Part shown: one piece after another, positions 1 through 43,426 of the stretch
Position numbering within the stretch: position 1 is the first letter of the stretch
How the letters are laid out: every line of letters begins with the position of its first letter
DNA from: a virus
IMG/VR virus record: IMGVR_UViG_3300029623_000016
Coordinates: 1 to 43,426 of that record
DNA: 43,426 bases
Reading direction: 5' to 3' (one strand)
The notes under the pieces: model-generated
Told to the model about the DNA's origin: nothing
Database searches by the model: none
Seen by the model: the letters and a program-made list of their open reading frames with translations, nothing else
Made by a program: the position numbers and the translations under genes

Positions 1-87
1 TGCGTGTACATTCTTTAAGACTGCGGTTCCTCCTTAACGTCGGAGGGCGGCTCGTTCTCCACTTCAATGTCTGCGGGAATCAAGAGC
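1..87. repeat. Terminal overlap: nt 1-87 are identical to nt 43340-43426, giving circular or circularly permuted genome closure (unit length about 43,339 bp)
   Basis: Exact identity seen directly. ORF 15..284 (-) stops at 15-17 and ORF 42913..43350 (-) starts at 43350 (equivalent to nt 11), so coding is continuous across the junction. This argues for an assembly overlap or permutation rather than a non-coding DTR. Confidence 0.85.
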
Positions 88-284
88 GCCGCAACTTGCG
101 AGACTATCGCGTCCGGAAGCTGGTTAACGTAGCTTTCACCGTAAACATACGGCTTTGACAGTCCGTCGCTCCATTCCTCCCCACTCGGGAATTTTGTTAT
201 CGCCTCTCCTTTGAGAGTGATTTCTTTCAGCGCGAAGTATATTTCCACGCCTTCCTTACTTTTGATTAGAATTTTCTTAGCCAT
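15..284 (-). CDS. Hypothetical protein (89 aa). Late-arm gene whose 3' end lies in the terminal overlap
   Basis: ORF on the late strand, tightly packed: 3 nt separate the start of the upstream 145-aa gene from this gene's stop in the circular map. Confidence 0.5.
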   Translation of the reverse strand: MAKKILIKSKEGVEIYFALKEITLKGEAITKFPSGEEWSDGLSKPYVYGESYVNQLPDAIVSQVAALLIPADIEVENEPPSDVKEEPQS

Positions 285-1506
285 TTGCTTGATTTATTTG
301 AGTTTTGATTTCGTCCACGAAAGCTTTTACTGATTGGTCGTTGTCGCCAACAACACTCCCTGTGACTGTTGCGTCGTAAGAATGACCCGAAGCGTCCTTT
401 ACAAGTTTAGTAGTTGAATTGCGCTCGATTACGTAGTTGTCTAGCGCGAGCGAAACTTGCGAAGGCTTTAACGTAGGCGGAATAAGTTTTCCAACCGCAT
501 AATCGGCTGTGGTGTACGGCGCGCCTTCTGCCGTCATGTCGAAATTGAATACCGAGATTCGCGAAAGTGCGATTTCAAATTCGTTGAATGTTGAACCTCC
601 CGCGTACACTCCGCGCTCGTTTATCACAAGCGGCTTTTGGAATGAAACCGACGCGTTGTGCCTGCCGACCGACGCGACGAGGCTGCCTGCGTTTTCGCCG
701 TCTATGTATACAGGTATAGACGCGGGGCTGTTGCCGCTTGCGTCGGGCGCGGGAATTGCAATCGCGACGGTATGTCTGCCGGTCGGCAGCGGGATATTTC
801 CTCCCCACCCCCTCGACACTCCCATTCCCTCGCCGCCGCATCCGCCGAGCGTGAAGCCCAACTGCGACTCCCCGCTCTTGGTGAGCCTGAATCCGTATAT
901 CGGATAACCCGAGACGTTCCAGTCGGCGTTCGTGCAGTTGAAGAAAGAAAATTCGTTGTTGTATTCGTAGCTTATCCCCTCCCAGCTTTCGACTTCGTAT
1001 TCGATTGCGAGCGAAAACGGCAGCGGAATGACGACCGACGTCCAGCTCGCCACGCTCAGCTTGCCTTGATTGAAGTGCAGCGTGCCATACGGAAGTTTTG
1101 ATAAAGCTAGCGTAGATAGGTCGTAAGACACTTCATCAATCGTATCCGATAGACTAGTTACTTCCTGCTGCAAGATGGTTACATCGTCCTTTGAGGCGGT
1201 TCCTGAAAGGTATCCTTTTTCATCAACGCCATCAACAGTTGAGTCCTCCTGTATTTTGGACACAACCATATAGGTTTGACCACTTTCTGTAGAAAACGTA
1301 AGCCTACCTCCAGTAGGATTACCAGCGTTAGATGATATAGTATAACGTCCTGCGGGCGGTACTACGGTAGTTTTATTCTCTCCGGCGGGGTCTACAAAGT
1401 CGACAAGAAAAGGAATGTTACCTACATTAGTGTAGATAAGTTTAACATCTTTTACCATGTCTGCAAAGTTAACTTGTAGACCGCCAGTATTTACTGCAAT
1501 TTTCAT
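277..1506 (-). CDS. Putative virion surface or host-recognition protein (409 aa) with a GC-rich mosaic central segment
   Basis: Long late-strand ORF. Gly/Ser/Thr-rich, beta-rich-looking sequence. Coordinates ~500-1100 are markedly GC-rich, producing spurious ORFs on both strands. No catalytic motif recognised. Confidence 0.45.
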   Translation of the reverse strand: MKIAVNTGGLQVNFADMVKDVKLIYTNVGNIPFLVDFVDPAGENKTTVVPPAGRYTISSNAGNPTGGRLTFSTESGQTYMVVSKIQEDSTVDGVDEKGYLSGTASKDDVTILQQEVTSLSDTIDEVSYDLSTLALSKLPYGTLHFNQGKLSVASWTSVVIPLPFSLAIEYEVESWEGISYEYNNEFSFFNCTNADWNVSGYPIYGFRLTKSGESQLGFTLGGCGGEGMGVSRGWGGNIPLPTGRHTVAIAIPAPDASGNSPASIPVYIDGENAGSLVASVGRHNASVSFQKPLVINERGVYAGGSTFNEFEIALSRISVFNFDMTAEGAPYTTADYAVGKLIPPTLKPSQVSLALDNYVIERNSTTKLVKDASGHSYDATVTGSVVGDNDQSVKAFVDEIKTQINQANG

Positions 1507-1778
1507 TTTAGATTGCCTTTCAATATAATCTCATTTAAAGTTAGTCGTAAATCACTTATTATCGCGTCTTTCTCCTGTATTACTCTTTCCGATGCTAGTG
1601 TTATCGACCGTCCCGTTTTGTTCGTAAAGCTCTGACCATTTTCCAGATACAGGTAATCCGGCAAGGACGTGACTTCGTAAAGACGCGAGTCTACTACGGT
1701 CGCGTTGCAACCTGTCAACCAAAGTATGTTGACCATCAGCGCGTAACGTAGTAATCTTTTCTTGAAATTCTTGCTCAT
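1503..1778 (-). CDS. Lipoprotein, o-spanin candidate (91 aa)
   Basis: N-terminus MSKNFKKRLLRYALMVNILWLTGC has a basic n-region, hydrophobic core and L-T-G-C lipobox. Overlaps the 108-aa ORF in another frame, an embedded or overlapped spanin-like architecture. Confidence 0.45.
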   Translation of the reverse strand: MSKNFKKRLLRYALMVNILWLTGCNATVVDSRLYEVTSLPDYLYLENGQSFTNKTGRSITLASERVIQEKDAIISDLRLTLNEIILKGNLK

Positions 1779-1878
1779 TCTCGTATTCCTCGTTCAGAAC
1801 GTCCAACACTAGTTTAGACTTTCTTATCTCTAAGTATATTCTTATACACTCTATAAGAGATGCCAAAGTTTTCAACAT
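1552..1878 (-). CDS. Possible coiled-coil partner ORF (108 aa) overlapping the lipoprotein gene. i-spanin-like by position only
   Basis: Fills the 134-nt gap in a tightly packed operon. Charged and helical-looking. No convincing N-terminal TM, so it may be spurious. Confidence 0.25.
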   Translation of the reverse strand: MLKTLASLIECIRIYLEIRKSKLVLDVLNEEYENEQEFQEKITTLRADGQHTLVDRLQRDRSRLASLRSHVLAGLPVSGKWSELYEQNGTVDNTSIGKSNTGERRDNK

Positions 1879-1912
1879 AGTGTTGGACGCCAGAACATGA
1901 GGTTAAGTATGG

Positions 1913-2134
1913 CTACTTATTAGTGGTCTGAACAGTAGAAGGAGTTTCTACCGAATTGTCAATAGTTTGAGTTTTAGCGTCTTTTATATAACCACCTATA
2001 TCTGCGGCGGTATCTTCAAAAGATACTTCTCTTCCAAGCAGGAATGAAGCTATCACAGTCAATATAACTGCAACTATACCGATTCCTGCGCCTATTTTCT
2101 TTTTACTTGATTCTTCCATATTTAAGTCTCCCAA
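1913..2134 (-). CDS. Small membrane protein (73 aa), holin- or i-spanin-like
   Basis: KKK followed by a single hydrophobic helix IGAGIGIVAVILTVIASFLL, then a polar C-terminal tail. Immediately downstream of TerL and overlapping it by 13 nt. Confidence 0.45.
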   Translation of the reverse strand: MGDLNMEESSKKKIGAGIGIVAVILTVIASFLLGREVSFEDTAADIGGYIKDAKTQTIDNSVETPSTVQTTNK

Positions 2135-3645
2135 TTTAAACCATCGAAATTAGAAGTTTTAAAAAATTCACTATCAGTTGATTTAAAAGTATTTGTAAAA
2201 GTAGAATGTTTAGGAATATTCTGTTTAGCAAGTACAGGCGGGGGATAATAGTCTAAACCATCATGAAGAATAATTCTTCCAAGATTTTCCATCATATGGT
2301 CATCTTTATCTTTCGGTTTATTATCTCTATCAAAATACCATGAAGCAAGTTCCTTACGAGTTTCTGTACAACGTTCATGAACCCAAAGATGAGGTTTATT
2401 GTTATAGAAGTGTTCGTTAGTAGATTTTATCGCTTCTGTACGTGCTTTACTTCCCTTAGTAAGTTCTATTCCATACTTTTCAAAATCATCTGCGAAAGAA
2501 CGTTTAGTAGTTTGGTCTACTATAAAAGCCGCAGGTTCTATAAGTATATATCCTATCTGGTCGTACCAAGATTTACCTTTTAACCAATTAGCAATTTCTT
2601 CAATAGAGCCTTTCGCAAACCTTTCATCGAATATGATGGCGTCGGTGGGCGTAATCGCGACCGCAAGGGTCGCGTGCGGTGTTTGCGGGTGGGTGTCGAT
2701 TGCCACGGCAATGAGGGCGTCTTCGGGCGGTTCGTCGATTGATTTCCAACCCGCGGGTGTTCCTCGGCTGAGATGCTTGCTTTCGGAGTACCCGTGTATG
2801 ACGAGCCTCCCCGCGGCCATCGGGCGACCGTCGCGTCTGCATGCTAGCTCTTCCTCACTTAGAGTCTCATAGAAAGCGTCCATTCCTTTTATGTGGGCGT
2901 TCTCTCCCGCCTTACCAGTGTAAATCCAGTAATAGTCTGGGTGGGCGGTGCTCTGCATTACTGCCTCGTCCCACATCCACATCTCCTCTATTGGAGTTAA
3001 TAGACGCCACATAGAGCCATCGCGGTCAATAAGTCCACGAGCAACTGCCACCTGCATATCGCGGGGAAGCGGTTCATCTACATGAATGAAATCCCAATCA
3101 GATGATTCAAGACCCATCTCATTTCGCAAGAACGATTGGACAGTAGCGAAATAAAGAAGACTATCCCGCTGAACACCATCTATAACACTACGGAAAGCCA
3201 TTCGGGTTGTTCTACCCTGATTGTCTCTCCAAGTATTAGTTATATAGCGGGCGGGGCAATATTCCCTAATTTTCCCCTTTGGTGATGAACCAAAACCCTC
3301 ACCTGTAAATAGTTCGTCTACCTTATCCCATGTTTGAGCTATCACAAGTCCCTTAACGCCCCGCCTTGGTATCCCAAGACGCCTCAACGGATTGTCGGCG
3401 GGGTAAAATCTACGCTCTCCAAGAACCCAACTAATATCCTCTATAACGCCACACGTAGACTTTCCCCACCTATTTCCGCCGAATATATCTCGCCTTTTCT
3501 TGTCCGCATTTTCAAAGAACGCTTTTTGCCCGCCGTTATTCGGTACAAAAAAATCTATTTTAAATTCAGTGCGGAGTTCATTTCGTCTCTTATATAACTT
3601 TCTTAGCCGAACTAACTCCTCTTCTGATATGTTAAGCTTAGACAT
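2122..3645 (-). CDS. terL: Terminase large subunit (507 aa)
   Basis: Walker A GGNRWGKST near the N-terminus, Walker B-like FIHVDE, and C-terminal RNaseH-like nuclease region (AIDTHP...D). Size is typical. Confidence 0.85.
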   Translation of the reverse strand: MSKLNISEEELVRLRKLYKRRNELRTEFKIDFFVPNNGGQKAFFENADKKRRDIFGGNRWGKSTCGVIEDISWVLGERRFYPADNPLRRLGIPRRGVKGLVIAQTWDKVDELFTGEGFGSSPKGKIREYCPARYITNTWRDNQGRTTRMAFRSVIDGVQRDSLLYFATVQSFLRNEMGLESSDWDFIHVDEPLPRDMQVAVARGLIDRDGSMWRLLTPIEEMWMWDEAVMQSTAHPDYYWIYTGKAGENAHIKGMDAFYETLSEEELACRRDGRPMAAGRLVIHGYSESKHLSRGTPAGWKSIDEPPEDALIAVAIDTHPQTPHATLAVAITPTDAIIFDERFAKGSIEEIANWLKGKSWYDQIGYILIEPAAFIVDQTTKRSFADDFEKYGIELTKGSKARTEAIKSTNEHFYNNKPHLWVHERCTETRKELASWYFDRDNKPKDKDDHMMENLGRIILHDGLDYYPPPVLAKQNIPKHSTFTNTFKSTDSEFFKTSNFDGLNWET

Positions 3646-4141
3646 TTATGATGTCCTCTTCAAGAAGCCGTTGTGCATCAGAATCCGACAACCCTATACC
3701 GCGGAGAGTATCAAGTATAGCTTTCTCAATCTTCTTAGACTCAGCTTCCGCATTAACATTATAATTGACCTGCTCAATAGTCTGCCTAGCCTTACCCATT
3801 ACTCTATCTAGTATCTCGGTGGCAACATCATTCCTTAGCTTAGCAGGTTGGGTTTCATCATGAAGTAGTCTATATTTAAGCCGCAGGCTGGCAGTCGCCA
3901 TCTTCTCGATAGTCTCTTTTTCATCATCGAAAGTATCAACCTCAAATCTATGATAGAGGTCTTTATGATACTTCGTTATTAAAAGGTTTTGCGCCTCAGG
4001 AATAATACCAAATTCCGACTGAATATCTGAGGCGGGGAGTCCCAGAGCACGAAGCATAGTTATGGCGCGGGAGAGCGGATATTGTGCTAAGTCCTGAACT
4101 TCCGTATCTAATAGTAAATCTGCTTCTATTTGTTCACTCAT
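3638..4141 (-). CDS. Putative terminase small subunit (167 aa)
   Basis: Immediately upstream of TerL and overlapping it by 8 nt. Small helical protein. First gene of the late arm after the AT-rich region. The call is positional only. Confidence 0.4.
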   Translation of the reverse strand: MSEQIEADLLLDTEVQDLAQYPLSRAITMLRALGLPASDIQSEFGIIPEAQNLLITKYHKDLYHRFEVDTFDDEKETIEKMATASLRLKYRLLHDETQPAKLRNDVATEILDRVMGKARQTIEQVNYNVNAEAESKKIEKAILDTLRGIGLSDSDAQRLLEEDIINV

Positions 4142-4155
4142 TTCCTTTGGAAATG

Positions 4156-4178
4156 ACGTTATAAATGATTTATAATGT
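4156..4178. promoter_or_regulatory. Copy 1 of the 23-bp perfect AT palindrome ACATTATAAAT(C/G)ATTTATAATGT, 14 nt upstream of the TerS-like start
   Basis: Read directly. Palindromic with 11-bp arms. Contains TATAAT/TATAAA on both strands. Confidence 0.6.
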
Positions 4179-4904
4179 CTTTGTCTTACGACAATAAAAA
4201 AGTTTTTTAAAAAGCTATTGCCGAGGGCGGCAGCCCTTCTTTTTACGTCCTGTATAATAATATAGGGCGTAGCCTTATGTCAAGTAATATTATTCTTGCT
4301 TAATAATAATACTTAATTTTAGTGGTAGGTCGAGAGAGGATATTCTATATAGAGACCCCCTCCCCCTCTGGATAGAGTACTTATAACAGCTTCGCCGTCT
4401 CTAAATTTATTTTTTATTATTTTTAGACTTTTTATCTCTATAAAATAATACACTTATCTGTCAAATACACTTATGCGTCAATAATATATATGGTGGCGGA
4501 TTAAATACACTTGCAACGGCGGGAAAGGCTAACGCCTTATTATCAATAATATATAAATAATACTTTAAAATATTATTTTAACTTATAAATAATACTGATA
4601 TCATAATATTTATGAACATAAGTAATAATCCCATTTATACACAATTTATATCATTTTTTATATTTATCTTGTCAATTTATAATATCATTATTATTTATGA
4701 GACAAAATAATATTCTAAATTACAAAATAATATTGATAATAATATATATCAGATAATCTCAAATTCTATTATTTTTATTAGCTTTCTCTCTATTTATAAT
4801 AATATTATTATTTTAATATCATAATATGATTATACGAATGTTTCAATATTATTTTATATTTTTTGCTTGACAAGGCGGGAAAAATCTATCTAAAAACGCT
4901 ATGA

Positions 4905-4972
4905 TAAATTATATCATTATTTATCATTATTTATTATTATTTATTATATTATATCATTATTTATATCATTTT
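4905..4972. repeat. Tandem AT-rich repeat array (units approximately ATCATTATTTAT)
   Basis: Seen directly: atcattatttatcattatttattattatttattatattatatcattatttatatcatt. Confidence 0.6.
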
Positions 4973-5425
4973 AATATAAAATATCCATCTTTTTGATGAT
5001 TTTGATGTTTTGCGGGTTTCATTTTCCGGTTTGCATATCCCTCTTGTTAAGTGCTTAAAATCCCAAATTTTTAAAAAAAATAATAAATAAAATATATTGG
5101 ATTTATTTGGATTTATATTGATTTCCAAAAAATCAAGCAAAAAATCGCGCTAAAACGGCAAAAAGCGACAAAAATCCTTCCAAGCCATCAAAATTTTGTA
5201 TTTTCCTAAAAAGCTCAATATCAGTTGCTTGCGCAATCAAAACATTCAAAGTTTCAATCCGCTTTCTTTTGAAGCTTTTGATTGCTCCGCAATTTGATAA
5301 ATATTATCCGATTATAATCCCCGCCCTCATCTCTTATCATCTCCTATCATAAGGGTTTTTTATCCCCTTAATAATCATCTACTTAAAAAAGTAAAAATTT
5401 TTTTTGAAAAATTGAAAAAAGGGGC

Positions 5426-5454
5426 TTGACAGCTCCGCCGATTTCATTCAATAT
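5426..5454 (+). promoter_or_regulatory. Sigma70-like early promoter: TTGACA-N17-CAATAT
   Basis: Exact -35 hexamer, 17-nt spacer and a 4/6 match to the -10 box, ~70 nt upstream of the first plus-strand gene (5529). Confidence 0.45.
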
Positions 5455-5528
5455 AGGCGCATAAAAATTTGAGGGCTTTCCGCCCCGAAGGTTCTTTGAA
5501 ATAAACCCTAAAAAAGAAAGGCAATAAA

Positions 5529-5921
5529 ATGAAAAGTAAAGTTGTAAACACAAACGCGAAAATCGCCGACGGCTCAACCGTTGCGATAAATTCAAACGTG
5601 CAAGTACCGGAAACGCTCGACGAATTGAAAGCACTTGCCGCCGACGCGCTTGGTACAAATGACTCCGCCGCGATTGAAAGCCACTTGGTAGATTTATTTG
5701 TAGCTTGGAACGTGGCACACACTTATCAGTCGCAAGTAAGGTCAAAGTTAAAAACGGCAAGCTCATCTTTAACATATGACCAGCTTTCCGACCTTGTAAG
5801 CGATATTCCGTTCAGGATTCCAAGACCGGCAAGCGCACCCCGCGGTGACAAGGTTGTACTGAAAAAATCGCAACTTACACCGCAACAAATAGAAAAGCTC
5901 AGAGAGCTTGGAATACTCTAA
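5529..5921 (+). CDS. Early hypothetical protein (130 aa) with a C-terminal ...QIEKLRELGIL module
   Basis: First ORF after the promoter. Its C-terminal ~20 aa are shared with the 6327..6788 product. Confidence 0.6.
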   Translation: MKSKVVNTNAKIADGSTVAINSNVQVPETLDELKALAADALGTNDSAAIESHLVDLFVAWNVAHTYQSQVRSKLKTASSSLTYDQLSDLVSDIPFRIPRPASAPRGDKVVLKKSQLTPQQIEKLRELGIL

Positions 5922-6017
5922 AATAATAGTGGTGAGTACTTAATAGGTACTCACCACTTTTTGTTCTCTTATGGTATAAAAATATCATTTTATTAACATT
6001 AAATATTATAATATATT

Positions 6018-6305
6018 ATGAACTATAAAAAACAATTATTTTTCAACTATCGTAAACAATGTAAGTTGGCATATGAAGCGAACTTACCAGCTGAACCGCT
6101 CCAACTTGGCGGGCAAGTCACAATAAGTTTTGTCTGGACGGAAAGTTCACAAACGAAAGAAACCTTTGAATGTATGGTAATAGTATACCATCATAAGCCA
6201 ATGGTACAACGCATAAGTAACAGTGACGTCTTCCCCACCGACGCACTTTACCGCCTTGCTTGTGAGGCGGAAAAATATATTCACTTCGTGGGGACTAACG
6301 TCTAA
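6018..6305 (+). CDS. Hypothetical protein (95 aa)
   Basis: ORF on the early arm. Confidence 0.45.
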   Translation: MNYKKQLFFNYRKQCKLAYEANLPAEPLQLGGQVTISFVWTESSQTKETFECMVIVYHHKPMVQRISNSDVFPTDALYRLACEAEKYIHFVGTNV

Positions 6306-6326
6306 TAGTAGATAGGATAAGTATTT

Positions 6327-6788
6327 GTGTTAGATTATAATATTATCGAAACAGGTCAAACTTTACAGATAGACGATACTATTAGGAAACTTCTATACAT
6401 AAAATATGGTGTATGGTGTGGAACTATGGTAGTTTTCGACAAGGGGACAATAGTCCCCTTAATAAAAGAAACTACAAGGATAGTTCAGTACTTCACGGAG
6501 GACAAAGTACTTAAAAATGAAAAGGTTGAAACTTATCGGGAGACTATCCCACCCAAACCACTGCTTTTAAGAGGGGAGTCATCAAGATTACCCCGCGCCA
6601 CTTTAACGTGGGAAGAAATAAGACTTGCATATACAAGTCAAAGTTCTAACGAAACATACAAAGTACAAAAAGCGAAAGTTCCTAAACCTTTCGGAAAGCC
6701 GAAAGGTGAAGTAGATAAAATAGAACTTAAAGTGACTACACTAAGTGATAAACAAATAGCAACTCTGAAAGAGTTGGGAATACTATAA
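6327..6788 (+). CDS. Early hypothetical protein (153 aa, GTG start) with a C-terminal ...QIATLKELGIL module
   Basis: ORF. C-terminal motif shared with the 5529..5921 product at protein and DNA level. Confidence 0.55.
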   Translation: MLDYNIIETGQTLQIDDTIRKLLYIKYGVWCGTMVVFDKGTIVPLIKETTRIVQYFTEDKVLKNEKVETYRETIPPKPLLLRGESSRLPRATLTWEEIRLAYTSQSSNETYKVQKAKVPKPFGKPKGEVDKIELKVTTLSDKQIATLKELGIL

Positions 6789-6821
6789 CTCGAAGATTTG
6801 TAAACATTCCAAAAGAATGAG

Positions 6822-6844
6822 ACATTATAAATCATTTATAATGT
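6822..6844. promoter_or_regulatory. Copy 2 of the 23-bp AT palindrome (intergenic, after the 6788 stop)
   Basis: acattataaatcatttataatgt read directly. Confidence 0.6.
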
Positions 6845-6971
6845 ATAACTATGGATAAATAAACGTCTAAAAAGAAGAGTAAGAAAGGATATAATATGAC
6901 TCTAATTGATTTGGTAGACAGATTCTTTGAATCTAAACCGACGACTATGTCGTCTCACGTAGTTATTAAAG

Positions 6972-7340
6972 TTGATAATAAAATACTATATCAACTTTAT
7001 AGAAGTACTCTTGTGGTATGGTATCGTGATAAGAACATTTTTGGAAGTTAGACCTCATACTAACTATTATGAGTTCAGTCCTACTACTCAAAGAGCGTTT
7101 CGTAGGTTTGGAATAGTATTTTCTAACTGTAAAGGTAAATTAACGCTTGAACAAATTAACTACAAGGGTGGGCGTTTTAGACAATTCGACATTCCTGTTG
7201 AACAAGGGTATGTAATACTTATAAAATATTATACTCACGATATAGCTGTATGGGTTGCACCTGAAAGGAGTGTTGACTCGTTTATCCGAGAGTTTCGCGC
7301 GGAAGAAATGAGTAACTTGCTGAGAAGTGACAGTGTATAA
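6972..7340 (+). CDS. Hypothetical protein (122 aa; TTG start uncertain)
   Basis: ORF. A 51-codon ORF at 6896-7051 precedes it. Start codon not resolved. Confidence 0.35.
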   Translation: MIIKYYINFIEVLLWYGIVIRTFLEVRPHTNYYEFSPTTQRAFRRFGIVFSNCKGKLTLEQINYKGGRFRQFDIPVEQGYVILIKYYTHDIAVWVAPERSVDSFIREFRAEEMSNLLRSDSV

Positions 7341-7350
7341 GGATAGAGAT

Positions 7351-7405
7351 TGCCCCGCCTTGCGGCGGCTGGAAGTCGGCGGGGTGAAGCTGAGTGAATT
7401 TTTAA
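7351..7405 (+). terminator. GC hairpin (CCCCGCC...GGCGGGG) followed by a T-run: rho-independent terminator candidate
   Basis: Inverted repeat 7353-7359 / 7378-7384, then aattttt. Confidence 0.45.
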
Positions 7406-7423
7406 CTACAAGGAAAGGTAAGT

Positions 7424-7903
7424 ATGAAAGAATTGAAACTAAAAATAGAAAAGTTCAATAAGGCGATAGCCTTTCAGACACTTAAAGTCACGGATTGTGT
7501 AGATTCGGAACACGTAAAGTTCTCCGCCAGTCCTATCATATTGGAAGATAAGATTGTGCTCAATAAGTACAAAGACAACTCCACCTTGGGAAGAGCCTAC
7601 TTTAACTCCAACGAACAAAGGGACTTTGTCTTTGACAAGCTTATCAAATGGGTGACGGACGAGCAGTTTTCCCGCCCTCCAACTAAGTTGGAGATAGGTG
7701 AGGAAGCATTGTTTAGCGATACGATTGGGGAAGGCGGTGTTAGGGGAACACTTGTATACATACTACCAGAAGAATTTGAAAGTAGGTATCTATCTGCTTC
7801 CGACTCCTATCCGTATTGGTGCTATTGGAAGTACGCTCGCCCCGCCAACAATACCCTAAAAGTAAATGGTAATATCTACCATTGGAGGGGTGACAATGAA
7901 TAA
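7424..7903 (+). CDS. Hypothetical protein (159 aa)
   Basis: ORF with a purine-rich RBS (aaggaaagg) upstream. Confidence 0.55.
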   Translation: MKELKLKIEKFNKAIAFQTLKVTDCVDSEHVKFSASPIILEDKIVLNKYKDNSTLGRAYFNSNEQRDFVFDKLIKWVTDEQFSRPPTKLEIGEEALFSDTIGEGGVRGTLVYILPEEFESRYLSASDSYPYWCYWKYARPANNTLKVNGNIYHWRGDNE

Positions 7904-8321
7904 CGCGGTTCATTACCTCTTAACAAATAAAGACTATCGATTCGGTAAACATAAAGTGGAGGCGGGAGAGTATCGTTCAACCTACACTTACGATGGTTTT
8001 GTAATGATAGAATTCTATCATACATTAAAAATACTAGTATTTCATAAACCTATAATCAAGAAAGAAGTCATAACTATTTTTGAGAAATGTGGACTTAAAA
8101 TAAAGTATGATAAGAACCACAAAGTATATGAGATACGTACAGTATTTGGATACGTCTTAGGCGGGAGTCATATTAAATATACTATGAGTGATTGGAGTAT
8201 CGACTTTGTTGCTGTTAAGATCCTGCTTACTAATACACTGTTCTTTCGAGGAAAAGATTTAGTTTATACTTTACTAAATGATAAACTCGGGACTGAAACA
8301 GACCGACAGCCCCGCCCGTAA
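7896..8321 (+). CDS. Hypothetical protein (start taken at MNNAVHYLL; ATGA overlap with the upstream stop)
   Basis: ORF. The terminator hairpin overlaps its last codons. Confidence 0.5.
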   Translation: MNNAVHYLLTNKDYRFGKHKVEAGEYRSTYTYDGFVMIEFYHTLKILVFHKPIIKKEVITIFEKCGLKIKYDKNHKVYEIRTVFGYVLGGSHIKYTMSDWSIDFVAVKILLTNTLFFRGKDLVYTLLNDKLGTETDRQPRP

Positions 8322-8431
8322 TCAGAGGCGGGACAGTCAGCTTCATAGCCACAACCACGCGGCTTCAAGCCGCAACCACTGTCGCCCGTCAGGGCGGGTC
8401 AAGCTTCGCTTTAATCAACTATATATTCGAT
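8310..8431 (+). repeat. Structured intergenic cassette A (~110 bp): CCCGCC/GGCGGG hairpin, GCGGC/GCCGC hairpin, CGCCC/GGGCG hairpin, then CTTTAATCAA followed by a start codon
   Basis: Aligns with cassette B at 10350-10519 (shared aatcag.gggcggg...agctt..tcatagccac...cgcccg.ca.gggcggg...ctttaatcaa). Confidence 0.55.
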
Positions 8432-9073
8432 ATGAATAACCATATAATTACAAGAGATAAACTAATAGACATTATTAAAAAGTGTGACTTATCTAAATAT
8501 GACTTAGAAAAGACTATGTCTGGTGTTTATACGAAAGATTATGAACATCGGATATTTGAAATTCATAATGGAATATATGTATTTAATCCCGACAAAGATG
8601 CTTATAATATTCCACTAGCCAAGGATATGTTTACATATCTAACTAAACGGAGACCTATTATTATAGATACTAATAAGCAAGTTTATATAGGTGAACCTAT
8701 AACCTTTGCTCTTAATGACGACTACGTCGCTAATAAACTAACCTTTCTAAGAGTATATAAATATCTTAATGGAGCTGACTATAATGATAGTGGTATTACA
8801 GTAGAGGGAAGGTCAGTTTTTGATAGGAGAAGTAATAATAGCGTGGAGAAATCAACACTTCTGGTTAGAAGAATGAGCTTGCCGCTTCATAAGATTTATT
8901 GCCCCACCTCACGGGCGGGGTTATCTTTCATTAGACTTCTAACGGGAAGAGAGTTCTCTTGTAAGTTAGGCGTTTGGCACATCGGAAACATCGCAGTTAA
9001 ATTCCCGCTCTATTATCACGCTAACATGGAAATGATATTTACGCAATTCAAAGACAATATAAATGATTTATAA
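8432..9073 (+). CDS. Hypothetical protein (213 aa)
   Basis: ORF. Confidence 0.55.
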   Translation: MNNHIITRDKLIDIIKKCDLSKYDLEKTMSGVYTKDYEHRIFEIHNGIYVFNPDKDAYNIPLAKDMFTYLTKRRPIIIDTNKQVYIGEPITFALNDDYVANKLTFLRVYKYLNGADYNDSGITVEGRSVFDRRSNNSVEKSTLLVRRMSLPLHKIYCPTSRAGLSFIRLLTGREFSCKLGVWHIGNIAVKFPLYYHANMEMIFTQFKDNINDL

Positions 9074-9076
9074 GGT

Positions 9077-9541
9077 ATGAATAAGATAATAACAAAGCAT
9101 CTATTATTTAATTATGGTAACTATCAATATCAACAATGGATTCAACACGTCGGGATTTCATCTGCATATACACTTGCAAAGCAGATAAATAGGAACGTTA
9201 GATTTCCCGTCCCCGTCCTCGCGGGACATATAAACTATAAAGCAGCACCTATATTTATGCATATGTTGGAGAATTTTAAATGCTACCATAAGTGGCTTGG
9301 AACTGTTGTTAAGATAAGCTTTATGCTTGACTCTTGTTATATGTATATAAAGTGGAGAGGGGTTCCCCCGCCCAACTTAGATGAGATTAGAATGAGTCCA
9401 TCATTTTATGAAGAATGTTTACGTGGTGTATTGTACACCCCAACCGTATTACTTCACGTAGCAATAACTGAAAAACCTAACATACCAAACTGTGGAAAGT
9501 TGGATTATGAATATTTTAAATCTAATAACTTCGGATACTAA
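9077..9541 (+). CDS. Hypothetical protein (154 aa)
   Basis: ORF. Confidence 0.5.
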   Translation: MNKIITKHLLFNYGNYQYQQWIQHVGISSAYTLAKQINRNVRFPVPVLAGHINYKAAPIFMHMLENFKCYHKWLGTVVKISFMLDSCYMYIKWRGVPPPNLDEIRMSPSFYEECLRGVLYTPTVLLHVAITEKPNIPNCGKLDYEYFKSNNFGY

Positions 9542-9830
9542 TAGGAAAGCTCGTAAGCTTTTAGGACACCCATTAACCAAGCGTGAGATATATCTATTCA
9601 TATACTTAGATGCTTGTCTTAAAGACCATATAGAATACTCTGAAAAGTTTATGACTTCATACGATAAAGACATAATTCTTTCACTTAACTATATGGGGTT
9701 ACTTCGAGCGATTGAAACCCCGCAGGGTGTTAGCCTTGCTGTTAAGCGAAGCTTGTATAATCTTATACAAGATGCAATCTTTGATTGTTTTATTAGTGAA
9801 ATAGAGGAGAGATACGATGAATCCAGATGA
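9492..9830 (+). CDS. Hypothetical protein (112 aa; start uncertain, overlaps the upstream gene)
   Basis: ORF. Confidence 0.35.
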   Translation: MESWIMNILNLITSDTNRKARKLLGHPLTKREIYLFIYLDACLKDHIEYSEKFMTSYDKDIILSLNYMGLLRAIETPQGVSLAVKRSLYNLIQDAIFDCFISEIEERYDESR

Positions 9831-10095
9831 TATACAATTCTTTGATGTAGGAAAACCAGTCGTTGTAAAGATAGGAGAAACAGAGGGCGGGGAAGTCCGC
9901 TTTTGCATAGCAAAAGTAGTAGATATTATATTTATTACTGACGACGACACTATTAAAGTACAACAGTACTCAGTAAAGTTTACTAACGAGTATGATAATG
10001 ATACTTGTTGGTATGACGCTTGTGACGTATTTAAAAATATAGATTCTTTAATGGAGTCTATTAAACAAAAGAAAAATAAAACGAAAGGAAAATAA
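9817..10095 (+). CDS. Hypothetical protein (92 aa)
   Basis: ORF. Confidence 0.45.
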   Translation: MNPDDIQFFDVGKPVVVKIGETEGGEVRFCIAKVVDIIFITDDDTIKVQQYSVKFTNEYDNDTCWYDACDVFKNIDSLMESIKQKKNKTKGK

Positions 10096-10097
10096 AC

Positions 10098-10349
10098 ATG
10101 AAAGAAAAAGATATAAGGTTTAACATAGGCGATATAGTATATGCTGTTAAGGGTGTGAATAGACACACCAATGACTATGCTATCCTTAAACAGAAAGTCG
10201 AGGCGGTAATGGTCGAAGTTAATAGCGATGGGTGGATAAATGAAGTATCTTACGTTCTAACAGATGACCTCGGACATCATAGGTCTACTAAGGTGAGCGG
10301 GGTATTCGCTACATTTGAAGAAGCTCTCGAATATGCTAAGAACGACTAA
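10098..10349 (+). CDS. Hypothetical protein (83 aa)
   Basis: ORF with RBS aaaggaaaa. Confidence 0.5.
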   Translation: MKEKDIRFNIGDIVYAVKGVNRHTNDYAILKQKVEAVMVEVNSDGWINEVSYVLTDDLGHHRSTKVSGVFATFEEALEYAKND

Positions 10350-10519
10350 GATTTAGTTCCCCCGCGCTCGGAATAGACTCGGGATTCGGCAACAATCAGT
10401 GGGCGGGGCAAGCTTTGATTCATAGCCACCCCGCCCGCTTTCACCAACCGACTCTAATCCGCCCGCAAGGGCGGGGAGTCTACCCTAACTTTAATCAATC
10501 AACCTCAATACGAAGTAAT
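10350..10519 (+). repeat. Structured intergenic cassette B: perfect 8-bp GGGCGGGG/CCCCGCCC hairpin, CCGCCC-GCAA-GGGCGG tetraloop hairpin, then CTAACTTTAATCAATCAA followed by a start codon
   Basis: Related to cassette A (8310-8431). Read directly. Confidence 0.55.
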
Positions 10520-10783
10520 ATGAATGAAGAAGAAAAGTTTGAAGCAAGAATGATAGACCTTGCAGAGTCGGGTGATAACCCCGAAACAGTTATATTCGGT
10601 ATGCTTAACGCAATACGAATGTATTTCGAGTCTACTGACATGGACGATATATATGAAATAATGTTGGATTATATTCGTGATTGGGCAGACCGAGACGGGT
10701 ATAATAAAACTACTATTAACGTAGGTAAGTTTGTAAAGAAAATAGACAGTGGAGAAGAGTTCGAGTATGAAGAGATTGATTAA
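10520..10783 (+). CDS. Hypothetical acidic protein (87 aa; start moved to MNEEEK after cassette B)
   Basis: The ORF track start lies inside the structured repeat. The ATG at 10520 follows the conserved CTTTAATCAA box. Confidence 0.45.
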   Translation: MNEEEKFEARMIDLAESGDNPETVIFGMLNAIRMYFESTDMDDIYEIMLDYIRDWADRDGYNKTTINVGKFVKKIDSGEEFEYEEID

Positions 10784-11459
10784 ACGAACCTATCGGTTTA
10801 ATCCAAATAGTAAAAAGATTACTCTTATGCGAGCACTTGCTTCGCTGTCCAGCCACGACTTTATTGAAGTAGCAGGAGATAGTAATCTTCGTTACCTAAG
10901 AAACATCGCGTCAAGATATAAGATTTATCTCACGGTAACTAATATTGGTTTTGAGTCTTACAGAGTCTCTCTTAAAACGGATAAGGCTCTTGACTTTGTG
11001 TCCATTGCAGGTAATAAAGTCAAGAGTGATTATTCAACTGTAAATAATAAGGGTCTATATAATTTAAAACAAGACCTCATTCAACTTGGCGAGGAAGAAT
11101 TAAGGGGTAGTATAGATTTGATAGGAACTCGTATATCAGATGAAGAGACTGAAAGTTATTCTACTCTCGAACGAAAGTGGGAAACTAAGACACCAACGTA
11201 TGGTAAGTCTGGATATATGATAGACGGTTATTCTTACTATGTAGGTCATAAAGATATTCCAAGCGACTGGGTTGTGTATCATAGTGAATTTAATTGTCTC
11301 TTTAAACCTAAGCATGTAAAGAATCCTGTATTGTTGTCTAATAAAACACCACGAAGTATAGGTGTACCCGATACAGTTAAATTCGTTGGTCATGTTCCAC
11401 ATGAAGAAGCAGAAAGAAGATTTCAATTTTTAAGTACTTATGGACAAGAGAAAAAATAG
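10767..11459 (+). CDS. Hypothetical protein (~231 aa)
   Basis: ORF. No confident motif (HNH and GIY-YIG considered and not supported). Confidence 0.5.
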   Translation: MKRLIKRTYRFNPNSKKITLMRALASLSSHDFIEVAGDSNLRYLRNIASRYKIYLTVTNIGFESYRVSLKTDKALDFVSIAGNKVKSDYSTVNNKGLYNLKQDLIQLGEEELRGSIDLIGTRISDEETESYSTLERKWETKTPTYGKSGYMIDGYSYYVGHKDIPSDWVVYHSEFNCLFKPKHVKNPVLLSNKTPRSIGVPDTVKFVGHVPHEEAERRFQFLSTYGQEKK

Positions 11460-11778
11460 AATTAAAGATAGTCAGCAAACTGAGTTTGATTTCTCGACAT
11501 TTTGTCAACCTGATTGTATAGAATTAAAAAATAAACACTGGGGATTTAAAAAAGATTTCTTTGAACGTCTTGTTTATTCCCTTGAAAAACTTGCAGTTCC
11601 TATTACATACATAGATGTTAATAACTGTATAGTTAGAGCACGAATAGATGTCGCAGACATCGAACCTCTTATTAGAACGTCACAAGAGCTATTTAAAATT
11701 ACATTAGTAAAGTCTTGTGATGGACTTGTATTGGAGGGCGGGGCAAGAGTTAATGAACCTATAATTATCACTTGGTGA
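11440..11778 (+). CDS. Hypothetical protein (112 aa)
   Basis: ORF. Confidence 0.45.
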   Translation: MDKRKNRIKDSQQTEFDFSTFCQPDCIELKNKHWGFKKDFFERLVYSLEKLAVPITYIDVNNCIVRARIDVADIEPLIRTSQELFKITLVKSCDGLVLEGGARVNEPIIITW

Positions 11779-11885
11779 TATGAAAAACTGTTTGTCGGAT
11801 ATTAACTTATTGTCTTTTATAGATATATCTTCTGTAAGAGAGGAACAATTATTTCACAACTTAGCGAAGCTAGCGAAGAAAATAT

Positions 11886-12344
11886 ATGTGGAGAACGATA
11901 GTATTTATATTAGTGTTGTTAATAATTTCAACAATCGTTTTGACGACAAGAGTTACGTTGCCCCGCCATGTAGATATAGAGCGAGTTGCATGGACTATAT
12001 ATCTCGAAGCGCGGGGAGAACCTCCTGCCAGTATGATGGCTGTGGCTTCCGTGATATATAATCGAGCAGAAGGTAATATTTGTAGATTTAATTACGTGGT
12101 GACTCAACCTTACCAGTTCGCGGGGTGGGACAAGAACTTTAACTTTGCTGTACCAGAAGATGCTGATGCATTTAGTCAAGCGTTCTCAATATCATACTTG
12201 ATGCATCACGGTGAATTTACTCCTACTGGAACTTGGAATCACTTTTTTAACTATAAAATTAGTCCGTGGTGGGCTAATGGTTATAAGAAAACACGTATTG
12301 GAAATCATGTGTTTATAACAATAGATAAGAAAGATAAGAGATGA
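11886..12344 (+). CDS. SleB-like cell-wall hydrolase (Hydrolase_2 family) with an N-terminal membrane anchor. Endolysin candidate, possibly signal-anchor-release type
   Basis: N-terminal hydrophobic stretch IVFILVLLIISTIVL, then RVAWTIYLEARGEP...AVASVIYNRAE, typical of the SleB/cell-wall-hydrolase family. Confidence 0.6.
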   Translation: MWRTIVFILVLLIISTIVLTTRVTLPRHVDIERVAWTIYLEARGEPPASMMAVASVIYNRAEGNICRFNYVVTQPYQFAGWDKNFNFAVPEDADAFSQAFSISYLMHHGEFTPTGTWNHFFNYKISPWWANGYKKTRIGNHVFITIDKKDKR

Positions 12345-12664
12345 GCAATGAGCAAGAGTTAAAAGACGTTCTGTTGGAAGTAAATAACTCTATTAAAGGT
12401 GATTTACCTAATTATATACATGAGTTATTGTTAAAAGAAAGTGGAAAAAGTTGGAGATTTAGAGTCTATAAACAAGCAGGTAGGCTTATAGTAGTAGGAA
12501 CTATACCTCTATGTGTTTTGAAAAAGCTTATTGCTAATCCAGCGTTTTCTTTTTTAAAAGACATTTACTTCAAAGCTCCACTTTATGTAAAAGGCAAGGT
12601 CTTGTCAGACCTTACGATAGAAGAATTAGAAGCGCAGCTTCAAAGTGCAAATATAAATTATTGA
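12341..12664 (+). CDS. Hypothetical protein (107 aa)
   Basis: ORF. Confidence 0.45.
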   Translation: MSNEQELKDVLLEVNNSIKGDLPNYIHELLLKESGKSWRFRVYKQAGRLIVVGTIPLCVLKKLIANPAFSFLKDIYFKAPLYVKGKVLSDLTIEELEAQLQSANINY

Positions 12665-12666
12665 TA

Positions 12667-13554
12667 ATGTCCATTATGAAAATATATGATACCATTAAAC
12701 GTCCTATGAAAGGATATAATTGCATAGGACAACTTAACAATGTCAGATTTCCAAAAGTAGCACAACCTAAGTACGATGGAATAAGAGTGTTGTTTATTAA
12801 CGGAGTTGCTTTAAGTGCAAGTCTTAAACCTGTTCGTAATAAGAATATACAACGGATAGCGGCTTCACATGACTATGATGGATATGATACTGAATATGTC
12901 GTACCTAATAGTCCGATAGGATTAAGAGCGTGCTCTCATGAAGTGAACTCTTTTGACGTTTCTCTTTCTGGTATCTTTCATATATTTGATATAATTGGAG
13001 GCGGGGATTACGCTAATAGATTTCTTAATGCACGTATTGAAGCTAATGGATTGTTTGATGTAGCTCCAAGTACTATTGTACAGAACGTGGAGGAGATTGA
13101 ACAATACTTGTCTGAACAATTAAAGGCTGGTTATGAAGGGGCTATGCTTAAAGACATGTTTAGTCTATATAAACAAGGACGTAGCTCTATAAAGTCACAA
13201 GAATGTTTGAAGCTTAAACCTTTTGTAGACGATGACGCTGTCGTAGTAGGATACGAAGTAGAGCAAGAGAATCAGAATGAGCCAACTATAAATGAGCTTG
13301 GACTCACTAAGCGAAGCTCTGCGAAGGCAGGGAAGGTCGATAAACCTCTTATAGGTACATTGATATGTAAGTCGAACTTGTTTCCGTCACCGTTTGGTGT
13401 ATCAGGTTTTACTATGGAACTTAAAGAACGTATGTTCCACGAACGTAATAAGCTTATGGGTAAAACTATTACATATAAACATCAACGATGCGAAGCATAT
13501 GAGAATGCCCCGCGTCACCCCGTGTTTGTACGTTTTATAGACCCGATTGTATGA
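12667..13554 (+). CDS. lig: ATP-dependent DNA ligase (~296 aa)
   Basis: Motif I KYDGIR (KxDGxR), motif IV YEGAMLK (EGxxxK), downstream LKLK. Small phage-type ligase. ATG at 12667 follows the upstream stop. Confidence 0.8.
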   Translation: MSIMKIYDTIKRPMKGYNCIGQLNNVRFPKVAQPKYDGIRVLFINGVALSASLKPVRNKNIQRIAASHDYDGYDTEYVVPNSPIGLRACSHEVNSFDVSLSGIFHIFDIIGGGDYANRFLNARIEANGLFDVAPSTIVQNVEEIEQYLSEQLKAGYEGAMLKDMFSLYKQGRSSIKSQECLKLKPFVDDDAVVVGYEVEQENQNEPTINELGLTKRSSAKAGKVDKPLIGTLICKSNLFPSPFGVSGFTMELKERMFHERNKLMGKTITYKHQRCEAYENAPRHPVFVRFIDPIV

Positions 13555-13656
13555 TGGAACTTATATCTGAACTAATATCAAAACTCTATGTTATAGGTTT
13601 CTTTACGTTGTGTTTTACTGGACTTATAATAACAATAGTGGAGATAATAACTGACA

Positions 13657-13854
13657 ATGGGACGAGAAAATCACGAGACAAGAGCAAGGATTACAACAGA
13701 TAATCCTAATGTAAACTTTAATCTTAAAAAACTTAATCAAACTGGAAGATGTTATTCTTGTGGTGCAAAATTAATGCAGGCTAATCATGTACTTATATGT
13801 CCGCAATGTGGACGTGAGTGGCCTCTTAACAGTGTTAAAAGAAAAGAACAATAA
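13657..13854 (+). CDS. Small zinc-ribbon protein (65 aa)
   Basis: CYSC...CPQC pair of CxxC motifs. Confidence 0.4.
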   Translation: MGRENHETRARITTDNPNVNFNLKKLNQTGRCYSCGAKLMQANHVLICPQCGREWPLNSVKRKEQ

Positions 13855-13856
13855 TT

Positions 13857-14066
13857 ATGGATAATATTTATGGAGAGGATATAAAGAAAAAACTAGATAA
13901 AACAATAATGCTTTTGGAAAGGGTGGCTAACGCCCTTGAAAATAGCAATAAGGGCAAGGCGGGAATTGCCTCGCAATCGATTGAGATTGCCTCACAAATT
14001 GAAGGAAAGCCAAGCATATATAAACGCCCCGCCTTCATAGGAAAAGGCAAGGAAAAGGAAAAATAA
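13857..14066 (+). CDS. Hypothetical protein (69 aa)
   Basis: ORF. Confidence 0.35.
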   Translation: MDNIYGEDIKKKLDKTIMLLERVANALENSNKGKAGIASQSIEIASQIEGKPSIYKRPAFIGKGKEKEK

Positions 14067-14083
14067 AATTTTTAAAAATAAGC

Positions 14084-14112
14084 TTGACATTTTGCGCAGG
14101 AATATGAATAAT
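14084..14112 (+). promoter_or_regulatory. Sigma70-like promoter TTGACA-N17-AATAAT for the GC-rich moron gene
   Basis: Exact -35, 17-nt spacer, 5/6 match to -10, AT-rich UP-like tract upstream. Confidence 0.45.
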
Positions 14113-14177
14113 GGCCTCATTCTTTTTTGGAGACTCTTTGTTTCCAAAACTCAACAAAACAAAAAAGGAAAAATACA

Positions 14178-14735
14178 ATGAATATAAAGACTAACATACT
14201 CGGTATCGAAGTATCGATTGAACTCCCCTATAACAACATCGAAGAGTTCGACCAGTTCATGGGCATGTCCGGTGCGTGCTTGGAGCGTGCGACCCAGCAC
14301 TTCCTCGCGCATACGCATAATGCACGTGTTCGCCGCGTGATTTGCAACAAGCTGGAAGAGCTTAGTGGCATTGAAAGGGAGTTCACGGTGAACCCCGAGA
14401 ATAAGGAGAAGAAGTACAGCGAGTCCGAACAGCGGTACGTTTCCCGCGTCGAAGCCGAGATGAAAGCGGCGGGGAAGTGGGGCGAGATTGCCGGACAGTT
14501 GGTTTCCGCCGCCGAAGGTGTGCAGGTGGTTGCCGAAGCGACTCGCTCGTCTGCGCCCAACAAGCAGATTATGGGTCTCGCCCGTGGTCTTATCGAAGAA
14601 GGTCGTGCGGAAGCTTTCTGCGAAAAGCACGGTGCTTCTATCCCGAATGACTGGTCGAATGAAGCTAACGTTGTTGCTCTCGCTAACCTCGTTAAGAAGG
14701 TTGTCGAAGAAGCGAAGAAACAGGCTCTCATCTAA
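14178..14735 (+). CDS. GC-rich (~50% GC) moron gene, hypothetical protein (185 aa)
   Basis: Start at MNIKTN with RBS aaaaaggaaaaa. Codon usage (GGC/GCG/CGC) differs from neighbours. GC richness creates antisense ORFs. Own promoter upstream. Confidence 0.6.
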   Translation: MNIKTNILGIEVSIELPYNNIEEFDQFMGMSGACLERATQHFLAHTHNARVRRVICNKLEELSGIEREFTVNPENKEKKYSESEQRYVSRVEAEMKAAGKWGEIAGQLVSAAEGVQVVAEATRSSAPNKQIMGLARGLIEEGRAEAFCEKHGASIPNDWSNEANVVALANLVKKVVEEAKKQALI

Positions 14736-14789
14736 CCTCAACGCGGTAAGCTTGGTGGGTTCTATTCCTGCCAAGCCCCGCCCTTAACT

Positions 14790-15047
14790 ATGAATAATAA
14801 TTATATGCAAACGCAGTTATTTCCAAATGGAAGTGGCAAGCTTGCAAGACTAACTGTTACCATTCCAGAGGAAATAATGAAACGTCTTAAAGAAGTTTTT
14901 CCTAACTATGGCGAAACATCACACGTTTGTGTAGCTATGCTTACATCATTGTATAATGAGTTGGAAAAGCGGGGAATTAAAACTTACCAAGACAGGATTG
15001 ATAAAGACTTGGATATTGCGGGAGTGATTAAGTATGCCAACAGATGA
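14790..15047 (+). CDS. Possible ribbon-helix-helix (CopG/Arc-like) DNA-binding protein (85 aa)
   Basis: RLTVTIPEEIMKRLKEV beta-strand-then-helix pattern followed by a second helix. Weak. Confidence 0.3.
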   Translation: MNNNYMQTQLFPNGSGKLARLTVTIPEEIMKRLKEVFPNYGETSHVCVAMLTSLYNELEKRGIKTYQDRIDKDLDIAGVIKYANR

Positions 15048-15240
15048 TTATAACATTGAAGATGGGAATGACCCTCTTGACGAGTTCTTGTCTGTTGATA
15101 TAGATAAGATGACTCCCGAAGAATTGTCCGCTCATATAGCTACACTTAACGAAGTTGCTGAAAATCCAAAAGCTGTTAGAAGAATAGTAGCAAAGAAAGA
15201 AAAGAAAACTATAACATTAGATAAATTATTAGAACTATGA
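15034..15240 (+). CDS. Hypothetical acidic protein (68 aa)
   Basis: ORF. Confidence 0.35.
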   Translation: MPTDDYNIEDGNDPLDEFLSVDIDKMTPEELSAHIATLNEVAENPKAVRRIVAKKEKKTITLDKLLEL

Positions 15241-16220
15241 AACTACCTCTTGCTAAAATACTTGATGAGTGCGAAGTAGTTAATGACATCTTTGAAAAAA
15301 GAACATTGACTATGAGCAATAGTGCTTTTAATACTTTCAGTTGTCCAGTAAAAGGTTTGTTAAGTTATGCTTTTAAACTTAGACCTATTGGCGCATCATC
15401 GTTGGCTATGGATTATGGAACGTCTATACACGCGGGGTTGGCGGAGATGATGAAGGGAAAGTCACTGGAAGAAGCCAAACGAGTATTTTATCAAGAGTCG
15501 GATAAGTTCCAGATAGATACCTATGATGACCCCCGCCGTTGTACAGCCCGTGGTACGGATACACTTGAACAGTGGCAACAGTGGATAGCTACGTTGAATT
15601 ATCCAATTAAGGCGATAGCCCTTAAAGAACGCCCCGCCGTTGAAGTGTGTGTAGTAAAAACGATAGCCAAAGAAGAAGTCTCTTTTCTTGGAGAGATGAC
15701 ATTCAAATGGCTTGGTATTATAGACGCTGTTGTAGAATATAAAGGACAGTATTGGATACTTGACCACAAAACTACAAGTATGCTTGGCGATAGATTCTTA
15801 GATGATAAGATACGTAGTAATCAATTCTTAGGATACTATTATCTTATGAAAGATATAGTCAAGAAAGAGCTTAATGTTGATATCGCGGGGTGTCTCATTG
15901 ATGCAATCAGCACGGGGACGAAAGATGTTAATTTCCGTTTGTATGAAATACCATTTAGTCCGTGGCAGATAGACGAATGGATTGTTAGTACGAGACGTAA
16001 ATTGCTGGATATTGTCTATACGATAAGTAATATAGTATTTAATCCAGAATATGAAGTAGTAGCTGAACTTGAATCTTGCGTGACTAAGTATGGTCGTTGT
16101 CCATTCTTTAATGTATGTTCGGTTAATCCCCGCCTTAGAGACGAGATGCTTAGAATAGAGTTCATGAAGCATGAACATAACGCACGTGAATCAAATGATT
16201 TTGTAATTGAGGAAGAATAA
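15237..16220 (+). CDS. PD-(D/E)xK exonuclease, Cas4/RecB-like, with a probable Fe-S cysteine cluster
   Basis: IIDAVVEYKGQYWILDHKTT (D...E.K core) and a four-Cys arrangement (N-terminal FSCP plus C-terminal ESC...YGRCPFFNVC). Confidence 0.65.
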   Translation: MKLPLAKILDECEVVNDIFEKRTLTMSNSAFNTFSCPVKGLLSYAFKLRPIGASSLAMDYGTSIHAGLAEMMKGKSLEEAKRVFYQESDKFQIDTYDDPRRCTARGTDTLEQWQQWIATLNYPIKAIALKERPAVEVCVVKTIAKEEVSFLGEMTFKWLGIIDAVVEYKGQYWILDHKTTSMLGDRFLDDKIRSNQFLGYYYLMKDIVKKELNVDIAGCLIDAISTGTKDVNFRLYEIPFSPWQIDEWIVSTRRKLLDIVYTISNIVFNPEYEVVAELESCVTKYGRCPFFNVCSVNPRLRDEMLRIEFMKHEHNARESNDFVIEEE

Positions 16221-16221
16221 T

Positions 16222-16554
16222 ATGAATAAAATAGTATCAACACTAAAAGAATTGCAACTCCGCTGTCATTCGATAGCGAAAGCCCACGGTTGGTGGGATA
16301 AAGAAGTTCCGGTTGGGACTGCTATTGCACTTATGCATAGTGAGCTAAGTGAAGCTCTCGAAGCTGAACGTAATAGGATTGAGAAAAGTGAACATATACC
16401 GGAGTTCACCGGTCTCGAAGAAGAACTCGCTGACTGTGTCATAAGAATACTTGACTATTCTGGTAGTAGAAACCTCCGCCTCGCGGAAGCTATTGAAGCA
16501 AAGATAAACTTTAACGAGAATAGGTCTTACAGACATGGGAATAAATCTTTCTGA
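16222..16554 (+). CDS. MazG-like nucleotide pyrophosphohydrolase
   Basis: HSELSEALEAER...EEELADCVIRILD matches the EExxE...ExxD MazG/NTP-PPase pattern. ATG at 16222 follows RBS gaggaag. Confidence 0.5.
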   Translation: MNKIVSTLKELQLRCHSIAKAHGWWDKEVPVGTAIALMHSELSEALEAERNRIEKSEHIPEFTGLEEELADCVIRILDYSGSRNLRLAEAIEAKINFNENRSYRHGNKSF

Positions 16555-16867
16555 TGATGACGAGACAGAAGAAGTTATCGAGTCTGATGAGTTGATAGCT
16601 TCCTTTAAATGTTTGCTAACTTATTTCTTAGGAGATAAGTTATCCAACTATAAATATCTTACAATAGACGGAGATGGTTCAATAGGATTGTTCAAGCACA
16701 TGCCTGTATGGGATAGTGAGAACGATATGTGGACTATGAGCGAAGAGTTTGTTGAAGATATAGATTCATTAAATGAAGTCTTTGATGAGTTTTTAGAAGT
16801 TGGTTCATTAAGTAAATTATCTTGTTGTGAAGATATAAGAAATAGACATTTCATATTTGATTTATAA
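16535..16867 (+). CDS. Highly acidic hypothetical protein (110 aa; roughly 30 D/E versus 7 K/R)
   Basis: Composition read from the translation. Start overlaps the upstream stop. Confidence 0.5.
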   Translation: MGINLSDDDETEEVIESDELIASFKCLLTYFLGDKLSNYKYLTIDGDGSIGLFKHMPVWDSENDMWTMSEEFVEDIDSLNEVFDEFLEVGSLSKLSCCEDIRNRHFIFDL

Positions 16868-16869
16868 CT

Positions 16870-17592
16870 ATGGCTACATATAAAAAGTTCGACCCGTCAA
16901 AAGAATGTATAAGCTTGTTGCTTAAAGGTGTTAGCGGTACTGGAAAGACAACCGTTGCCGCGCAGTTTCCTAAACCTTGTCTTATCGAGTTTGATAAGAA
17001 TGTTTCTTGTCTAAGGAAACTCCCCGCCGAGGTGGTAGATGAAGTCAAGATATTTGACCCGCTTACTTACCCCGACGGAAAACCTGTTGAACCGACCAAG
17101 GTTTGGGATTATTTCATAAAGAACTTAGTGGAGATTGCGAAAGACCCAGAAGTTAAAACGATAGTTATAGATACGTTGACGACTGCACTTAGCGCACTAT
17201 CTAATTCTATTCTTGGAACTTCAAGTCCAAAAGAACAGTTTAAGATACAGGACTGGGGAACTTTTGGACGTTATCTCGCTTGGCTTGGTGATAATCTTAT
17301 CCAAGTTAAAGGTAAAGATAAACACATAGTTGTTGTCTGCCACGAGAATACCGAAATAGATAAAGATGGTAATTTTCATGGTTGGACGTTGGCTATCGGT
17401 GGTCAGATGAGACGCAACTTTGAATTGTATTTTTCAGACGTTTGGCAATGTACTGTTTCACAAACAGGAGAGTATCTAATAAATACAAAACCGAACAAGT
17501 GGGTGACTGCGAAATGTTCTCTTGACATTCCGAAGAACCCGTTTCCCTTTAACGAGTATAAAGATTTGATTATGAAACAGTTAGCTGACTAA
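16870..17592 (+). CDS. Sak4-like RecA-fold ATPase (AAA_24 family)
   Basis: Walker A GVSGTGKTT and Walker B IVVVCHEN. Size and context (next to SSB-like and exonuclease genes) are typical of phage Sak4. Confidence 0.65.
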   Translation: MATYKKFDPSKECISLLLKGVSGTGKTTVAAQFPKPCLIEFDKNVSCLRKLPAEVVDEVKIFDPLTYPDGKPVEPTKVWDYFIKNLVEIAKDPEVKTIVIDTLTTALSALSNSILGTSSPKEQFKIQDWGTFGRYLAWLGDNLIQVKGKDKHIVVVCHENTEIDKDGNFHGWTLAIGGQMRRNFELYFSDVWQCTVSQTGEYLINTKPNKWVTAKCSLDIPKNPFPFNEYKDLIMKQLAD

Positions 17593-17595
17593 CTG

Positions 17596-17618
17596 ACATT
17601 ATCAATGATTTATATTGT
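17596..17618. promoter_or_regulatory. Copy 3 of the AT palindrome (variant ACATTATCAATGATTTATATTGT)
   Basis: Read directly, 3 nt after the 17592 stop. Confidence 0.5.
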
Positions 17619-17658
17619 TAAAAAAGAAAAACAAAAATAAACAAAAGGAAAAAATAAT

Positions 17659-18102
17659 ATGGATATAACTACAAAAGACTATGATGATATAAAAGAAATT
17701 CTACTTGAAAAAGGACAATACGTCTTCGTAGAACTTCATTGTGAAGTCAAGCAGAACAAAGACAATACCGGAAACAACCTGATTATCGAAGCTAAGTTTA
17801 TAGGCAACCCGCCGCTTACGACGACTTCGGGCGGGGAAGTCAACTATGACGGAAGGACGCTTCGTCAGTATGTTTCTCTTGTTAGAAAGGACAATTACGA
17901 CCCCGACATTCAAGTTAAACGTATTGCGCAGGCTTGCAACTATGCCGGTCATGGTAGAATACAGCTGTCCGATATAGATGGTAAATTCTGCAAGATTAAG
18001 ATTGGTATCAATCCCGCCACCGATAAGTACGCTGAGTCTAATTCGATTGCAGGTTACTTCCCGATTAAAGAGGAGGACAATTTTGTACCTCCTGCGTTCT
18101 AA
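17659..18102 (+). CDS. Possible single-stranded DNA-binding protein (147 aa)
   Basis: Position next to Sak4. C-terminal acidic-hydrophobic tail KEEDNFVPPAF resembles SSB and T7 gp2.5 tails. OB fold not verified. Confidence 0.35.
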   Translation: MDITTKDYDDIKEILLEKGQYVFVELHCEVKQNKDNTGNNLIIEAKFIGNPPLTTTSGGEVNYDGRTLRQYVSLVRKDNYDPDIQVKRIAQACNYAGHGRIQLSDIDGKFCKIKIGINPATDKYAESNSIAGYFPIKEEDNFVPPAF

Positions 18103-18125
18103 AATAAAAATCCAAAATTAAGGAT

Positions 18126-18176
18126 TTCCCCGCTCCACCTTTCTTTGCCTTTCTAGGTGGGCGGGGTTTTCTTTTA
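18126..18176 (+). terminator. Rho-independent terminator: CCCCGCTCCACC...GGTGGGCGGGG hairpin followed by TTTTCTTTT
   Basis: Read directly. Confidence 0.65.
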
Positions 18177-18185
18177 TAAGTAGAT

Positions 18186-19574
18186 ATGAATAAAATAAAT
18201 ATAGATTCCGTAAAGGTCATCGACCGTCTTAGAGAAACTGACGAACAAGCTGTTAATGAACTTGTTGAGTCAATTAAAGAAATCGGGTTGATTAACCCTA
18301 TAACGATTGACTCAAATAATCAGCTACTTGCTGGTGCTCACAGACTCGAAGCTTATAAGAGGCTTGTCAAGGCGGGGAATCTTGAATACCAAGAAATCCC
18401 ATGTATAAATATCGAAGATGGAAAGTCATTGACAGAATCCGACAAGATTATTATGGAGATTGCCGAGAACGTAAATCGTTCCGATATGAGTTGGCAATCG
18501 CAGGTGATTGGTATTTATAAAGTTCATACGATTCAGAGGCGGGAAAGCTCTTGGACGCAGGCTATGACCGCTAAGCTATTTAATGTAAGCCAAGCATATG
18601 TAAGCTCGGCAACGCGTCTTGGAAAGATGCTTGATAATGACAAAGAGCACAGCTCCCCGCTGTGGAATATTCCTACAATAGTAGACGCAATTCAATTTCT
18701 AGTTAGAGAAAAGAAGGGAGCGGCTCTTGCAAGAATGAAAACCTTTGCTTCCCGCAACAAACAAGCGACCCCGCCGAAAAGCGAGGGCGGGAAAGTCAAC
18801 GTCTCAGCAGACAAATCCGAGCTTCCACCAACCACCTCCCAGCCGCGCGTAAGCGCGAGCAGCTTCGAACCTCTCTTCCGCGTTGGTGATTGTATTGAAC
18901 TAATGAAATCTTCCGATGAAAAGTTTGACCACATCATAACCGACCCGCCTTATGGTATTGAGATGGACAATTTTTATAATCAAGATTCTATTCAGTCAGT
19001 TAAAGACGAACATCAGGTAGATGATAACCTTAGGTTAATAAAAGAGTTTATATTTACTTCTCGTAAAGTAATAAAAGAGTCTGGTTTTTTGTGCATGTTT
19101 TATGATATAGCACATCACGAGAAGATACAAAGGTGGGCAGACGAAGCAGGTTATATACCGTGTAGATGGCCTTTTGTGTGGTGCAAAAATTCTCCGTGTT
19201 CGAATGGTGCGGCGGCACAGAATATCACGAAGTCTACGGAGCTGTGCGGATTGTTTCGTGCCAGTCCGAAAGCGGTACTTGCTAAGAAGCGAGCGGTGAA
19301 CTGGTTGGTTTGCCCCGCCTCCCGAGCTTGGTCGCACCCGTTTGCGAAACCCTTCGGGGTCTGGAAGTGGCTGGCGGAGACCGTGAGTTTTGAGGGGCAG
19401 AGGGTGCTTGACCCGTTTGCGGGCGGGGGAAGCTGCGTGTTGGCGATGGAGAAGTTGGGACGAAATCCCACCGGCTTTGAGTTGAAAGAGGAACACGTTA
19501 TTCTAGGTTGTAAAGATATGGCAACTAACTATTACGGCGAAGCCTATAAGAAGGAGATGGGCGGTGGAGATTAG
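18186..19574 (+). CDS. ParB-like nuclease domain fused to a beta-class DNA methyltransferase (N6A or N4C)
   Basis: N-terminal ParB/Srx-like region (LLAGAHRLEAY), motif IV DPPY (HIITDPPYG) followed by motif I FAGGGS (VLDPFAGGGSC), the beta-class order. Confidence 0.8.
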   Translation: MNKINIDSVKVIDRLRETDEQAVNELVESIKEIGLINPITIDSNNQLLAGAHRLEAYKRLVKAGNLEYQEIPCINIEDGKSLTESDKIIMEIAENVNRSDMSWQSQVIGIYKVHTIQRRESSWTQAMTAKLFNVSQAYVSSATRLGKMLDNDKEHSSPLWNIPTIVDAIQFLVREKKGAALARMKTFASRNKQATPPKSEGGKVNVSADKSELPPTTSQPRVSASSFEPLFRVGDCIELMKSSDEKFDHIITDPPYGIEMDNFYNQDSIQSVKDEHQVDDNLRLIKEFIFTSRKVIKESGFLCMFYDIAHHEKIQRWADEAGYIPCRWPFVWCKNSPCSNGAAAQNITKSTELCGLFRASPKAVLAKKRAVNWLVCPASRAWSHPFAKPFGVWKWLAETVSFEGQRVLDPFAGGGSCVLAMEKLGRNPTGFELKEEHVILGCKDMATNYYGEAYKKEMGGGD

Positions 19575-19605
19575 CGACCTATTAACTTTAATCCCGTGAT
19601 TATAT

Positions 19606-19628
19606 TTTTATCAATCATTTATATTGTA
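19606..19628. promoter_or_regulatory. Copy 4 of the AT palindrome (degenerate left arm), 6 nt upstream of the 19634 start
   Basis: ttatcaatcatttatattgt. Confidence 0.45.
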
Positions 19629-19633
19629 AGCAG

Positions 19634-19903
19634 ATGATTGTAAGAGTAAGAGATAGACGAAAAGAAAACAATACTATTGAGCTTATGTTAATTCAGCCCA
19701 ATAATAGCTATTTTTTCGTCTATTCTTGTTTGCAAAAACAAATCACTACTGCGTATAAAATACGTAAGGAGTCTTATAATAGTATATATGGAAAGAAGGA
19801 ACGTAAAGTTCTTGACATGATAGAACTTTGCGACATAGACTCAGAGACCCACATAGAAGCGATGAGGTCGATATTTAAATATCTTAATAGCACAAAAAAA
19901 TGA
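19634..19903 (+). CDS. Hypothetical protein (89 aa)
   Basis: ORF. Confidence 0.4.
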   Translation: MIVRVRDRRKENNTIELMLIQPNNSYFFVYSCLQKQITTAYKIRKESYNSIYGKKERKVLDMIELCDIDSETHIEAMRSIFKYLNSTKK

Positions 19904-22260
19904 AAATAGCAGTTATAGTAGACCATAAAGATAAAGCCACCGATAGAGCAGAAATAGAAGGAAGCTATGCTTGGCAGTTGCAAAAATGGTTAAAGAACGC
20001 AGGGATTTCCACTGCGCGTGTTCTTAGACTTGGAGATAACCTTTTTGATGAACAGATATTTAACTCTAAGATAGATGACCAATTAAAAGAATATAACCCA
20101 GACTTTATTATAGGTCTTGGTAAAATGTCTTTGATATATCTTAGGGGGCGGGAAGTTCTTGAATTTGATAAAAATGGTAATGCAAAAGTATCTTTGGACG
20201 ATGAGCGGGGAATGCCTTTTATAAATTGCAAAACAGGTTGCCCCGCCCTCTGTACATATACTCCTAGATATATTTTTGCACAATATGCATTGAACATAAT
20301 AGTCGAACAAGACTTCTTGAAGGCGGCTCGGCTTGCTAAGACTGGGTGGAAACCTCCGGTCTATAATATAAATTATATTCCAACTTTTGAAGAAGCAAGA
20401 ACTGAACTTCTAAGAATGTACGAACGTAAGTTAGAAGTTGCTTGCGATATAGAAACTTGTGGAAAAGGAATGGTTACTTGTATCGGTTTTGCTTGGAGCG
20501 AGGCTGATGCTATGACAATTCCATTTGTTCCGTATAACTATAATGGAACATATCGCAGATATAGTGAGATAGAGACTTATCAGCTGTGGTCACTAATTAA
20601 AAAAGTTCTTGAAGAGAACCGAATTATAGGTCAGAACTTTTGTCATTTTGACCATAATATTCTATTTACAAGATATGGTATAAAATCAAACCTCGTCGAA
20701 GATACGATGTTAGGTTTCTGGGAATTACACCCATCGTTCGATAAAAACCTCGGATTTCTTTCTAGTCTACTTACTGACAATGAATATTGGAAAGGAATGC
20801 TTAAAGAAAGTAGAAGCGGGAAAGTTCCACGTTGGTACGAATTTAAGTATAACTGCTTAGACTGTCTTGTAGATTATCAAGTTTATAAGAGGATACAAGA
20901 AGAGCTTGAGGGCAAGCCGACCCTTGATAATCATTATAGATTTAATCTAAGAGTAAGCCGTGCTTATCAATATATGTCTATTCAAGGTGTTAGGATAGAT
21001 AAAGATAAGCACAATGAAATGCTGAAAGAATATCGTAAGAAAGTTAGCGAGACACAGGAATTGCTTAATGAGTTGGCGGGGAAGGAAATAAACGTCCGTA
21101 GCTCTAAGCAAATGAAAGAATGGCTTTATGGTGAATTAAAACTTCCAGTTCAAACGAAGGCGGTTAAGGATAAGTTTAATCAGAGGGAAAGCAGAGAAAC
21201 TGCTGATGCTCTTAGCGTCTACAAACTTGCTGGTCAATATCCGGAATACCCCGCCCTCACTGTTGCGTCCAGTTTAAGGAAACATCTTAAAAAGCTAAGT
21301 GACCTTGAAGCTCTTGAATATGATGATAAGGGAATTTGCCGGTTTAATTTTAATGTAGTTGGAACGAAGGTGGGGCGGTCTAGTGGTTCTAAACCTCTTT
21401 ATGACAAAGGTGTCCAACCTCAAAATGTTGATAAAGCTTTTAGAACTTTGTTTCTCCCGCCCGAAGGTATGCTATGGTTTAAAGCTGACCTTGAAGGTGC
21501 TGACTCCGTAACTATGGGTGCTTGTATGCAGGCTCTTGGAGACAGTCGTCTTATGGACGATATTCGTCATGGTATTAAACCTGCACAGACAGTTGCGCTT
21601 GAACTACTAACCGGTAAGCCATATACGTCTTTTAGTCAAGAACAGATACTTAAAGATAAGCATCTTCTTAAAACACCAGAAGGTAAGAAAGAGTATAAAG
21701 TTGCGAAAGCAGTTAATCACGGTTCTGCTTATAAACTTGGATTTGCTGGAATGAGTGATAATATGCTCCGCCTTAGCGAAGGTGAACTTTATGTAAGTCC
21801 AGAGGATTGTAAAAGGGTTCAGCAAAAATTATTTAGCAGATATAACTATCCTATATACCACGTTGCTATGGAGAGAAAAATGCGTAGCGACCCGTTCCTT
21901 GTAGCTGCTAATGGACAAGAACGGAGATTTTATGGTAGACAAGATAACACAATGTTAAGAGAAATGTGTTCTTATTTACCACAGGTACATACTGCTTATG
22001 TCACGAATAAAAATATAGAAAGATATTACTATGATAAAGAAGCAAGGCGGGACGGTTATCTTATACTTAAACTTTGTAATCAAGTACATGATGAACTTTG
22101 TGGATTTGTATACGAAGATGATGCGGAGAAGTTAGCAGAGCTATATAAAAGATTTTGGGCGGTTCCACTTACTATTTGGGGTGTCACTTTTACGATAGAA
22201 TTTGAAGGACAACTTGGGCCGAGTTGGGGTGAACAAACAATAACGTTAGATTTATACTAA
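19900..22260 (+). CDS. Family A DNA polymerase with 3'-5' exonuclease domain and an unassigned ~170-aa N-terminal extension
   Basis: Exo motifs DIETCG and HFDHNILF. Pol motifs DLEGADS (A), KAVNHGSAYKLG (B) and VHDEL (C). Confidence 0.85.
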   Translation: MKIAVIVDHKDKATDRAEIEGSYAWQLQKWLKNAGISTARVLRLGDNLFDEQIFNSKIDDQLKEYNPDFIIGLGKMSLIYLRGREVLEFDKNGNAKVSLDDERGMPFINCKTGCPALCTYTPRYIFAQYALNIIVEQDFLKAARLAKTGWKPPVYNINYIPTFEEARTELLRMYERKLEVACDIETCGKGMVTCIGFAWSEADAMTIPFVPYNYNGTYRRYSEIETYQLWSLIKKVLEENRIIGQNFCHFDHNILFTRYGIKSNLVEDTMLGFWELHPSFDKNLGFLSSLLTDNEYWKGMLKESRSGKVPRWYEFKYNCLDCLVDYQVYKRIQEELEGKPTLDNHYRFNLRVSRAYQYMSIQGVRIDKDKHNEMLKEYRKKVSETQELLNELAGKEINVRSSKQMKEWLYGELKLPVQTKAVKDKFNQRESRETADALSVYKLAGQYPEYPALTVASSLRKHLKKLSDLEALEYDDKGICRFNFNVVGTKVGRSSGSKPLYDKGVQPQNVDKAFRTLFLPPEGMLWFKADLEGADSVTMGACMQALGDSRLMDDIRHGIKPAQTVALELLTGKPYTSFSQEQILKDKHLLKTPEGKKEYKVAKAVNHGSAYKLGFAGMSDNMLRLSEGELYVSPEDCKRVQQKLFSRYNYPIYHVAMERKMRSDPFLVAANGQERRFYGRQDNTMLREMCSYLPQVHTAYVTNKNIERYYYDKEARRDGYLILKLCNQVHDELCGFVYEDDAEKLAELYKRFWAVPLTIWGVTFTIEFEGQLGPSWGEQTITLDLY

Positions 22261-22261
22261 T

Positions 22262-22609
22262 ATGATTACAAAACATGATACAGTTTATATAGCCGGACCG
22301 ATGACCGGTAAACCTAATTATAACTTTCAAGCTTTTAACGAGGCTGAAAGTTATCTTAGTAATACATACGCATGTAGGGTATGTAATCCTGCTAGCTTTG
22401 GTGCTCTTATACTTAGACATGTAGGTCGTACTGAAACAGTATACGAGCTTGCCATAGATATAACTATGCAAGCTTTAGAGCTATGTACAAAAATGTATCT
22501 TCTTAACGGCTGGGAAGAAAGTAGGGGTGCAATTCGTGAAGTTGATTATGCAATTAAAAATAGTATTCAAATTATTAAGCAAGACTGCGATTTTAATGAG
22601 TGTGGCTAA
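22262..22609 (+). CDS. DUF4406 / nucleoside 2-deoxyribosyltransferase-like protein
   Basis: N-terminal VYIAGPMTGKPNYNFQAFNEAE is characteristic of the DUF4406/NDT-like family. Confidence 0.55.
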   Translation: MITKHDTVYIAGPMTGKPNYNFQAFNEAESYLSNTYACRVCNPASFGALILRHVGRTETVYELAIDITMQALELCTKMYLLNGWEESRGAIREVDYAIKNSIQIIKQDCDFNECG

Positions 22610-22709
22610 TAATAATATTTAATCATTCGTTTGAGAAATCGCTTTTGAAAGGCAAGGCATATATTATCATAGGCGAAAATCGGGGCTTTTAGGCGGGAAA
22701 ATCGGGAAA

Positions 22710-24065
22710 ATGAAGAATCTTTTTGAGAGCTATAATAGATATACAGAGGAGACAGAGCCACCTACAAATTATCATGTTTGGACGTTAATATCATGTCTAA
22801 GTGCTTGCTTAGGCAGACGTTGTTTTGTTCCTCAGGGAACATTTACAATCTATCCTAACTTATATATTGTCTTAGTTGGTGCACCTGGAATGAAAAAGTC
22901 CAGTGCTATGAATATAGGAAAAAGTTTACTTAGATGTATTCCAGATTTCCCGCTTAGCCCCGCTTCACTTACAAGAGAAGCTTTGTTACAGAGTTTAGAG
23001 AATAATGTAATTAAGTTTAACTTCGCTGGTGTTCCCGCCGAATATCACCAGATAAGTTGTTTCGTCACAGAGTTTCAGGAGTTTCTGGGCGGGAAGCATA
23101 GAAATAGTTCTATGATAGATATATTAACTGCTATATGGGACGAACCGACCTACGAATATTTAACGAAGAATAGCAAGCCGATTAGAATTGATGCACCATA
23201 TGTAAGCTTACTTGCTTGCTGTACAACAGAGTGGTTGAATGAAAAGATTGACAGTAGTATCATAAGTGATGGTCTTGCTCGTCGTATCATATTTATATAC
23301 GAAGAAGAACGTAATAAATTTGTACCGTTTCCCCGCCTAACAGAACAACAGATAGCTGAGTACGATTTTATTAAAAAAGAGTTTATGAGACTACAAAAGA
23401 TAAGTGGGCGGTTTGACTTTACGGAAGATGCAATAACTCTATGGGAAAAACTTTATGTTGAAATTCAAGAGGAAGCTTTAAAGCAACCTGAATTTTTACA
23501 ATATTATTATACAACAAAACATGTACTTATGATTAAAGTTGCTATGTGTTTAAGCGCGGTCTTGCGTAGTGATATGAAAATAGACGCGGCTTTAATTCAA
23601 TTAGTACATAAGATGTTTGAAGCTTTCGAGGAAAACTTACCGTCTTTGTTTAGAAATGTAGGTCGCAATAAATTAAAACCTTACACCGAAAAGATATTTG
23701 ATATAGTTGCAAAAAACCCGCAAGGGATTTCGCGCGGGGATATTATAAACAAAATGTCAAGTGATGTATCATTAGATGAACTCACAGAGTCGCTTGATGT
23801 ACTTATGATTGGTAAGAGAATTGAACTTGTAGACGCGGCTCGTTCGATTTTCAGACCGCTAGAAAAAATAAAAAAGGCTCGTAAGGTTAATCTTTTTGAA
23901 TTGATTAAACAGTACGAGCCATCAACACCGATAGGTAATCTAGTTAATCGTCAGATTATAGATGACCTTAGTAATGTATTAACAAGTAATCAAATAAGCA
24001 TAAAGCAAGAAAACGATAGGAGAAGAGCAGACTTTGATGAAAAAGGTTTTATAACCTTAACTTAA
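22710..24065 (+). CDS. Primase-associated P-loop ATPase/helicase (DUF3987-like) with a C-terminal winged-helix-like region
   Basis: Walker A VLVGAPGMKKSSA and Walker B-like IIFIYEEE. Size and architecture typical of phage/plasmid DUF3987 proteins. Confidence 0.55.
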   Translation: MKNLFESYNRYTEETEPPTNYHVWTLISCLSACLGRRCFVPQGTFTIYPNLYIVLVGAPGMKKSSAMNIGKSLLRCIPDFPLSPASLTREALLQSLENNVIKFNFAGVPAEYHQISCFVTEFQEFLGGKHRNSSMIDILTAIWDEPTYEYLTKNSKPIRIDAPYVSLLACCTTEWLNEKIDSSIISDGLARRIIFIYEEERNKFVPFPRLTEQQIAEYDFIKKEFMRLQKISGRFDFTEDAITLWEKLYVEIQEEALKQPEFLQYYYTTKHVLMIKVAMCLSAVLRSDMKIDAALIQLVHKMFEAFEENLPSLFRNVGRNKLKPYTEKIFDIVAKNPQGISRGDIINKMSSDVSLDELTESLDVLMIGKRIELVDAARSIFRPLEKIKKARKVNLFELIKQYEPSTPIGNLVNRQIIDDLSNVLTSNQISIKQENDRRRADFDEKGFITLT

Positions 24066-27000
24066 TCATTAAGTTTACTTGCCCACTGTTTTATAAGTAT
24101 TATATCGTTTTGATTCTTGGTCGGCTTAACAAGTATATTAGCTAAGGGCGGGGGCATTCCCCTGTCAATTAAGAGCTTAGCATTTACTTGTTGAGCCGTT
24201 ATATTTTGTAGAAGTCTACCCGCCGATATTATATCACCTGACTTAGCCGCAAGACGAGCCGCTTGAATAGTCACTTCGACGGGAGATTCATACTCGGGAT
24301 TTAAACCGTAAGATTCGTAAATCTTATTTATGTCTTGTATTGATTGTAAGTTTGGATTACGATATTTACGACCAAGTCTATCAAGATAAGTTCTAGCAGT
24401 ATTGCGCCAAATAGCATTAGCTTCCTCTGTGGTATTCATGGTGATAACCCCGCTTCTAAGTCCATCTTCAATGTATTTACGAAGTTCGGCGGGGTCATTT
24501 AGATAGAACTGTGCATTATCTAAATATGCTGACCGTTCTTTTTGTTTTTGTTGTTGGGCGGCGTAAGCAAAGTAATTAGACGACTCACGTTCAAGCTGGG
24601 AAATCGGGCGACCACCCACGGCAACACCGAGAGCCTCTCCCGCGCTCCCGATACTACCAGGCCGCAGTGCCGCTATCCCGCGCGGGGAAATCATCTGCCC
24701 GCTTCCTAAGACATTCATAAAACTCCGGAGAGCGTTCACACTCGTCGGCGACACCGCCCGCTCGAACATGTCGAGGTTCCCCTCAGCCAAAGCCTTACCA
24801 CCTTTCGCAAACTCCGCGGCAAGTTGCACGGGTGCACCACCTATGTTTTCAGCCAAAGACTTATTCGGGTCATATGGTAATAGATTTGTCATAGCAACAT
24901 TACCTTGATACACACCAGCTAAGGCGGGGAGACCGTATATAAGATAAGTTGATATTTTATCTGCTATTTCGTTAGCACCATCGCTTTGACTGCCATCAAG
25001 CATGTCTATAAGATTAGCAATGTGCCTTGCACTCTCACGAGTATTCTTGATAGTAAACCGTTTAATAACGTCTTTTTGGTCATCTCTATCAAGAACGCTT
25101 GCTACTGTATTTGCTAGTTGATTGAATATATCTATAAATGGTAGCGAGCTTGCCCCGCCTAATAGCCCGTAAGCAAGGAATGTTTTAGCCAATGCAAAGC
25201 GGCTATTCTTTAAAGCGGCAGAAGCATTACGTGAAGTTATCCCTGCTACATTTTCCAATCCAACAAGACGTCTTGTCTGTTTAGATAGCAGAGACAGCAT
25301 GTTTAAATTGAAAGTGCGTAGCACCAAGCTTAGCAAAGCCGTATTATGTACAGCTTGACCAGTTTTAGTACTACGGTCAAAAACATGGTAGAAACCTGAT
25401 CTATAAGCTTCCCCACCTACGAAGTTAACTGCGTTAGAAAAATCTACTGCTTTACGATATACAGAATCAAGGTCTTGTTTTGAACGTTTTGCAAGCGGAT
25501 AGATTCTATCTTCTGACTCTAATATAGAAGCGAAAGATAGCATACGGTTTGTATTTTCGCTTACGGATACGGGTACGCCAATCATCTGTACGATTTTATC
25601 AAGCGTTGATAATGTCCGATTATATAGTGATGCACGGTCTTCGTTGAATATATCCGATATATTTCGGCGGGAATTAGCACCACTTATTTCATCGGTGACT
25701 GTCGTATTAAATACGTTGTCTTTTTCTGCTTGACGCATCAAACGATTTTTAATCGTGTTCTTAACTTTATCAGATGTAGTATATTCATTAACAGCAGCTG
25801 CGGCTTTCGTGAGCGACCTGAAAAAGTCTGCACTAGAACGTCCGGTAAAGTCCTTCCAACGCACAAAACCAAGAGTAGGAACTTGTAGCAAATTCTGAAA
25901 TAAGAAACGTGGGGAAGCCGCAATATAAAATAGAGTTGAAAAACTTCTGAGCGGTGCCCATTCAGTCGAACTAGACTGCATAACGTAGTTATGCTTAGAA
26001 TCGAGAGCTTTACTTATATCAGGATTATTTACAATAGAAGCGTCATTTCGTGCTATATCATAAGCATTATTACTACGCCGGTAAGAGTTAACTCTTGACA
26101 TTAGCTCTATATATTCAAGAAGGTTTTTAGCGTAGTCTGCTGAGTCTATACCACTTATATTACGGCTTTCTATCTTAGTTCGCGCGGAGATGTCCATATC
26201 ACGAATGTTAGCAAGAATACGACTAGTTTCTTCGTCGATAGTAGCACGAGCCGTATCAAAAAGATTGTTTATGAAAGTAGCATCTTCTGGTGATACAGAC
26301 TCATTTGAAAGACGCTCTTGAAGAATAGCACGTTTCTCTTGCATTTCACGAAGCATATCACGAAGTGCAAAGTCTTTGAGCCTAGCGTTATATCCTTCTA
26401 CTTTTGTAGTGTCGTAAACTTTAAAATTACGATAATCAGTAGGATTCTGCTTAGCAGTTTTTTCAAGTGAAGCTAGTTCCTCTTCGTTCTTAACACCCCG
26501 CGCCATAGGTTCACCATTGGCGTCAGTCCATGCTACAAAATATTTACCCCGCCTTATGGCAGGAGAATAACCACGAACTGCATTCTTAGTGAAGAAACTT
26601 ATATTGTTTTCGAGCGCAGATATTACACCATTAGCTACAACCTTAGCATTACCTATTGCTTGCGGAGTAGTAGCATAGGCGGGGTCGTATAGCATGCTAG
26701 CTAATTCTCTTGCGGCGTTGTCTGAGACTATGTCTTTATATTGGGTATTTCCGTCAGGGCTACCACGTTTTATTTGCTCATTGTAAGTTAGACTACGAGA
26801 ATATTTATCTACATAGCTTTTTGCCGCATTAAAAGCATTGTTGCTTCTGCTGTATTTTGCATTACGAGAACTTAGATAGGTAGCTAATTTTGAAGCTATT
26901 GTTTCATTTGTAGTGTTAAAAGTGTCGGTAGCAACGCGGACGGGTTCTTCAAGAAGATTCTTTGAGAACATAGCCTGCTCTCTTGTCATACCATAGTTAT

Positions 27001-28585
27001 TCATTAAATCGTCTATGGTATAGACAGGAACATTGTCAAGAGAGCTACGTTTAGAAACCGTCGTTGTTCCGTCAGTGTTTTTAACGGTTTCAAATATTTG
27101 ATTATGGGTATCTTCAAACAGTTTACCTAGTGAGCTACTAAATTTATTATCTGTCCGAAGGGCATCTACCATAGTACGGAAATTAGCACGAGCTTCTGAC
27201 GCGGTAAGACTTCCAGACTCATTCTGTCCTATACGAGTCCAAGCATCATTTATAGCAGCTTGCGCACGATTGTTTCTCTGCGCTAGGGTATTAAGAGCAG
27301 AACCAAAGACAGGATTATCTTGTGCTTGTAGTCCCCACGGCCCAAATATACGTTCAATGTTATCTAGCTTACCAGCTATCTTTTTTTGAATTTCAGTCTT
27401 AGGTGCTATGGGGTTTATAGCATTGTTAAATACTTTTAAAACATCTTGTACTTCTGTCGATGGGAAATTTTCAGGTTGAAGTATTTTCTTACCTTCTGAC
27501 GAGAACACCCCGCCTATTATGTTCGGGTCTTTTGTTTTGACTGCTTCGCTTAGATGAGTAAAAGAATTTATCTGGTCATTATTTAAATTACCAGCACCTT
27601 CTTCGTACAATCTAAGTTGCAATTCATCTCGCGCAATTTCACCTTGTGTTCTATACTGGTCTAATATAGAATTTAAAGTTTGGGCGGGGACACCTTCTGG
27701 TACGTCAAAGCCCGCTTCCTGCAATACAAAACTGCCCGCTTTTTGCTCTTGGCTAATGGGGGCTATCTTTTCCCTTGCTAGCAAATTCGCGCGCTCTGCC
27801 GCCCCTACACGGGCTTCTATTGCGCCAATTCCCGCCCCTAATGCTGTTCCTGCTAAGACAGTTCCAACCATTTCGGGATTAGTTGCCGCCTCGGTTAGAC
27901 GCTCATAATAATTACTTCTAAGCGGGTCAGTTAATTTTACATCTTCAACAGGTACATAAAAACCACCTTCTCTATGTTGTTGCATTCTTGGAGTATATCC
28001 AATCTGTGCCGCTGTTAAAGCTGTATCAGATAAAGCACCTCCAATCACGGAGCGGGTTCCCTCGCTAACGCTCGGAGTGACGCGGGAGAGTGCGCGGGAA
28101 GTTTGTCTTGCCGAGAATGGAGCCAGTGCGGAAGTCAACCCCGCCGCTATCGCGGCATCTGTGTCGCCGGTATCCGCGAGGGTTCGGGTTGCTTCATACC
28201 CGCCTGCTAGGTAAGGGGCAGCTACTCTGACGATAGGCGGGCGGGAACGTCCCCGCGTCACGGCAAACGTTGTAATAGTAGGTGCAGAACCAGCCAGTCC
28301 ACGCACCAAAGCATCTGCCGTTCTTGTGACAGTGTTATCGCCAAAAATATTTCTTATTGGCTCTCCTATGTATTCTCCCGCCACATCTTCAAGGTTTCTA
28401 CTAACCCAAGAAGTGGCTTTCAGGACGGGATTGGCATTCTTTAAAGTGTCGAAGTTAAAGTTCCAACCTTGTCCTGAATACTTTTCTTGGAGAATACGTG
28501 CCGCTTCTTCGTCAGGTAGTTCAGTTAAGCCCTCCCTTTCACGAAGCCTAGCGGCACTTGAATATGGTACATTATAGTCTGGCAT
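24062..28585 (-). CDS. Giant internal virion/ejection protein (1507 aa)
   Basis: Last and largest gene of the late operon, as T7 gp16 or P22 ejection proteins are. No TM segments, polymerase or lysozyme motif seen. Contains GC-rich patches. Confidence 0.45.
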   Translation of the reverse strand: MPDYNVPYSSAARLREREGLTELPDEEAARILQEKYSGQGWNFNFDTLKNANPVLKATSWVSRNLEDVAGEYIGEPIRNIFGDNTVTRTADALVRGLAGSAPTITTFAVTRGRSRPPIVRVAAPYLAGGYEATRTLADTGDTDAAIAAGLTSALAPFSARQTSRALSRVTPSVSEGTRSVIGGALSDTALTAAQIGYTPRMQQHREGGFYVPVEDVKLTDPLRSNYYERLTEAATNPEMVGTVLAGTALGAGIGAIEARVGAAERANLLAREKIAPISQEQKAGSFVLQEAGFDVPEGVPAQTLNSILDQYRTQGEIARDELQLRLYEEGAGNLNNDQINSFTHLSEAVKTKDPNIIGGVFSSEGKKILQPENFPSTEVQDVLKVFNNAINPIAPKTEIQKKIAGKLDNIERIFGPWGLQAQDNPVFGSALNTLAQRNNRAQAAINDAWTRIGQNESGSLTASEARANFRTMVDALRTDNKFSSSLGKLFEDTHNQIFETVKNTDGTTTVSKRSSLDNVPVYTIDDLMNNYGMTREQAMFSKNLLEEPVRVATDTFNTTNETIASKLATYLSSRNAKYSRSNNAFNAAKSYVDKYSRSLTYNEQIKRGSPDGNTQYKDIVSDNAARELASMLYDPAYATTPQAIGNAKVVANGVISALENNISFFTKNAVRGYSPAIRRGKYFVAWTDANGEPMARGVKNEEELASLEKTAKQNPTDYRNFKVYDTTKVEGYNARLKDFALRDMLREMQEKRAILQERLSNESVSPEDATFINNLFDTARATIDEETSRILANIRDMDISARTKIESRNISGIDSADYAKNLLEYIELMSRVNSYRRSNNAYDIARNDASIVNNPDISKALDSKHNYVMQSSSTEWAPLRSFSTLFYIAASPRFLFQNLLQVPTLGFVRWKDFTGRSSADFFRSLTKAAAAVNEYTTSDKVKNTIKNRLMRQAEKDNVFNTTVTDEISGANSRRNISDIFNEDRASLYNRTLSTLDKIVQMIGVPVSVSENTNRMLSFASILESEDRIYPLAKRSKQDLDSVYRKAVDFSNAVNFVGGEAYRSGFYHVFDRSTKTGQAVHNTALLSLVLRTFNLNMLSLLSKQTRRLVGLENVAGITSRNASAALKNSRFALAKTFLAYGLLGGASSLPFIDIFNQLANTVASVLDRDDQKDVIKRFTIKNTRESARHIANLIDMLDGSQSDGANEIADKISTYLIYGLPALAGVYQGNVAMTNLLPYDPNKSLAENIGGAPVQLAAEFAKGGKALAEGNLDMFERAVSPTSVNALRSFMNVLGSGQMISPRGIAALRPGSIGSAGEALGVAVGGRPISQLERESSNYFAYAAQQQKQKERSAYLDNAQFYLNDPAELRKYIEDGLRSGVITMNTTEEANAIWRNTARTYLDRLGRKYRNPNLQSIQDINKIYESYGLNPEYESPVEVTIQAARLAAKSGDIISAGRLLQNITAQQVNAKLLIDRGMPPPLANILVKPTKNQNDIILIKQWASKLND

Positions 28586-28586
28586 A

Positions 28587-30683
28587 TTAGTTATTTCCTA
28601 CAAGCGGGGAAGCTCCGATTGCACCTTGGTTTAGAAGAGATGATATTGCGGCTGGGTCGAATCCACGAGAACCTCCACTATTATAGAATTTAGCCCTAGC
28701 TTCGTCCGCTTTAATTTTAGCTTCAATTTCTTTATCTACATAGCGGTTTTCTAGCCTTACTCTTTCTGCTTGCGCTCGTTTTAATTCTATTTCTGCTTTC
28801 TTTTTACGCTCTTCTGAAACATTACTATTAAACGCCATAGCTGCTTCTAGCATTTTTTGTTGTTCTTTGAGAGAAGCATTGAGTAAATCGAAGTTTACTT
28901 TGCTAACTTGTTCAATAACATTCTGTTCAGACTTAGCGCGGTCTGAACCACTCGGTAGGTCGTTTGTATAACCAAGAAGCCTTCTTAATCTCCTTACTTC
29001 TGGGTCTCTATCAACCGCCGATTGTACGTTTCTTTCCCAAACCTCAAACGGATTTTCTAACCTACGAGCGGCCAAAGGTGCAGTTATTACAGCACCAACT
29101 TTATTCCACGGGTCGTCTCTATAATTGTCGGCGGCACGCGTTTCAGCATCAAATAGTTGTCTTTCTAATAGAACACGAGTTTGCCATTGATATGGGTCCA
29201 TCGCATGCATATTTCTTAGACCTTTATAAGTCTTTTTTAACTCTTCTCGATACTTATTATTTTCTTCTGTATTTTGTTGCAACCTTTTTTGAAATTCTGC
29301 AAACATCGGTTGAACCGGAACAGTATCATCGTCGTTATAAGAAAGTCTATCACTTACTACATCAATAGGTTCGGAAGCATATAAATTAGGTGCTCCCGCC
29401 CTAGAAGCTATCATCACAGCGTCATCGTTAGTAGTATTGACTTTATTGGTAGAATTACCACTGGTAGTTGTAGCTGGGACAGCTGTATCTGTACCAGTTG
29501 GTTTTAGACTAGTAGGTTCAGACAAAGCAACTTCCGCAAGTCTAGCTTCGGCTTCTGCGTCATAAGGCAGGTCTGACATAGCATCTCCGAGAGCGTTTCC
29601 GAGTCCGCCTGTTAGTCCAATTCCCGTATAAGTACGACCGAAATTGGGAAGAGCGTTTCTTATGTCTTGTCTAGCAAGTCTATTAAGCCATGCTTCTCGT
29701 ATTGTATTATCGCGTGCAACATCTACGAGTTCTGAATTAGACATACCACGCCAAGCGCGGGGAAGATTCTCACCCGCCGCACGTGCAATCGCTTCTGCCT
29801 CAACTATTTTATTGCGAGCCGCGTTGTTTATCGCAGAACCAAGGTTCGTTCTAAGCATAGGCTGTCTTGCTGTGGCTATATCACCAGCTATATTTGCACC
29901 AGAGTTCATGTTGTTAAGAATAGCATATGTCTCTGGGTCTAGACGACCACCTCGCACAAACATATCTACCGTGTCATCGATGCTATTAGACGTGTTAATC
30001 GAACTACGTAGTAAATTATCATTACGTACTATATCAGCAACAGCTGACCTTACACCATTTGGATTCTCAGCCGCTTGCAAAAAACGTATTGCATTGTCAT
30101 TTGTAAAGGTAGTTCCGCGAGCAAAAGGTGTCATCTCATCGATAGTTCGACCAGCTCTACTAATAGCTTGTGCCGCTTGCCCCGCCCTCATTGCATTTCT
30201 AGCCGCGCTTGACGCTAGTGCGTTTCTAGCCGCTCCACGTATTAGGCTTTTGGCTGCACTTGCACCTGGAATAACAACTCCGGCGGCATTAAGAGCATGT
30301 TCCATCGGAGTTAACGATGAACCATCTTCTCCCATAATATAGTTCAACCTACGCTGGTCTTCTGCTTGTCTTTGAGCGTCAATTTCGTTAATCCTGCTTA
30401 CAATATCACTAATAGATTTTCCAGTTGCCGCATTATAGAGTGCACTTCCTAGTTGATGCAATCCAGACACAGCTCTATTTCCGAGCCAGTTCATAGGTTC
30501 ATTTATACCAGCTAGTATTCGTCCAACCATACTTGGGCTTTCAGGCGGGGGAAATCCAACATTAGAATCAAATTGGAGCAAACCATTATCGAGAGCGCTT
30601 ATAGTCCCGAGGTCGGGATAATAATCACTTGCATTTAATGCAAGCATGTCTTCTGGTGACAGAGTGGAATAGTCTATTGGCAT
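28587..30683 (-). CDS. Internal virion protein (698 aa) with a C-terminal charged, helical, coiled-coil-like region
   Basis: Position before the giant protein. Ala/Asn/Arg-rich. C-terminal KKAEIELKRAQAERVRLENRYVDKEIEAKIKADEARAK. Confidence 0.45.
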   Translation of the reverse strand: MPIDYSTLSPEDMLALNASDYYPDLGTISALDNGLLQFDSNVGFPPPESPSMVGRILAGINEPMNWLGNRAVSGLHQLGSALYNAATGKSISDIVSRINEIDAQRQAEDQRRLNYIMGEDGSSLTPMEHALNAAGVVIPGASAAKSLIRGAARNALASSAARNAMRAGQAAQAISRAGRTIDEMTPFARGTTFTNDNAIRFLQAAENPNGVRSAVADIVRNDNLLRSSINTSNSIDDTVDMFVRGGRLDPETYAILNNMNSGANIAGDIATARQPMLRTNLGSAINNAARNKIVEAEAIARAAGENLPRAWRGMSNSELVDVARDNTIREAWLNRLARQDIRNALPNFGRTYTGIGLTGGLGNALGDAMSDLPYDAEAEARLAEVALSEPTSLKPTGTDTAVPATTTSGNSTNKVNTTNDDAVMIASRAGAPNLYASEPIDVVSDRLSYNDDDTVPVQPMFAEFQKRLQQNTEENNKYREELKKTYKGLRNMHAMDPYQWQTRVLLERQLFDAETRAADNYRDDPWNKVGAVITAPLAARRLENPFEVWERNVQSAVDRDPEVRRLRRLLGYTNDLPSGSDRAKSEQNVIEQVSKVNFDLLNASLKEQQKMLEAAMAFNSNVSEERKKKAEIELKRAQAERVRLENRYVDKEIEAKIKADEARAKFYNSGGSRGFDPAAISSLLNQGAIGASPLVGNN

Positions 30684-30695
30684 AATCTATCCTTT

Positions 30696-30718
30696 ACATT
30701 ATAAATGATTTATATTGT
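30696..30718. promoter_or_regulatory. Copy 5 of the AT palindrome, spanning the stop of the 236-aa gene and ending 12 nt before the start of the 698-aa gene
   Basis: acattataaatgatttatattgt. Confidence 0.6.
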
Positions 30719-31428
30719 TAGATGTTTCTATTTTGTAGGTAATTTCTACCTATATAGTTACGATTGCCGTAATTTGTGTTATAATTATAACCAGCATTTG
30801 TTGCACCTCTGTTAGCATAATTATAACCATTTTGTAGAAGATAATTACCTAGACCTCCATTAAGCAGAGTTGTGCCAGCTTGTACTGCGGCGTTATTAGG
30901 TGCGATAGAATTAAATACGCCAGTCAAAGCTCCCTTAGCCCCGCCTTGAATTGCGCCTTGTACTGCTGCACCAACAGCTTGTGAACCAGTAGCAGCACCT
31001 GCCGCAGCTCCCGCCCAGTCACCAAGAAAGAACTTTATAAGAGTACTAAGAGTTTTACCACGTAGGTTCTCTCTTATATCTCGTACATCGCTCTTAGCTC
31101 CGCCTGCACCATAAGACGTACCAGAGCGGTCTCCACCTATCGTACTTCCGGTTTCAGCCTTAGTTATCCCAGTAAGGTCTGACCTTGCTTTCATTCCTCT
31201 AAGAGACTCTTGGGCAGCTTGATTTTGTTCATTCTGCGTCTGTTCAAAACGAGCTGCATTTTGTGCCATCGTACTAGTATTAACAGGAACGTTAATATTG
31301 CCGGAAGCCATATTATCGACAATACCTTGTGTCCAATTAGAAGTAAGGTTTGAATAATCAGCTATATTAGGATTAGCATAATCAGTTAATCCTTTAACAA
31401 GCGACGCATTTCTAAGATTGATTGCCAT
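30718..31428 (-). CDS. Low-complexity Gly/Ala/Asn-rich virion protein (236 aa) with an Asn/Tyr-rich C-terminal tail
   Basis: GAAAGAATGSQAVGAAVQGAIQGGAKGALTG and NGYNYANRGATNAGYNYNTNYGNRNY. Confidence 0.45.
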   Translation of the reverse strand: MAINLRNASLVKGLTDYANPNIADYSNLTSNWTQGIVDNMASGNINVPVNTSTMAQNAARFEQTQNEQNQAAQESLRGMKARSDLTGITKAETGSTIGGDRSGTSYGAGGAKSDVRDIRENLRGKTLSTLIKFFLGDWAGAAAGAATGSQAVGAAVQGAIQGGAKGALTGVFNSIAPNNAAVQAGTTLLNGGLGNYLLQNGYNYANRGATNAGYNYNTNYGNRNYIGRNYLQNRNI

Positions 31429-31440
31429 AGTAAAATCTCC

Positions 31441-32052
31441 TTATATACTCATCTGCCACGAGGACGATTTAGTTTCAGTAGCAGGCTGATAACCATATTC
31501 ACGAGTAAAGTTCTGTAATAGTGCAAGAGCAAGATTACCCATTTGTGCTGTTGGATTTTCCGCAAGAGAACCAAGAGCCGCATTAAGTGCGTTCTCAACA
31601 TCTTTATTATATTGCGCAGTATATAGGTCAGTTATCTGCTTATCTCTACCAAGCAGATAGTCATTTGTTATATCTCCGATAGCAAGATTACTTGTCCCTT
31701 GTCCAAGACCAGCAGTAGATGCTCTCGCCGAACCAAGTTGGTTCTGATAGTCTCTAGCGGTCGTATTGTAGATGTTAGCTACTTGCTGTTTCATATAGGG
31801 ATTAGTCTGGGTTATGTTAGGATTACCAGACATTATCCCACTTAAAGTTTGTGACGCTTTACCAGTTAAAGCATTCTCTCCATTACTAGAAGAGGTAAAA
31901 TAGTTTGATAACTGATTAGTGACATTACCAAGTAATGTTTTTAAAGCAGGGTCAGTTATGTCCCTGTTTTGTTGATAAGGTGCACTTACAACGTGAGATG
32001 ACGAAGAAGTTTCCCCGCCTCCGTTATTAAATATTTTACGTATTATTTTCAT
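31441..32052 (-). CDS. Ser/Thr/Gln/Asn-rich virion protein (203 aa)
   Basis: Composition and position in the ejection-protein block. Confidence 0.45.
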   Translation of the reverse strand: MKIIRKIFNNGGGETSSSSHVVSAPYQQNRDITDPALKTLLGNVTNQLSNYFTSSSNGENALTGKASQTLSGIMSGNPNITQTNPYMKQQVANIYNTTARDYQNQLGSARASTAGLGQGTSNLAIGDITNDYLLGRDKQITDLYTAQYNKDVENALNAALGSLAENPTAQMGNLALALLQNFTREYGYQPATETKSSSWQMSI

Positions 32053-32486
32053 TTTTCGTTCAAGTTTAAAGAATACATTACTCTAATAGGACGGCTACCA
32101 AGTTTTTCCATCAATCTACGATAGCTCCTATTTAGATATGGACTATACCAAACAGCATTAGAGTATCCATATGAAGCTCCAATACGTTTACCTTGCAAAA
32201 GCCACTTAACGGTATATTTTTTATGTCTTGGGTTTGACCAAACATACCAAATTAACAAAGTTCCATTATCTTGCTTTTCAGCAAGAATAAAGCAACCTAA
32301 GTCTTTACCCCGCCAAGCTCCTCCGACCAAAGCGCGATTAGATATATACATATCTATTACAGTAGAAACAAACTCTTCTACTGTAATAGGTTTTCCAAAA
32401 ACAAAAGGTTTACGCTTAATTGCATTTATAAGCGCGGGAAGAAAATTAAGTAATTCTGTTAATGATTTAAACTCTTTTAAGTTCAT
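32049..32486 (-). CDS. Hypothetical protein in the structural module (145 aa)
   Basis: ORF. An acetyltransferase fold was considered but not supported. Confidence 0.4.
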   Translation of the reverse strand: MNLKEFKSLTELLNFLPALINAIKRKPFVFGKPITVEEFVSTVIDMYISNRALVGGAWRGKDLGCFILAEKQDNGTLLIWYVWSNPRHKKYTVKWLLQGKRIGASYGYSNAVWYSPYLNRSYRRLMEKLGSRPIRVMYSLNLNEK

Positions 32487-32863
32487 TCAAACATATCCTC
32501 CGTAATGTATATAGACTCTGCTGAATTAGCGTCATGAGTAAAAGTAAATTCCTTTGTTCCAATAGTCACATTCATTGACCCATTAAATTGTAGTTCTACT
32601 AACATACCTTCCGTAGCCTCCGATATGTCAATAGTGACATTCGCGTTCGACAGAACGGGTTTAAATGAAATGCGAGTTGTCACATAATAAGGAGAAAGTT
32701 TATAACTATACTCATCAGACGTTTCTTTCTCGTTGATAAGTCTAGTTCCAACAAGCATAGTTGCTCGTTCTTGTCTTTTTTCGTACTCTTGAAAAACACG
32801 TTGAATCCAAGTCATAAAAGACTCGTTATCCTTTTTGTCTGGAACTATAAAGAAATTAGCCAT
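32483..32863 (-). CDS. Hypothetical structural-module protein (126 aa)
   Basis: ORF. Confidence 0.4.
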   Translation of the reverse strand: MANFFIVPDKKDNESFMTWIQRVFQEYEKRQERATMLVGTRLINEKETSDEYSYKLSPYYVTTRISFKPVLSNANVTIDISEATEGMLVELQFNGSMNVTIGTKEFTFTHDANSAESIYITEDMFE

Positions 32864-33456
32864 TATCGTTCTTTCGTTTTAACTATTTTAACTGTTAAGC
32901 TAACAGCTTTTAGGCGGGAGATGTAATTCTCTCCGTCATTAGTATACTCTAATTCAAAAGCTATGTATTTATATTCTCCCGCCCGTCTTAGCCAATACTG
33001 TAAGTATCCTTCTGGATTAACTGTCGCGGGGATTTCAATCCAATTATCAGGGTCTCCATAGTTTTGTCTTGCACTAACACGTAATATAGGCTGAATAGTT
33101 CCACCACAATCATATGCAACATTTAAAGATATTAAACTCTTAACGTTCTTTAATGTTTCTAATGCAAATGTATTTGTACGTAAACGAACAGTTATAGGTT
33201 TATCTTTTGTTCCGTACTGGTCGTAAACTATTCTGAATATATATGTTTTAGATTTATCAGGATTAGGAAGCTGAAATATATCAGAATTGCCCATAATCAC
33301 GGGCGGGCGCGGGATAGGATTAAAAAGCCAATCTCCATTTCCTGTATAGCCTTTTTCATTAAGGTCGTTCCAAGTATATTGCAAGCTCCCTTGCGGAAGC
33401 ATATCATAATATCGAACAACTTGGCTCGTATCAAATAACTTATTATATATGCTCAT
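32863..33456 (-). CDS. Hypothetical tail-associated protein (197 aa)
   Basis: ORF in the tail block. Confidence 0.4.
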   Translation of the reverse strand: MSIYNKLFDTSQVVRYYDMLPQGSLQYTWNDLNEKGYTGNGDWLFNPIPRPPVIMGNSDIFQLPNPDKSKTYIFRIVYDQYGTKDKPITVRLRTNTFALETLKNVKSLISLNVAYDCGGTIQPILRVSARQNYGDPDNWIEIPATVNPEGYLQYWLRRAGEYKYIAFELEYTNDGENYISRLKAVSLTVKIVKTKER

Positions 33457-34570
33457 CGTTAATCACCCTCGTTGTCCATATCTTATCTCGTATACTATAC
33501 TTGATACACCAGAAGTCTCCAGAGTCTTTTTTCTGGAATACCCAACTTACTGCATCTTGGTCTAATTCATAATGACCTATGATGTTATCTGTCTTAGTAG
33601 TCTCAGCTACTTGATTAAACCAATTCCAAATGGGGTCTCCGATGGGTACAAGAGTTAAACCATCAAGTGCATAAAAGTTATCTTTTCCAATGAAATATGA
33701 AATTTCATTTGCTGTTACTACACTGTAATGATAAATACAACCTGTGTTAGATGTGAGAACGGTAGTTCTGAACCTATTATCATGTCCCTCATAATCAGAC
33801 CTCCAGATAGAGTTTTTAGTAAACGTTATGACTACACCTTCCGTCCAGGCTAATCCGGTAACTTCATTTGCATTTGCACCAAGATTAAAAATATCAGCTT
33901 CTTTCGACCTTGTGACTTCAAAATCCTCTGGATTGTTTATATCACTCCACATGATAGTTCCAGGATTATCTTCTCCGTCTATAAGAAGATTTCCTAAAAA
34001 CAGTCTATCTTTGGTAACTAAAATATATTTTGCACTTATATAAACGGCAGTTTCTTTTTCACCTTTTAATATCTTATAGGTTGGAGTTACTAATTCTATC
34101 GAAAACGGTATACCTAACGTAGTAGAAGAACCAGGAATTATTTTATATAGAGGTAAACCTTTACGAGTCATATAAGCAGTGGATATTTCAGTCCATACCC
34201 ACTGCGCAAATTGCATAGTTCCATCATCGTAATTTTTATAAACAGTTCCATCTTCAAGAGTAAATTGACCTACTTCTAATAATGGAATAATTTGCTCATC
34301 AGGGTCTTTTCTATCACAATAATAAAATTTATCATCAATTTTTATACCAAAATATTCTATATTATCTTGAAGTGTTATAGTGACAGCATAACCATCTACC
34401 TGCCCAGTTCCGTTAAAAACAGCATATGGTACATATGATGGTTCAGACCTCATAGAGCCGTCTTCGACATAACCATTCTCAACTTCTTTAAAATACAAAG
34501 AAGTTGAAATGTCATTTATATCTTGACGTATACCAAAGTTAATCGGTATTACTATTTCATTCCTTGCCAT
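33443..34570 (-). CDS. Hypothetical tail protein (375 aa)
   Basis: ORF in the tail block. Confidence 0.4.
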   Translation of the reverse strand: MARNEIVIPINFGIRQDINDISTSLYFKEVENGYVEDGSMRSEPSYVPYAVFNGTGQVDGYAVTITLQDNIEYFGIKIDDKFYYCDRKDPDEQIIPLLEVGQFTLEDGTVYKNYDDGTMQFAQWVWTEISTAYMTRKGLPLYKIIPGSSTTLGIPFSIELVTPTYKILKGEKETAVYISAKYILVTKDRLFLGNLLIDGEDNPGTIMWSDINNPEDFEVTRSKEADIFNLGANANEVTGLAWTEGVVITFTKNSIWRSDYEGHDNRFRTTVLTSNTGCIYHYSVVTANEISYFIGKDNFYALDGLTLVPIGDPIWNWFNQVAETTKTDNIIGHYELDQDAVSWVFQKKDSGDFWCIKYSIRDKIWTTRVINDEHI

Positions 34571-36062
34571 CGTCTAACCTTTTCCAGAAATTCATTCCTA
34601 ATATAGGTAAAACACTTTCGTAATTTTTACCTACCTCTATATCAGTTACTCTATATGTTTCGTTGTTAAAAGGCATATTTAAATTTATAGTCATTTCTAA
34701 ATCAACTAACCACCATAAAGTATCCTCTTCTAATTCGATTTCTTGAGGGTCTACTACGGAGAATACGATATATCCATATGCTCTATCAGTGTATGTGTTT
34801 TTAATATTATTAAAGTAAACACCATTTCTTACAGCTTCTTCGATAGTTGTTTCACCTATAATAATACCATCAGGATTCCATACAGGGTCTTTCGACAAAG
34901 TTATTTTAACTTTATAATTTTTGTATTTCGAGAGGTATAAATTTCCCGACAATGCTAAATTAGGAAAAATATACAAATACTTTTGGGAAAATAGAGACCA
35001 AGCATTTTTTAAAGAAAATGACACATCGGTTATATTAGCTAAATATCCTACCGGAGTATAGAAATAAATTTTTTGAAGTTTTGCTACATCATTAGCTTCT
35101 TTATTTACTCGAAGCATGTTGCGATAAGTTCTATTAGAATGTTTTTCTACTATTTGTTCCAAAGTACAATTAGCGTATTGTGTTGCCTTTAAAGTCCAAT
35201 TTAATTCATAATTAGGTGTCCATCTAGAATTATTACCTATCGCAGTAATGTTAATAAACGCGTTATTCCTTAATGAAAATCCTTGTATATTACTTGTGCG
35301 TTCTCCAAATGACACTATAAAATACTTTGCTCCTTGTAAATCATTCTTAGTAAAAGTTCTCTTATACGACTGCGTTTTACCTAAATGAAATAATCCAAAT
35401 GAATGGTATCTGCTATCAGATGAATTTTTAGACGCTAACCAAAAATTAACAGTTAAATCTGGGCAAGAAAGAATACCCCATGACGTTGCACCGCCGTTAT
35501 TTAATGATAAGTCTAGATTAGTTACGTCAGTTATAGATAAAGGTATAATAACATATAATCTACTCCTTATATAACTATTTGACGATAACTGTATAGTTTC
35601 ACCATCTATTATCTTAGTAGTCAATACTCCGTCATTATCTTCATAGTCTCCCCACTTAATCCAATTTAAGGTATAATCCGTTATAGGAATACCAACAAAA
35701 TCATCAGAAGTTCCATATGCAAATGTATTGAAATTAGCGTTGCCAGTAGCACATATAGCTTGACTATTTAATTTAATCCAACGACCAGAAAATTTGCTAC
35801 TATTATTCGGGTCTATATCAGACCTCAAAGCTATCACTTGATTATTTCTACTATATACTTGACTGTCTTTAAAATTATTTAATATTGCATTATCGTCTGA
35901 TATAAATATATCAGCTAATGTTTGAAGTAAACCATCATCGTTTTTTAAAAATCTTTTTATCTGTCTAAGAGCACGAGCGTCAACATTAAAACCATCTGCA
36001 TCTTCAGGTGTGCTTGCCCGTAAATTTCTTAAACTACTTCCACTGTAAGTGTCATTACTCAT
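34557..36062 (-). CDS. Tail fibre/tailspike-like protein B (501 aa). N-terminal ~120 aa homologous to the neighbouring 335-aa protein
   Basis: Shared N-terminus (YSG...PED...RQ[VI]KRFL...), divergent Asn/Ser/Thr-rich C-terminus. Confidence 0.5.
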   Translation of the reverse strand: MSNDTYSGSSLRNLRASTPEDADGFNVDARALRQIKRFLKNDDGLLQTLADIFISDDNAILNNFKDSQVYSRNNQVIALRSDIDPNNSSKFSGRWIKLNSQAICATGNANFNTFAYGTSDDFVGIPITDYTLNWIKWGDYEDNDGVLTTKIIDGETIQLSSNSYIRSRLYVIIPLSITDVTNLDLSLNNGGATSWGILSCPDLTVNFWLASKNSSDSRYHSFGLFHLGKTQSYKRTFTKNDLQGAKYFIVSFGERTSNIQGFSLRNNAFINITAIGNNSRWTPNYELNWTLKATQYANCTLEQIVEKHSNRTYRNMLRVNKEANDVAKLQKIYFYTPVGYLANITDVSFSLKNAWSLFSQKYLYIFPNLALSGNLYLSKYKNYKVKITLSKDPVWNPDGIIIGETTIEEAVRNGVYFNNIKNTYTDRAYGYIVFSVVDPQEIELEEDTLWWLVDLEMTINLNMPFNNETYRVTDIEVGKNYESVLPILGMNFWKRLDDGKE

Positions 36063-37069
36063 TATACGTCCTCGATAGCAGGTGATTCATCACTAGTTTT
36101 GACCCAAATATTAACTCCGATAAAAGGTACAGATTCTTGGTAAGAAGCATCTGCTACTACTTCATAAGATGAAGTAAAATTAGCCACCATAGATGCACTC
36201 ATTGCAGAAGCTATTACATTACTCCCAGCTCCATATTTATTAGTTATCCATTCGTCTGGATTATCACAATTATAAGTAGCAATAAGCCAACCGTCAGTGT
36301 CGGAAAATTTTATTTCACTACTACCCGTATACGATGACTGTATTCCTAAGGTATTATTTTTGGGTGCAAAAGTTCCTTTATAAAGTTCCGTCCCAATGTT
36401 AACTCCATAAGTATTATTATTGGAAAAAGAGATTCTTATTGGAAGAGAAGTTAATCTATCATAGGCAACATTTAATTCATCTAAATTTATAGTATATATA
36501 AGAGTAGCATTAGTTAAGTTATTACGAGGAATTTTAAGCGCAGAATAACACCTTCTATAATGAAACCATGTACCATCGTCATTTGATACATAATGAAACC
36601 ATCTGTAATATGGTGTATTATTATCTAGTCCTGTCTCTAATCTTTTACTAGTAGTGCCTCCCCATTCTGCGTCAAAAGCAGAGCCATCTACCGATATGTT
36701 CGTTTTATTAGGAGTAAAAGCTACTATACTTCCAGTACTAACTAAAAGCTTACCAGAAATTTTCTCCCACGTTCCATTAAAATAAAGTTGATTTTCTTCA
36801 TCATTTGGATTAAACTCATTATCCATAGTAAAGTAAAGTTCACCTATTTCTGGAACTCTAATAAGTTTATTAAGTGCATCTAATATAGGATTAGAAGTTT
36901 CAGATGTTATCCATTCCGTTATCTTAGCTTCAAGCCCCTCTGGTCGTGTCAAAAACCTCTTAACTTGACGCATAGCTGCCGCATGGTATCCAGCAAGTTC
37001 AGTATCTTCTGGGTACTGCGGATTTATATCATTAAAAGTATTTCCAGAATAGTCAGGCATATTAACCAA
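36062..37069 (-). CDS. Tail fibre/tailspike-like protein A (335 aa). Paralog sharing an N-terminal anchor domain with the 501-aa protein
   Basis: N-terminal alignment of DYSGNTFNDINPQYPEDTELAGYHAAAMRQVKRFL with TYSGSSLRNLRASTPEDADGFNVDARALRQIKRFL. Confidence 0.5.
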   Translation of the reverse strand: MVNMPDYSGNTFNDINPQYPEDTELAGYHAAAMRQVKRFLTRPEGLEAKITEWITSETSNPILDALNKLIRVPEIGELYFTMDNEFNPNDEENQLYFNGTWEKISGKLLVSTGSIVAFTPNKTNISVDGSAFDAEWGGTTSKRLETGLDNNTPYYRWFHYVSNDDGTWFHYRRCYSALKIPRNNLTNATLIYTINLDELNVAYDRLTSLPIRISFSNNNTYGVNIGTELYKGTFAPKNNTLGIQSSYTGSSEIKFSDTDGWLIATYNCDNPDEWITNKYGAGSNVIASAMSASMVANFTSSYEVVADASYQESVPFIGVNIWVKTSDESPAIEDV

Positions 37070-37688
37070 AAATTTGAATTATTCCTACTTGTTTAAATCC
37101 AGAGTTCCAAGTCTCTACATCAAGAAAAGCACTATCTCGTGACTGTTTATTAGCGGCAATGATATTTTCATCTTCTTGTAAGAACATATACATTCTATCA
37201 AGCGTATCATAATAGACATAATCGTGTATTGCAGGCAAAAATTCATTTGCGTACTTATCATTAACTTCTCGGCTCTTAGTAATATTAAGATACCCTTGGA
37301 TACTTAATTCCTCATTAAATCTAGGTGGAAGTATAATAATATTTCCACGCTTCGCCAAAGTATAAGCAGGCAAGCATTGAGGAGATTTAAGATAAACGTC
37401 CGCAACCATAGACGTAAATGGCATAAGTCTCCATTGCTGTCCACCTTTACCAAGTACAAGTTCAATACGTTTAAATGTGTTATTTAAATCTAGGTCGCTC
37501 GTCTTGTCAGACGAGTCATTGATTGCATTGACGTTAATAACGTCGTTGAAAATTTCAAAATCTATCTTTATAAGAAGTCTATTTATAGACTCGCTTACAA
37601 AATTAGAAACAGGTTCTTTCCAATAATCGTCATCTTCTGGACGATTAACGGTTCTCAAAACTTCTAAGGTTATATCTTCTTCTGTCAT
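37062..37688 (-). CDS. Putative head-tail adaptor or tail tubular protein (208 aa)
   Basis: Position after the capsid genes, size similar to podoviral adaptor/gp11-like proteins. Positional only. Confidence 0.3.
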   Translation of the reverse strand: MTEEDITLEVLRTVNRPEDDDYWKEPVSNFVSESINRLLIKIDFEIFNDVINVNAINDSSDKTSDLDLNNTFKRIELVLGKGGQQWRLMPFTSMVADVYLKSPQCLPAYTLAKRGNIIILPPRFNEELSIQGYLNITKSREVNDKYANEFLPAIHDYVYYDTLDRMYMFLQEDENIIAANKQSRDSAFLDVETWNSGFKQVGIIQIFG

Positions 37689-37755
37689 AATATGACCTTT
37701 CTATAATAACGACAAGGGCTACACCCAACGAGAAGTGTAGCCCTTGCGTCATTCT

Positions 37756-37968
37756 TTAACTCCCTTGAAGTCCACCACCAGGTTTAGCACCCGAAGGTAT
37801 ACCACCTTTGTTAGATGTAGGAGCAGGCGATTGACTGCCTATGTTTTTCGTATCGAAGTTTCCGCCACCGGTCGGAGGCTGGTTTCCTTTCCAACTACGA
37901 GCATCAACACCAGACGGCGGAGTTGCTCCGTACAAATCTACGCCTTTTGCTTTTCCATCAAGAGCCAT
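37756..37968 (-). CDS. Gly/Pro-rich small protein (70 aa) immediately downstream of the capsid gene. Decoration or minor capsid candidate
   Basis: Start taken at MALDGKAKG, preceded by RBS aaaaaggaaaa. Composition GGGNF...GGIPSGAKPGGGLQGS. Confidence 0.4.
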   Translation of the reverse strand: MALDGKAKGVDLYGATPPSGVDARSWKGNQPPTGGGNFDTKNIGSQSPAPTSNKGGIPSGAKPGGGLQGS

Positions 37969-37996
37969 AGTATTTTCCTTTTTTGATTGTTTACTT

Positions 37997-39412
37997 CTAG
38001 TCAACTTCAAGCTCGGGATTGAACACAGACATATTCTTAATGAACATGTGGTTCATCGGCTTCCAGAACTCCAACGTACCTTCGGAAAGCCATTCATCTT
38101 TCCTGCCGTCGAAGTCATTCGACTGTATGTTAGTTCTGACCTGCGTATCCCTGTCCCTCAACGGTCTCCAATTTATCGACCATATGTCTACTATGAGAGC
38201 AGACTTACGGTAAATCGGATTTTCATTGAAGAGCGGGTGCGTCACAAATATGAGAGTGCCGAAAGCGGTGATAAGCTTGTTAAATTCAAGCCCAAACGCT
38301 TTCTGACCAACTTCCCAGTGATACGAACCCTGAGCACGCATTGCCTTAGACATCGCACGCATAACGTCAGAACCGCAGAGAACGAGACGTTCAGCAGTCT
38401 TGGCGTTGTAGTACAGATTGATGTTAGACAACCACTTTTCAAGCAAGTCGATATTGAACTCACCAGACGCGTTTTCTATAATACGTTTTTCAGGGTCGTC
38501 ATCAGTCGTGGACGGTTGCTTGAAGCTATAAGGATTCCATACCTGACCGTTAACCATAATACCGTTAGAGCCAGCGTCCCAAGCTTCAAGAAATTCGAGG
38601 ATACCCGACATCGTACGAGTTTCCGTCACAGAACCATCAGCGTTCGTTATCGTCCTGTTAGAACGTTTCGAGAACAACAGCGATTTTTCAAGCTTGACAT
38701 AGTGGTCTCTCGCAGCGTCCATAGCACGCTTCTTATACGGACCAGACTGGTCGAACTCCAAATCCTGCTTTATCGCCGAACCAGTGAAGATGAACGGTTC
38801 TTTGAATATCTGAGTCTGATTCTGCAAGAAAGTCGGAATACGAGTACCACGAGGAGTACCGCTATGTCCACCTTCCTCGAAAGCAGAACCGATAACGTCT
38901 ATCGACGTACCAGCCGCATAGTCAGTCAAATTACCCGAAGCAACAGCAAAGTCACGTATCGGAAGTACTTCAACATAACCGTTAACAGTGTTGTCCGCAA
39001 CACCAGGAGTGACAGCCGTTATACGAGCAAGTGCATTCCAAGTATGGAAACGAACAACATCTCCAACAGTCAAAAGACCAACCGAAGTAGCTTTAATATA
39101 AAGCTTGTCAGCGGTGGTATACGTTTTAGCCGTAATCACAGTACCATCATTAGCATCACCAGTGGTGGGAGCATTAGTGGTAATAGGATTCGTGCCGCGA
39201 GTAGTTATGCTCGGAGAACGGTATATCTCCTCTATCCACTCGTGTTTAGTGTTCGCAATGGGGTCAACATTCGCCCAAGCAATAAGAGCCGTAAGCGGAG
39301 CACCACCATTAGGAAACGCGTTTATAATCGTGCGACGAAGAGACCTATGAATGAGGTCTTTATCGCGAAACTGCTCCACCGAAGGGAAGCCAAGTATTAC
39401 GTTTTCTGCCAT
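37997..39412 (-). CDS. Major capsid protein (471 aa)
   Basis: Order portal, scaffold, then this gene. Size is right. Elevated GC content typical of a highly expressed or conserved gene. Fold not verifiable by eye. Confidence 0.6.
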   Translation of the reverse strand: MAENVILGFPSVEQFRDKDLIHRSLRRTIINAFPNGGAPLTALIAWANVDPIANTKHEWIEEIYRSPSITTRGTNPITTNAPTTGDANDGTVITAKTYTTADKLYIKATSVGLLTVGDVVRFHTWNALARITAVTPGVADNTVNGYVEVLPIRDFAVASGNLTDYAAGTSIDVIGSAFEEGGHSGTPRGTRIPTFLQNQTQIFKEPFIFTGSAIKQDLEFDQSGPYKKRAMDAARDHYVKLEKSLLFSKRSNRTITNADGSVTETRTMSGILEFLEAWDAGSNGIMVNGQVWNPYSFKQPSTTDDDPEKRIIENASGEFNIDLLEKWLSNINLYYNAKTAERLVLCGSDVMRAMSKAMRAQGSYHWEVGQKAFGLEFNKLITAFGTLIFVTHPLFNENPIYRKSALIVDIWSINWRPLRDRDTQVRTNIQSNDFDGRKDEWLSEGTLEFWKPMNHMFIKNMSVFNPELEVD

Positions 39413-39427
39413 TTTGTGTTTTCCTTA

Positions 39428-40375
39428 TTAGTAGCCAAAGATGCTAAATCCAGCACTTACATTATCTTTGACTGTTTCATTAGGTTTATTTATTACTCCA
39501 CCCGATGAGAATGTGCGCGTTGTCGCTTTTGGAACTGACGTTGTTGCATTCTGTTGTACAGGATTTGCAACAGCACCTCCATTATCGAGTTTGACTTTTG
39601 GGTCAAAGTTAGGAATAGACTGTTTAATTACTTTTGATATTTCATTAACCAGTGTTTCTTTAAATTGTTTTTCCGGAACTTGTAGCAGTTTAGGATTCTG
39701 CTGAGCTATACTAGCGGTCATTACATTAACTACTGACTTGTAAGGAATAAGTCCAGGGTAGTCTTCATAGAACTTAGTTTCCGCTTCATGTGCTGCTTTC
39801 TGCGAAACTTGTGAAAGAACAGGCTGAATATTCTGTGCAAAGAAATTATCAATCCTACCTGCATATTTATTAAGTTCCGCGTTAGCAATAGTCGTTGCCA
39901 TGTTCCTACCATACATTGCTGTACGAATAAGAAGGTCGGTCAACATTGCCGCACGCTCTTCTTCCGGAGTTTCAGACGAAAATATTTTACGAGTCTCTTC
40001 CGGAGTTATAGAAATTTTACCAAGAATACGGTTTGCTTCTTCTATGGTAAGTTCAGGCTTCTTTTCCTGCTGTGCTTTATTCTGTTCAGCATTAACAGCT
40101 GCAACAGCAGACGCAACCGTTTTAGCAAGCTCTATTTGGTCTATACCTTTATTGCCATCGTTAGCGGATTGACCGACTGGTGGCTGACCGCCTTCGGCGG
40201 ACGGTGGCTGGTCGGTTGAAGTTTGGGGTTCCTGTTGCTGTGAAGCGTCAGTCTGCCCCGCCTGCTCATTGCCCGAGCCGGACGGTTCTTGGTTGACCGC
40301 GGGGTTATTACGTTCCAAAGCCATCTGTATCATATCTACATCTGGCTGTTCACCTATGTTGTTTTCATCTGCCAT
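39428..40375 (-). CDS. Scaffolding protein (315 aa)
   Basis: Between portal and capsid. Q/E/P-rich disordered N-terminus followed by helical regions, as scaffolds typically have. Confidence 0.5.
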   Translation of the reverse strand: MADENNIGEQPDVDMIQMALERNNPAVNQEPSGSGNEQAGQTDASQQQEPQTSTDQPPSAEGGQPPVGQSANDGNKGIDQIELAKTVASAVAAVNAEQNKAQQEKKPELTIEEANRILGKISITPEETRKIFSSETPEEERAAMLTDLLIRTAMYGRNMATTIANAELNKYAGRIDNFFAQNIQPVLSQVSQKAAHEAETKFYEDYPGLIPYKSVVNVMTASIAQQNPKLLQVPEKQFKETLVNEISKVIKQSIPNFDPKVKLDNGGAVANPVQQNATTSVPKATTRTFSSGGVINKPNETVKDNVSAGFSIFGY

Positions 40376-40377
40376 AT

Positions 40378-40581
40378 TTATTCCTGTCTGGTTATTGATT
40401 TTATGTAGTTGTGGAAATCCTCTGGAAGTTCGACTAGCGTCCTGTAAACTTCACCAAGCCGTTCTAGCCTTTTCCTGTCTTCGTCATTTTTAGGCGGGGT
40501 TCCAAGAATATCATAAACAAGCTGTTCAGCCTTCTTATCTATGAAGTTCTTGAATAAGGTCTCATAATCTTGTATTGTCAT
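40378..40581 (-). CDS. Hypothetical small protein (67 aa)
   Basis: ORF. Its start codon directly abuts the AT palindrome. Confidence 0.4.
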   Translation of the reverse strand: MTIQDYETLFKNFIDKKAEQLVYDILGTPPKNDEDRKRLERLGEVYRTLVELPEDFHNYIKSITRQE

Positions 40582-40603
40582 ACATTATAAATCATTTATA
40601 TTT
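40582..40603. promoter_or_regulatory. Copy 6 of the AT palindrome. It contains the portal stop codon (40596-40598) and abuts the next start codon (40581)
   Basis: acattataaatcatttatatttg. Confidence 0.6.
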
Positions 40604-42581
40604 GACCGTTTTGGAGAGCCTGCGCTATCGGCATCGCTTCTTGTCCTGCCGGAGTTATATTACCCTGTTGCGCTTGCATTATTGCCTGTTCGTCGGGAAC
40701 GACATTTATCTGTGGGGCAGGGGCAGGCTGTTGGGGCGGGGGCGCATTCTTATACGCCTCATAATTCCTTATTCCCATTATCTCAAATATCTTAGAAAGA
40801 ATTTTATCTACCGAAAGATTGGTAGCTTGTATAAGATTAGGATTACTAAGAAGTTCCTTAGCTAGACTGGCTATCTGCATACGCCCACCATCTGTGATAG
40901 GCTCTATCGGTACGAAGTCATATCCACCTGCTATTTTGGCGGGGTCGGACATAATCACTCTATCGTACGGATAATATGCAATAGCATTTCCTATTATCTG
41001 CTCGTAAACCTCTTGTGTTCTAAACTGTCTGGTATTCGAGAGAATAAGCTCGCCGAGAATATCAAAGCCACCGTACCACATGTTGTTAACCATTAGGGCA
41101 AGGCGGGCTTGCGCGGCGGCTTGAACTCCTCTTGTCTGCAAAGCTGACCTTCTGCCAGAAGTATACATTCCCATTGCATTCTCGGTTATACCAGTAGCCA
41201 TCTGTGCTATTTGTTGCAATGTTTGCACAAACGGAACGTGATTCGCGGTCATATCACTTACGGTGAGCGGGATAATCGCATCGCCAAGAGAAGTACTTCC
41301 TTCAACTCTAATAAAGTCGGCATTATTAACCACGTCGTCCATATTGACATTCTTGGTCTTAATAAGAAAGCGGTTCTTAATCGCTTGTCTTATATTCTGC
41401 ATATGACTATTGATAAGCCAAGTAATCATTTGCTGTAAGCCGTCAAGAACGCCAGGTAGAGTCAATCCTATAAAGGAATCTCCGTCGGGGAGGGGCTGAC
41501 TTACAAAGAACGGGAATTTACCATGAAGCTCCTCATATCGTTCAAAGCGGATAACTTTCGTATCATTAGCGACAACGAGAACGAACATGATAGGCTCTTC
41601 TTCATTACCTATATCGATACCATACTTTTCGGTTATTTCCTTCGGAACGAGTTTAAGGAACATCTCTACGGTATCCATTTGAGTACCAGTAGAAATTTTA
41701 TCACCTAGAACTGAGTTTACGTAGTTGAGTCCTGTTTGGTCTTTACGAACTCTAAATGTTCCGGCATAACGCTGACGACCACGATATATATCTTCTGGTA
41801 TACTGTTAGGAACTCTATTAACGCCGTGGAACAAAGTTCCTTCTTGTTCTAGAAGTTTAACTTTTGTAGTGCATTGTTCTACTGCACAATAGCTACCATT
41901 CTGAAAATCCCTTATCGGTACAGACGGGTCAGGAAAGAATGAATAAGGACTAATGTAAGAAATTACATTTCCTTCGTACTGTATAAGCTCCTTAACAGTC
42001 TCAACTTCTTCGTATTGTGTCGAGGCGGGTTGCCCCATTCCAAACATATTTAGAAGCTGTCCTATGGGATTTATGATTGGACGTTTTTCTTTTACCCTGT
42101 ATTTCTTTTTCTGGGTTTCCCAGTCACAACGACCAACCGTAATACCTTTTGTAAAAGCATCTATAAGTTGCAAATACAAAGTGTGATAGATACGATTATG
42201 CTTAATTTGGTAATCTATGTCACGTTCTAGACCTTCTCTAACGTCTTCGTCTTCCGGACCATATGCGGTTAATTCAAACAGACGTTCTTTGTTCATGAAC
42301 ATCTGCATTGAATTGGCGGCGGCAGTCTGAACTGTGGCAAAGCTAAGTGGTACTATAATTTTAGCAGTTCCACCTTTTTTAAGATTCTGAACATCTTTCT
42401 TATCAAGAGACCTATATCCAGTATATCTTAGGTAATCTTTATCCCAAAGATACCAGAATTGAGACATAGTGCTAGATGACTCGCACATAAACGAGCGATA
42501 GATATTCACCAGATGCTTCTGAAAATCAGAAGCATTGCTATCTTTGTCTCTTAGGTCTTTATTTATCTGTTCTTGATTCAT
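40596..42581 (-). CDS. Portal protein (661 aa)
   Basis: Large ORF immediately upstream of scaffold and capsid. Size and low-complexity PQQPAPAPQ C-terminal tail fit. Positional. Confidence 0.55.
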   Translation of the reverse strand: MNQEQINKDLRDKDSNASDFQKHLVNIYRSFMCESSSTMSQFWYLWDKDYLRYTGYRSLDKKDVQNLKKGGTAKIIVPLSFATVQTAAANSMQMFMNKERLFELTAYGPEDEDVREGLERDIDYQIKHNRIYHTLYLQLIDAFTKGITVGRCDWETQKKKYRVKEKRPIINPIGQLLNMFGMGQPASTQYEEVETVKELIQYEGNVISYISPYSFFPDPSVPIRDFQNGSYCAVEQCTTKVKLLEQEGTLFHGVNRVPNSIPEDIYRGRQRYAGTFRVRKDQTGLNYVNSVLGDKISTGTQMDTVEMFLKLVPKEITEKYGIDIGNEEEPIMFVLVVANDTKVIRFERYEELHGKFPFFVSQPLPDGDSFIGLTLPGVLDGLQQMITWLINSHMQNIRQAIKNRFLIKTKNVNMDDVVNNADFIRVEGSTSLGDAIIPLTVSDMTANHVPFVQTLQQIAQMATGITENAMGMYTSGRRSALQTRGVQAAAQARLALMVNNMWYGGFDILGELILSNTRQFRTQEVYEQIIGNAIAYYPYDRVIMSDPAKIAGGYDFVPIEPITDGGRMQIASLAKELLSNPNLIQATNLSVDKILSKIFEIMGIRNYEAYKNAPPPQQPAPAPQINVVPDEQAIMQAQQGNITPAGQEAMPIAQALQNGQI

Positions 42582-42582
42582 A

Positions 42583-42909
42583 TTAAAAAAGCTTTTGTGC
42601 TAAGAAGTTTGTCGCGAAGGTAATAACACCAACTGCTCCCACAGCTTTCCATTTAAAAGCTTCAAGACTTCTTATTCTCAAATCAAGAGAGTCGTAGTTC
42701 TTTTTACACGTTTCTTCTAGATTATCTAGTTTAGTGTGTAAAGGTTTACATACAAACTCTCTGTGCTCTTTGAATCGTGTGTATTCCTCAGACATTGAAT
42801 CAAGTTTTTCTTCACGACGTCGAGCATCTTCCTTCATTTCAGCTAGGGTAGTGAGAATATTCTTGTAATTCTCTTCTGCCCTAACAAGCCTTGACGTATC
42901 GTCTGACAT
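42583..42909 (-). CDS. Coiled-coil protein with a C-terminal transmembrane helix (108 aa)
   Basis: Charged helical N-terminus and C-terminal WKAVGAVGVITFATNFLAQKLF. Confidence 0.4.
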   Translation of the reverse strand: MSDDTSRLVRAEENYKNILTTLAEMKEDARRREEKLDSMSEEYTRFKEHREFVCKPLHTKLDNLEETCKKNYDSLDLRIRSLEAFKWKAVGAVGVITFATNFLAQKLF

Positions 42910-42912
42910 AAC

Positions 42913-43350
42913 TTAATTCAACTTTAAAACGTTATTCCTAAAAGAAATGCACCAAGCAGCCTCGCCTCCTACTTCTAAAAAACGATAAGCCAGTATAACT
43001 TTGCGCTCGTCCCATAACCTATGAAGCCAACTCCACAAGCCGCCGTTTGCGTGTCTATACTTAACTTCTGCTATACCGTTCTTTAAAAACTCATTATCAG
43101 CTTTCCTTTGACTTTCTGGTAATCCGTCTGAATGTTCGTACCGCCAGTCATGTATTGCCGCCGTCGCCTGTGCGCAAGCGTATGCCTTAGTCAAAACATT
43201 ACACAACTTTTCGGGCAAAGACGCACCTCCCACTCCGTTACAAACTTCGCAAAGTTCATTGAGTGAAGCATTTGCGAAGTCGTTAGGAAACGAAAGCTTA
43301 GCTGCTTTCGCCACCGATATGAGTTCGAGCATCTGGTCTTGCGTGTACAT
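42913..43350 (-). CDS. Hypothetical protein (145 aa); start codon lies in the terminal overlap
   Basis: ORF. Cys/His-rich (CEVCNG...C...H), possible metal site. Confidence 0.4.
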   Translation of the reverse strand: MYTQDQMLELISVAKAAKLSFPNDFANASLNELCEVCNGVGGASLPEKLCNVLTKAYACAQATAAIHDWRYEHSDGLPESQRKADNEFLKNGIAEVKYRHANGGLWSWLHRLWDERKVILAYRFLEVGGEAAWCISFRNNVLKLN

Positions 43351-43426
43351 TCTTTAAGACTGCGGTTCCTCCTTAACGTCGGAGGGCGGCTCGTTCTCCA
43401 CTTCAATGTCTGCGGGAATCAAGAGC
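43340..43426. repeat. Second copy of the 87-nt terminal overlap
   Basis: Identical to nt 1-87. Confidence 0.85.

Follow-up and report, generated by a model that had tools for sequence, protein, structure and literature searches.

About ninety copies of the G/C-only word GGCGGG(G/A) in an AT-rich gut phage: a dispersed DNA-level signal that fits no established type such as Chi

The analysed DNA, here called the window, is the 43,426-nucleotide IMG/VR record IMGVR_UViG_3300029623_000016 (positions 1-43,426) of an AT-rich gut phage; its G+C content is 39.2 %, not ~37 % as estimated before. A putative receptor-binding protein gene (277-1506) has a GC-rich core (472..1074, -; 53-63 % GC) without a motif copy. 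The recombination module (15237..17592, + strand) comprises genes for a PD-(D/E)XK nuclease (15237-16220, +), a MazG-like pyrophosphatase (16207-16554, +) and an AAA_24/Sak4-like ATPase (16870-17592, +). The gene for a fusion of ParB_N and an N6_N4 methyltransferase (18186..19574, +) contains seven motif copies. Scaffold, capsid and tail-tube genes form a block of ~7 kb (33308..40256, -) with the genes 33443-34570, 34557-36062, 36062-37069, 37062-37688 and 37756-38010, the major capsid protein gene (37997-39412; identified by SU10_MCP and phrog_1328) and the putative scaffold gene (39428-40375) apart from its 5' end. This end lies in 40257..42029, as do a small ORF and the portal gene, the last of which was identified by searches.

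Exact counting yielded 92 hexamer copies in the window, 48 as GGCGGG and 44 as CCCGCC, a density of 2.1 per kb; the original prediction was right on the abundance, but its tally of ~80 was too low. The heptamer GGCGGGG/CCCCGCC was present in 55 copies, GGCGGGR in 80 (41+/39-). Nearly all positions named earlier were correct within a few bases (1384, 3359, 4031, 7353/7378, 9366, 13000, 14027, 16128, 18371, 20241, 21249, 23331, 25153, 26547, 30180, 32308, 40493), only two were displaced ('11755' is 11737, '27517' is 27508). Base composition predicted 5.0 hexamers, instead of the 3-4 that followed from the lower G+C content, and Markov models of order 2 and 3 predicted 6.8 and 28. Dinucleotide-preserving shuffles contained 3.3±1.5 GGCGGGR (maximum 7) against 80 observed. 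Synonymous-codon shuffling within genes reduced the hexamer to 19.9±3.1 (maximum 29) and the heptamer to 9.1±1.7, and shuffling of the codon order reduced the hexamer to 15.4±2.4, while these shuffle expectations contain 9 intergenic copies that were never shuffled. GGCGGG(G/A) is present in about 90 copies, some twenty times above chance, and the predicted over-representation holds against Markov backgrounds as well as codon-preserving shuffles. The full word, V-GGCGGG-R, extends slightly beyond the hexamer and is graded, the preferences at +4 and +6 being weaker; CGCGGGG (18x) and AGCGGGG (6x) were likewise enriched. Flank preferences (-1 not T, +1 R, +4 not C, +6 C) were the same in sense, antisense and intergenic copies. 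The footprint of ~13 bp and its graded tolerance are as expected for a protein site.

The main motif-bearing part (1384..33307, both strands) holds 86 of the 92 copies. The G-rich strand is there the plus strand at 1384, 2237, 3250, 3397, 4031, 4518, 4874, 6108, 7378, 7961, 8160, 8327, 8393, 8914, 9886, 10402, 10470, 11737, 13000, 13958, 14468, 17830, 18160, 18371, 18538, 18786, 19422, 20147, 21075, 22046, 22692, 23088, 24147, 24488, 24923, 25666, 26678, 27683, 28236, 28240, 30544, 32913 and 33302, and the minus strand (CCCGCC on plus) at 2906, 3360, 3529, 5320, 7354, 7671, 7841, 8311, 9367, 10430, 11962, 14028, 14777, 15532, 15633, 16129, 17023, 17808, 18013, 18770, 18944, 19314, 20242, 21250, 21456, 23034, 23332, 24219, 25154, 26548, 27509, 27831, 28140, 28199, 28377, 29395, 29773, 30181, 30940, 31010, 32014, 32309 and 32978. 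Six further copies are located in 40257..42029, at 40257(-), 40493(+), 40735(+), 40938(+), 41102(+) and 42024(+). All six classes of frame and orientation were filled (sense 15/9/17, antisense 20/10/12) and 9 copies were intergenic, in agreement with the predicted occurrence in all reading frames, on both strands and in intergenic DNA. A check for orientation skew revealed no bias overall, by genome arm or relative to transcription (41:42). The spacing of the copies was Poisson-like (CV 1.0).

The word does not occur throughout the genome, as had been claimed, because the block 33308..40256 was free of hexamer copies in the window as well as in six relatives of 92-94 % nucleotide identity. Synonymous opportunities for the word were realised in 1 of 27 contexts in the block, at its edge, compared to 83 of 238 elsewhere. 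The realisation of possible sites decreased from 47 % in early genes to 27 % in other late genes and ~4 % in the capsid block. In the relatives L028, L029, L030 and L033, the equivalent block was likewise poor in the motif variant of each; the gap is conserved and systematic.

Divergence was measured among seven genomes, the window and these six relatives. Third-codon G/C positions had diverged by 11.3 % in the word and by 10.3 % in the GCGGG/GGCGG family, compared to 17.6-22.9 % at control G/C third-codon sites, including other G/C runs >=5 with 19.9 %. The ratio of observed to expected divergence was 0.29-0.43 at the non-CpG Gs, 0.52 at +1 and ~0.8-1.0 in the flanks; the CpG positions were least protected (0.75 and 0.91) with C>T and G>A as common changes, and CpG was hypermutable genome-wide, not just inside the word. 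Purifying selection acts on the whole word. Copies turn over by point mutation: 10 singleton presences and 19 singleton absences were found among the seven genomes, and every change was a substitution. The signal behaves as density-dependent, with each copy weakly selected. Persistence over codon-preserving shuffles, occurrence in all frames and on both strands, and purifying selection together establish a DNA-level signal rather than a codon effect, as the original prediction had argued.

Sister words built on a GCGG core, ARGCGG and AGGCGGC, occur in relatives whose capsid protein is 51-78 % identical. L028 (capsid protein 78 % identical) had 16 AGGCGGC against 1.4±1.2 expected, L033 (55 % identical) 83 ARGCGG against 29.7±3.7 expected (strands 44:39), and L010 a different 14-mer, TTGACGGGGGCAGC, with 10 copies in 22 kb on both strands. 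Motif variants extend clade-wide, and where they change, receptor-binding genes and restriction-avoidance profiles change as well. Environmental relatives sharing the replication module showed little or no enrichment, which is not decisive because their ~50 % G+C would supply sites by chance.

The core of the receptor-binding protein gene shares 86 % nucleotide identity with a chromosomal gene of a bacterial MAG of 57.5 % GC. Judged from this sequence, the candidate host is a ~57 % GC gut bacterium, perhaps of the Verrucomicrobiota. In 49.7 kb of DNA from this lineage, GGCGGGR was present 48 times, 1.4x the dinucleotide expectation of 33.5, and GGCGGG ranked 13-19 of 36 G/C-only hexamers; this mid-table position in the host k-mer comparison gave the word no special status. 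GCGG was ~2x over-represented in host-lineage DNA versus 1.0-1.2x in unrelated DNA. The hexamer density was 1.0-2.7 per kb in the candidate-host DNA with its GC-rich prophages, and the candidate host carries the word at about 1-1.7 per kb from composition alone.

A Chi-like role had been among the functions proposed. The word would then be a signal for a host end-processing helicase-nuclease (AddAB or RecBCD) and would slow the degradation of phage DNA ends and/or load RecA, and an AT-rich phage in a GC-rich host would have to build the density that the host DNA has by composition. The phage word is short, asymmetric and G-rich, with GCGG as its core, and sister phages show enrichment of AAGCGG/AGGCGG. 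GCGG is also the core of the AddAB Chi sites in B. subtilis (AGCGG) and S. aureus (GAAGCGG). The phage density close to that of candidate host and prophages, the GCGG excess in the host lineage, the joint shift of variants with receptor-binding genes and restriction-avoidance profiles, and the weak, density-dependent selection per copy also suit a Chi-like signal. Chi enrichment has been documented for the E. coli phages LLS (23 sites) and P1 (50) and the Pseudomonas phage MD8 (32), where the oligomer with the strongest over-representation is likewise short, asymmetric and G-rich, lies inside coding sequences, is unexplained by codon usage, reaches a density of the order of 0.5-2 per kb and has copies that 'come and go' by point mutation (PMC12315714). 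However, these documented Chi-rich phages have orientation biases of 20:3 or 32:0 and sites clustered near one end, and they are without recombination modules and RecBCD inhibitors (PMC12315714). In lambdoid phages, it is likewise the Chi-rich genomes that are without such modules. The window, in contrast, presents a 48:44 split and Poisson spacing interrupted by a single large gap inside the genome; it encodes its own Sak4-like ATPase and PD-(D/E)XK exonuclease, and its word is not special in candidate-host DNA. Three words among phages with capsid proteins 55-78 % identical would require three Chi specificities in presumably related hosts, and Chi offers no reason for the 7-kb gap besides codon cost. 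A Chi-like role is on these grounds possible, though doubtful. Somewhat less probable, and in our view unlikely, is another DNA or RNA function without a dedicated reader: sites on either strand that prime lagging-strand synthesis, 'clamps' or blocks of G/C that stop proteins from spreading along AT-rich DNA, or elements acting as transcription pauses or roadblocks that tune expression, with many copies in early genes and none in capsid genes. The per-strand density of ~1 per 0.9 kb corresponds roughly to the length of an Okazaki fragment; the equal use of both strands, the gradient from early genes to the capsid block and the low G+C content of the phage (39 %) relative to the candidate host are also consistent with such functions. 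A generic G/C clamp, however, needs no specific word, and GGGGGG, GGGGGC and other palindrome-free G/C hexamers were absent or rare in the window. The primase recognition sites known so far are trinucleotides, and priming is hard to reconcile with a 7-kb stretch that has no site on either strand. The equal numbers of sense and antisense copies make roles at the RNA level unlikely.

The phage-encoded ParB-methyltransferase had been suggested to recognise the word. The target of this or another modification enzyme would then be enriched as an epigenetic mark, an idea also put forward for words of the HIP1 type and their methyltransferases. This reading could draw on the presence of the gene, on an adenine in the clade variant ARGCGG and on the CpG as the most mutable part of the word (C>T, G>A), which would fit cytosine methylation by some enzyme. 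Motif IV of the methyltransferase is DPPY (ITDPPYGI in the translation), which in beta-class methyltransferases indicates N6-adenine specificity, but the core GGCGGG/CCCGCC is without adenine and 20 motif copies read GGGCGGGG. Orthologues with 36-38 % identity are encoded by the motif-less relatives L007-L009, the CpG hypermutability is not word-specific, and we know of no mechanism enriching a methylase target 20-fold; a methylation target is very unlikely. Even less credible is a by-product of biased mutation or repair, such as a very-short-patch-like correction to the word, or of a compositional constraint without selected function. Copies at random places, in both orientations and all frames, would follow from it, GCGG is mildly over-represented in everything replicating in the candidate host lineage, and restriction avoidance forbids many other G/C words in the phage (GGCC, CCWGG, GGWCC). 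Yet one-transition neighbours were not depleted (GGTGGG 20 against 7.7 expected, GGCAGG 12 against 7.7), and the weak protection of the CpG next to well-protected non-CpG Gs is the opposite of a deamination-repair signature. The 7-kb block of the same restriction-avoidance history is without copies, and close relatives in similar hosts have different words. Known repair biases shift word frequencies less than ~2-fold, compared to 20-fold here.

The signal fits no established type such as Chi. Tentatively, and with less than even confidence, we favour the reading that the copies are scattered sites recognised by a sequence-specific DNA protein evolving along with the phage lineage, a more general form of the nucleoid-protein or packaging-site idea of the original prediction. 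We infer that the word is read by a protein, most likely phage-encoded; a search among the phage genes identified no reader, and most early genes match no family. GGCGGG(R) would provide redundant genome-wide sites for a DNA-binding or DNA-processing protein, to which each copy contributes little. The number or density of sites, not their position, would be selected, so that copies come and go by point mutation where the coding sequence tolerates them. Since the word works in either orientation, recognition of the duplex or of either strand, not one-directional tracking, would be expected. In the capsid, scaffold and tail-tube genes, a bound protein or rare G/C-rich codons may be too costly under the heaviest expression, or sites may not be needed there. 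The word cannot tell phage DNA from that of a GC-rich candidate host, which speaks against dispersed sites of this kind, and variants tracking receptor-binding genes fit, together with the host GCGG excess, a host-determined signal equally well.

A nickase-like or genome-organising protein would be the most concrete candidate reader, because the LUZ24/tf-type relatives and T5 have lineage-specific dispersed nick motifs. With genomes of ~43-46 kb and two convergent gene arms, the LUZ24/tf-type phages are the closest characterised relatives; comparison with PaP2/119X-type phages gave 22-26 % identity for the capsid protein. The genome of T5 is AT-rich. Nicks in T5 follow the consensus R/GCGCRGG, a heptamer rich in G and C (PMC3517423). 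The phage tf and related Pseudomonas phages have nicks marked by TACTRTGMC, of which they carry 9-14 copies, and a co-evolution of nickase and nick sites was suggested (PMC3517423, PMC11780129). The nick motifs of LUZ24/tf-type phages (TACTRTGMC/WACTRTGAC), phiKMV-like phages and T5 resemble the word in being lineage-specific, dispersed, mostly intragenic and above chance, with a sequence that drifts between related phages, but they lie on one strand only, in 9-14 copies per genome, and have 9 bp or more (PMC3517423, PMC11780129). The 80-92 copies of the window are distributed over both strands, and some on opposite strands are separated by only 16-25 bp. Nicking is by analogy a candidate function; nicking efficient at every site would break the genome because of these inverted pairs.

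The uptake sequences (USS/DUS) of Pasteurellaceae and Neisseriaceae are similarly orientation-independent, randomly scattered over all frames at ~1-2 per kb, with inverted pairs that double as hairpins or terminators. They are, however, a host-genome property of 9-12 bp, hundreds-fold enriched there and driven by uptake bias; the candidate host lineage has no such enrichment, and no match to known USS/DUS was found. HIP1 (GCGATCGC) of cyanobacteria is also a hyper-abundant short word in coding and non-coding DNA whose function was long unclear, but it is palindromic, a host-genome property and linked to cognate methyltransferases, whereas the phage word is asymmetric, phage-lineage-specific and incompatible with the encoded DPPY methyltransferase. 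Cluster A mycobacteriophages spread dozens of asymmetric sites, the stoperators, over the genome, all bound by one phage protein. Stoperators differ from the phage word in their length of 13 bp, their mostly intergenic location and an orientation that follows transcription, and the phages that have them are temperate and encode an immunity repressor.

Opposite-strand inverted pairs 16-25 bp apart were, if anything, over-represented. Pairs of copies had been described as terminator hairpins; a handful do fold, but only one resembles a terminator. The pair CCCCGCC...GGCGGGG at 7353..7384 (+), in the intergenic gap between 6972-7340 and 7424-7903, forms a 10-bp stem of -20 kcal/mol that is not better than shuffles (z = -0.6). 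At 10401..10477 (+), three copies (10402+, 10430-, 10470+) and CCGCCCGC at 10459 fold into two strong hairpins next to each other, located at an intergenic region and the start of a gene (-47.8 kcal/mol, z = -6.0). Upstream of the adjoining ParB-methyltransferase gene, a CCCCGC...GGGCGGGG hairpin followed by UUUUCUUUU (18128..18176, +; -26.3 kcal/mol, z = -3.9), with its stem at 18128-18166 and a U-run, looks like the sole intrinsic terminator among the copies.

The hexamer GGCGGG/CCCGCC was present 92 times in the window (48+/44−), whereas 5.0 copies were expected from base composition, 6.8 and 28 from Markov models of order 2 and 3, 19.9 ± 3.1 (maximum 29) from synonymous-codon shuffles and 15.4 ± 2.4 from codon-order shuffles. 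GGCGGGG occurred 55 times for 1.0 expected, and GGCGGGR 80 times (41+/39−) compared to 3.3 ± 1.5 in dinucleotide shuffles. At k = 6, 7 and 8 the word was by far the top over-represented oligomer. The strong over-representation noticed on first inspection was thus confirmed with all composition, Markov and codon-shuffle controls; only the G+C content and the expected count had been slightly off, the true values being 39.2 % and 5.0. Copies were located in every frame (sense 15/9/17, antisense 20/10/12), on both strands and in intergenic DNA (9 copies), as had been claimed. Together with the enrichment over the shuffles this means that neither of the outcomes named in the original prediction as speaking against it was observed, i.e., a loss of enrichment in codon shuffles or a confinement to a few GC-rich patches. 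The word was best written as V-GGCGGG-R with weaker preferences farther 3', and the flank preferences were present separately in sense, antisense and intergenic copies. CGCGGGG and AGCGGGG were likewise enriched, also AAGCGG (34 vs 12) and AGGCGG (49 vs 8). None of the known words was enriched in the window (Chi of E. coli, Haemophilus, Bacillus, Staphylococcus, Lactococcus and Pseudomonas; USS; DUS; KOPS; SRS). A literature search on the word itself or on Akkermansia phages yielded nothing relevant.

The 43,426 bp represent the entire viral contig, and identical DNA was also found in the Logan assembly of run ERR911995 and in JGI set 3300045988. The genome layout is podophage-like with two convergent gene arms. 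Early and replication genes occupy the plus strand (~5.5-24 kb: DNA ligase, PD-(D/E)XK nuclease, MazG-like pyrophosphatase, AAA_24/Sak4-like ATPase, ParB_N-N6_N4 methyltransferase, family A polymerase and a DUF3987 'primase'), late genes the minus strand (24-43.4 kb and 0-4.1 kb: large terminase, SU10-type portal, major capsid protein). The nuclease (15237-16220, +) and the ATPase (16870-17592, +) form a recombination module. The capsid protein shared 22-26 % identity with its counterparts in PaP2/119X/PaMx-type Pseudomonas phages, in Caulobacter phage Kuura and in others, and by this comparison the phage is distantly related to the LUZ24/tf group. No match was obtained for 20 kb of the window in a near-identity search of GenBank phages, for two tail proteins in the phages collection, for the DUF3987 protein among PDB sequences and for PolA in GTDB genomes, while the capsid protein retrieved from GTDB genomes just two irrelevant MAG fragments. 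When ~40 proteins were scanned against Pfam, PHROG and NCBIfam, most early genes remained without a name, hence no candidate for a protein reading the word emerged. An ORF of 1507 aa (24062-28585, −) without Pfam or PHROG match carries 16 word copies, is conserved in all sister phages (~1500 aa) and possibly encodes an internal virion or ejection protein. Between the divergent ends of the gene arms lie 1.3 kb of very AT-rich non-coding DNA (4160-5520) with many short ATAATA/TTATT-type repeats and G/C hairpins at 4218-4238, probably holding genome ends and/or early promoters. Two TTGACA boxes in this region directly abut word copies (4866, 5427).

Both orientations were used evenly, with ~25:24 copies in the early arm, ~21:20 in the late arm and 41:42 in sense versus antisense direction. 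The order of orientations was random except that they alternated slightly more often than expected (57 runs vs 47 ± 4.8), which is due to hairpin pairs. Outside the large gap described below the spacing was indistinguishable from random (mean 400 bp, CV 1.0, random 0.99 ± 0.10), thus a regular spacing was rejected. Opposite-strand pairs occurred 16-25 bp apart. Inverted pairs do form hairpins, but their proposed role as terminators applied to a single intrinsic-terminator-like structure at 18128-18176.

The occurrence throughout the genome was not borne out: no copy was present between 33303 and 40256, a block on the minus strand that comprises the capsid gene, a putative gene for the scaffold and five virion genes further downstream. 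In this block 27 amino-acid contexts are able to encode the word synonymously, and a single one, at the block edge, does so; outside, the word was realised in 43 of 92 contexts in early genes and 40 of 146 in other late genes. The block shares the GATC and GGCC avoidance of the genome and has a normal CpG content. A recent horizontal import was rejected, since divergence and restriction-site avoidance were like those of the rest of the genome and the same block was depleted in distant sister phages. The gap can be explained by a bound protein or by rare codons in highly expressed genes. The second-largest word-free stretch, 2.8 kb (42030-43426 and 1-1383), was marginal (~0.08 after correction); it covers the receptor-binding gene of host origin and the small genes that follow the portal.

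Turnover of the word was followed in six IMG/VR genomes with 92-94 % nucleotide identity to the window and a seventh, partial contig, all of the same word density and with the same empty block. Word hexamers were kept in 79 % of the comparisons, compared to 64-73 % for all hexamers. Third-position G/C divergence was 11.3 % in the word and 10.3 % in GCGGG/GGCGG words versus 17.6-22.9 % in controls, including 19.9 % in other G/C runs of at least 5; these values derive from seven related genomes, which are not independent in phylogenetic terms. The ratios of observed to expected divergence along GGCGGG and two 3' bases were 0.43, 0.29, 0.75, 0.91, 0.33, 0.75, 0.52 and 0.64, returning to ~0.8-1.0 in the flanks. 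This profile indicates a constraint on the whole word, with the CpG as its mutational weak point. In the six relatives, the two CpG positions were a mutational hot spot (C>T 18, G>A 23, G>T 16), and G>T at the CpG G recurred independently, giving GGCTGG alleles at 14468, 18371, 21075 and 40735; CpG third positions evolved fast across the whole genome (24.9 % vs ~18 %). Words were gained and lost through substitutions: 19 sites were absent from one genome and 10 were present in one genome only. Insertion of small G/C-rich mobile units was rejected, as the relatives differ by substitutions, not by indels. One-transition neighbours of the word were not depleted, and a Vsr-like repair as source was rejected on these neighbours and on the per-position divergence. 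Conservation, per-position constraint, turnover by substitution and the undepleted neighbours argue for selection of the word and disfavour a repair or mutation artefact.

A search with the capsid protein revealed a graded series of uncultured relatives, of which seven loci covering the capsid-gene region were retrieved. All relatives with a capsid protein at least 51 % identical had almost no GATC and were enriched in words with a GCGG core. The preferred word differed: AGGCGGC was present in L028 16 times for 1.4 ± 1.2 (strands 9:7), ARGCGG in L033 83 times for 29.7 ± 3.7 in synonymous shuffling (44:39), and L029, L030, L034 and L035 had a weaker GCGG-core enrichment. In each relative the scaffold-capsid-tail block was poor in the word of its own lineage, and the gap is thus a systematic feature rather than a recent import. 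Distant environmental relatives sharing the replication module (PolA 36-38 % identical, ~50 % G+C) had little or no enrichment. A more remote phage (L010, IMGVR_UViG_3300046488_000035; PolA 27 % identical, 43 % G+C) contained between 2403 and 19752 the 14-mer TTGACGGGGGCAGC ten times in 22 kb, five per strand; its 8-mer core occurred 10 times for 0.2 expected. This is an independent dispersed motif.

The candidate host was found by a protein of 409 aa encoded between terminase and portal (277-1506, −), whose core has ~85 % identity to chromosomal proteins of bacterial MAGs, one of them labelled at NCBI as Opitutales bacterium (Verrucomicrobiota). The core of this putative receptor-binding gene (472-1074, −) had 86 % nucleotide identity over 605 bp to the copy in GCA_904424815.1. 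With 53-63 % G+C the segment is GC-rich like the bacterial MAG (57.5 %), and its identity indicates a recent gene transfer between phage and bacterium. Homologues were present in many long gut-metagenome contigs and also in three GC-rich phage contigs (L122, L124, L125). The surroundings of the bacterial gene (L039, 21.8 kb) are ordinary chromosome (uvrA, feoB, shc; 57.5 % G+C) and under-represent GATC, GGCC, GGATG and CCWGG, sites that the phage avoids. This lineage is the probable host, an assignment resting on one shared gene; a phage of 39 % G+C on a host of ~57 % would itself be unusual. Restriction-site avoidance in the window was extreme (observed/expected: GATC 2/154, GGCC 8/64, GGATG/CATCC 2/52-61, GGWCC 4/39, CCWGG 10/39) and extended to palindromes (CAATTG, CTTAAG and CTATAG each 0/14, GAATTC 1/14, ATTAAT 1/34), thus the DNA probably carries no modification and meets many restriction systems. 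This profile was partly shared with the sister phages L030 and L033 and with the sites scarce in the candidate host. A Bacteroidota host, considered because of a weak Shine-Dalgarno signal, was rejected: Bacteroides-type promoter patterns were not enriched, TTGACA-type -35 boxes were present in the AT-rich intergenic region, and a B. xylanisolvens plasmid lacked word enrichment (GCGGG 11 vs 25). An ISL3-family transposase beside the host gene (L039 14433-15659) had matches of at least 90 % identity in human-gut contigs (L040-L091) of 36-55 % G+C; the element is thus common to very different gut bacteria. A metagenome scan with the transposase yielded no usable host DNA.

The methyltransferase with ParB domain, proposed as reader of the word, has the motif IV DPPY (ITDPPYGI), typical of N6-adenine methyltransferases, yet the core GGCGGG/CCCGCC contains no A, and orthologues (36-38 % identity) are encoded by the relatives L007-L009, in which the word reached only 2-8 copies per 20 kb; the enzyme is thus not a plausible reader. 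With uptake sequences (USS/DUS) the word shares independence of orientation, dispersal and inverted pairs forming hairpins. It differs in the lack of a special enrichment in candidate-host DNA; known USS/DUS words were absent from the window, and each relative had at most one Apl-type USS, a chance level. In 49.7 kb of DNA from the candidate host lineage, assigned by the shared gene, GGCGGGR occurred 48 times for 33.5 expected (20 vs 14.2, 12 vs 10.4 and 16 vs 8.9 in the three samples), and GGCGGG ranked 13-19 among the 36 G/C-only hexamers. The main rival is a Chi-like signal for a host nuclease. Its GCGG core resembles the Chi sites of B. subtilis (AGCGG) and S. aureus (GAAGCGG), GCGG is ~2-fold over-represented in the host lineage, the word density in the phage equals the density that host DNA has through composition, and the word changes together with the receptor genes. 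These facts fit a Chi site, whereas recombination module and orientation spoke against it: Chi-rich phages published so far have no recombination module, an extreme orientation bias (LLS 20:3, MD8 32:0) and a terminal clustering (PMC12315714), but the window phage encodes its own Sak4-like ATPase and PD-(D/E)XK nuclease, contrary to the lambdoid pattern, in which such a module and a nuclease inhibitor are both lacking, and its word is balanced at 48:44 and not clustered at the termini. We consider a Chi function unlikely.

Nick-associated words, those of tf/LUZ24-type phages and of T5, are the only experimentally characterised dispersed motifs in the wider phage group, and their authors, too, inferred a co-evolution of enzyme and site (PMC3517423, PMC11780129). 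The window phage falls into a group with such motifs by its capsid protein, which resembles those of PaP2, 119X, PaMx and Kuura-type phages, and by the same size and two-arm convergent layout. Nick motifs, however, have all copies on one strand, ~4-15 in number and 7-20 bp long, in contrast to 80-92 copies of a word of 7-8 bp on both strands. With pairs on opposite strands separated by 16-25 bp, an efficient nicking at every copy is implausible, and for these differences the word was not filed as a nick motif. A nucleoid-protein or packaging site, also proposed originally, is compatible with all observations. The graded specificity over ~8-13 bp, the indifference to orientation and position, the collective selection, the fast turnover, the differences among sister lineages and the absence from the most expressed genes suggest that the copies are redundant sites of a protein that binds or processes DNA and would evolve in its specificity with the phage. 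By analogy to the nick systems, a nickase-like or genome-organising protein of the same general kind is the tentatively preferred reader. Taken together, the observations might describe an AT-rich gut podophage clade, probably on a GC-rich Verrucomicrobiota-like host, with an undescribed kind of orientation-independent GCGG-core word (GGCGGGR, AGGCGGC or ARGCGG by lineage), in 2-4 copies per kb under purifying selection, frequent in early genes but kept out of the capsid/tail-tube block. Its reader would be a protein of the phage, specific to the lineage, and could be a genome organiser or else a relative of the T5/LUZ24 nick systems with a high copy number of sites on two strands. The word would be neither Chi, uptake sequence nor methylase target; in this full form the reading is doubtful.

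Genome-wide over-represented words are rare, and each explained one (Chi, KOPS, uptake sequences, nick motifs) has revealed a DNA-handling machine. The present case is unusually clean, as a ~20-fold enrichment against an AT-rich background leaves hardly any copy to chance. Its assets are the population-genetic evidence of selection, a natural 'allelic series' in the sister phages and the capsid block as internal negative control. If the reader is phage-encoded, the comparison of sister lineages should point to the protein and could bear on the 50-year-old puzzle of word-marked DNA in T5- and LUZ24-type phages. If it is a host nuclease, this bacterial lineage would gain its first Chi candidate, and the phage would exemplify how a host 'self' signal is accumulated across a 17-point difference in G+C. 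In both cases the word serves as a practical marker of this phage clade, and through the shared gene segment a group of uncultured gut phages is tied to a host.

Strand-biased words were observed in other phages. The Haemophilus/enteric-type Chi GNTGGTGG was strongly biased to the sense strand in late genes of L028-L030 (5:0, 6:0, 5:1), as was TGGTGG in L028, L029, L033 and L034 (14:0, 11:1, 9:1, 7:0); either the usage of GGT codons or a genuine polar signal may lie behind this bias. The window itself had 1:3 and 6:8 copies. In a pig-gut contig of another phage type (L024/L025, lysin 47 % identical) GCGGG was 2-3-fold enriched (57 vs 19-28), almost entirely on the sense strand, and GATC was nearly absent, a pattern unlike that of the window.

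Follow-up and report, generated by a model that had tools for sequence, protein, structure and literature searches.

A Repeated Two-Fold-Symmetric 23-bp Site at the Gene Junctions of an Uncultured Tailed Phage and Its Possible Role in Transcription

The Locus and Its Repeated Site

The IMG/VR record IMGVR_UViG_3300029623_000016 was analysed over its whole length of 43,426 nt (the window). It is derived from an uncultured 43-kb tailed phage and, as judged from predicted genes, its gene set is of the lytic podophage type. Only 6.7% of the window is non-coding. Eight copies of an AT-rich, two-fold-symmetric 23-bp site are found at its gene junctions (Table 1). Their consensus is ACAWTATMAAT-N-ATTKATAWTGT, and the invariant portion is the 15-bp core TATMAAT-N-ATTKATA. 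A pattern search that allowed up to three mismatches returned the copies at 4156, 6822, 9054, 17596, 30696, and 40582, against 0.00 in shuffled sequences. This confirms the repeated junction site described in a sequence-only reading of the same DNA and extends it beyond the six copies listed there. The copies at 4156, 6822, 17596, 30696, and 40582 stand as listed. Two had been overlooked (9054, ACAATATAAATGATTTATAAGGT; 12648, CAAATATAAATTATTGATAATGT), and the one placed at 19606 exists, but its first base is 19605 and its sequence, TTTTTATCAATCATTTATATTGT, has five mismatches, which makes it a weak variant. The perfect palindrome with 11-bp arms that had been described applies to 6822 only, and the other seven copies carry one to five mismatches. 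The description "always intergenic" is roughly right. Five copies include no or almost no coding bases, whereas those at 9054, 12648, and 40582 share sequence with the final codons and the stop of the upstream ORF and have 3, 6, and 14 non-coding bases, respectively. The spacings reported earlier for copies 1, 7, and 8 are correct. Every copy lies upstream of a start codon, at a distance of 8 to 63 nt (63 nt from motif centre to ATG at copy 2; 8 or 17 nt at copy 4, depending on which ligase ATG is chosen). For eight positions chosen at random, the probability that each has a start codon 0–66 nt downstream is about 4e-9.

Several copies stand at the head of recognisable gene blocks. Copy 1 heads the leftward late operon and sits between a terminator-like hairpin and terS, the first late gene. 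Downstream of copy 6, g19634 is the first gene of a block that continues with DNA polymerase and primase, and the 67-aa ORF after copy 8 precedes the scaffold and major capsid genes. Two downstream units, the SSB-like gene and the scaffold and capsid genes, end in terminators. Analogous hairpins follow the same SSB-like gene in the relatives L210 and L211, and hairpins of different sequence occupy the same place after the scaffold/capsid unit in L007 and L008. The motif contains TATAAT, which the sequence-only reading compared to a bidirectional -10; an accompanying -35 or TG element is absent, and the start codons are too near for sigma-70 geometry with the right-arm TATAAT.

Table 1. Copies of the 23-bp site and transcription-related elements in the window.
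Feature	Coordinates	Strand	Context
Copy 1	4156..4178	-	ACATTATAAATCATTTATAACGT in gene orientation; 14 nt from its end to the putative terS start (4141)
Copy 2	6822..6844	+	Sole perfect palindrome; between g6327-6788 and the 51-aa ORF at 6896
Copy 3 (new)	9054..9076	+	Stop of g8432-9073 inside; ATG 9077 directly after
Copy 4 (new)	12648..12670	+	Stop of g12341-12664 inside; extends into the start region of the DNA ligase gene
Copy 5	17596..17618	+	Begins 3 nt past the Sak4-like gene; the SSB-like g17659-18102 follows after 41 nt
Copy 6	19605..19627	+	Weak variant with degenerate left end; 6 nt before g19634
Copy 7	30696..30718	-	Between the 236-aa gene (one base shared with its stop) and the 698-aa + 1507-aa genes; 12 nt from its end to the 698-aa start
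Copy 8	40582..40604	-	Portal stop TAA (40598-40596) inside; abuts ATG (40581) of the 67-aa ORF
GC-rich hairpin + U-run, intrinsic-terminator-like	18128..18176	+	Closes the unit copy 5 to SSB-like gene
Strong hairpin, -31 kcal/mol, U-rich tail	37705..37753	-	Closes the unit copy 8 to 67-aa ORF, scaffold, capsid
Small GC hairpin + T-run	4219..4232	-	Between the sigma-70-like promoter and copy 1
Sigma-70-like promoter, TTGACA-18-TATTAT	4254..4283	-	Best match on the - strand, by consensus only; points to terS

Conservation in Related Phages

The search of related phages that had been proposed as a check found the copies kept in sequence and in position, both at the strain level and in more distant relatives. 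Strain-level relatives retain every copy within their coverage. Over 14 strain-level loci the 15-bp core is 98.4% identical, compared with 79–89% for the flanks, and it survives where flanks have been replaced: copy 1 is kept although both flanks are replaced, and the core of copy 6 is kept in strains with a replaced left flank. Copy 4 is identical in eight strains. Distant relatives carry copies at the same junctions, namely after the portal gene (L007, 8826; L008, 8828), before the 698-aa gene (L007, 18080; L008, 16699), before the ligase gene (L210), and after Sak4 (L210 and L211). These shared-junction copies reach relatives with a capsid identity of about 52–58% and an exonuclease identity of 44%, and such fixed junctions across deep divergence fit selection for a local function. 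In L207, the orthologue of copy 2 abuts the ATG of a different gene. The core reads TATAAAT/TATCAAT in the group of the window, TATCAAT in L007, and TATTAAT in L008, with one variant common to all copies of a lineage. The distant relative L194 has a related TGTAAAT-A-ATTTACA after a strong terminator and before the next gene, and in one lineage, L212, the motif has decayed. The copies are real and non-random, they lie at junctions, and both their sequence and their position are conserved.

Recognition on Duplex DNA

Besides the bidirectional -10, the sequence-only reading offered two modes of action for the palindrome, a site for a dimeric DNA-binding regulator and an AU-rich RNA hairpin. Each copy consists of two inverted, degenerate half-sites, ACAWTATMAAT, at a fixed spacing that gives a 7-1-7 core. 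Isolated TATMAAT half-sites number 44; they are dispersed over coding DNA and the control region, and not one precedes a start. As RNA, the eight copies fold weakly (minimum free energies 0, 0, -1.3, -1.4, -2.3, -2.5, -5.4, and -6.5 kcal/mol), in four of the eight no better than shuffles. Paired cells amount to 76.7% vs 74.8% in shuffled columns, a level attained by 63 of 500 shuffles. Positions 8/16 occur as A/T, C/G, A/G, and C/T inside one genome, that is, in all four M/K combinations, and they are unpaired in 9 of 30 sites (30%). There is no pairing constraint, and the pairing level is that of two similar half-sites. The weak folding, the shuffle-like pairing, and the mixed 8/16 positions therefore indicate that the dyad represents two half-sites read on duplex DNA, which supports the dimeric regulator site as a mode of recognition. 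A hairpin beside the ribosome-binding site or the start codon, with a role in coupling or controlling translation, in processing by RNase III, or in stabilising the mRNA, would suit copies that are transcribed within operons, abut start codons, and have stop and start codons inside or adjoining the motif, and the copies at 4156 and 6822 do fold at -5.4 and -6.5 kcal/mol. However, 12648 and 19605 form no structure, the folding of 9054, 17596, and 40582 is no better than that of shuffles, the innermost T11/A13 symmetry is incapable of pairing, weak copies are conserved despite their inability to fold, and a search of Rfam gave no family match. The RNA element is already largely refuted, and we give it scarcely any credence.

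Two phage proteins had been named as candidate readers. The RHH-like protein (g14790-15047) provides the sole hint of a cognate protein but is not supported as the reader: it has a weak RHH_5 match (E 0.055) and a beta-alpha-alpha topology in a low-confidence model (pLDDT 52), and its gene is retained in a lineage in which the motif has decayed. Nothing ties the ParB-like domain to the motif. PHROGs and/or Pfam scans, which covered all early ORFs and most others apart from some mid-operon structural ORFs (31441-37688), identified neither a sigma factor nor an RNA polymerase nor any further DNA-binding protein, and integrase and repressor families were absent among the matches. Among the scanned window ORFs there was no match to phrog_1740, the family of the phiEco32 sigma factor gp36, while gp36 itself matches it at 2e-45. 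A phmmer search of gp36 against all six-frame ORFs of the window gave a best E of 0.71, and hhalign against gp36 was negative.

Possible Starts of Phage-Controlled Transcription Units

The reading that we tentatively prefer, while rating it somewhat short of probable, is that the copies are start sites of phage-specific transcription units and are read by a phage-encoded two-fold-symmetric protein. This protein, most likely dimeric, would bind the inverted half-sites on duplex DNA. The copies would punctuate the two long operons, which converge, and each would mark the 5′ end of a phage-controlled unit as a phage-specific middle/late promoter or its core. Transcription would begin within the right arm or just past it, and the downstream gene would have either a short leader with its own Shine-Dalgarno sequence (centre-to-ATG 17–66 nt) or a very short leader (8–15 nt). 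That the reader is a dimer, that the copies act as promoters, and where transcripts would start are our inferences. The order of copy, gene or genes, and terminator, kept in L210/L211 and L007/L008, argues for start-of-unit logic. Given the needs for capsid and SSB, an expression-raising site in front of these genes fits, and a block placed there does not. Other observations count against start sites. The ATG directly follows the motif (centre+12) at at least four junctions, with others at +8, +10, and +13, and these ATGs are so near that a start 6–8 nt past the element, as in phiEco32, would be inside the ORF. The motif-to-ATG distances are in turn too variable for strict leaderless starts. 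Promoters are not usually dyad-symmetric, and such symmetry implies that initiation would also occur in the antisense direction. The gene-proximal outer ends are not consistently better conserved.

The main rival of the start-site reading, in our judgement rather unlikely, is a roadblock or repressor operator. In a stoperator-like manner, a dimeric phage repressor would halt host RNA polymerase during elongation at the junctions or, through transcription, occlude the region of the ribosome-binding site, and the operons would be divided into timed segments. Dyad symmetry suits a dimeric repressor, the minimal gaps between co-directional genes leave no space for a separate promoter, and the distance to the ATG is unconstrained. 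Copy 1 lies about 70–90 nt downstream of the strong sigma-70-like promoter aimed at the late genes. Precedents are the stoperators of L5 and the repressor of the lytic phage D29, which lowers genes downstream of its site (PMC4351075, PMC12266134). Against a roadblock, its placement before the scaffold/capsid genes and the SSB-like gene would cut products that are needed in the largest amounts, and both of these units have their own terminators. In L194 the related element directly follows a terminator, which would make a block at that place superfluous, and the PHROGs/Pfam scans detected neither lysogeny functions nor a repressor.

An extension of the start-site reading, which we hold to be distinctly unlikely, is that an uncultured podophage family with SU10-type capsids uses dyad-symmetric promoters with leaders of 0–7 nt, read by a phage factor not yet recognised. 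The factor could be a dimer that recruits the RNA polymerase of the host, or else a cryptic sigma-like protein that works on both strands. If this were true, many phage mRNAs would have leaders of 0–7 nt, and lineages would retune the half-site (TATAAAT, TATCAAT, TATTAAT, TGTAAAT, TTTCAAT) together with the factor.

It is very unlikely that the copies are sites for a host protein, an architectural or global regulator (e.g., IHF/HU-like or Fur-family-like) that organises or times the phage genome. The lack of a phage reader in the PHROGs/Pfam scans and the decay of the motif in L212, as a host shift might cause, would agree with it. Fur-family boxes have a 7-1-7 form with AAT-N-ATT, and the core has the same shape, but its arms deviate from Fur, PerR, and Zur boxes at 4–6 of 15 positions. 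By sequence inspection, the mixed copies at 17596, 19605, and 12648 (other strand) fit the IHF consensus WATCAANNNNTTR exactly; however, the C that is central to IHF sites is missing in five of the eight copies, and the five non-mixed copies deviate at the conserved C or at TT. Among closely related phages, the variants TATAAAT, TATCAAT, and TATTAAT change in concert, and this points to a co-evolving phage factor. A non-regulatory role as a recombination linker or selfish palindrome, in which the 23-mers offer short homology for cassette exchange or spread themselves, is barely credible: copies do border strain-replaced segments (left flank of 19605, both flanks of 4156) and neighbours differ at L207 8402 and L209 8207, but only 2 of 49 distinct clusters of similarity break-points lie at copies (p 0.17), apparently no enrichment, and the junctions are held fixed across deep divergence.

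Comparison With Known Systems

The closest known systems are the start-associated sequences and stoperators of mycobacteriophages, the repeats of Cluster O, and the promoters of phiEco32, T7, and T4. In T7, the 23-bp promoter phi10 heads a highly expressed unit that consists of gene 10 and ends in the terminator Tphi. The window likewise has a conserved 23-bp junction element at the head of terminator-closed units that are presumably highly expressed. The half-site TATAAAT matches the T4 late promoter TATAAATA at seven of eight bases. In contrast to T7 and T4, the window elements are symmetric, and no phage RNA polymerase, gp55, or gp33 homologue was detected in the scanned ORFs. Lone half-sites are absent from junctions, so a single element is unsupported as sufficient, unlike in T4.

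Cluster K start-associated sequences (SAS) are a repeat found immediately upstream of the start codons of some genes (PMC3203893, cited via PMC4351075). The window site is also a repeated element upstream of the start codons of a gene subset. SAS are asymmetric, include the ribosome-binding site, and keep a fixed short distance from the start, whereas the distance from the window motif's centre to the ATG varies from 8 to 66 nt. Cluster A stoperators, bound in L5 by gp71, the immunity repressor of a temperate phage, are asymmetric and oriented with transcription (as summarised in PMC4351075). The window site shares with them the many copies, the very short co-directional gaps, the presence in both genome arms, and the frequent contact with stop or start codons. 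It differs in being dyad-symmetric, with neither end consistently better kept, and in belonging to a phage without detected lysogeny genes. Cluster O mycobacteriophages, which form no lysogens, have dispersed 17-bp palindromic repeats, TGTTCGGNNNCCGAACA (PMC4351075). These are dyad-symmetric like the window site, but they are GC-rich and unrelated to it in sequence, and they occur over 30 times, with about a third of the copies lying within genes, and are untied to starts, whereas the window copies are all at junctions.

The middle/late promoters of phiEco32 are read by the phage sigma factor gp36 as tAATGTAtA (PMC8948821, PMC4281155, PMC12276001), and TAATGTA is found before genes 6 and 26 (PMC4281155). 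The window differs in that its element is a 15–23-bp dyad, best conserved at the centre and not at the TAATGT end, in that no gp36 homologue was found among the scanned ORFs, and in that a start 6–8 bp downstream would be inside the ORF at 9054, 12648, 19605, and 40582. At the position of tAATGTAtA, the relatives L007 and L008 read TAAAGT/TAAGGT. The likeness to the gp36 element lies at the right end of the window site, where the match is 9/9 at 6822, 8/9 at 30696, and 8/9 at 40582, and 5–7/9 in the other five copies. These three copies (2, 7, and 8) read TAATGTATA, TAATGTAAA, and TAATGTATG, with the pattern TAATGTA(T/A)(A/G). The window encodes an SU10-type capsid and portal and has the same late gene order as phiEco32/SU10 (Kuravirus), and in both cases one short conserved element without a -35 occurs in a handful of copies at gene junctions. 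The late promoters of phiEco32 precede the first late gene as well as the giant gene that comes last (PMC8948821, PMC4281155); the copies at 4156, before terS, and at 30696, before the 698-aa and 1507-aa genes, have the same placement.

Eight copies of a dyad element at gene junctions

The window carries eight copies of a 23-bp AT-rich dyad made of two inverted half-sites ACAWTATMAAT, with a 15-bp core TATMAAT-N-ATTKATA. They are named here by their starts as 4156, 6822, 9054, 12648, 17596, 19605, 30696, and 40582. The sequence-only reading had described six copies of a perfect palindrome or close variants of it. A consensus search (<=3 mismatches) recovers six copies in the window and none in 100 shuffles, and relaxed and half-site scans bring in 19605 and 12648, which confirms and extends the repeated element. 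Perfect symmetry holds for 6822 (11+1+11) but not for the other seven copies. Aligning 30 sites, taken from this phage and from relatives, yields the consensus ACAATATAAAT-N-ATTTATAATGT. The bases A6, A9, A10, T15, A17, T18, and A19 never vary, any base is allowed at the centre, and position 8/16 takes M/K. The exact consensus has 0 occurrences in IMG/VR, and a degenerate 20-mer scan returns mostly single chance matches.

Each copy lies in the minimal gap between co-directional genes or ahead of the first late gene, and the stop codon of the upstream gene is often within the element or touches it. The distance from dyad centre to ATG, in window order, is 26, 63, 12, 8 (or 17), 52, 18, 24, and 12 nt. 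Because the window is only 6.7% non-coding, the chance that 8/8 positions fall 0-66 nt upstream of a start is low (P ~4e-9). The ATG follows immediately after the element at 9054 and 40582, and likewise at the copies 8402 and 8207 of two related loci, L207 and L209; elsewhere it stands at +8, +10, or +13. Codon-level conservation identifies the ATG at 9077 as the true start.

The phage genome

The window looks like the complete, circularly permuted genome of an uncultured podophage. Nearly the same phage is found in six IMG/VR contigs of 38.5-44.9 kb, all from one metagenome. A 25-kb stretch was searched at near-identity against cultured phages without a match, and an attempt at host identification found no capsid relatives above 22-37% identity among genome contigs and cultured phages. 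A tRNA scan and Rfam gave no matches in the window.

Features of the window and their positions
Feature	Position	Strand	Content or remark
Late genes (block)	leftward, 4141 across the window ends to 24062	-	putative terS, terL, SU10-type portal, 67-aa ORF, scaffold-sized gene, SU10/DUF5309 capsid, tail genes, 698-aa and 1507-aa proteins
AT-rich gene-free region	4179-5528		1.35 kb; separates late from early block
Early and replication genes (block)	rightward, 5529 to 24065	+	includes ligase, PD-(D/E)XK exonuclease, MazG-like gene, Sak4, SSB-like gene, ParB-N/methylase fusion, family A DNA polymerase, primase
Best minus-strand sigma-70-like promoter	4283-4254	-
Small hairpin with T-run	4232-4219	-
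Phased AT-rich units	4895-4984		inside gene-free region
130-aa first rightward gene	5529-5921	+
Bidirectional terminator of that gene	5928-5958
TATAAT and ATG of g6018	6006-6020
213-aa early gene	8432-9073
Strongest plus-strand sigma-70-like promoter	14084-14112	+	TTGACA-17-AATAAT
185-aa protein gene (g14178)	14178-14735
RHH-like 85-aa protein gene (g14790)	14790-15047
Hairpin after SSB-like gene	18128-18176		GC-rich, with U-run
1507-aa last late protein	24062-28585	-
Related palindrome in 1507-aa gene	25593-25615		TTATCAAGCGTTGATAA
Hairpin after capsid gene	37705-37753		-31 kcal/mol

The gene-free region holds about nine CATTATTTAT-like units in 10-bp phase, and the divergent control region around them also holds many inverted repeats; together these look like an origin or a bent-DNA region. 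The first rightward gene belongs to no known family and stands alone. It has a TTGACA-containing promoter-like site upstream and is closed by a terminator with a perfect 14-bp stem, and its product is probably made early and in very large amounts. In g6018 a TATAAT hexamer stands 5 nt ahead of the ATG with no Shine-Dalgarno between, and its start may be short-leader or leaderless, driven by a host-type promoter. The 1507-aa protein has no match in Pfam, PHROGs, or PDB sequences and occupies the genome position of phiEco32 gp26 (1473 aa). The palindrome within its gene has a different centre and is the sole motif-like dyad inside coding DNA of the window.

Conservation in related phages

Conservation in related phages, named by the sequence-only reading as a check, is found both as orthologous copies in strains and as copies at the same junctions in divergent relatives. 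Across 14 strain-level loci an orthologous copy is present at every position that a locus covers. Identity is 98.4% in the 15-bp core, 93.6% in the outer 8 bp, and 79-89% in the 40-nt flanks, and the core is retained even where unrelated sequence has replaced a flank. The locus L007 (78% capsid identity) carries TATCAAT-N-ATTGATA after terL, after the portal gene, and before a 674-aa gene, and L008 (58% capsid identity) carries TATTAAT-C-ATTAATA at the same three junctions. Early-region loci L210 (51%), L211 (44%), and L212 (39%) were obtained via exonuclease homologues. L210, which has the TATCAAT variant, carries copies before the ligase gene and after Sak4, L211 has eight copies (among them after ligase, after Sak4, and before primase), and L212 has decayed relics only, a decay which suggests that its reader may have been lost or changed. 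The relics lie at 11730-11760 and 17613-17648 of L212 (e.g., ACGGTATCTGTTTTTGATATTGT), where the neighbouring genes are kept.

More distant phages with an SU10-type capsid have dyad elements of their own, namely TGTAAAT-A-ATTTACA, TTTCAAT-W-ATTGAAA, ATCA-N5-TGAT, GTTCAA-ACA-TTGAAC, and GGTTCTT-AAA-AAGAACC. They are present in 2-4 copies just upstream of starts, and their usual places are ahead of portal or terL and downstream of the capsid gene.

Start signal or roadblock

Three arrangements suggest that a copy would mark the start of a transcription unit. Downstream of copy 17596 come an A-rich leader that includes a Shine-Dalgarno, the SSB-like gene (a weak DUF669 match that adjoins Sak4), and a hairpin; L210 and L211 keep the copy upstream of this gene and have stable hairpins after it. 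Copy 40582 stands ahead of the 67-aa ORF and the scaffold and capsid genes, with a hairpin behind them, and the post-capsid place in L007 and L008 has hairpins of -25 and -29 kcal/mol with different sequences. On the minus strand, the best sigma-70-like promoter, a small hairpin, copy 4156, and terS follow one another in this order. A related element in the locus L194, TGTAAAT-A-ATTTACA, stands right after a 10-bp GC hairpin terminator, ahead of the next gene. We tentatively favor the reading that the element is a phage-specific signal at which transcription units start.

Several features sit awkwardly with a promoter. Inspection of the copies finds no -35 or TG properly spaced from TATAAT or TATAAAT, as sigma-70 geometry would require. 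The asymmetry between the gene-proximal and distal ends is inconsistent from copy to copy, the best-conserved part is the dyad centre and not the TAATGT end, and a symmetric promoter implies antisense starts too. Given the ATG positions, a phiEco32-like start 6-8 nt past the element would fall inside the ORF. MerR-like, activator-at--35, and leaderless geometries were rejected because 8-26 nt, varying from copy to copy, separate the dyad centre from the start; exact leaderless starts are disfavored because the distances from element to ATG vary too much.

Given the ATG distances and these objections, the main rival of the promoter reading is a dimeric repressor that uses the element as a stoperator-like roadblock operator. 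Such a roadblock would be compatible with any distance to the ATG. However, boosting the capsid block and the SSB-like gene is a sensible role for the element and a block just ahead of them is not, and we consider the roadblock rather unlikely. That the copies are sites for a host protein is less likely again.

Duplex DNA or RNA

The element had also been read as an RNA hairpin. Appreciable hairpins are formed only by 4156 (-5.4 kcal/mol) and 6822 (-6.5 kcal/mol); 30696 reaches -2.5 kcal/mol, shuffles fold as well as 9054, 17596, and 40582 do, and no fold forms in 12648 or 19605. In the 30-site alignment 76.7% of cells are paired vs 74.8% with shuffled partners, and the observed figure is equalled or exceeded in 63 of 500 shuffles; pairing is therefore an automatic product of two similar half-sites. 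The sole variable stem position shows A/T, C/G, A/G, and C/T, with all four combinations within L211 and three within the window, and the innermost symmetric bases T11 and A13 are unable to pair in a hairpin. Isolated TATMAAT half-sites (n=44) are spread over coding DNA and the control region, never before a start, and one half-site variant is common to all copies of a lineage. Because of the weak folding, the lack of excess pairing, the isolated half-sites away from junctions, and the lineage-shared variant, the element is probably read sequence-specifically as duplex DNA by a two-fold-symmetric factor. With most copies folding poorly and pairing near that of shuffles, the RNA hairpin is very improbable. 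The same pairing and half-site evidence opposes a cruciform.

A linker for recombination is likewise highly improbable, as similarity break points are not enriched at the copies. The early region is mosaic in cassette-like fashion: within a single species, L209 (7066-7698) has a 32%-identical allele in place of the 213-aa early gene, and extra or different small genes lie between copies (L207 8425-8919, L209 7727-8206).

Candidates for the reader

Among ~50 window ORFs, PHROGs and Pfam searches detected neither a gp36-like protein (phrog_1740) nor any other sigma factor, and likewise no RNA polymerase and no DNA-binding family. The 698-aa protein, like the 1507-aa protein, has no match among PDB sequences, and profiles of two conserved early proteins have none in the PDB. 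Single-sequence AlphaFold models of g14178 and g14790 (pLDDT ~51-52) are too poor for a fold search. Two readers had been put forward from the sequence alone. The RHH-like 85-aa protein is present in all lineages at 21-29% identity, with a weak RHH_5 match and a low-confidence beta-alpha-alpha prediction, and its gene shares an operon with the 185-aa protein gene behind the strongest plus-strand sigma-70-like promoter. No link between the element and either protein was established, and no support was found for the ParB-like domain. The same promoter lies directly ahead of the conserved 185-aa gene, and TTGACA occurs at the corresponding place in L211 (about 8770) and L212 (about 8790). A set of 1.8 billion proteins contains only 3 representatives of the 213-aa protein, which adjoins copy 9054. 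It is excluded as the reader, since the motif is unchanged where the 32%-identical allele takes its place. In L211 (16571-16777) and L212 (16528-16734), but not in the window, the DNA polymerase gene is followed by a 68-aa GerE/LuxR-type helix-turn-helix gene.

Comparison with known systems

Many phages run their own transcription programme via dispersed conserved junction elements, as with T7, phiEco32 gp36, the T4 late promoters, and the L5 stoperators. Here an element stands at fixed junctions across diverse uncultured phages in which no sigma factor, RNA polymerase, or repressor can be recognised. Should the copies be promoters, they would set out the transcription map of the phage and would point to an unrecognised factor redirecting host RNA polymerase, which might find practical use as a compact orthogonal promoter-factor pair. 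Should they be roadblocks instead, stoperator-type control would extend to a lytic podophage. Either way, the motif is a simple handle for finding the regulator.

The phage resembles phiEco32 and SU10 in gene order and capsid/portal type. In these phages gp36, a phage-encoded sigma factor, recognises late promoters that consist of one element, tAATGTAtA; they are placed ahead of the first late gene, downstream of the capsid region, and ahead of the giant gene that comes last (PMC8948821, PMC4281155, PMC12276001). Copies 6822, 30696, and 40582 end in TAATGTATA, TAATGTAAA, and TAATGTATG, respectively, and the TAATGTA-N13-ATG of phiEco32 gene 6 has equal spacing to TAACGTC-N13-ATG before terS. 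The repeats of Caulobacter phage Kuura were rejected as a parallel, being terminal repeats and not junction motifs. The element falls outside the T7 promoter, phiEco32 gp36 promoter, T4 late promoter, and L5 stoperator families and, unlike their elements, is symmetric and lies nearly atop start codons. Among the dispersed control sites already known from phages it stands as a new variant.

Follow-up and report, generated by a model that had tools for sequence, protein, structure and literature searches.

Introduction

Control regions of early and late genes that include AT-rich origins form a well-known class. The lambda origin combines iterons with an AT-rich region and is activated by nearby transcription, in the primary origin of T7 an AT-rich stretch follows tandem promoters, and the central control region of phi29 has divergent early and late promoters a short distance apart and binding of an architectural protein.

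In c2-type lactococcal phages (Ceduovirus) the origin has been mapped experimentally to a non-coding region between the divergent early and late gene blocks, which has neither ORFs nor ribosome binding sites (RBS) and is flanked by two tandem early promoters, PE1 and PE2 (PMC7150918). Origin function needs the non-coding transcript from PE1, and plasmids carrying a c2 origin replicate with host functions only, in the absence of phage proteins; the region is the most variable part of similar genomes and comes in distinct, non-alignable ori types (PMC7150918). [quoted passage not shown] SPP1 pac is a locus separate from the origins, of which oriL lies within the initiator gene; pac itself overlaps the late promoters PL1 and PL2, an RBS and the 5' end of gene 1, which encodes the small terminase (PMC6316719).

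Here we describe a non-coding hub in IMG/VR virus record IMGVR_UViG_3300029623_000016, which was analysed over its whole length of 43,426 nt (the window). As in c2, the hub lies between divergent early and late blocks and is hypervariable, with non-alignable variants among otherwise similar phages. A promoter facing the early genes, P_E, bounds its early side, but the unit upstream of it, at 4867, has no canonical -10, unlike the tandem promoters of c2. The hub further differs from the c2 region in being about twice as long, in having no sequence similarity to deposited phages, and in belonging to a phage that encodes PolA, a primase/helicase, a ligase and recombination genes. It resembles SPP1 in that a conserved promoter, a palindrome and an invariant block lie just upstream of a putative small-terminase gene (terS), with repeats and AT-rich DNA adjoining, although here all of these elements share one gap and the identity of terS is positional. 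Promoter-like units, AT-rich DNA, short repeats and predicted curved DNA are united in the hub, as in the lambda, T7 and phi29 regions; however, it lacks the 18-19-bp iterons in at least four copies of lambda, and, unlike T7, this phage had no phage RNA polymerase that we could find. To our knowledge, the lambda, T7 and phi29 systems share neither the size of the hub nor a twofold insulation by terminators on opposite strands.

Results

A large non-coding gap between the two arms

The 43.3-kb phage genome assembles circularly with an 87-bp terminal overlap; the terminal overlaps found in the window and in the relatives' assemblies (87 and 119) are assembler k-mer sizes. The minus-strand arm carries late and packaging genes (head, portal and a weakly matched TerL) and the plus-strand arm carries early and replication genes; the primase/helicase (DUF3987) is at 22710-24065, 17 kb from the hub. 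Identity to isolated or deposited phages is about 24% and at most 25% for PolA and about 24% for TerL, so origins mapped in isolated phages are not transferable. A blastn search of positions 3600-6400 against 50,697 phage records, the c2, bIL67 and 923 origins included, gave no match, and relatives of the phage were not found in the bacterial genomes searched. By sequence comparison this is a new gut-type phage of about 43 kb, from a lineage without a cultured or annotated relative.

Comparisons were made within a set of nine related genomes, including L004, L029, L030, c165299, c098403 and c087056. The late module next to the hub is 93-99% identical among relatives and the early module is diverged or mosaic, with a sharp conservation boundary at 4142; inside the hub, islands of conservation stand against a background of 50-85%. 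Among distant relatives (TerL 22-36%) a small divergent gap upstream of terS was seen in L031 only, which makes the large hub clade-specific.

The hub occupies positions 4142-5528 (1387 nt), between the start of a 167-aa gene at 4141 on the minus strand, putatively terS by its position, and the start of the first early gene at 5529. No other gap in the genome comes near this length, the runner-up measuring 275 nt. An earlier note, made from the sequence alone, had described an AT-rich hub without credible ORFs at 4180-5528; the gap is there, but its left edge is at 4142. All ORFs of at least 20 aa were considered as genes and rejected, being AT-driven or interrupted by indels in relatives, which agrees with that description. 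So does the base composition, with 16.8% GC at 4501-5000 and, at 4535-4834, the 300-bp stretch with the lowest duplex stability in the genome (z = 3.9).

Several short motifs are over-represented in the hub relative to shuffles that preserve local composition: TTGACA (5 against 0.3 expected), ATACACTT (3 against 0.05) and TATCAT (11 against 3.3), each with 0/500 shuffles, and TTTGA[TAC]G (4 against 0.76; 2/500). Exact repeats are in significant excess solely in the AT core, 4545-4985 (0/300 shuffles); in the same kind of comparison the left part is marginal and the right part is at chance level. Features are collected in Table 1.

Table 1. Sequence features of the hub, in order of position; strand is left empty where none applies.
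Feature	Position	Strand	Remarks
Palindrome, 23 bp, ACG-TTATAAATGATTTATAA-TGT	4156-4178		ends 17 nt before the putative terS ATG
Hairpin with T-run, terminator-like	4218-4245	+	just outside P_L; flagged here and in L004
P_L, predicted promoter, TTGACA-N18-TATTAT, 11/12	4254-4283 (-35 at the 4283 side)	-	toward putative terS and TerL
GC-rich inverted repeat in the P_L spacer	4262-4276		covarying arms
Near-invariant 80-bp block	4305-4384		10-bp palindrome TCTATATAGA, 16-bp imperfect hairpin, C-rich tract
Short covarying hairpin, T-rich run 8-12 nt on	4386-4425	+	terminator polarity uncertain
Tandem 17-bp repeat, two copies, AATACACTTAT(C/G)(T/C)GTCA	4447-4480	+	TTGACA/TTGACG on the minus strand
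GGCGGGAAA motif and hairpin AAGGC-TAAC-GCCTT	4518-4538		stem kept, loop variable
AT-rich core 1, 87% A+T	4545-4866		most easily melted DNA of the genome; candidate unwinding element
Promoter-like unit: T-run, GC, TTGACA(4867)-N12-TCTATCT(4891)	4860-4893	+	fixed spacing
AT-rich array 2, 10-bp tandem TATCATTATT, 5.3 copies	4895-4985		array at 4912-4964
9-bp direct repeats nnTTTGA(T/A/C)G	4991-5017	+	2-3 copies here, 3-5 in relatives
Conserved segment GGTTTCATTTTCCGG...TAAGTGCTTAAAATCCCA	5018-5064		tandemly duplicated in c087056
Pure A/T run, 34 bp	5065-5098		longest of the genome; kept in relatives
10-bp direct repeats TTGGATTTAT	5097-5126	+	two exact copies and one degenerate copy
Five A-tracts phased at 10.5-11 bp	5127-5174		0/1000 shuffles; predicted curved DNA
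Strongly conserved non-coding segment CCGTCAAAATTTTGTATTTTCATAAAAAGCTTAAAATCAGTTGCTTACGCAATCAAAACATTCAAA	5183-5250		from comparison with relatives
Covarying hairpin GATTGC/GCAATT	5280-5294	+	relatives AACCGC/GCGGTT, AACGC/GCGTT
TATCAT twice at 10-bp spacing (5335, 5345), then hairpin 5350-5370	5335-5370		covarying
P_E, predicted promoter, with A/T-rich UP-like stretch upstream	5396-5454	+	toward early genes
Early 5'-leader hairpin, terminator-like	5471-5487	-	three covarying pair types

Outward promoters and terminator-like hairpins

P_L is the top consensus match on the late-arm strand. Across nine genomes its -35 is invariant and its -10 reads TATTAT or TAATAT, and it was also flagged in L004 and L029; the inverted repeat in its spacer takes the arm pairs AGGGC/GCCTT, ATGGC/GCCAT, AGGGC/GCCCT, TAGGC/GCCTA and AGCC/GGCT. 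P_E, which scores 9-10/12 and was flagged at 10/12 in L004 and L029, comprises an invariant GCTTGACA (TTGACA at 5426-5431), a variable 17-nt spacer, and CAATAT or AATGAT at 5449-5454. It is the TTGACA-N17-CAATAT promoter toward the early genes that had been picked out before, and its hexamers (5426-5454) are conserved. Conserved hexamers at a fixed distance around variable spacers, in 7-9 genomes, support the assignment of P_L and P_E as predicted sigma70-type promoters.

The hairpin at 4218-4245 has a T-rich 3' tail (at least 5/10) in six of nine genomes although its stem sequence varies, and no matching U-tail was seen on the minus strand across the 9 genomes. A hairpin plus T-run had been placed at about 4207-4245 and taken as readable on both strands; the structure is present, but only its plus-strand reading is conserved. 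At the other end, the 5471-5487 hairpin carries a minus-strand U-tail of 6-8/10 in all five genomes and was flagged here, in L004 and in L029. These two hairpins read as putative intrinsic terminators that would act against incoming transcription only. A per-sequence check across relatives gave no clear terminator tail for most of the other hub hairpins.

The palindrome core at 4159-4175 is one of 9 genomic sites, against 0.16 expected, of a genome-wide family that fronts genes in both arms. The terS-side site, copy 1 of the family, had been recorded as facing terS; we locate it at 4156-4178, and its core is invariant across all relatives. Together with the conserved outward promoters, this supports the earlier idea of an early/late switch in a divergent control region.

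Since the promoters and terminators are its best-supported elements, the hub could be devoted purely to transcription control, with the origin elsewhere, the repeats serving as regulator sites and the AT-rich DNA as promoter-upstream or spacer DNA. We consider this unlikely, without dismissing it, and view in the same way its more specific form, in which operators and curved upstream DNA would enhance P_E and P_L or set their timing. Directly upstream of P_E there are indeed phased A-tracts and A/T runs of UP type, and palindromes at gene starts in both arms suggest a phage-specific transcription programme, but the 1.1 kb between the promoters far exceeds the usual regulatory need and the most conserved interior parts are 200-450 bp from P_E. 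Nothing origin-specific in the way of DnaA boxes or an initiator was found, as a purely regulatory hub would have it; yet the genome-wide stability minimum falls inside the hub, and a two-sided transcription shield fits a cis-acting DNA site better than it fits operators.

A near-invariant block in the left part

The 80-bp block has a mean column identity of 96%, against 50-85% around it. Its C-tract has 1-nt indels among relatives, which excludes coding. Exact-pattern scans of viral contigs and bacteria found copies in five close IMG/VR relatives only and in no bacterial genome, and a search with a covariance model of the block turned up no diverged copy, either among distant TerL relatives or in the rest of this genome, where the block is unique. 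The block hairpin is 95% paired, with one inner pair broken in four of nine genomes. Neither RNAalifold nor explicit pair counting detected covariation in it, because the block hardly varies. We regard the block as a candidate for a site recognised by terminase or for a structured RNA.

As a terminase site, the block, possibly with P_L and the palindrome as further parts, would make the left hub a pac or cos bound by the neighbouring small terminase. The block is 96% identical where the terminase genes are 93-99% identical, whereas sequence elsewhere in the hub and in the early module has diverged; the first late gene is 165 bp downstream of the block, which has dyad symmetry of its own and sets a GC-rich tract amid AT-rich DNA, and the overlap of SPP1 pac with late promoters, RBS and gene 1 start offers a precedent (PMC6316719). 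Set against this, the terS assignment of the 167-aa gene is positional only, and the relatives' contig ends scatter in the AT-rich core, away from the block. We think a packaging site here rather improbable, and it would be compatible with an origin further right. No match in PDB, NCBIfam or Pfam was obtained for the putative TerS (167 aa) or for the first early protein (130 aa), and their single-sequence AlphaFold models (pLDDT 49 and 54, respectively) are too poor for a fold search.

The hub might instead encode one or more non-coding RNAs, either of about 100-250 nt over the block and adjoining hairpins or as a plus-strand transcript of about 400 nt from 4867 to 5280-5294. Seven or more hairpins stay in place while their stems change in a compensatory way, for example GGCGTC/GACGCC, GGCGGC/GCTGTC and ACAGC/GCCGT at 4386-4425, but single-stranded DNA hairpins at an origin would yield identical covariation. 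G-T pairs favour the plus strand in several hairpins; folding z-scores are nevertheless modest (-1.6 and -2.3), and the block hairpin has its broken inner pair and no covariation. Several TTGACA boxes lie inside the hub and the 5280-5294 hairpin is terminator-like on the plus strand in three relatives (c165299, c098403 and L029), yet no canonical plus-strand promoter precedes the block, most hairpins have no clear terminator tail, and no promoter/terminator pair clearly bounds an RNA. Searches of Rfam 15 gave no match at gathering thresholds and no family at relaxed ones, where the best E-values (0.24-4) were far below gathering scores, and tRNA and tmRNA searches of the window returned nothing. 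Such RNAs, which could coexist with an origin, seem doubtful to us.

To the right of the block, AATACACTT occurs at 4447, 4464 and 4504, which are its only three sites genome-wide. All three had been listed before and are exact; the first two form the 17-nt tandem repeat, both copies of which are kept in most relatives and diverged in L029 and L030, but the third (4504-4512), a half-copy of that repeat, is not conserved.

The AT-rich core and its repeats

Core 1 is hypervariable, ranging from 28 to 329 nt across genomes, with its sequence replaced. The segment holding array 2 varies from 65 to 137 nt; the array has a variant form in L029, is different in c165299 and is missing from three relatives. 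Phages with 98-99% identical TerL differ in both lengths. Within core 1, ACAAAATAATATT is exact at 4702 and 4722, as the earlier note had it (two copies about 20 bp apart); the tandem array that the note placed at 4905-4972 was recovered in array 2 as the 5.3 copies at 4912-4964, with ATCATTATTTAT exact at 4913, 4923 and 4953. Their reading as iteron families failed, because near-identical phages have different sequence in place of the ACAAAATAATATT pair and the ATCATTATTTAT array. By this comparison the AT-rich repeats are, in all appearance, slippage-prone, fast-evolving and replaceable filler, in which composition would matter and sequence would not.

The core may go further and have no function at all. 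For 4545-4985 only, we put at somewhat under an even chance the explanation that the AT core and its repeats arose by slippage and illegitimate recombination at the junction of the late and early modules. The range of lengths among phages with near-identical TerL is expected on this account, as are the replacement of sequence by microsatellite-like arrays that differ by genome, the restriction of the exact-repeat excess to the core, and the abrupt change in conservation at 4142. Of ten related assemblies, seven also break in this region. On the other hand, every genome retains an AT-rich segment there (7-18% GC), even at 28 nt, so composition seems to be selected, and c165299 shares a 320-nt core with this phage at 95-98% identity.

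Contig ends were also considered as physical DNA termini. This was rejected: the ends scatter over tandem units as well as the AT-rich core, and the overlaps equal k-mer sizes.

A promoter-like site on the minus strand, TTGACA at 4675-4670 with TGaTATAAA, lies within core 1. In the plus-strand unit at 4860-4893 the TTGACA is invariant and relatives carry 1-3 tandem copies of the unit, which has a -35/UP-like module and no canonical -10.

A conserved right half

About 540 bp of the right half are conserved, with 9-10-bp repeat arrays, the 34-bp A/T tract and the phased A-tracts. Further copies of TTTGA(T/A/C)G occur at 5186 (minus strand) and 5267-5285. The two copies of TTTTGATG reported near 5000 are exact, at 4991 and 5000; of a reported threefold GGATTTAT, the copies at 5099 and 5109 are exact but that at 5119 is degenerate (TGATTTCC). 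Relatives carry additional A-tracts. The hairpin at 5350-5370 has the stem AAGGG/CCCTT or ATGAG/TTCAT. For the right part, where RNAalifold misaligned local hairpins, stems were taken from manual reading and from folding each sequence separately.

Evidence bearing on an origin

The cumulative curves of GC and purine skew change direction at the right edge of the hub and at about 24 kb. GC skew has a broad minimum (5400-6300), at the point where the genes switch strand and away from the AT core. Skew tracks gene orientation everywhere, so replication and transcription are not separable by it, and GC skew was set aside as decisive origin evidence.

No cluster of DnaA boxes (TTATCCACA) was found: the hub has one site with one mismatch, and the genome has 14 against 11.6 expected. 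Pfam, PHROG and NCBIfam gave no match for the early proteins flanking the hub, and no initiator or origin-binding protein was recognised. Iterons in the sense of at least three conserved direct repeats of about 17-22 bp are absent from the hub, whose only repeat of about 17 bp has two conserved copies; its conserved arrays are of 9-10 bp in 2-5 copies and are not above chance within this sequence. AT-rich DNA suited to unwinding is present at 4535-4834 and in the A/T run at 5065-5098. The AT core is dispensable in sequence, shrinking to 28 nt in two relatives, and was counted against an origin. The origin proposed in the earlier note is plausible on the grounds of instability, divergent promoters, repeats and A-tracts, but comes without a DnaA-box cluster or a recognisable initiator.

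Discussion

We give roughly an even chance to the interpretation of 4142-5528 as a central, transcriptionally insulated control hub, with a replication origin most likely in its interior. P_L would fire into putative terS, TerL and the late arm, and P_E into the first early gene. The covarying hairpin outside each promoter would terminate only the opposite, incoming strand, and read-through from either arm on a circular or concatemeric genome would thus be stopped before the interior of about 1.1 kb. That interior may act as a cis-acting DNA module, in which the AT core between the divergent promoter-like sites (TTGACA 4675, minus; TTGACA 4867, plus) would be the unwinding element, and the right-half repeats, the 34-bp A/T tract and the phased A-tracts would bind initiator or architectural proteins. 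The plus-strand unit could transcribe non-coding DNA toward P_E and activate or prime replication, as PE1 does in c2; the c2-like transcript is hypothetical, because this upstream unit has no canonical -10.

By analogy with the lactococcal c2-type phages, an origin at the hub is plausible. It would be a bold step further to propose a transcription-primed c2-type origin in a phage with its own PolA and primase, doubly shielded by terminators and accompanied by a new lineage-specific RNA or terminase element of 80 nt, and we think that full combination improbable.

The lineage has no cultured or annotated relative, so its regulation, its replication start and its packaging signal can be read from sequence nowhere but in the hub. 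The comparative map pinpoints P_L, P_E, the two putative terminators, the block at 4305-4384 and a module at 4990-5300, and the AT-rich repeats that most catch the eye carry the least information. Should the interior be an origin, the c2-type layout would extend beyond lactococcal phages.

Genome layout and the hub

Bases 1-87 of the window are an exact copy of bases 43340-43426 and lie inside a gene, and the relative c094927 has an overlap of 119 bp. Because both lengths resemble typical assembler k-mer sizes, these terminal overlaps are more likely the product of circular assembly than a biological terminal repeat; the window is a complete phage genome, and its unit length is therefore 43,339 bp. 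Its + strand arm encodes an ATP-dependent ligase, a PD-(D/E)XK exonuclease, a Sak4-like annealing protein, a ParB-methyltransferase fusion, a family A DNA polymerase and a DUF3987 primase/helicase. On the opposite arm, the C-terminal part alone of the large terminase matches PHROG terminase families (E about 1e-4), with no match in Pfam, NCBIfam or PDB sequences, and putative terS gave no informative match. In this phage lineage the packaging genes are highly divergent.

Since the genes on either side lie on opposite strands, positions 4142-5528, here called the hub, are the divergence point of both arms. At 1387 nt the hub is by far the largest non-coding gap in the genome, the second largest being 275 nt. 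An earlier note had described an AT-rich non-coding gap with iteron-like repeats beginning at 4180; the gap is real, but its start is corrected to 4142. All the elements that the note listed were located at or within a few bases of where it had placed them, although GGATTTAT, counted there three times, has only two exact copies.

GC content is 16.8% at 4501-5000. No other 300 bp of the genome are as unstable as 4535-4834 in the hub (z = 3.9), and the hub also contains the second least stable 100-bp window (4727-4826, z = 3.3). With shuffles that preserve dinucleotide composition locally as the reference, exact repeats are in excess in the AT-rich core at 4545-4985 (0/300 shuffles) and slightly so on the left of the hub; no excess was found in its right third. 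Motifs enriched beyond composition are TTGACA (5 observed vs 0.3 expected), ATACACTT (3 vs 0.05), TATCAT (11 vs 3.3) and TTTGA[TAC]G (4 vs 0.76).

Coordinates of genes and sequence elements in and around the hub
Feature	Position	Strand	Remarks
Early/replication arm genes	5529 to 24065	+	
Late arm genes	24062-43350 and 15-4141	-	including major head protein and portal
Large terminase	2122-3645	-	weak match
Putative terS	3638-4141	-	167-aa protein, named by position only
Palindrome (g)ACA-TTATAAAT-S-ATTTATAA-TGT	4159, 6825, 9057, 12651, 17599, 19608, 30699, 40585		weaker copy at 4540
P_L, promoter toward late arm	TTGACA 4283-4278; TATTAT 4259-4254	-	N18 spacer; 11/12 consensus match
P_L-side hairpin	4218-4245		T-run on + strand only
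TTGACA boxes in 17-bp repeats	4464, 4481	-	
Core TTGACA box	4675	-	with TGaTATAAA extended -10-like sequence
TTGACA unit	4867	+	
Right half, first			9-bp repeats nnTTTGA(T/A/C)G; 2-3 copies here, up to 5 in relatives
Right half, second			two conserved boxes
Right half, third			34-bp pure A/T run, longest of genome
Right half, fourth			10-bp TTGGATTTAT repeats
Right half, fifth			five A-tracts phased at 10.5-11 bp (0/1000 shuffles); predicts curved DNA
Right half, sixth			68-bp conserved segment
Right half, seventh			two further TTTGA repeats
Right half, eighth			TATCAT pair
P_E, promoter toward early arm	TTGACA 5426-5431; CAATAT 5449-5454	+	N17 spacer
P_E-side hairpin	5471-5487		U-tail on - strand only, 6-8 of 10 in 5/5 genomes
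Other covarying hairpins	P_L spacer; 4386-4400; 4525-4538; 5280-5294; 5350-5370		

Conservation among relatives

No sequence resembling the hub at the DNA level was found among deposited phages, and its proteins reach about 24% identity at best to those of isolated phages. Scans anchored on proteins yielded nine more genomes from this phage species group (TerL protein identity 98-99%); the hub is uninterrupted in two of them (c165299, L029), joined across contig ends in three more and partial in the remainder. Nucleotide identity to the window is 93-99% across TerL and putative terS, falls sharply at 4142 to 50-85%, and continues at that level into a mosaic early region (5529-8321) with whole-gene replacements between genomes, for example at 6241-6329, 6826-7346 and 7428-8321. 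Conserved islands in the hub are the palindrome, the P_L region, the 17-bp tandem repeat, the hairpin carrying GGCGGGAAA, an 80-bp block (4305-4384) and almost the entire right half (4990-5454).

In the AT-rich segments only AT-richness itself is kept (7-18% GC). From genome to genome, core 1 (4545-4866) is 328, 329, 234, 96, 55, 28 and 28 nt long, and array 2 (4895-4985) is 65-137 nt long, with tandem repeats that differ or are absent. Genomes with a short core have, in its stead, 2-3 tandem copies of a promoter-like T-run-GC-TTGACA-N12-TCTATCT unit, which occurs once in the window. Given this variation in length and sequence, the ACAAAATAATATT pair and the ATCATTATTTAT array were rejected as conserved binding sites, and the particular iterons of the earlier note are largely discounted. 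In the relative c087056 (L005/L017), which has four TTTGATG copies, a segment of ~70 nt, GTTGTGACGATTTCATTTTCCGGG...TAAGTGCTTAAAATCCCA, equivalent to window 5010-5064, is tandemly duplicated, so the conserved right half can grow by unit duplication.

Seven of ten related assemblies end in or at the edge of the hub (c094927, c097375, c087056, c098403, c101516, OMDD01000083, OBKR01000496). Physical termini were considered, but the ends are scattered over the AT-rich core and tandem units, which speaks for assembly breaks, most likely induced by low coverage or repeats. The hub is thus often missing or mis-joined in public contigs.

Promoters and predicted insulating terminators

The reading of the region as an early/late control region is supported by conserved sigma70-type promoters at its edges. 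Across nine genomes the P_L -35 is invariant and the -10 is TATTAT or TAATAT; P_L was flagged independently in two relatives. At P_E, GCTTGACA is invariant, the upstream A/T-rich stretch is conserved, the -10 is CAATAT or AATGAT, and the spacer is fixed in length and free in sequence. Just outside each promoter stands a GC hairpin with compensating stem changes. Both lie in the leader of the outgoing transcript and are predicted to be terminator-like for incoming transcription only. If the template is circular or concatemeric, transcripts reading through from the far end of the opposite arm would be halted at the hub border. From this polarity we infer that the interior is deliberately kept clear of foreign transcription, as would be expected if it held an origin, a packaging signal or another DNA site acting in cis. 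Five or more other hairpins keep their place and covary in their stems, with terminator polarity that is not clear; these could act in RNA or single-stranded DNA, and small RNAs from the hub are possible.

The first early gene (5529-5921) is immediately followed by a very strong terminator (5928-5958, 14-bp stem and T-run), so P_E may drive a monocistronic immediate-early unit. Of the 100-bp stretches outside the hub, the one after this terminator, 5964-6063, is next in low stability.

In each of the two arms, copies of the palindrome stand ahead of genes, at 3 to ~275 nt from the next start codon; they contain a perfect TATAAT in either direction and resemble the T4 late -10, TATAAATA. Three of them (4159, 6825, 12651) have a terminator-like opposite-strand hairpin 10-80 nt to the upstream side, which suggests that the palindrome fires both ways and is capped on one side.

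The 80-bp block

The block has 96% mean column identity, a level like that of the terminase genes and unlike the rest of the hub. It is single-copy in the genome and was absent from the bacterial genomes and distant relatives searched; a coding sequence is ruled out by 1-nt indels in relatives. It holds a perfect 10-bp palindrome and a 16-pair imperfect hairpin, kept in all genomes without covariation. The block is immediately upstream of P_L and of the first late gene, a placement that resembles SPP1 pac, which overlaps the late promoters and the beginning of the gene for the small terminase (PMC6316719). Terminase-like conservation and this analogous placement make a packaging role a serious possibility; alternatively, the block may be a structured RNA.

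The GGCGGG motif

GGCGGG, mostly as GGCGGG(G/A), is the most over-represented hexamer of the window (92 copies vs 4.9 expected from base composition, 19-fold). The two strands carry it equally often, as do the two arms, and it is found in every reading frame, sense or antisense, so it is a DNA-level signal. Close relatives all show the excess, at 8-23-fold, and distant TerL relatives lack it; hub copies (e.g. 4518, 4874, 5320) are at conserved positions. The motif may be a Chi-like site of the host, may be targeted by the ParB-methyltransferase, or may serve for priming. In the structural arm, the 7-kb stretch 33302-40257, with head genes and a GC of about 30-36%, has no copy, vs a median spacing of 293 bp elsewhere, and may be a module of different origin.

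A possible origin of replication

The anatomy of the interior is of a kind known from origins. SPP1 origins combine direct repeats with an AT-rich unwinding element (PMC6316719), and in the window the TTGACA boxes at 4675 and 4867 flank the low-stability stretch 4727-4826. Among published layouts, the origin of c2-type lactococcal phages comes closest, a likeness of architecture and not homology. That origin lies in non-coding DNA separating divergent early and late blocks, has the first two early promoters on its flanks, is hypervariable from one ori type to the next and depends on a non-coding transcript (PMC7150918). It differs in that the upstream + strand unit here lacks a canonical -10. 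No DnaA-box cluster was found in the hub, and no initiator protein was recognisable. Cumulative GC skew has its minimum as a plateau between 5400 and 6300, and purine skew is lowest at 5384; both minima fall at the gene-strand change and are therefore not independent evidence on replication. By analogy, that the hub contains a replication origin is a reasonable reading, and one we consider nearly an even call.

The hub is of a familiar type among phage control/origin regions, a new case that is unrelated in sequence. What sets it apart most is that opposite-strand terminators insulate it on both sides, that it holds the invariant block, and that its AT core is modular and varies between strains.

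Follow-up and report, generated by a model that had tools for sequence, protein, structure and literature searches.

RESULTS

Two tandem fibre genes between the adaptor and a hub-like gene

The window, the whole stretch of 43,426 nucleotides analysed here, represents a complete, podovirus-like genome of ~43.3 kb from an uncultured phage, whose lineage is present in many metagenome assemblies. Two ORFs of 335 and 501 aa (p335 and p501) lie on its minus strand, exactly where the original prediction had placed them, in the following setting:

37712–37747, minus strand: terminator-like hairpin separating the capsid block from the tail genes (15-bp stem, 7 GC pairs)
37062–37688, minus strand: head-to-tail adaptor (p208), directly upstream of p335
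36062–37060, minus strand: fibre gene 1 (p335), an ORF of 332 aa counted from ATG 37060
34557–36062, minus strand: fibre gene 2 (p501), an ORF of 501 aa with 38 homologues
33443–34570, minus strand: hub/nozzle candidate (p375), directly downstream and overlapping the p501 stop by 14 nt

The ORF list gives p335 a TTG start at 37069 (span 36062–37069). Because all homologues begin at MPDYSG, the ATG at 37060, which lies one base past the stop of the upstream gene, is almost certainly the true start. The ATG of p501 overlaps the p335 stop (TAATG) and is preceded by GAGGA, and the two genes are translationally coupled. Full-length homologues of p335 number 23 and are found on contigs of ~43–44 kb. 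A recent redundant duplicate or decaying pseudogene was ruled out, since both genes are intact and full length and their ends are conserved in dozens of genomes.

All related loci show the same order, namely portal (PF23899), capsid (PF17236), adaptor (PF24175, through L008), one or two such fibres, and a protein of 372–384 aa. The adaptor assignment runs through the 207-aa protein of L008, which p208 matches in BLASTP (E = 3e-24) and which passes Pfam PF24175 SU10_adaptor (28.8 bits; cut-off 27); p208 is also identical in length to the Pa223 adaptor. The downstream protein, p375, matches the virion structural protein family phrog_3287 (E = 1.1e-18) and carries three tryptophans (Trp343, Trp354 and Trp365), 11 residues apart, that are invariant across five diverged homologues. 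Comparison of p375 with SU10 gp17 (2%) and a PDB profile search returned nothing significant, and no sequence link to the Pa223 hub emerged; a hub/nozzle role is suggested by its gene position, as in Pa223 and SU10. In SU10, moreover, an annotated terminator occupies the position equivalent to the 37712–37747 hairpin. p335 and p501 lie between the adaptor and the candidate hub/nozzle, as do gp16-type fibres in an SU10-type structural module.

Direct database searches placed neither protein. GenBank phages yielded no match by megablast with the structural region or tblastn with both fibre proteins, and the capsid alone found distant relatives there (22–26% identity), most of them from Bruynoghevirus, the group of Pa223 (~22% identity). 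No Pfam family was recovered for p335 or p501 even at E ≤ 10, PHROGs gave the two fibre proteins weak matches only, and PDB sequence searches with both family profiles returned noise.

p335 and p501 share both ends and differ in between

It had been predicted that the two proteins share an N-terminal domain and then diverge into unrelated C-termini rich in Asn, Ser, Thr and Tyr. The N-terminal similarity is real over ~110 residues: residues 7–113 of p335 align with residues 6–107 of p501 at 29% identity (BLASTP, E = 4e-10), and hhalign of profiles built from 24 and 37 homologues, respectively, extends over 106 columns (98.3%, E = 1.3e-14). These statistics rule out chance similarity, and p335 and p501 are paralogues over this region.

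The second half of that prediction stands only for the regions between the shared ends, which have no sequence similarity. The last ~25–30 residues of both proteins contain a conserved strand (VPFIGVNIWVKTSD versus LPILGMNFWKRLDD; BLASTP E = 0.027). Because hhalign yields a single local alignment, this strand was assessed with purpose-built HMMs run against all window ORFs. An HMM of distant relatives only placed p335 residues 314–327 at the top of the 182 window ORFs (E = 8.6e-5), with the p501 C-terminus not significant. With an HMM of the p335 family plus intermediates, the p501 C-terminus came second of the 182 (E = 0.0023) and was the sole other significant ORF; it also lies inside a BLASTP segment shared with the C-terminus of the related protein P0064 (E = 2e-8). 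The p501 closing strand is thus a marginal match. Since the last residues are homologous as well, the variable part reads, at the level of sequence, as an internal insert within a split conserved domain and not as a C-terminal domain. The segments of p335 are:

36935–37060, minus strand: N-terminal anchor, residues 4–45 (335-aa numbering), homologous to the part at the base of SU10 gp16 that binds the dock
36851–36934, minus strand: helical linker, residues 46–73 (75.5% mean identity)
36722–36850, minus strand: gp10-C-like central domain, first half, residues 74–116 (IGELYFT...NPN...FNGTWEKISGKLLVSTG)
36170–36721, minus strand: insert, putative receptor-binding module, residues 117–300, predicted as one jelly-roll beta-sandwich
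36089–36169, minus strand: C-terminal strand closing the central domain, residues 301–327, from the HMM match

The segments of p501 are:

35934–36062, minus strand: N-terminal anchor, residues 1–43 (91.4% mean identity), paralogous to the p335 anchor
35733–35933, minus strand: helical linker (44–72) and central-domain first half (73–110), from hhalign
35247–35732, minus strand: insert module D1, residues ~111–272, hypervariable and dispensable
34668–35246, minus strand: insert module D2, residues ~273–465, predicted beta-sandwich, moderately conserved (70.5% mean identity)
34569–34667, minus strand: C-terminal closing strand, residues 466–498, from the HMM match

Within the p335 family, mean pairwise identity is 94.9% in the anchor and 89.1% in the closing strand but 61.5% in the insert. 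In p501, D1 averages 50.6% with a minimum of 11.8%. No signal of a common origin was obtained when the p335 insert was compared with D1 or D2, or D1 with D2 (hhalign probability <1%); a weak 77% alignment arose only when the shared tail was included. The predicted enrichment in Asn, Ser, Thr and Tyr is genuine yet modest, with 38.6% in the p335 insert, 34.0% in D1 and 31.6% in D2 against 25.3% in the other structural-module proteins.

Profiles connect both proteins with the short tail fibre of SU10

On its own, neither window protein passes any Pfam or PDB sequence threshold, so that they could be connected with SU10 gp16 and Gp10_C only via profiles and intermediates. In an exhaustive N-domain profile search over representatives, the domain was N-terminal in nearly all short hits (132–430 aa); a third large-database search with a broadened N-domain profile gave 6 proteins, many fewer than this search. 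The short relatives are full-length members of Pfam Gp10_C (E down to 1.8e-21; 50–78 bits) and fall in PHROG tail and tail-fibre families. Their profile aligns end to end with SU10 chain 7z47_I (267 aa; E = 1.7e-16), taken as gp16 from its length and the motifs described in PMC9509320, and also with T4 gp10 residues 447–602 (E ~ 1e-9) and the anchor of the Pa223 fibre 9nxk (E = 0.01). The central-domain first halves of p335 and p501 match these short relatives in hhalign at 99.4% (E = 3.3e-21) and 98.6% (E = 7.2e-16), respectively, and p335 residues 74–114 have a weak PHROG tail protein match.

The anchor supports the same connection. The N-profile of the window clade (A3) matches SU10 gp16 at 92.8% (E = 3.8e-7), covering gp16 residues 10–40, to which the p335 anchor aligns, and 103–146; a broader profile (A5) matches 7z47_I at E = 4.7e-9. 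These profile alignments indicate a remote homology of p335 and p501 with gp16, the short tail fibre of SU10, and, together with their position between the adaptor and a hub-like gene, bear out the prediction that both are fibres. A fibre of the SU10 long type was rejected for p335, which has no similarity to the gp12 N-terminus (0.3%).

Neither protein reaches the gathering threshold of PF21939 Gp10_C (27 bits, whole domain). Both match the first ~45 positions of this domain and its final strand, while the middle (GG..H.L...P.H.H) is missing, a pattern by which we regard them as split, degenerate Gp10_C homologues rather than formal members. As in gp16, where the central domain is of a T4 gp12-tip/gp10-C-like kind, the chain appears to leave the central domain and re-enter it with a C-terminal closing strand, the latter marginal in p501. 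The distal receptor-binding domain of gp16 has paired His-x-His motifs, putative metal sites, which we find at 195 and 231 in our numbering (194/196 and 230/232 in PMC9509320); such motifs are absent from p335, p501 and their families.

AlphaFold2 models are confident for the jelly-roll inserts (pLDDT ~90 for p335 residues 121–298; 70–90 for D2) but not for the most conserved ends of both proteins. Monomer confidence is below 50 at the central-domain parts and closing strands, which could reflect shallow alignments, and the p335 linker helices (46–55 and 61–69) are also of low confidence. The models show lectin/CBM-like jelly rolls in the inserts: a single one in p335, and D1 and D2 in p501. 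Foldseek matches of the p335 insert include the Eph LBD, CBM4/27/35 and MAM as well as phage tail-fibre and lectin-like proteins, and those of D2 are tandem glycan-binding modules (SGBP-B, CBM22 and CBM51), all at low TM-scores (0.2–0.45). Jelly rolls are a ubiquitous fold.

The fibre pair is the main variable island of the virion genes

In sister genomes, p335 retains 52–65% and p501 31–45% identity, whereas most other structural-module proteins are ~89–100% identical, and the p335–p501 block has sharp DNA boundaries. The two-gene block is the main place of rapid evolution among virion genes that are otherwise conserved, and D1 is the hot spot within the pair. Divergence is concentrated in the lectin-like inserts, with the scaffold 91–95% conserved. 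A cassette-exchange hotspot, as originally proposed, is therefore present as a sharply bounded hypervariable island, but its changes are internal rather than C-terminal. D1 is deleted in frame (~125–270) in two lineages, those of the p501 homologues P0029 and P0059, whose genomes are intact. P0063 keeps both ends of p335 (C-termini match at E = 8e-10) around an unrelated insert, the distal half of D2 matches P0064, and D1 of p501 has no BLAST similarity to L001-type D1 (E = 0.66). In total, one scaffold carries 14 unrelated insert groups. Since the variable part is an insert in a split conserved domain, exchange proceeds by internal cassettes (P0063), domain loss (P0029 and P0059), or the two-gene block diverging or being exchanged as a whole. 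N-domain profile scores do not clearly assign the fibres of a short-gene clade (L003 and L004) to gene 1 or gene 2 (36.1 versus 30.7 and 36.2 versus 33.9 bits).

DISCUSSION

p335 and p501 are variants of a known fibre type, that of SU10, with lectin/CBM-like jelly rolls in place of the usual His-x-His tip. They resemble gp16 of SU10 (Kuravirus; PDB 7z47/7z4b/7z4f chain I; PMC9509320) in a homologous anchor and first central-domain half, in a closing C-terminal strand of the PPFRAAHIWRRIS type that follows a distal module set into the central domain, and in the fibre gene lying between adaptor and hub/nozzle; the portal, capsid and adaptor of this phage group bear SU10-type Pfam domains as well. 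They differ in that the gp16 tip is a His-x-His needle resembling the T4 gp37 tip, here replaced by one or two jelly rolls, and in that the Tyr-Ile-Tyr clamp triad is not conserved, with sequence identity too low for direct detection. SU10 has one short-fibre gene, unlike the two tandem paralogues here, and long fibre genes of the SU10 type are missing from this phage. Pa223 gp60 (Bruynoghevirus; PDB 9nxk; bioRxiv 10.1101/2025.06.11.659172), a short trimeric fibre on a three-Trp hub attachment loop, offers a second parallel, with the order adaptor (208 aa), fibre, hub and needle, a weak anchor match (E = 0.01), and docking that would be comparable here. Its single gene, however, is 90–100% conserved across the genus and no variable hot spot (10.1101/2025.06.11.659172), whereas the two genes here form the main variable island. 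The C-terminal domain of T4 gp10 (PF21939 Gp10_C; PDB 2fl8, 2fkk and 5hx2), of which the short relatives are full-length members, belongs to a baseplate component of a contractile tail and not to a podovirus fibre.

Podoviruses with two receptor-binding proteins (RBPs) are known in an anchor-branch form (G7C gp66/gp63.1 and the Klebsiella KP32/KP34 groups) and an adapter form (K1-5 and SP6) (PMC6872550). As in those phages, two adjacent hypervariable RBP genes break into a conserved structural module, relatives have one or two RBPs, and intermediate forms with truncated domains occur (PMC6872550). In anchor-branch systems, the anchor is on the first RBP only, and the second carries a 7–29-residue peptide that binds gp10 D2/D3-like branching domains (PMC6872550). 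Here, by contrast, both p335 and p501 have a complete homologous anchor, with the full N-domain of ~110 residues, and a gp10 C-terminal-like domain, so that neither is of the G7C/KP32 type. The gp10 similarity of this fibre family lies in the C-terminal domain (residues 447–602), not D2/D3, and variability resides in an internal insert instead of a central or C-terminal enzymatic domain.

We consider it likely that the products of both genes are short side fibres of the SU10 gp16/Pa223 gp60 type, with a split central domain, lectin-like inserts and a role in host range. The SU10 short fibre (PMC9509320) and the Pa223 fibre (10.1101/2025.06.11.659172) dock on a three-Trp hub loop; in the SU10 type the three tryptophans stand in a pseudo-threefold arrangement. 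Each chain here would begin with an N-terminal anchor of ~45 residues, whose SU10 counterpart clamps a Trp-bearing dock loop of the tail hub, followed by short helices and the central domain related to the T4 gp10 C-terminal domain. After G-x-W-x-K-(I/L)-x-G...(T/L)G, the chain would exit this domain, form the distal module and come back, so that the last ~25 residues supply its closing strand. The distal module, a His-x-His tip in SU10 and the short relatives, would here have been swapped for jelly rolls (the p335 insert, D1 and D2) that probably recognise glycans on the host surface. With the fibre held to the virion by its conserved ends, the insert could diverge, be exchanged for another or disappear, which would make the two-gene block a host-range locus; the pair probably sets host range. 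We infer that p335 and p501 are each homotrimeric and that both would dock on the loops of the hub, of which a virion has six. Particles would then have two binding specificities, and such dual specificity is plausible.

At the positions of the SU10 clamp triad Tyr23-Ile24-Tyr25, one paralogue has Leu-Ala-Gly and the other Gly-Phe-Asn. These residues vary hardly or not at all inside either family, and their difference between the paralogues speaks against an identical dock. One paralogue might instead occupy the hub loop while the other binds the adaptor ring, another face of the hub or the first fibre, the two not being interchangeable at one site. Anchors only 35% identical in this genome, against 69% in L007, point the same way. 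So does the finding that different clades keep both paralogues, with gene 1 matching gene 1 and gene 2 matching gene 2, suggesting that their roles are not redundant. The fibres of SU10 also form two tiers, one at the adaptor and one at the nozzle (PMC9509320), and branched dual-RBP systems are well known (PMC6872550). We nevertheless regard such an arrangement as unlikely: both paralogues keep the full gp16-type anchor, the N-profile of the window does not resemble the N-terminus by which gp12, the long fibre of SU10, docks on the adaptor (0.3%), the short peptide on a second RBP and the gp10 D2/D3-like first RBP of known branched systems are not seen, and phages with one fibre and those with two have collinear hubs that lack any additional loop.

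That the two proteins are mainly structural tail parts, such as nozzle extensions or baseplate-like pieces, whose variability arises, for example, from evading tail-sensing host defences, seems to us quite improbable. The conserved scaffold is indeed homologous to a structural baseplate protein domain, SU10 short fibres join an extended nozzle (PMC9509320), and the authors of the Pa223 study question whether the homologous fibre of Bruynoghevirus, which is highly conserved, serves as the chief receptor binder (10.1101/2025.06.11.659172). Yet divergence falls in surface-type inserts on a conserved scaffold, D1 is dispensable, and one scaffold hosts unrelated inserts, a pattern typical of specificity modules; the hub-like p375, at only 375 aa, also lacks the long nozzle domains of SU10 gp17. 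Heterotrimers of p335 and p501, making a single kind of fibre with mixed tips, are hard to credit. Homologous anchors, central-domain halves and closing strands and the translational coupling of the genes would suit them, but identity in the trimerising parts is only ~30%, the inserts are of very different size, one fibre gene suffices in related phages, and the solved SU10 and Pa223 fibres are single-protein trimers (PMC9509320; 10.1101/2025.06.11.659172).

Returning to gp16-type fibres on hub docks, a broader idea, which we put forward tentatively, is that the split central domain is a general insertion platform, taking internal cassettes between a fixed anchor and a closing strand, and that two such platforms co-occupy one six-fold dock set. 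The textbook pattern is an exchange of receptor-binding specificity by C-terminal domain swap; if the platform idea is true, the recombination logic here would be a different one. Virions would carry mixed fibres, the tip module D1 could be gained, lost or replaced without disturbing assembly, and the scaffold would serve as a natural plug-in chassis for engineering the host range of podoviruses.

An uncultured phage lineage is now placed in a structurally solved tail architecture, and its likely host-range locus is pinned to residue level. The part to watch or engineer is the internal insert between two conserved assembly elements rather than a C-terminal domain, and annotation pipelines or chimera designs that assume a conserved N-terminus and a variable C-terminus would mis-cut these proteins. 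Natural D1 deletions and insert replacement provide ready design templates.

Genomic setting of the fibre genes

The window spans an entire phage genome of ~43,339 bp (~43.3 kb): its two ends are joined by an exact 87-nt direct repeat (positions 1-87 and 43,340-43,426), representing a short terminal repeat or else the overlap of a circular assembly. The features discussed below are as follows.

36062-37069, minus strand: ORF of p335, the 335-aa product of the first fibre gene
34557-36062, minus strand: ORF of p501, the 501-aa product of the second fibre gene
33443-34570: gene of p375, a 375-aa protein
37747-37712, minus strand: strong hairpin with a 15-bp stem
28587-30683, minus strand: gene of p698, a 698-aa structural-module protein
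37841-39508, plus strand: 555-aa ORF antisense to the major capsid gene
4895-4984: AT-rich array of five overlapping CATTATTTAT-like copies with a 10-nt period

Because all p335 homologues start with MPDYSG, translation of p335 almost certainly begins at the ATG at 37060, one base past the upstream stop. The fibre genes overlap at TAATG, with GAGGA upstream, and are translationally coupled; p501 and the downstream gene overlap by 14 nt. The window and all related loci share one gene order: the portal (Pfam SU10_portal) is followed by a small protein, the scaffold, the capsid (SU10_MCP), and another small protein; next come a protein of 207-220 aa, the fibre gene or genes (one or two), a protein of 372-384 aa, and one of ~200 aa, ahead of ejection-protein-like genes. 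The 208-aa protein of the window is the adaptor, since it matches (E=3e-24) the 207-aa protein of the related locus L008, which lies above the Pfam SU10_adaptor threshold. p375 matches phrog_3287 and is inferred by position to be a hub candidate; no link to gp17 of Escherichia phage SU10 or to any solved structure was found for it. The capsid block is set off from the adaptor and tail genes by the hairpin, which sits where SU10 has an annotated terminator and probably lowers tail-gene expression relative to that of the capsid genes. The 555-aa ORF is almost certainly spurious. The AT-rich array sits in the stretch of lowest GC (31.6%), at a gene-orientation switch, and may be an origin or regulatory region.

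Two paralogues built on a split central domain

The original prediction held that p335 and p501 share an N-terminal domain. This similarity proved real: residues 7-113 of p335 and 6-107 of p501 are 29% identical (BLASTP, E=4e-10), and profiles of the two families, with 23 and 38 full-length homologues, respectively, in ~43-44 kb metagenomic contigs, align over 106 columns (98.3% probability, E=1.3e-14). An N-domain profile was searched exhaustively against 1.8 billion representative proteins, and nearly all short hits (132-430 aa) carry the domain at their N-terminus. The shortest relatives (171-196 aa) run from the anchor, the conserved ~45 N-terminal residues, through vGdIy.T...NPs..FGGTWe.I..kFLlGaG and GGe..HtLt.eEmP.H.H to a terminal pHNNMPPYlaVyIWKK. 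From about residue 50 to the last, they form a full-length Pfam PF21939 (Gp10_C) domain (E down to 1.8e-21), the C-terminal domain of the T4 baseplate protein gp10, and they also belong to PHROG tail and tail-fibre families. Longer relatives retain the first ~45 Gp10_C positions and the last strand, with other sequence between.

p335 and p501 fit the pattern of the longer relatives. Their N-domains match the short relatives (99.4%, E=3.3e-21 and 98.6%, E=7.2e-16, respectively). With an HMM of the closing strand (the C-terminal ~25-30 residues) built from distant relatives only, p335 residues 314-327 scored best of 182 stop-to-stop window ORFs (E=8.6e-5); with a closer HMM that excluded the p501 family, the p501 C-terminus alone among the remaining ORFs reached significance (E=0.0023; next best, 1.2). 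The variable region is therefore an insert. The shared N-terminus comprises the anchor plus half a domain, the other half being the protein's last strand, and the extreme C-termini, which had been considered unrelated, are related as well. Neither p335 nor p501 reaches the Pfam Gp10_C threshold.

Insert structure

AlphaFold2 monomer models are confident for p335 residues 121-298 (pLDDT ~90) and p501 residues ~123-464 (pLDDT 70-90). Values fall below 50 at residues 1-120 and 299-335 of p335, and at 1-46, 59-74, 99-121, and 465-489 of p501. These low-confidence regions are the conserved ends, which may fold only in an intertwined trimer; shallow alignments could also explain the low values. For the p335 insert, the model shows one jelly roll, closest among solved structures to Eph receptor ligand-binding, CBM4/27/35, MAM, and gingipain adhesin domains (E~1e-5, TM 0.35-0.45); comparison with viral models points to tail-fibre, host-specificity, and lectin-like proteins. 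Two beta-sandwich modules, D1 and D2, seem to make up the p501 insert, whose best fold matches are to Bacteroides surface glycan-binding protein B, tandem CBM22 and CBM51, and toxin lectin-like domains. As these are generic ligand-binding folds, glycan binding is plausible but unproven. No sequence similarity was found among the p335 insert, D1, and D2. The predicted Asn/Ser/Thr/Tyr richness was borne out but is modest, at 32-39% in the inserts versus 25% in neighbouring proteins.

Exchange at the fibre locus

Variation relative to the sister genomes L001 and L002 is concentrated at the fibre genes. DNA identity runs at 90-98% up to and including the adaptor gene, decays across the p335 start, lies between 22% and 70% over the two fibre genes, and returns abruptly to 94-96% at ~34,568, beside the p501 stop.

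Protein identity to sister genomes
Portal, capsid, scaffold, adaptor, hub candidate, downstream small proteins: ~89-100%
p698: 73%
p335: 52% (L001), 65% (L002)
p501: 31% (L001), 45% (L002)

Mean pairwise identity within families (p335; p501)
Anchor: 95%; 91%
Central domain, first half: 85%; 77%
Closing strand: 89%; 73%
Insert: 61.5%; D1 50.6%, D2 70.5%

D1 is the hot spot: comparison of the window with the L001 type detected no similarity in D1 (E=0.66) and a clear match in D2 (E=1e-31 or better). Two p501 homologues from different sub-lineages, P0029 (355 aa; L005, 4001-5068) and P0059 (351 aa; L006, 4001-5056), have lost D1 (residues ~125-270) precisely and in frame, in otherwise syntenic phages; P0029 lies on a complete-length 43.7-kb contig and P0059 on a shorter, syntenic 14-kb contig. 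In the more distant L007 clade, the first fibre protein, P0063, resembles p335 at its N- and C-terminal ends (E=3e-30 and 8e-10) and has ~145 unrelated residues between them; P0064, representing the second, matches p501 in the N-domain, the distal half of D2, and the closing strand, and lacks D1. Among 28 scaffold-bearing proteins, 14 mutually unrelated insert groups were found. The identity drop, the D1 deletions, these comparisons, and the insert groups together show that the locus is a hot spot of exchange and diversification, as predicted. What is exchanged or diversified is the internal inserts and the whole two-gene block rather than C-terminal domains.

Elsewhere, p698, encoded just upstream of a 1507-aa giant protein, is the only other clearly diverged structural-module protein. 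It is a second, milder variable spot and is perhaps an ejection protein interacting with the host.

Relation to solved short fibres and docking

The short-relative profile matched PDB 7z47 chain I (also 7z4b and 7z4f; 267 aa) end to end (E=1.7e-16), T4 gp10 residues 447-602 (E~1e-9), and, weakly and on the anchor, the 215-aa fibre of Pseudomonas phage Pa223 (9nxk). Chain I is the SU10 short tail fibre gp16, as identified by its length, Tyr23-Ile24-Tyr25, and His pairs described in PMC9509320, and by SU10_016 in the genome record. A two-paralogue profile of the window clade aligned directly with gp16 (92.8%, E=3.8e-7) and showed no similarity to the N-terminus of the SU10 long fibre gp12 (0.3%). 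With its base, the gp16 trimer clamps a nozzle-protein loop whose three tryptophans have a pseudo-threefold arrangement; the central domain of gp16 is similar to the T4 gp12 tip, and the receptor-binding domain, which bears His-x-His pairs, to the gp37 tip (PMC9509320). Pa223, whose adaptor has 208 residues, docks its fibre on the hub by the same principle (10.1101/2025.06.11.659172). p335 and p501 are remote homologues of SU10 gp16 and Pa223 gp60 and, we propose, work like these short fibres. Unlike gp16, both lack the His-x-His motif of the tip.

Two fibres occur in the window clade (335+501 aa), L003/L004 (175+190), and L007 (320+323); L008/L009 (259 aa) and L010 (430 aa) have one. The single L008 fibre, P0091 (6001-6780), has kept the ~45-residue anchor alone, and the body after it has no Gp10_C-like motifs, indicating that the anchor is a separable module. 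Whether the paralogues occupy one dock or two was assessed from the hub-like proteins, which are collinear between one- and two-fibre phages, with no extra segment specific to the latter. In p375, W343, W354, and W365 are spaced 11 residues apart and are invariant in five hub-like proteins 41-93% identical to it, making them fibre-dock candidates by analogy with SU10 W839/W847/W857 and Pa223 W363/W370/W377. These observations favour a shared dock. Against it, anchor identity between paralogues is 35% in the window genome versus 69% in L007, and the two differ at the positions corresponding to the SU10 clamp triad (Leu-Ala-Gly in p335 and Gly-Phe-Asn in p501), each set of residues being invariant or nearly so within its family. 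On balance, a single shared dock has a modest edge. The L007 hub-like gene (1998-3116 of a 5.9-kb contig) is split into 99-aa and 252-aa ORFs; the split may stem from a frameshift or an assembly error, or may be a genuine interruption.

Paired, hypervariable receptor-binding protein (RBP) genes are ordinary in phages. In known dual-RBP systems, only the first RBP carries the anchor, and a short peptide attaches the second to gp10 D2/D3-like branching domains (PMC6872550); in the window, by contrast, both fibres are fully anchored. What is new here is a duplicated, fully anchored short fibre with lectin-like cassettes in place of the metal-binding tip. Useful and testable aspects are the insert-in-scaffold layout, the domain deletions found in nature, and how two anchored paralogues dock.
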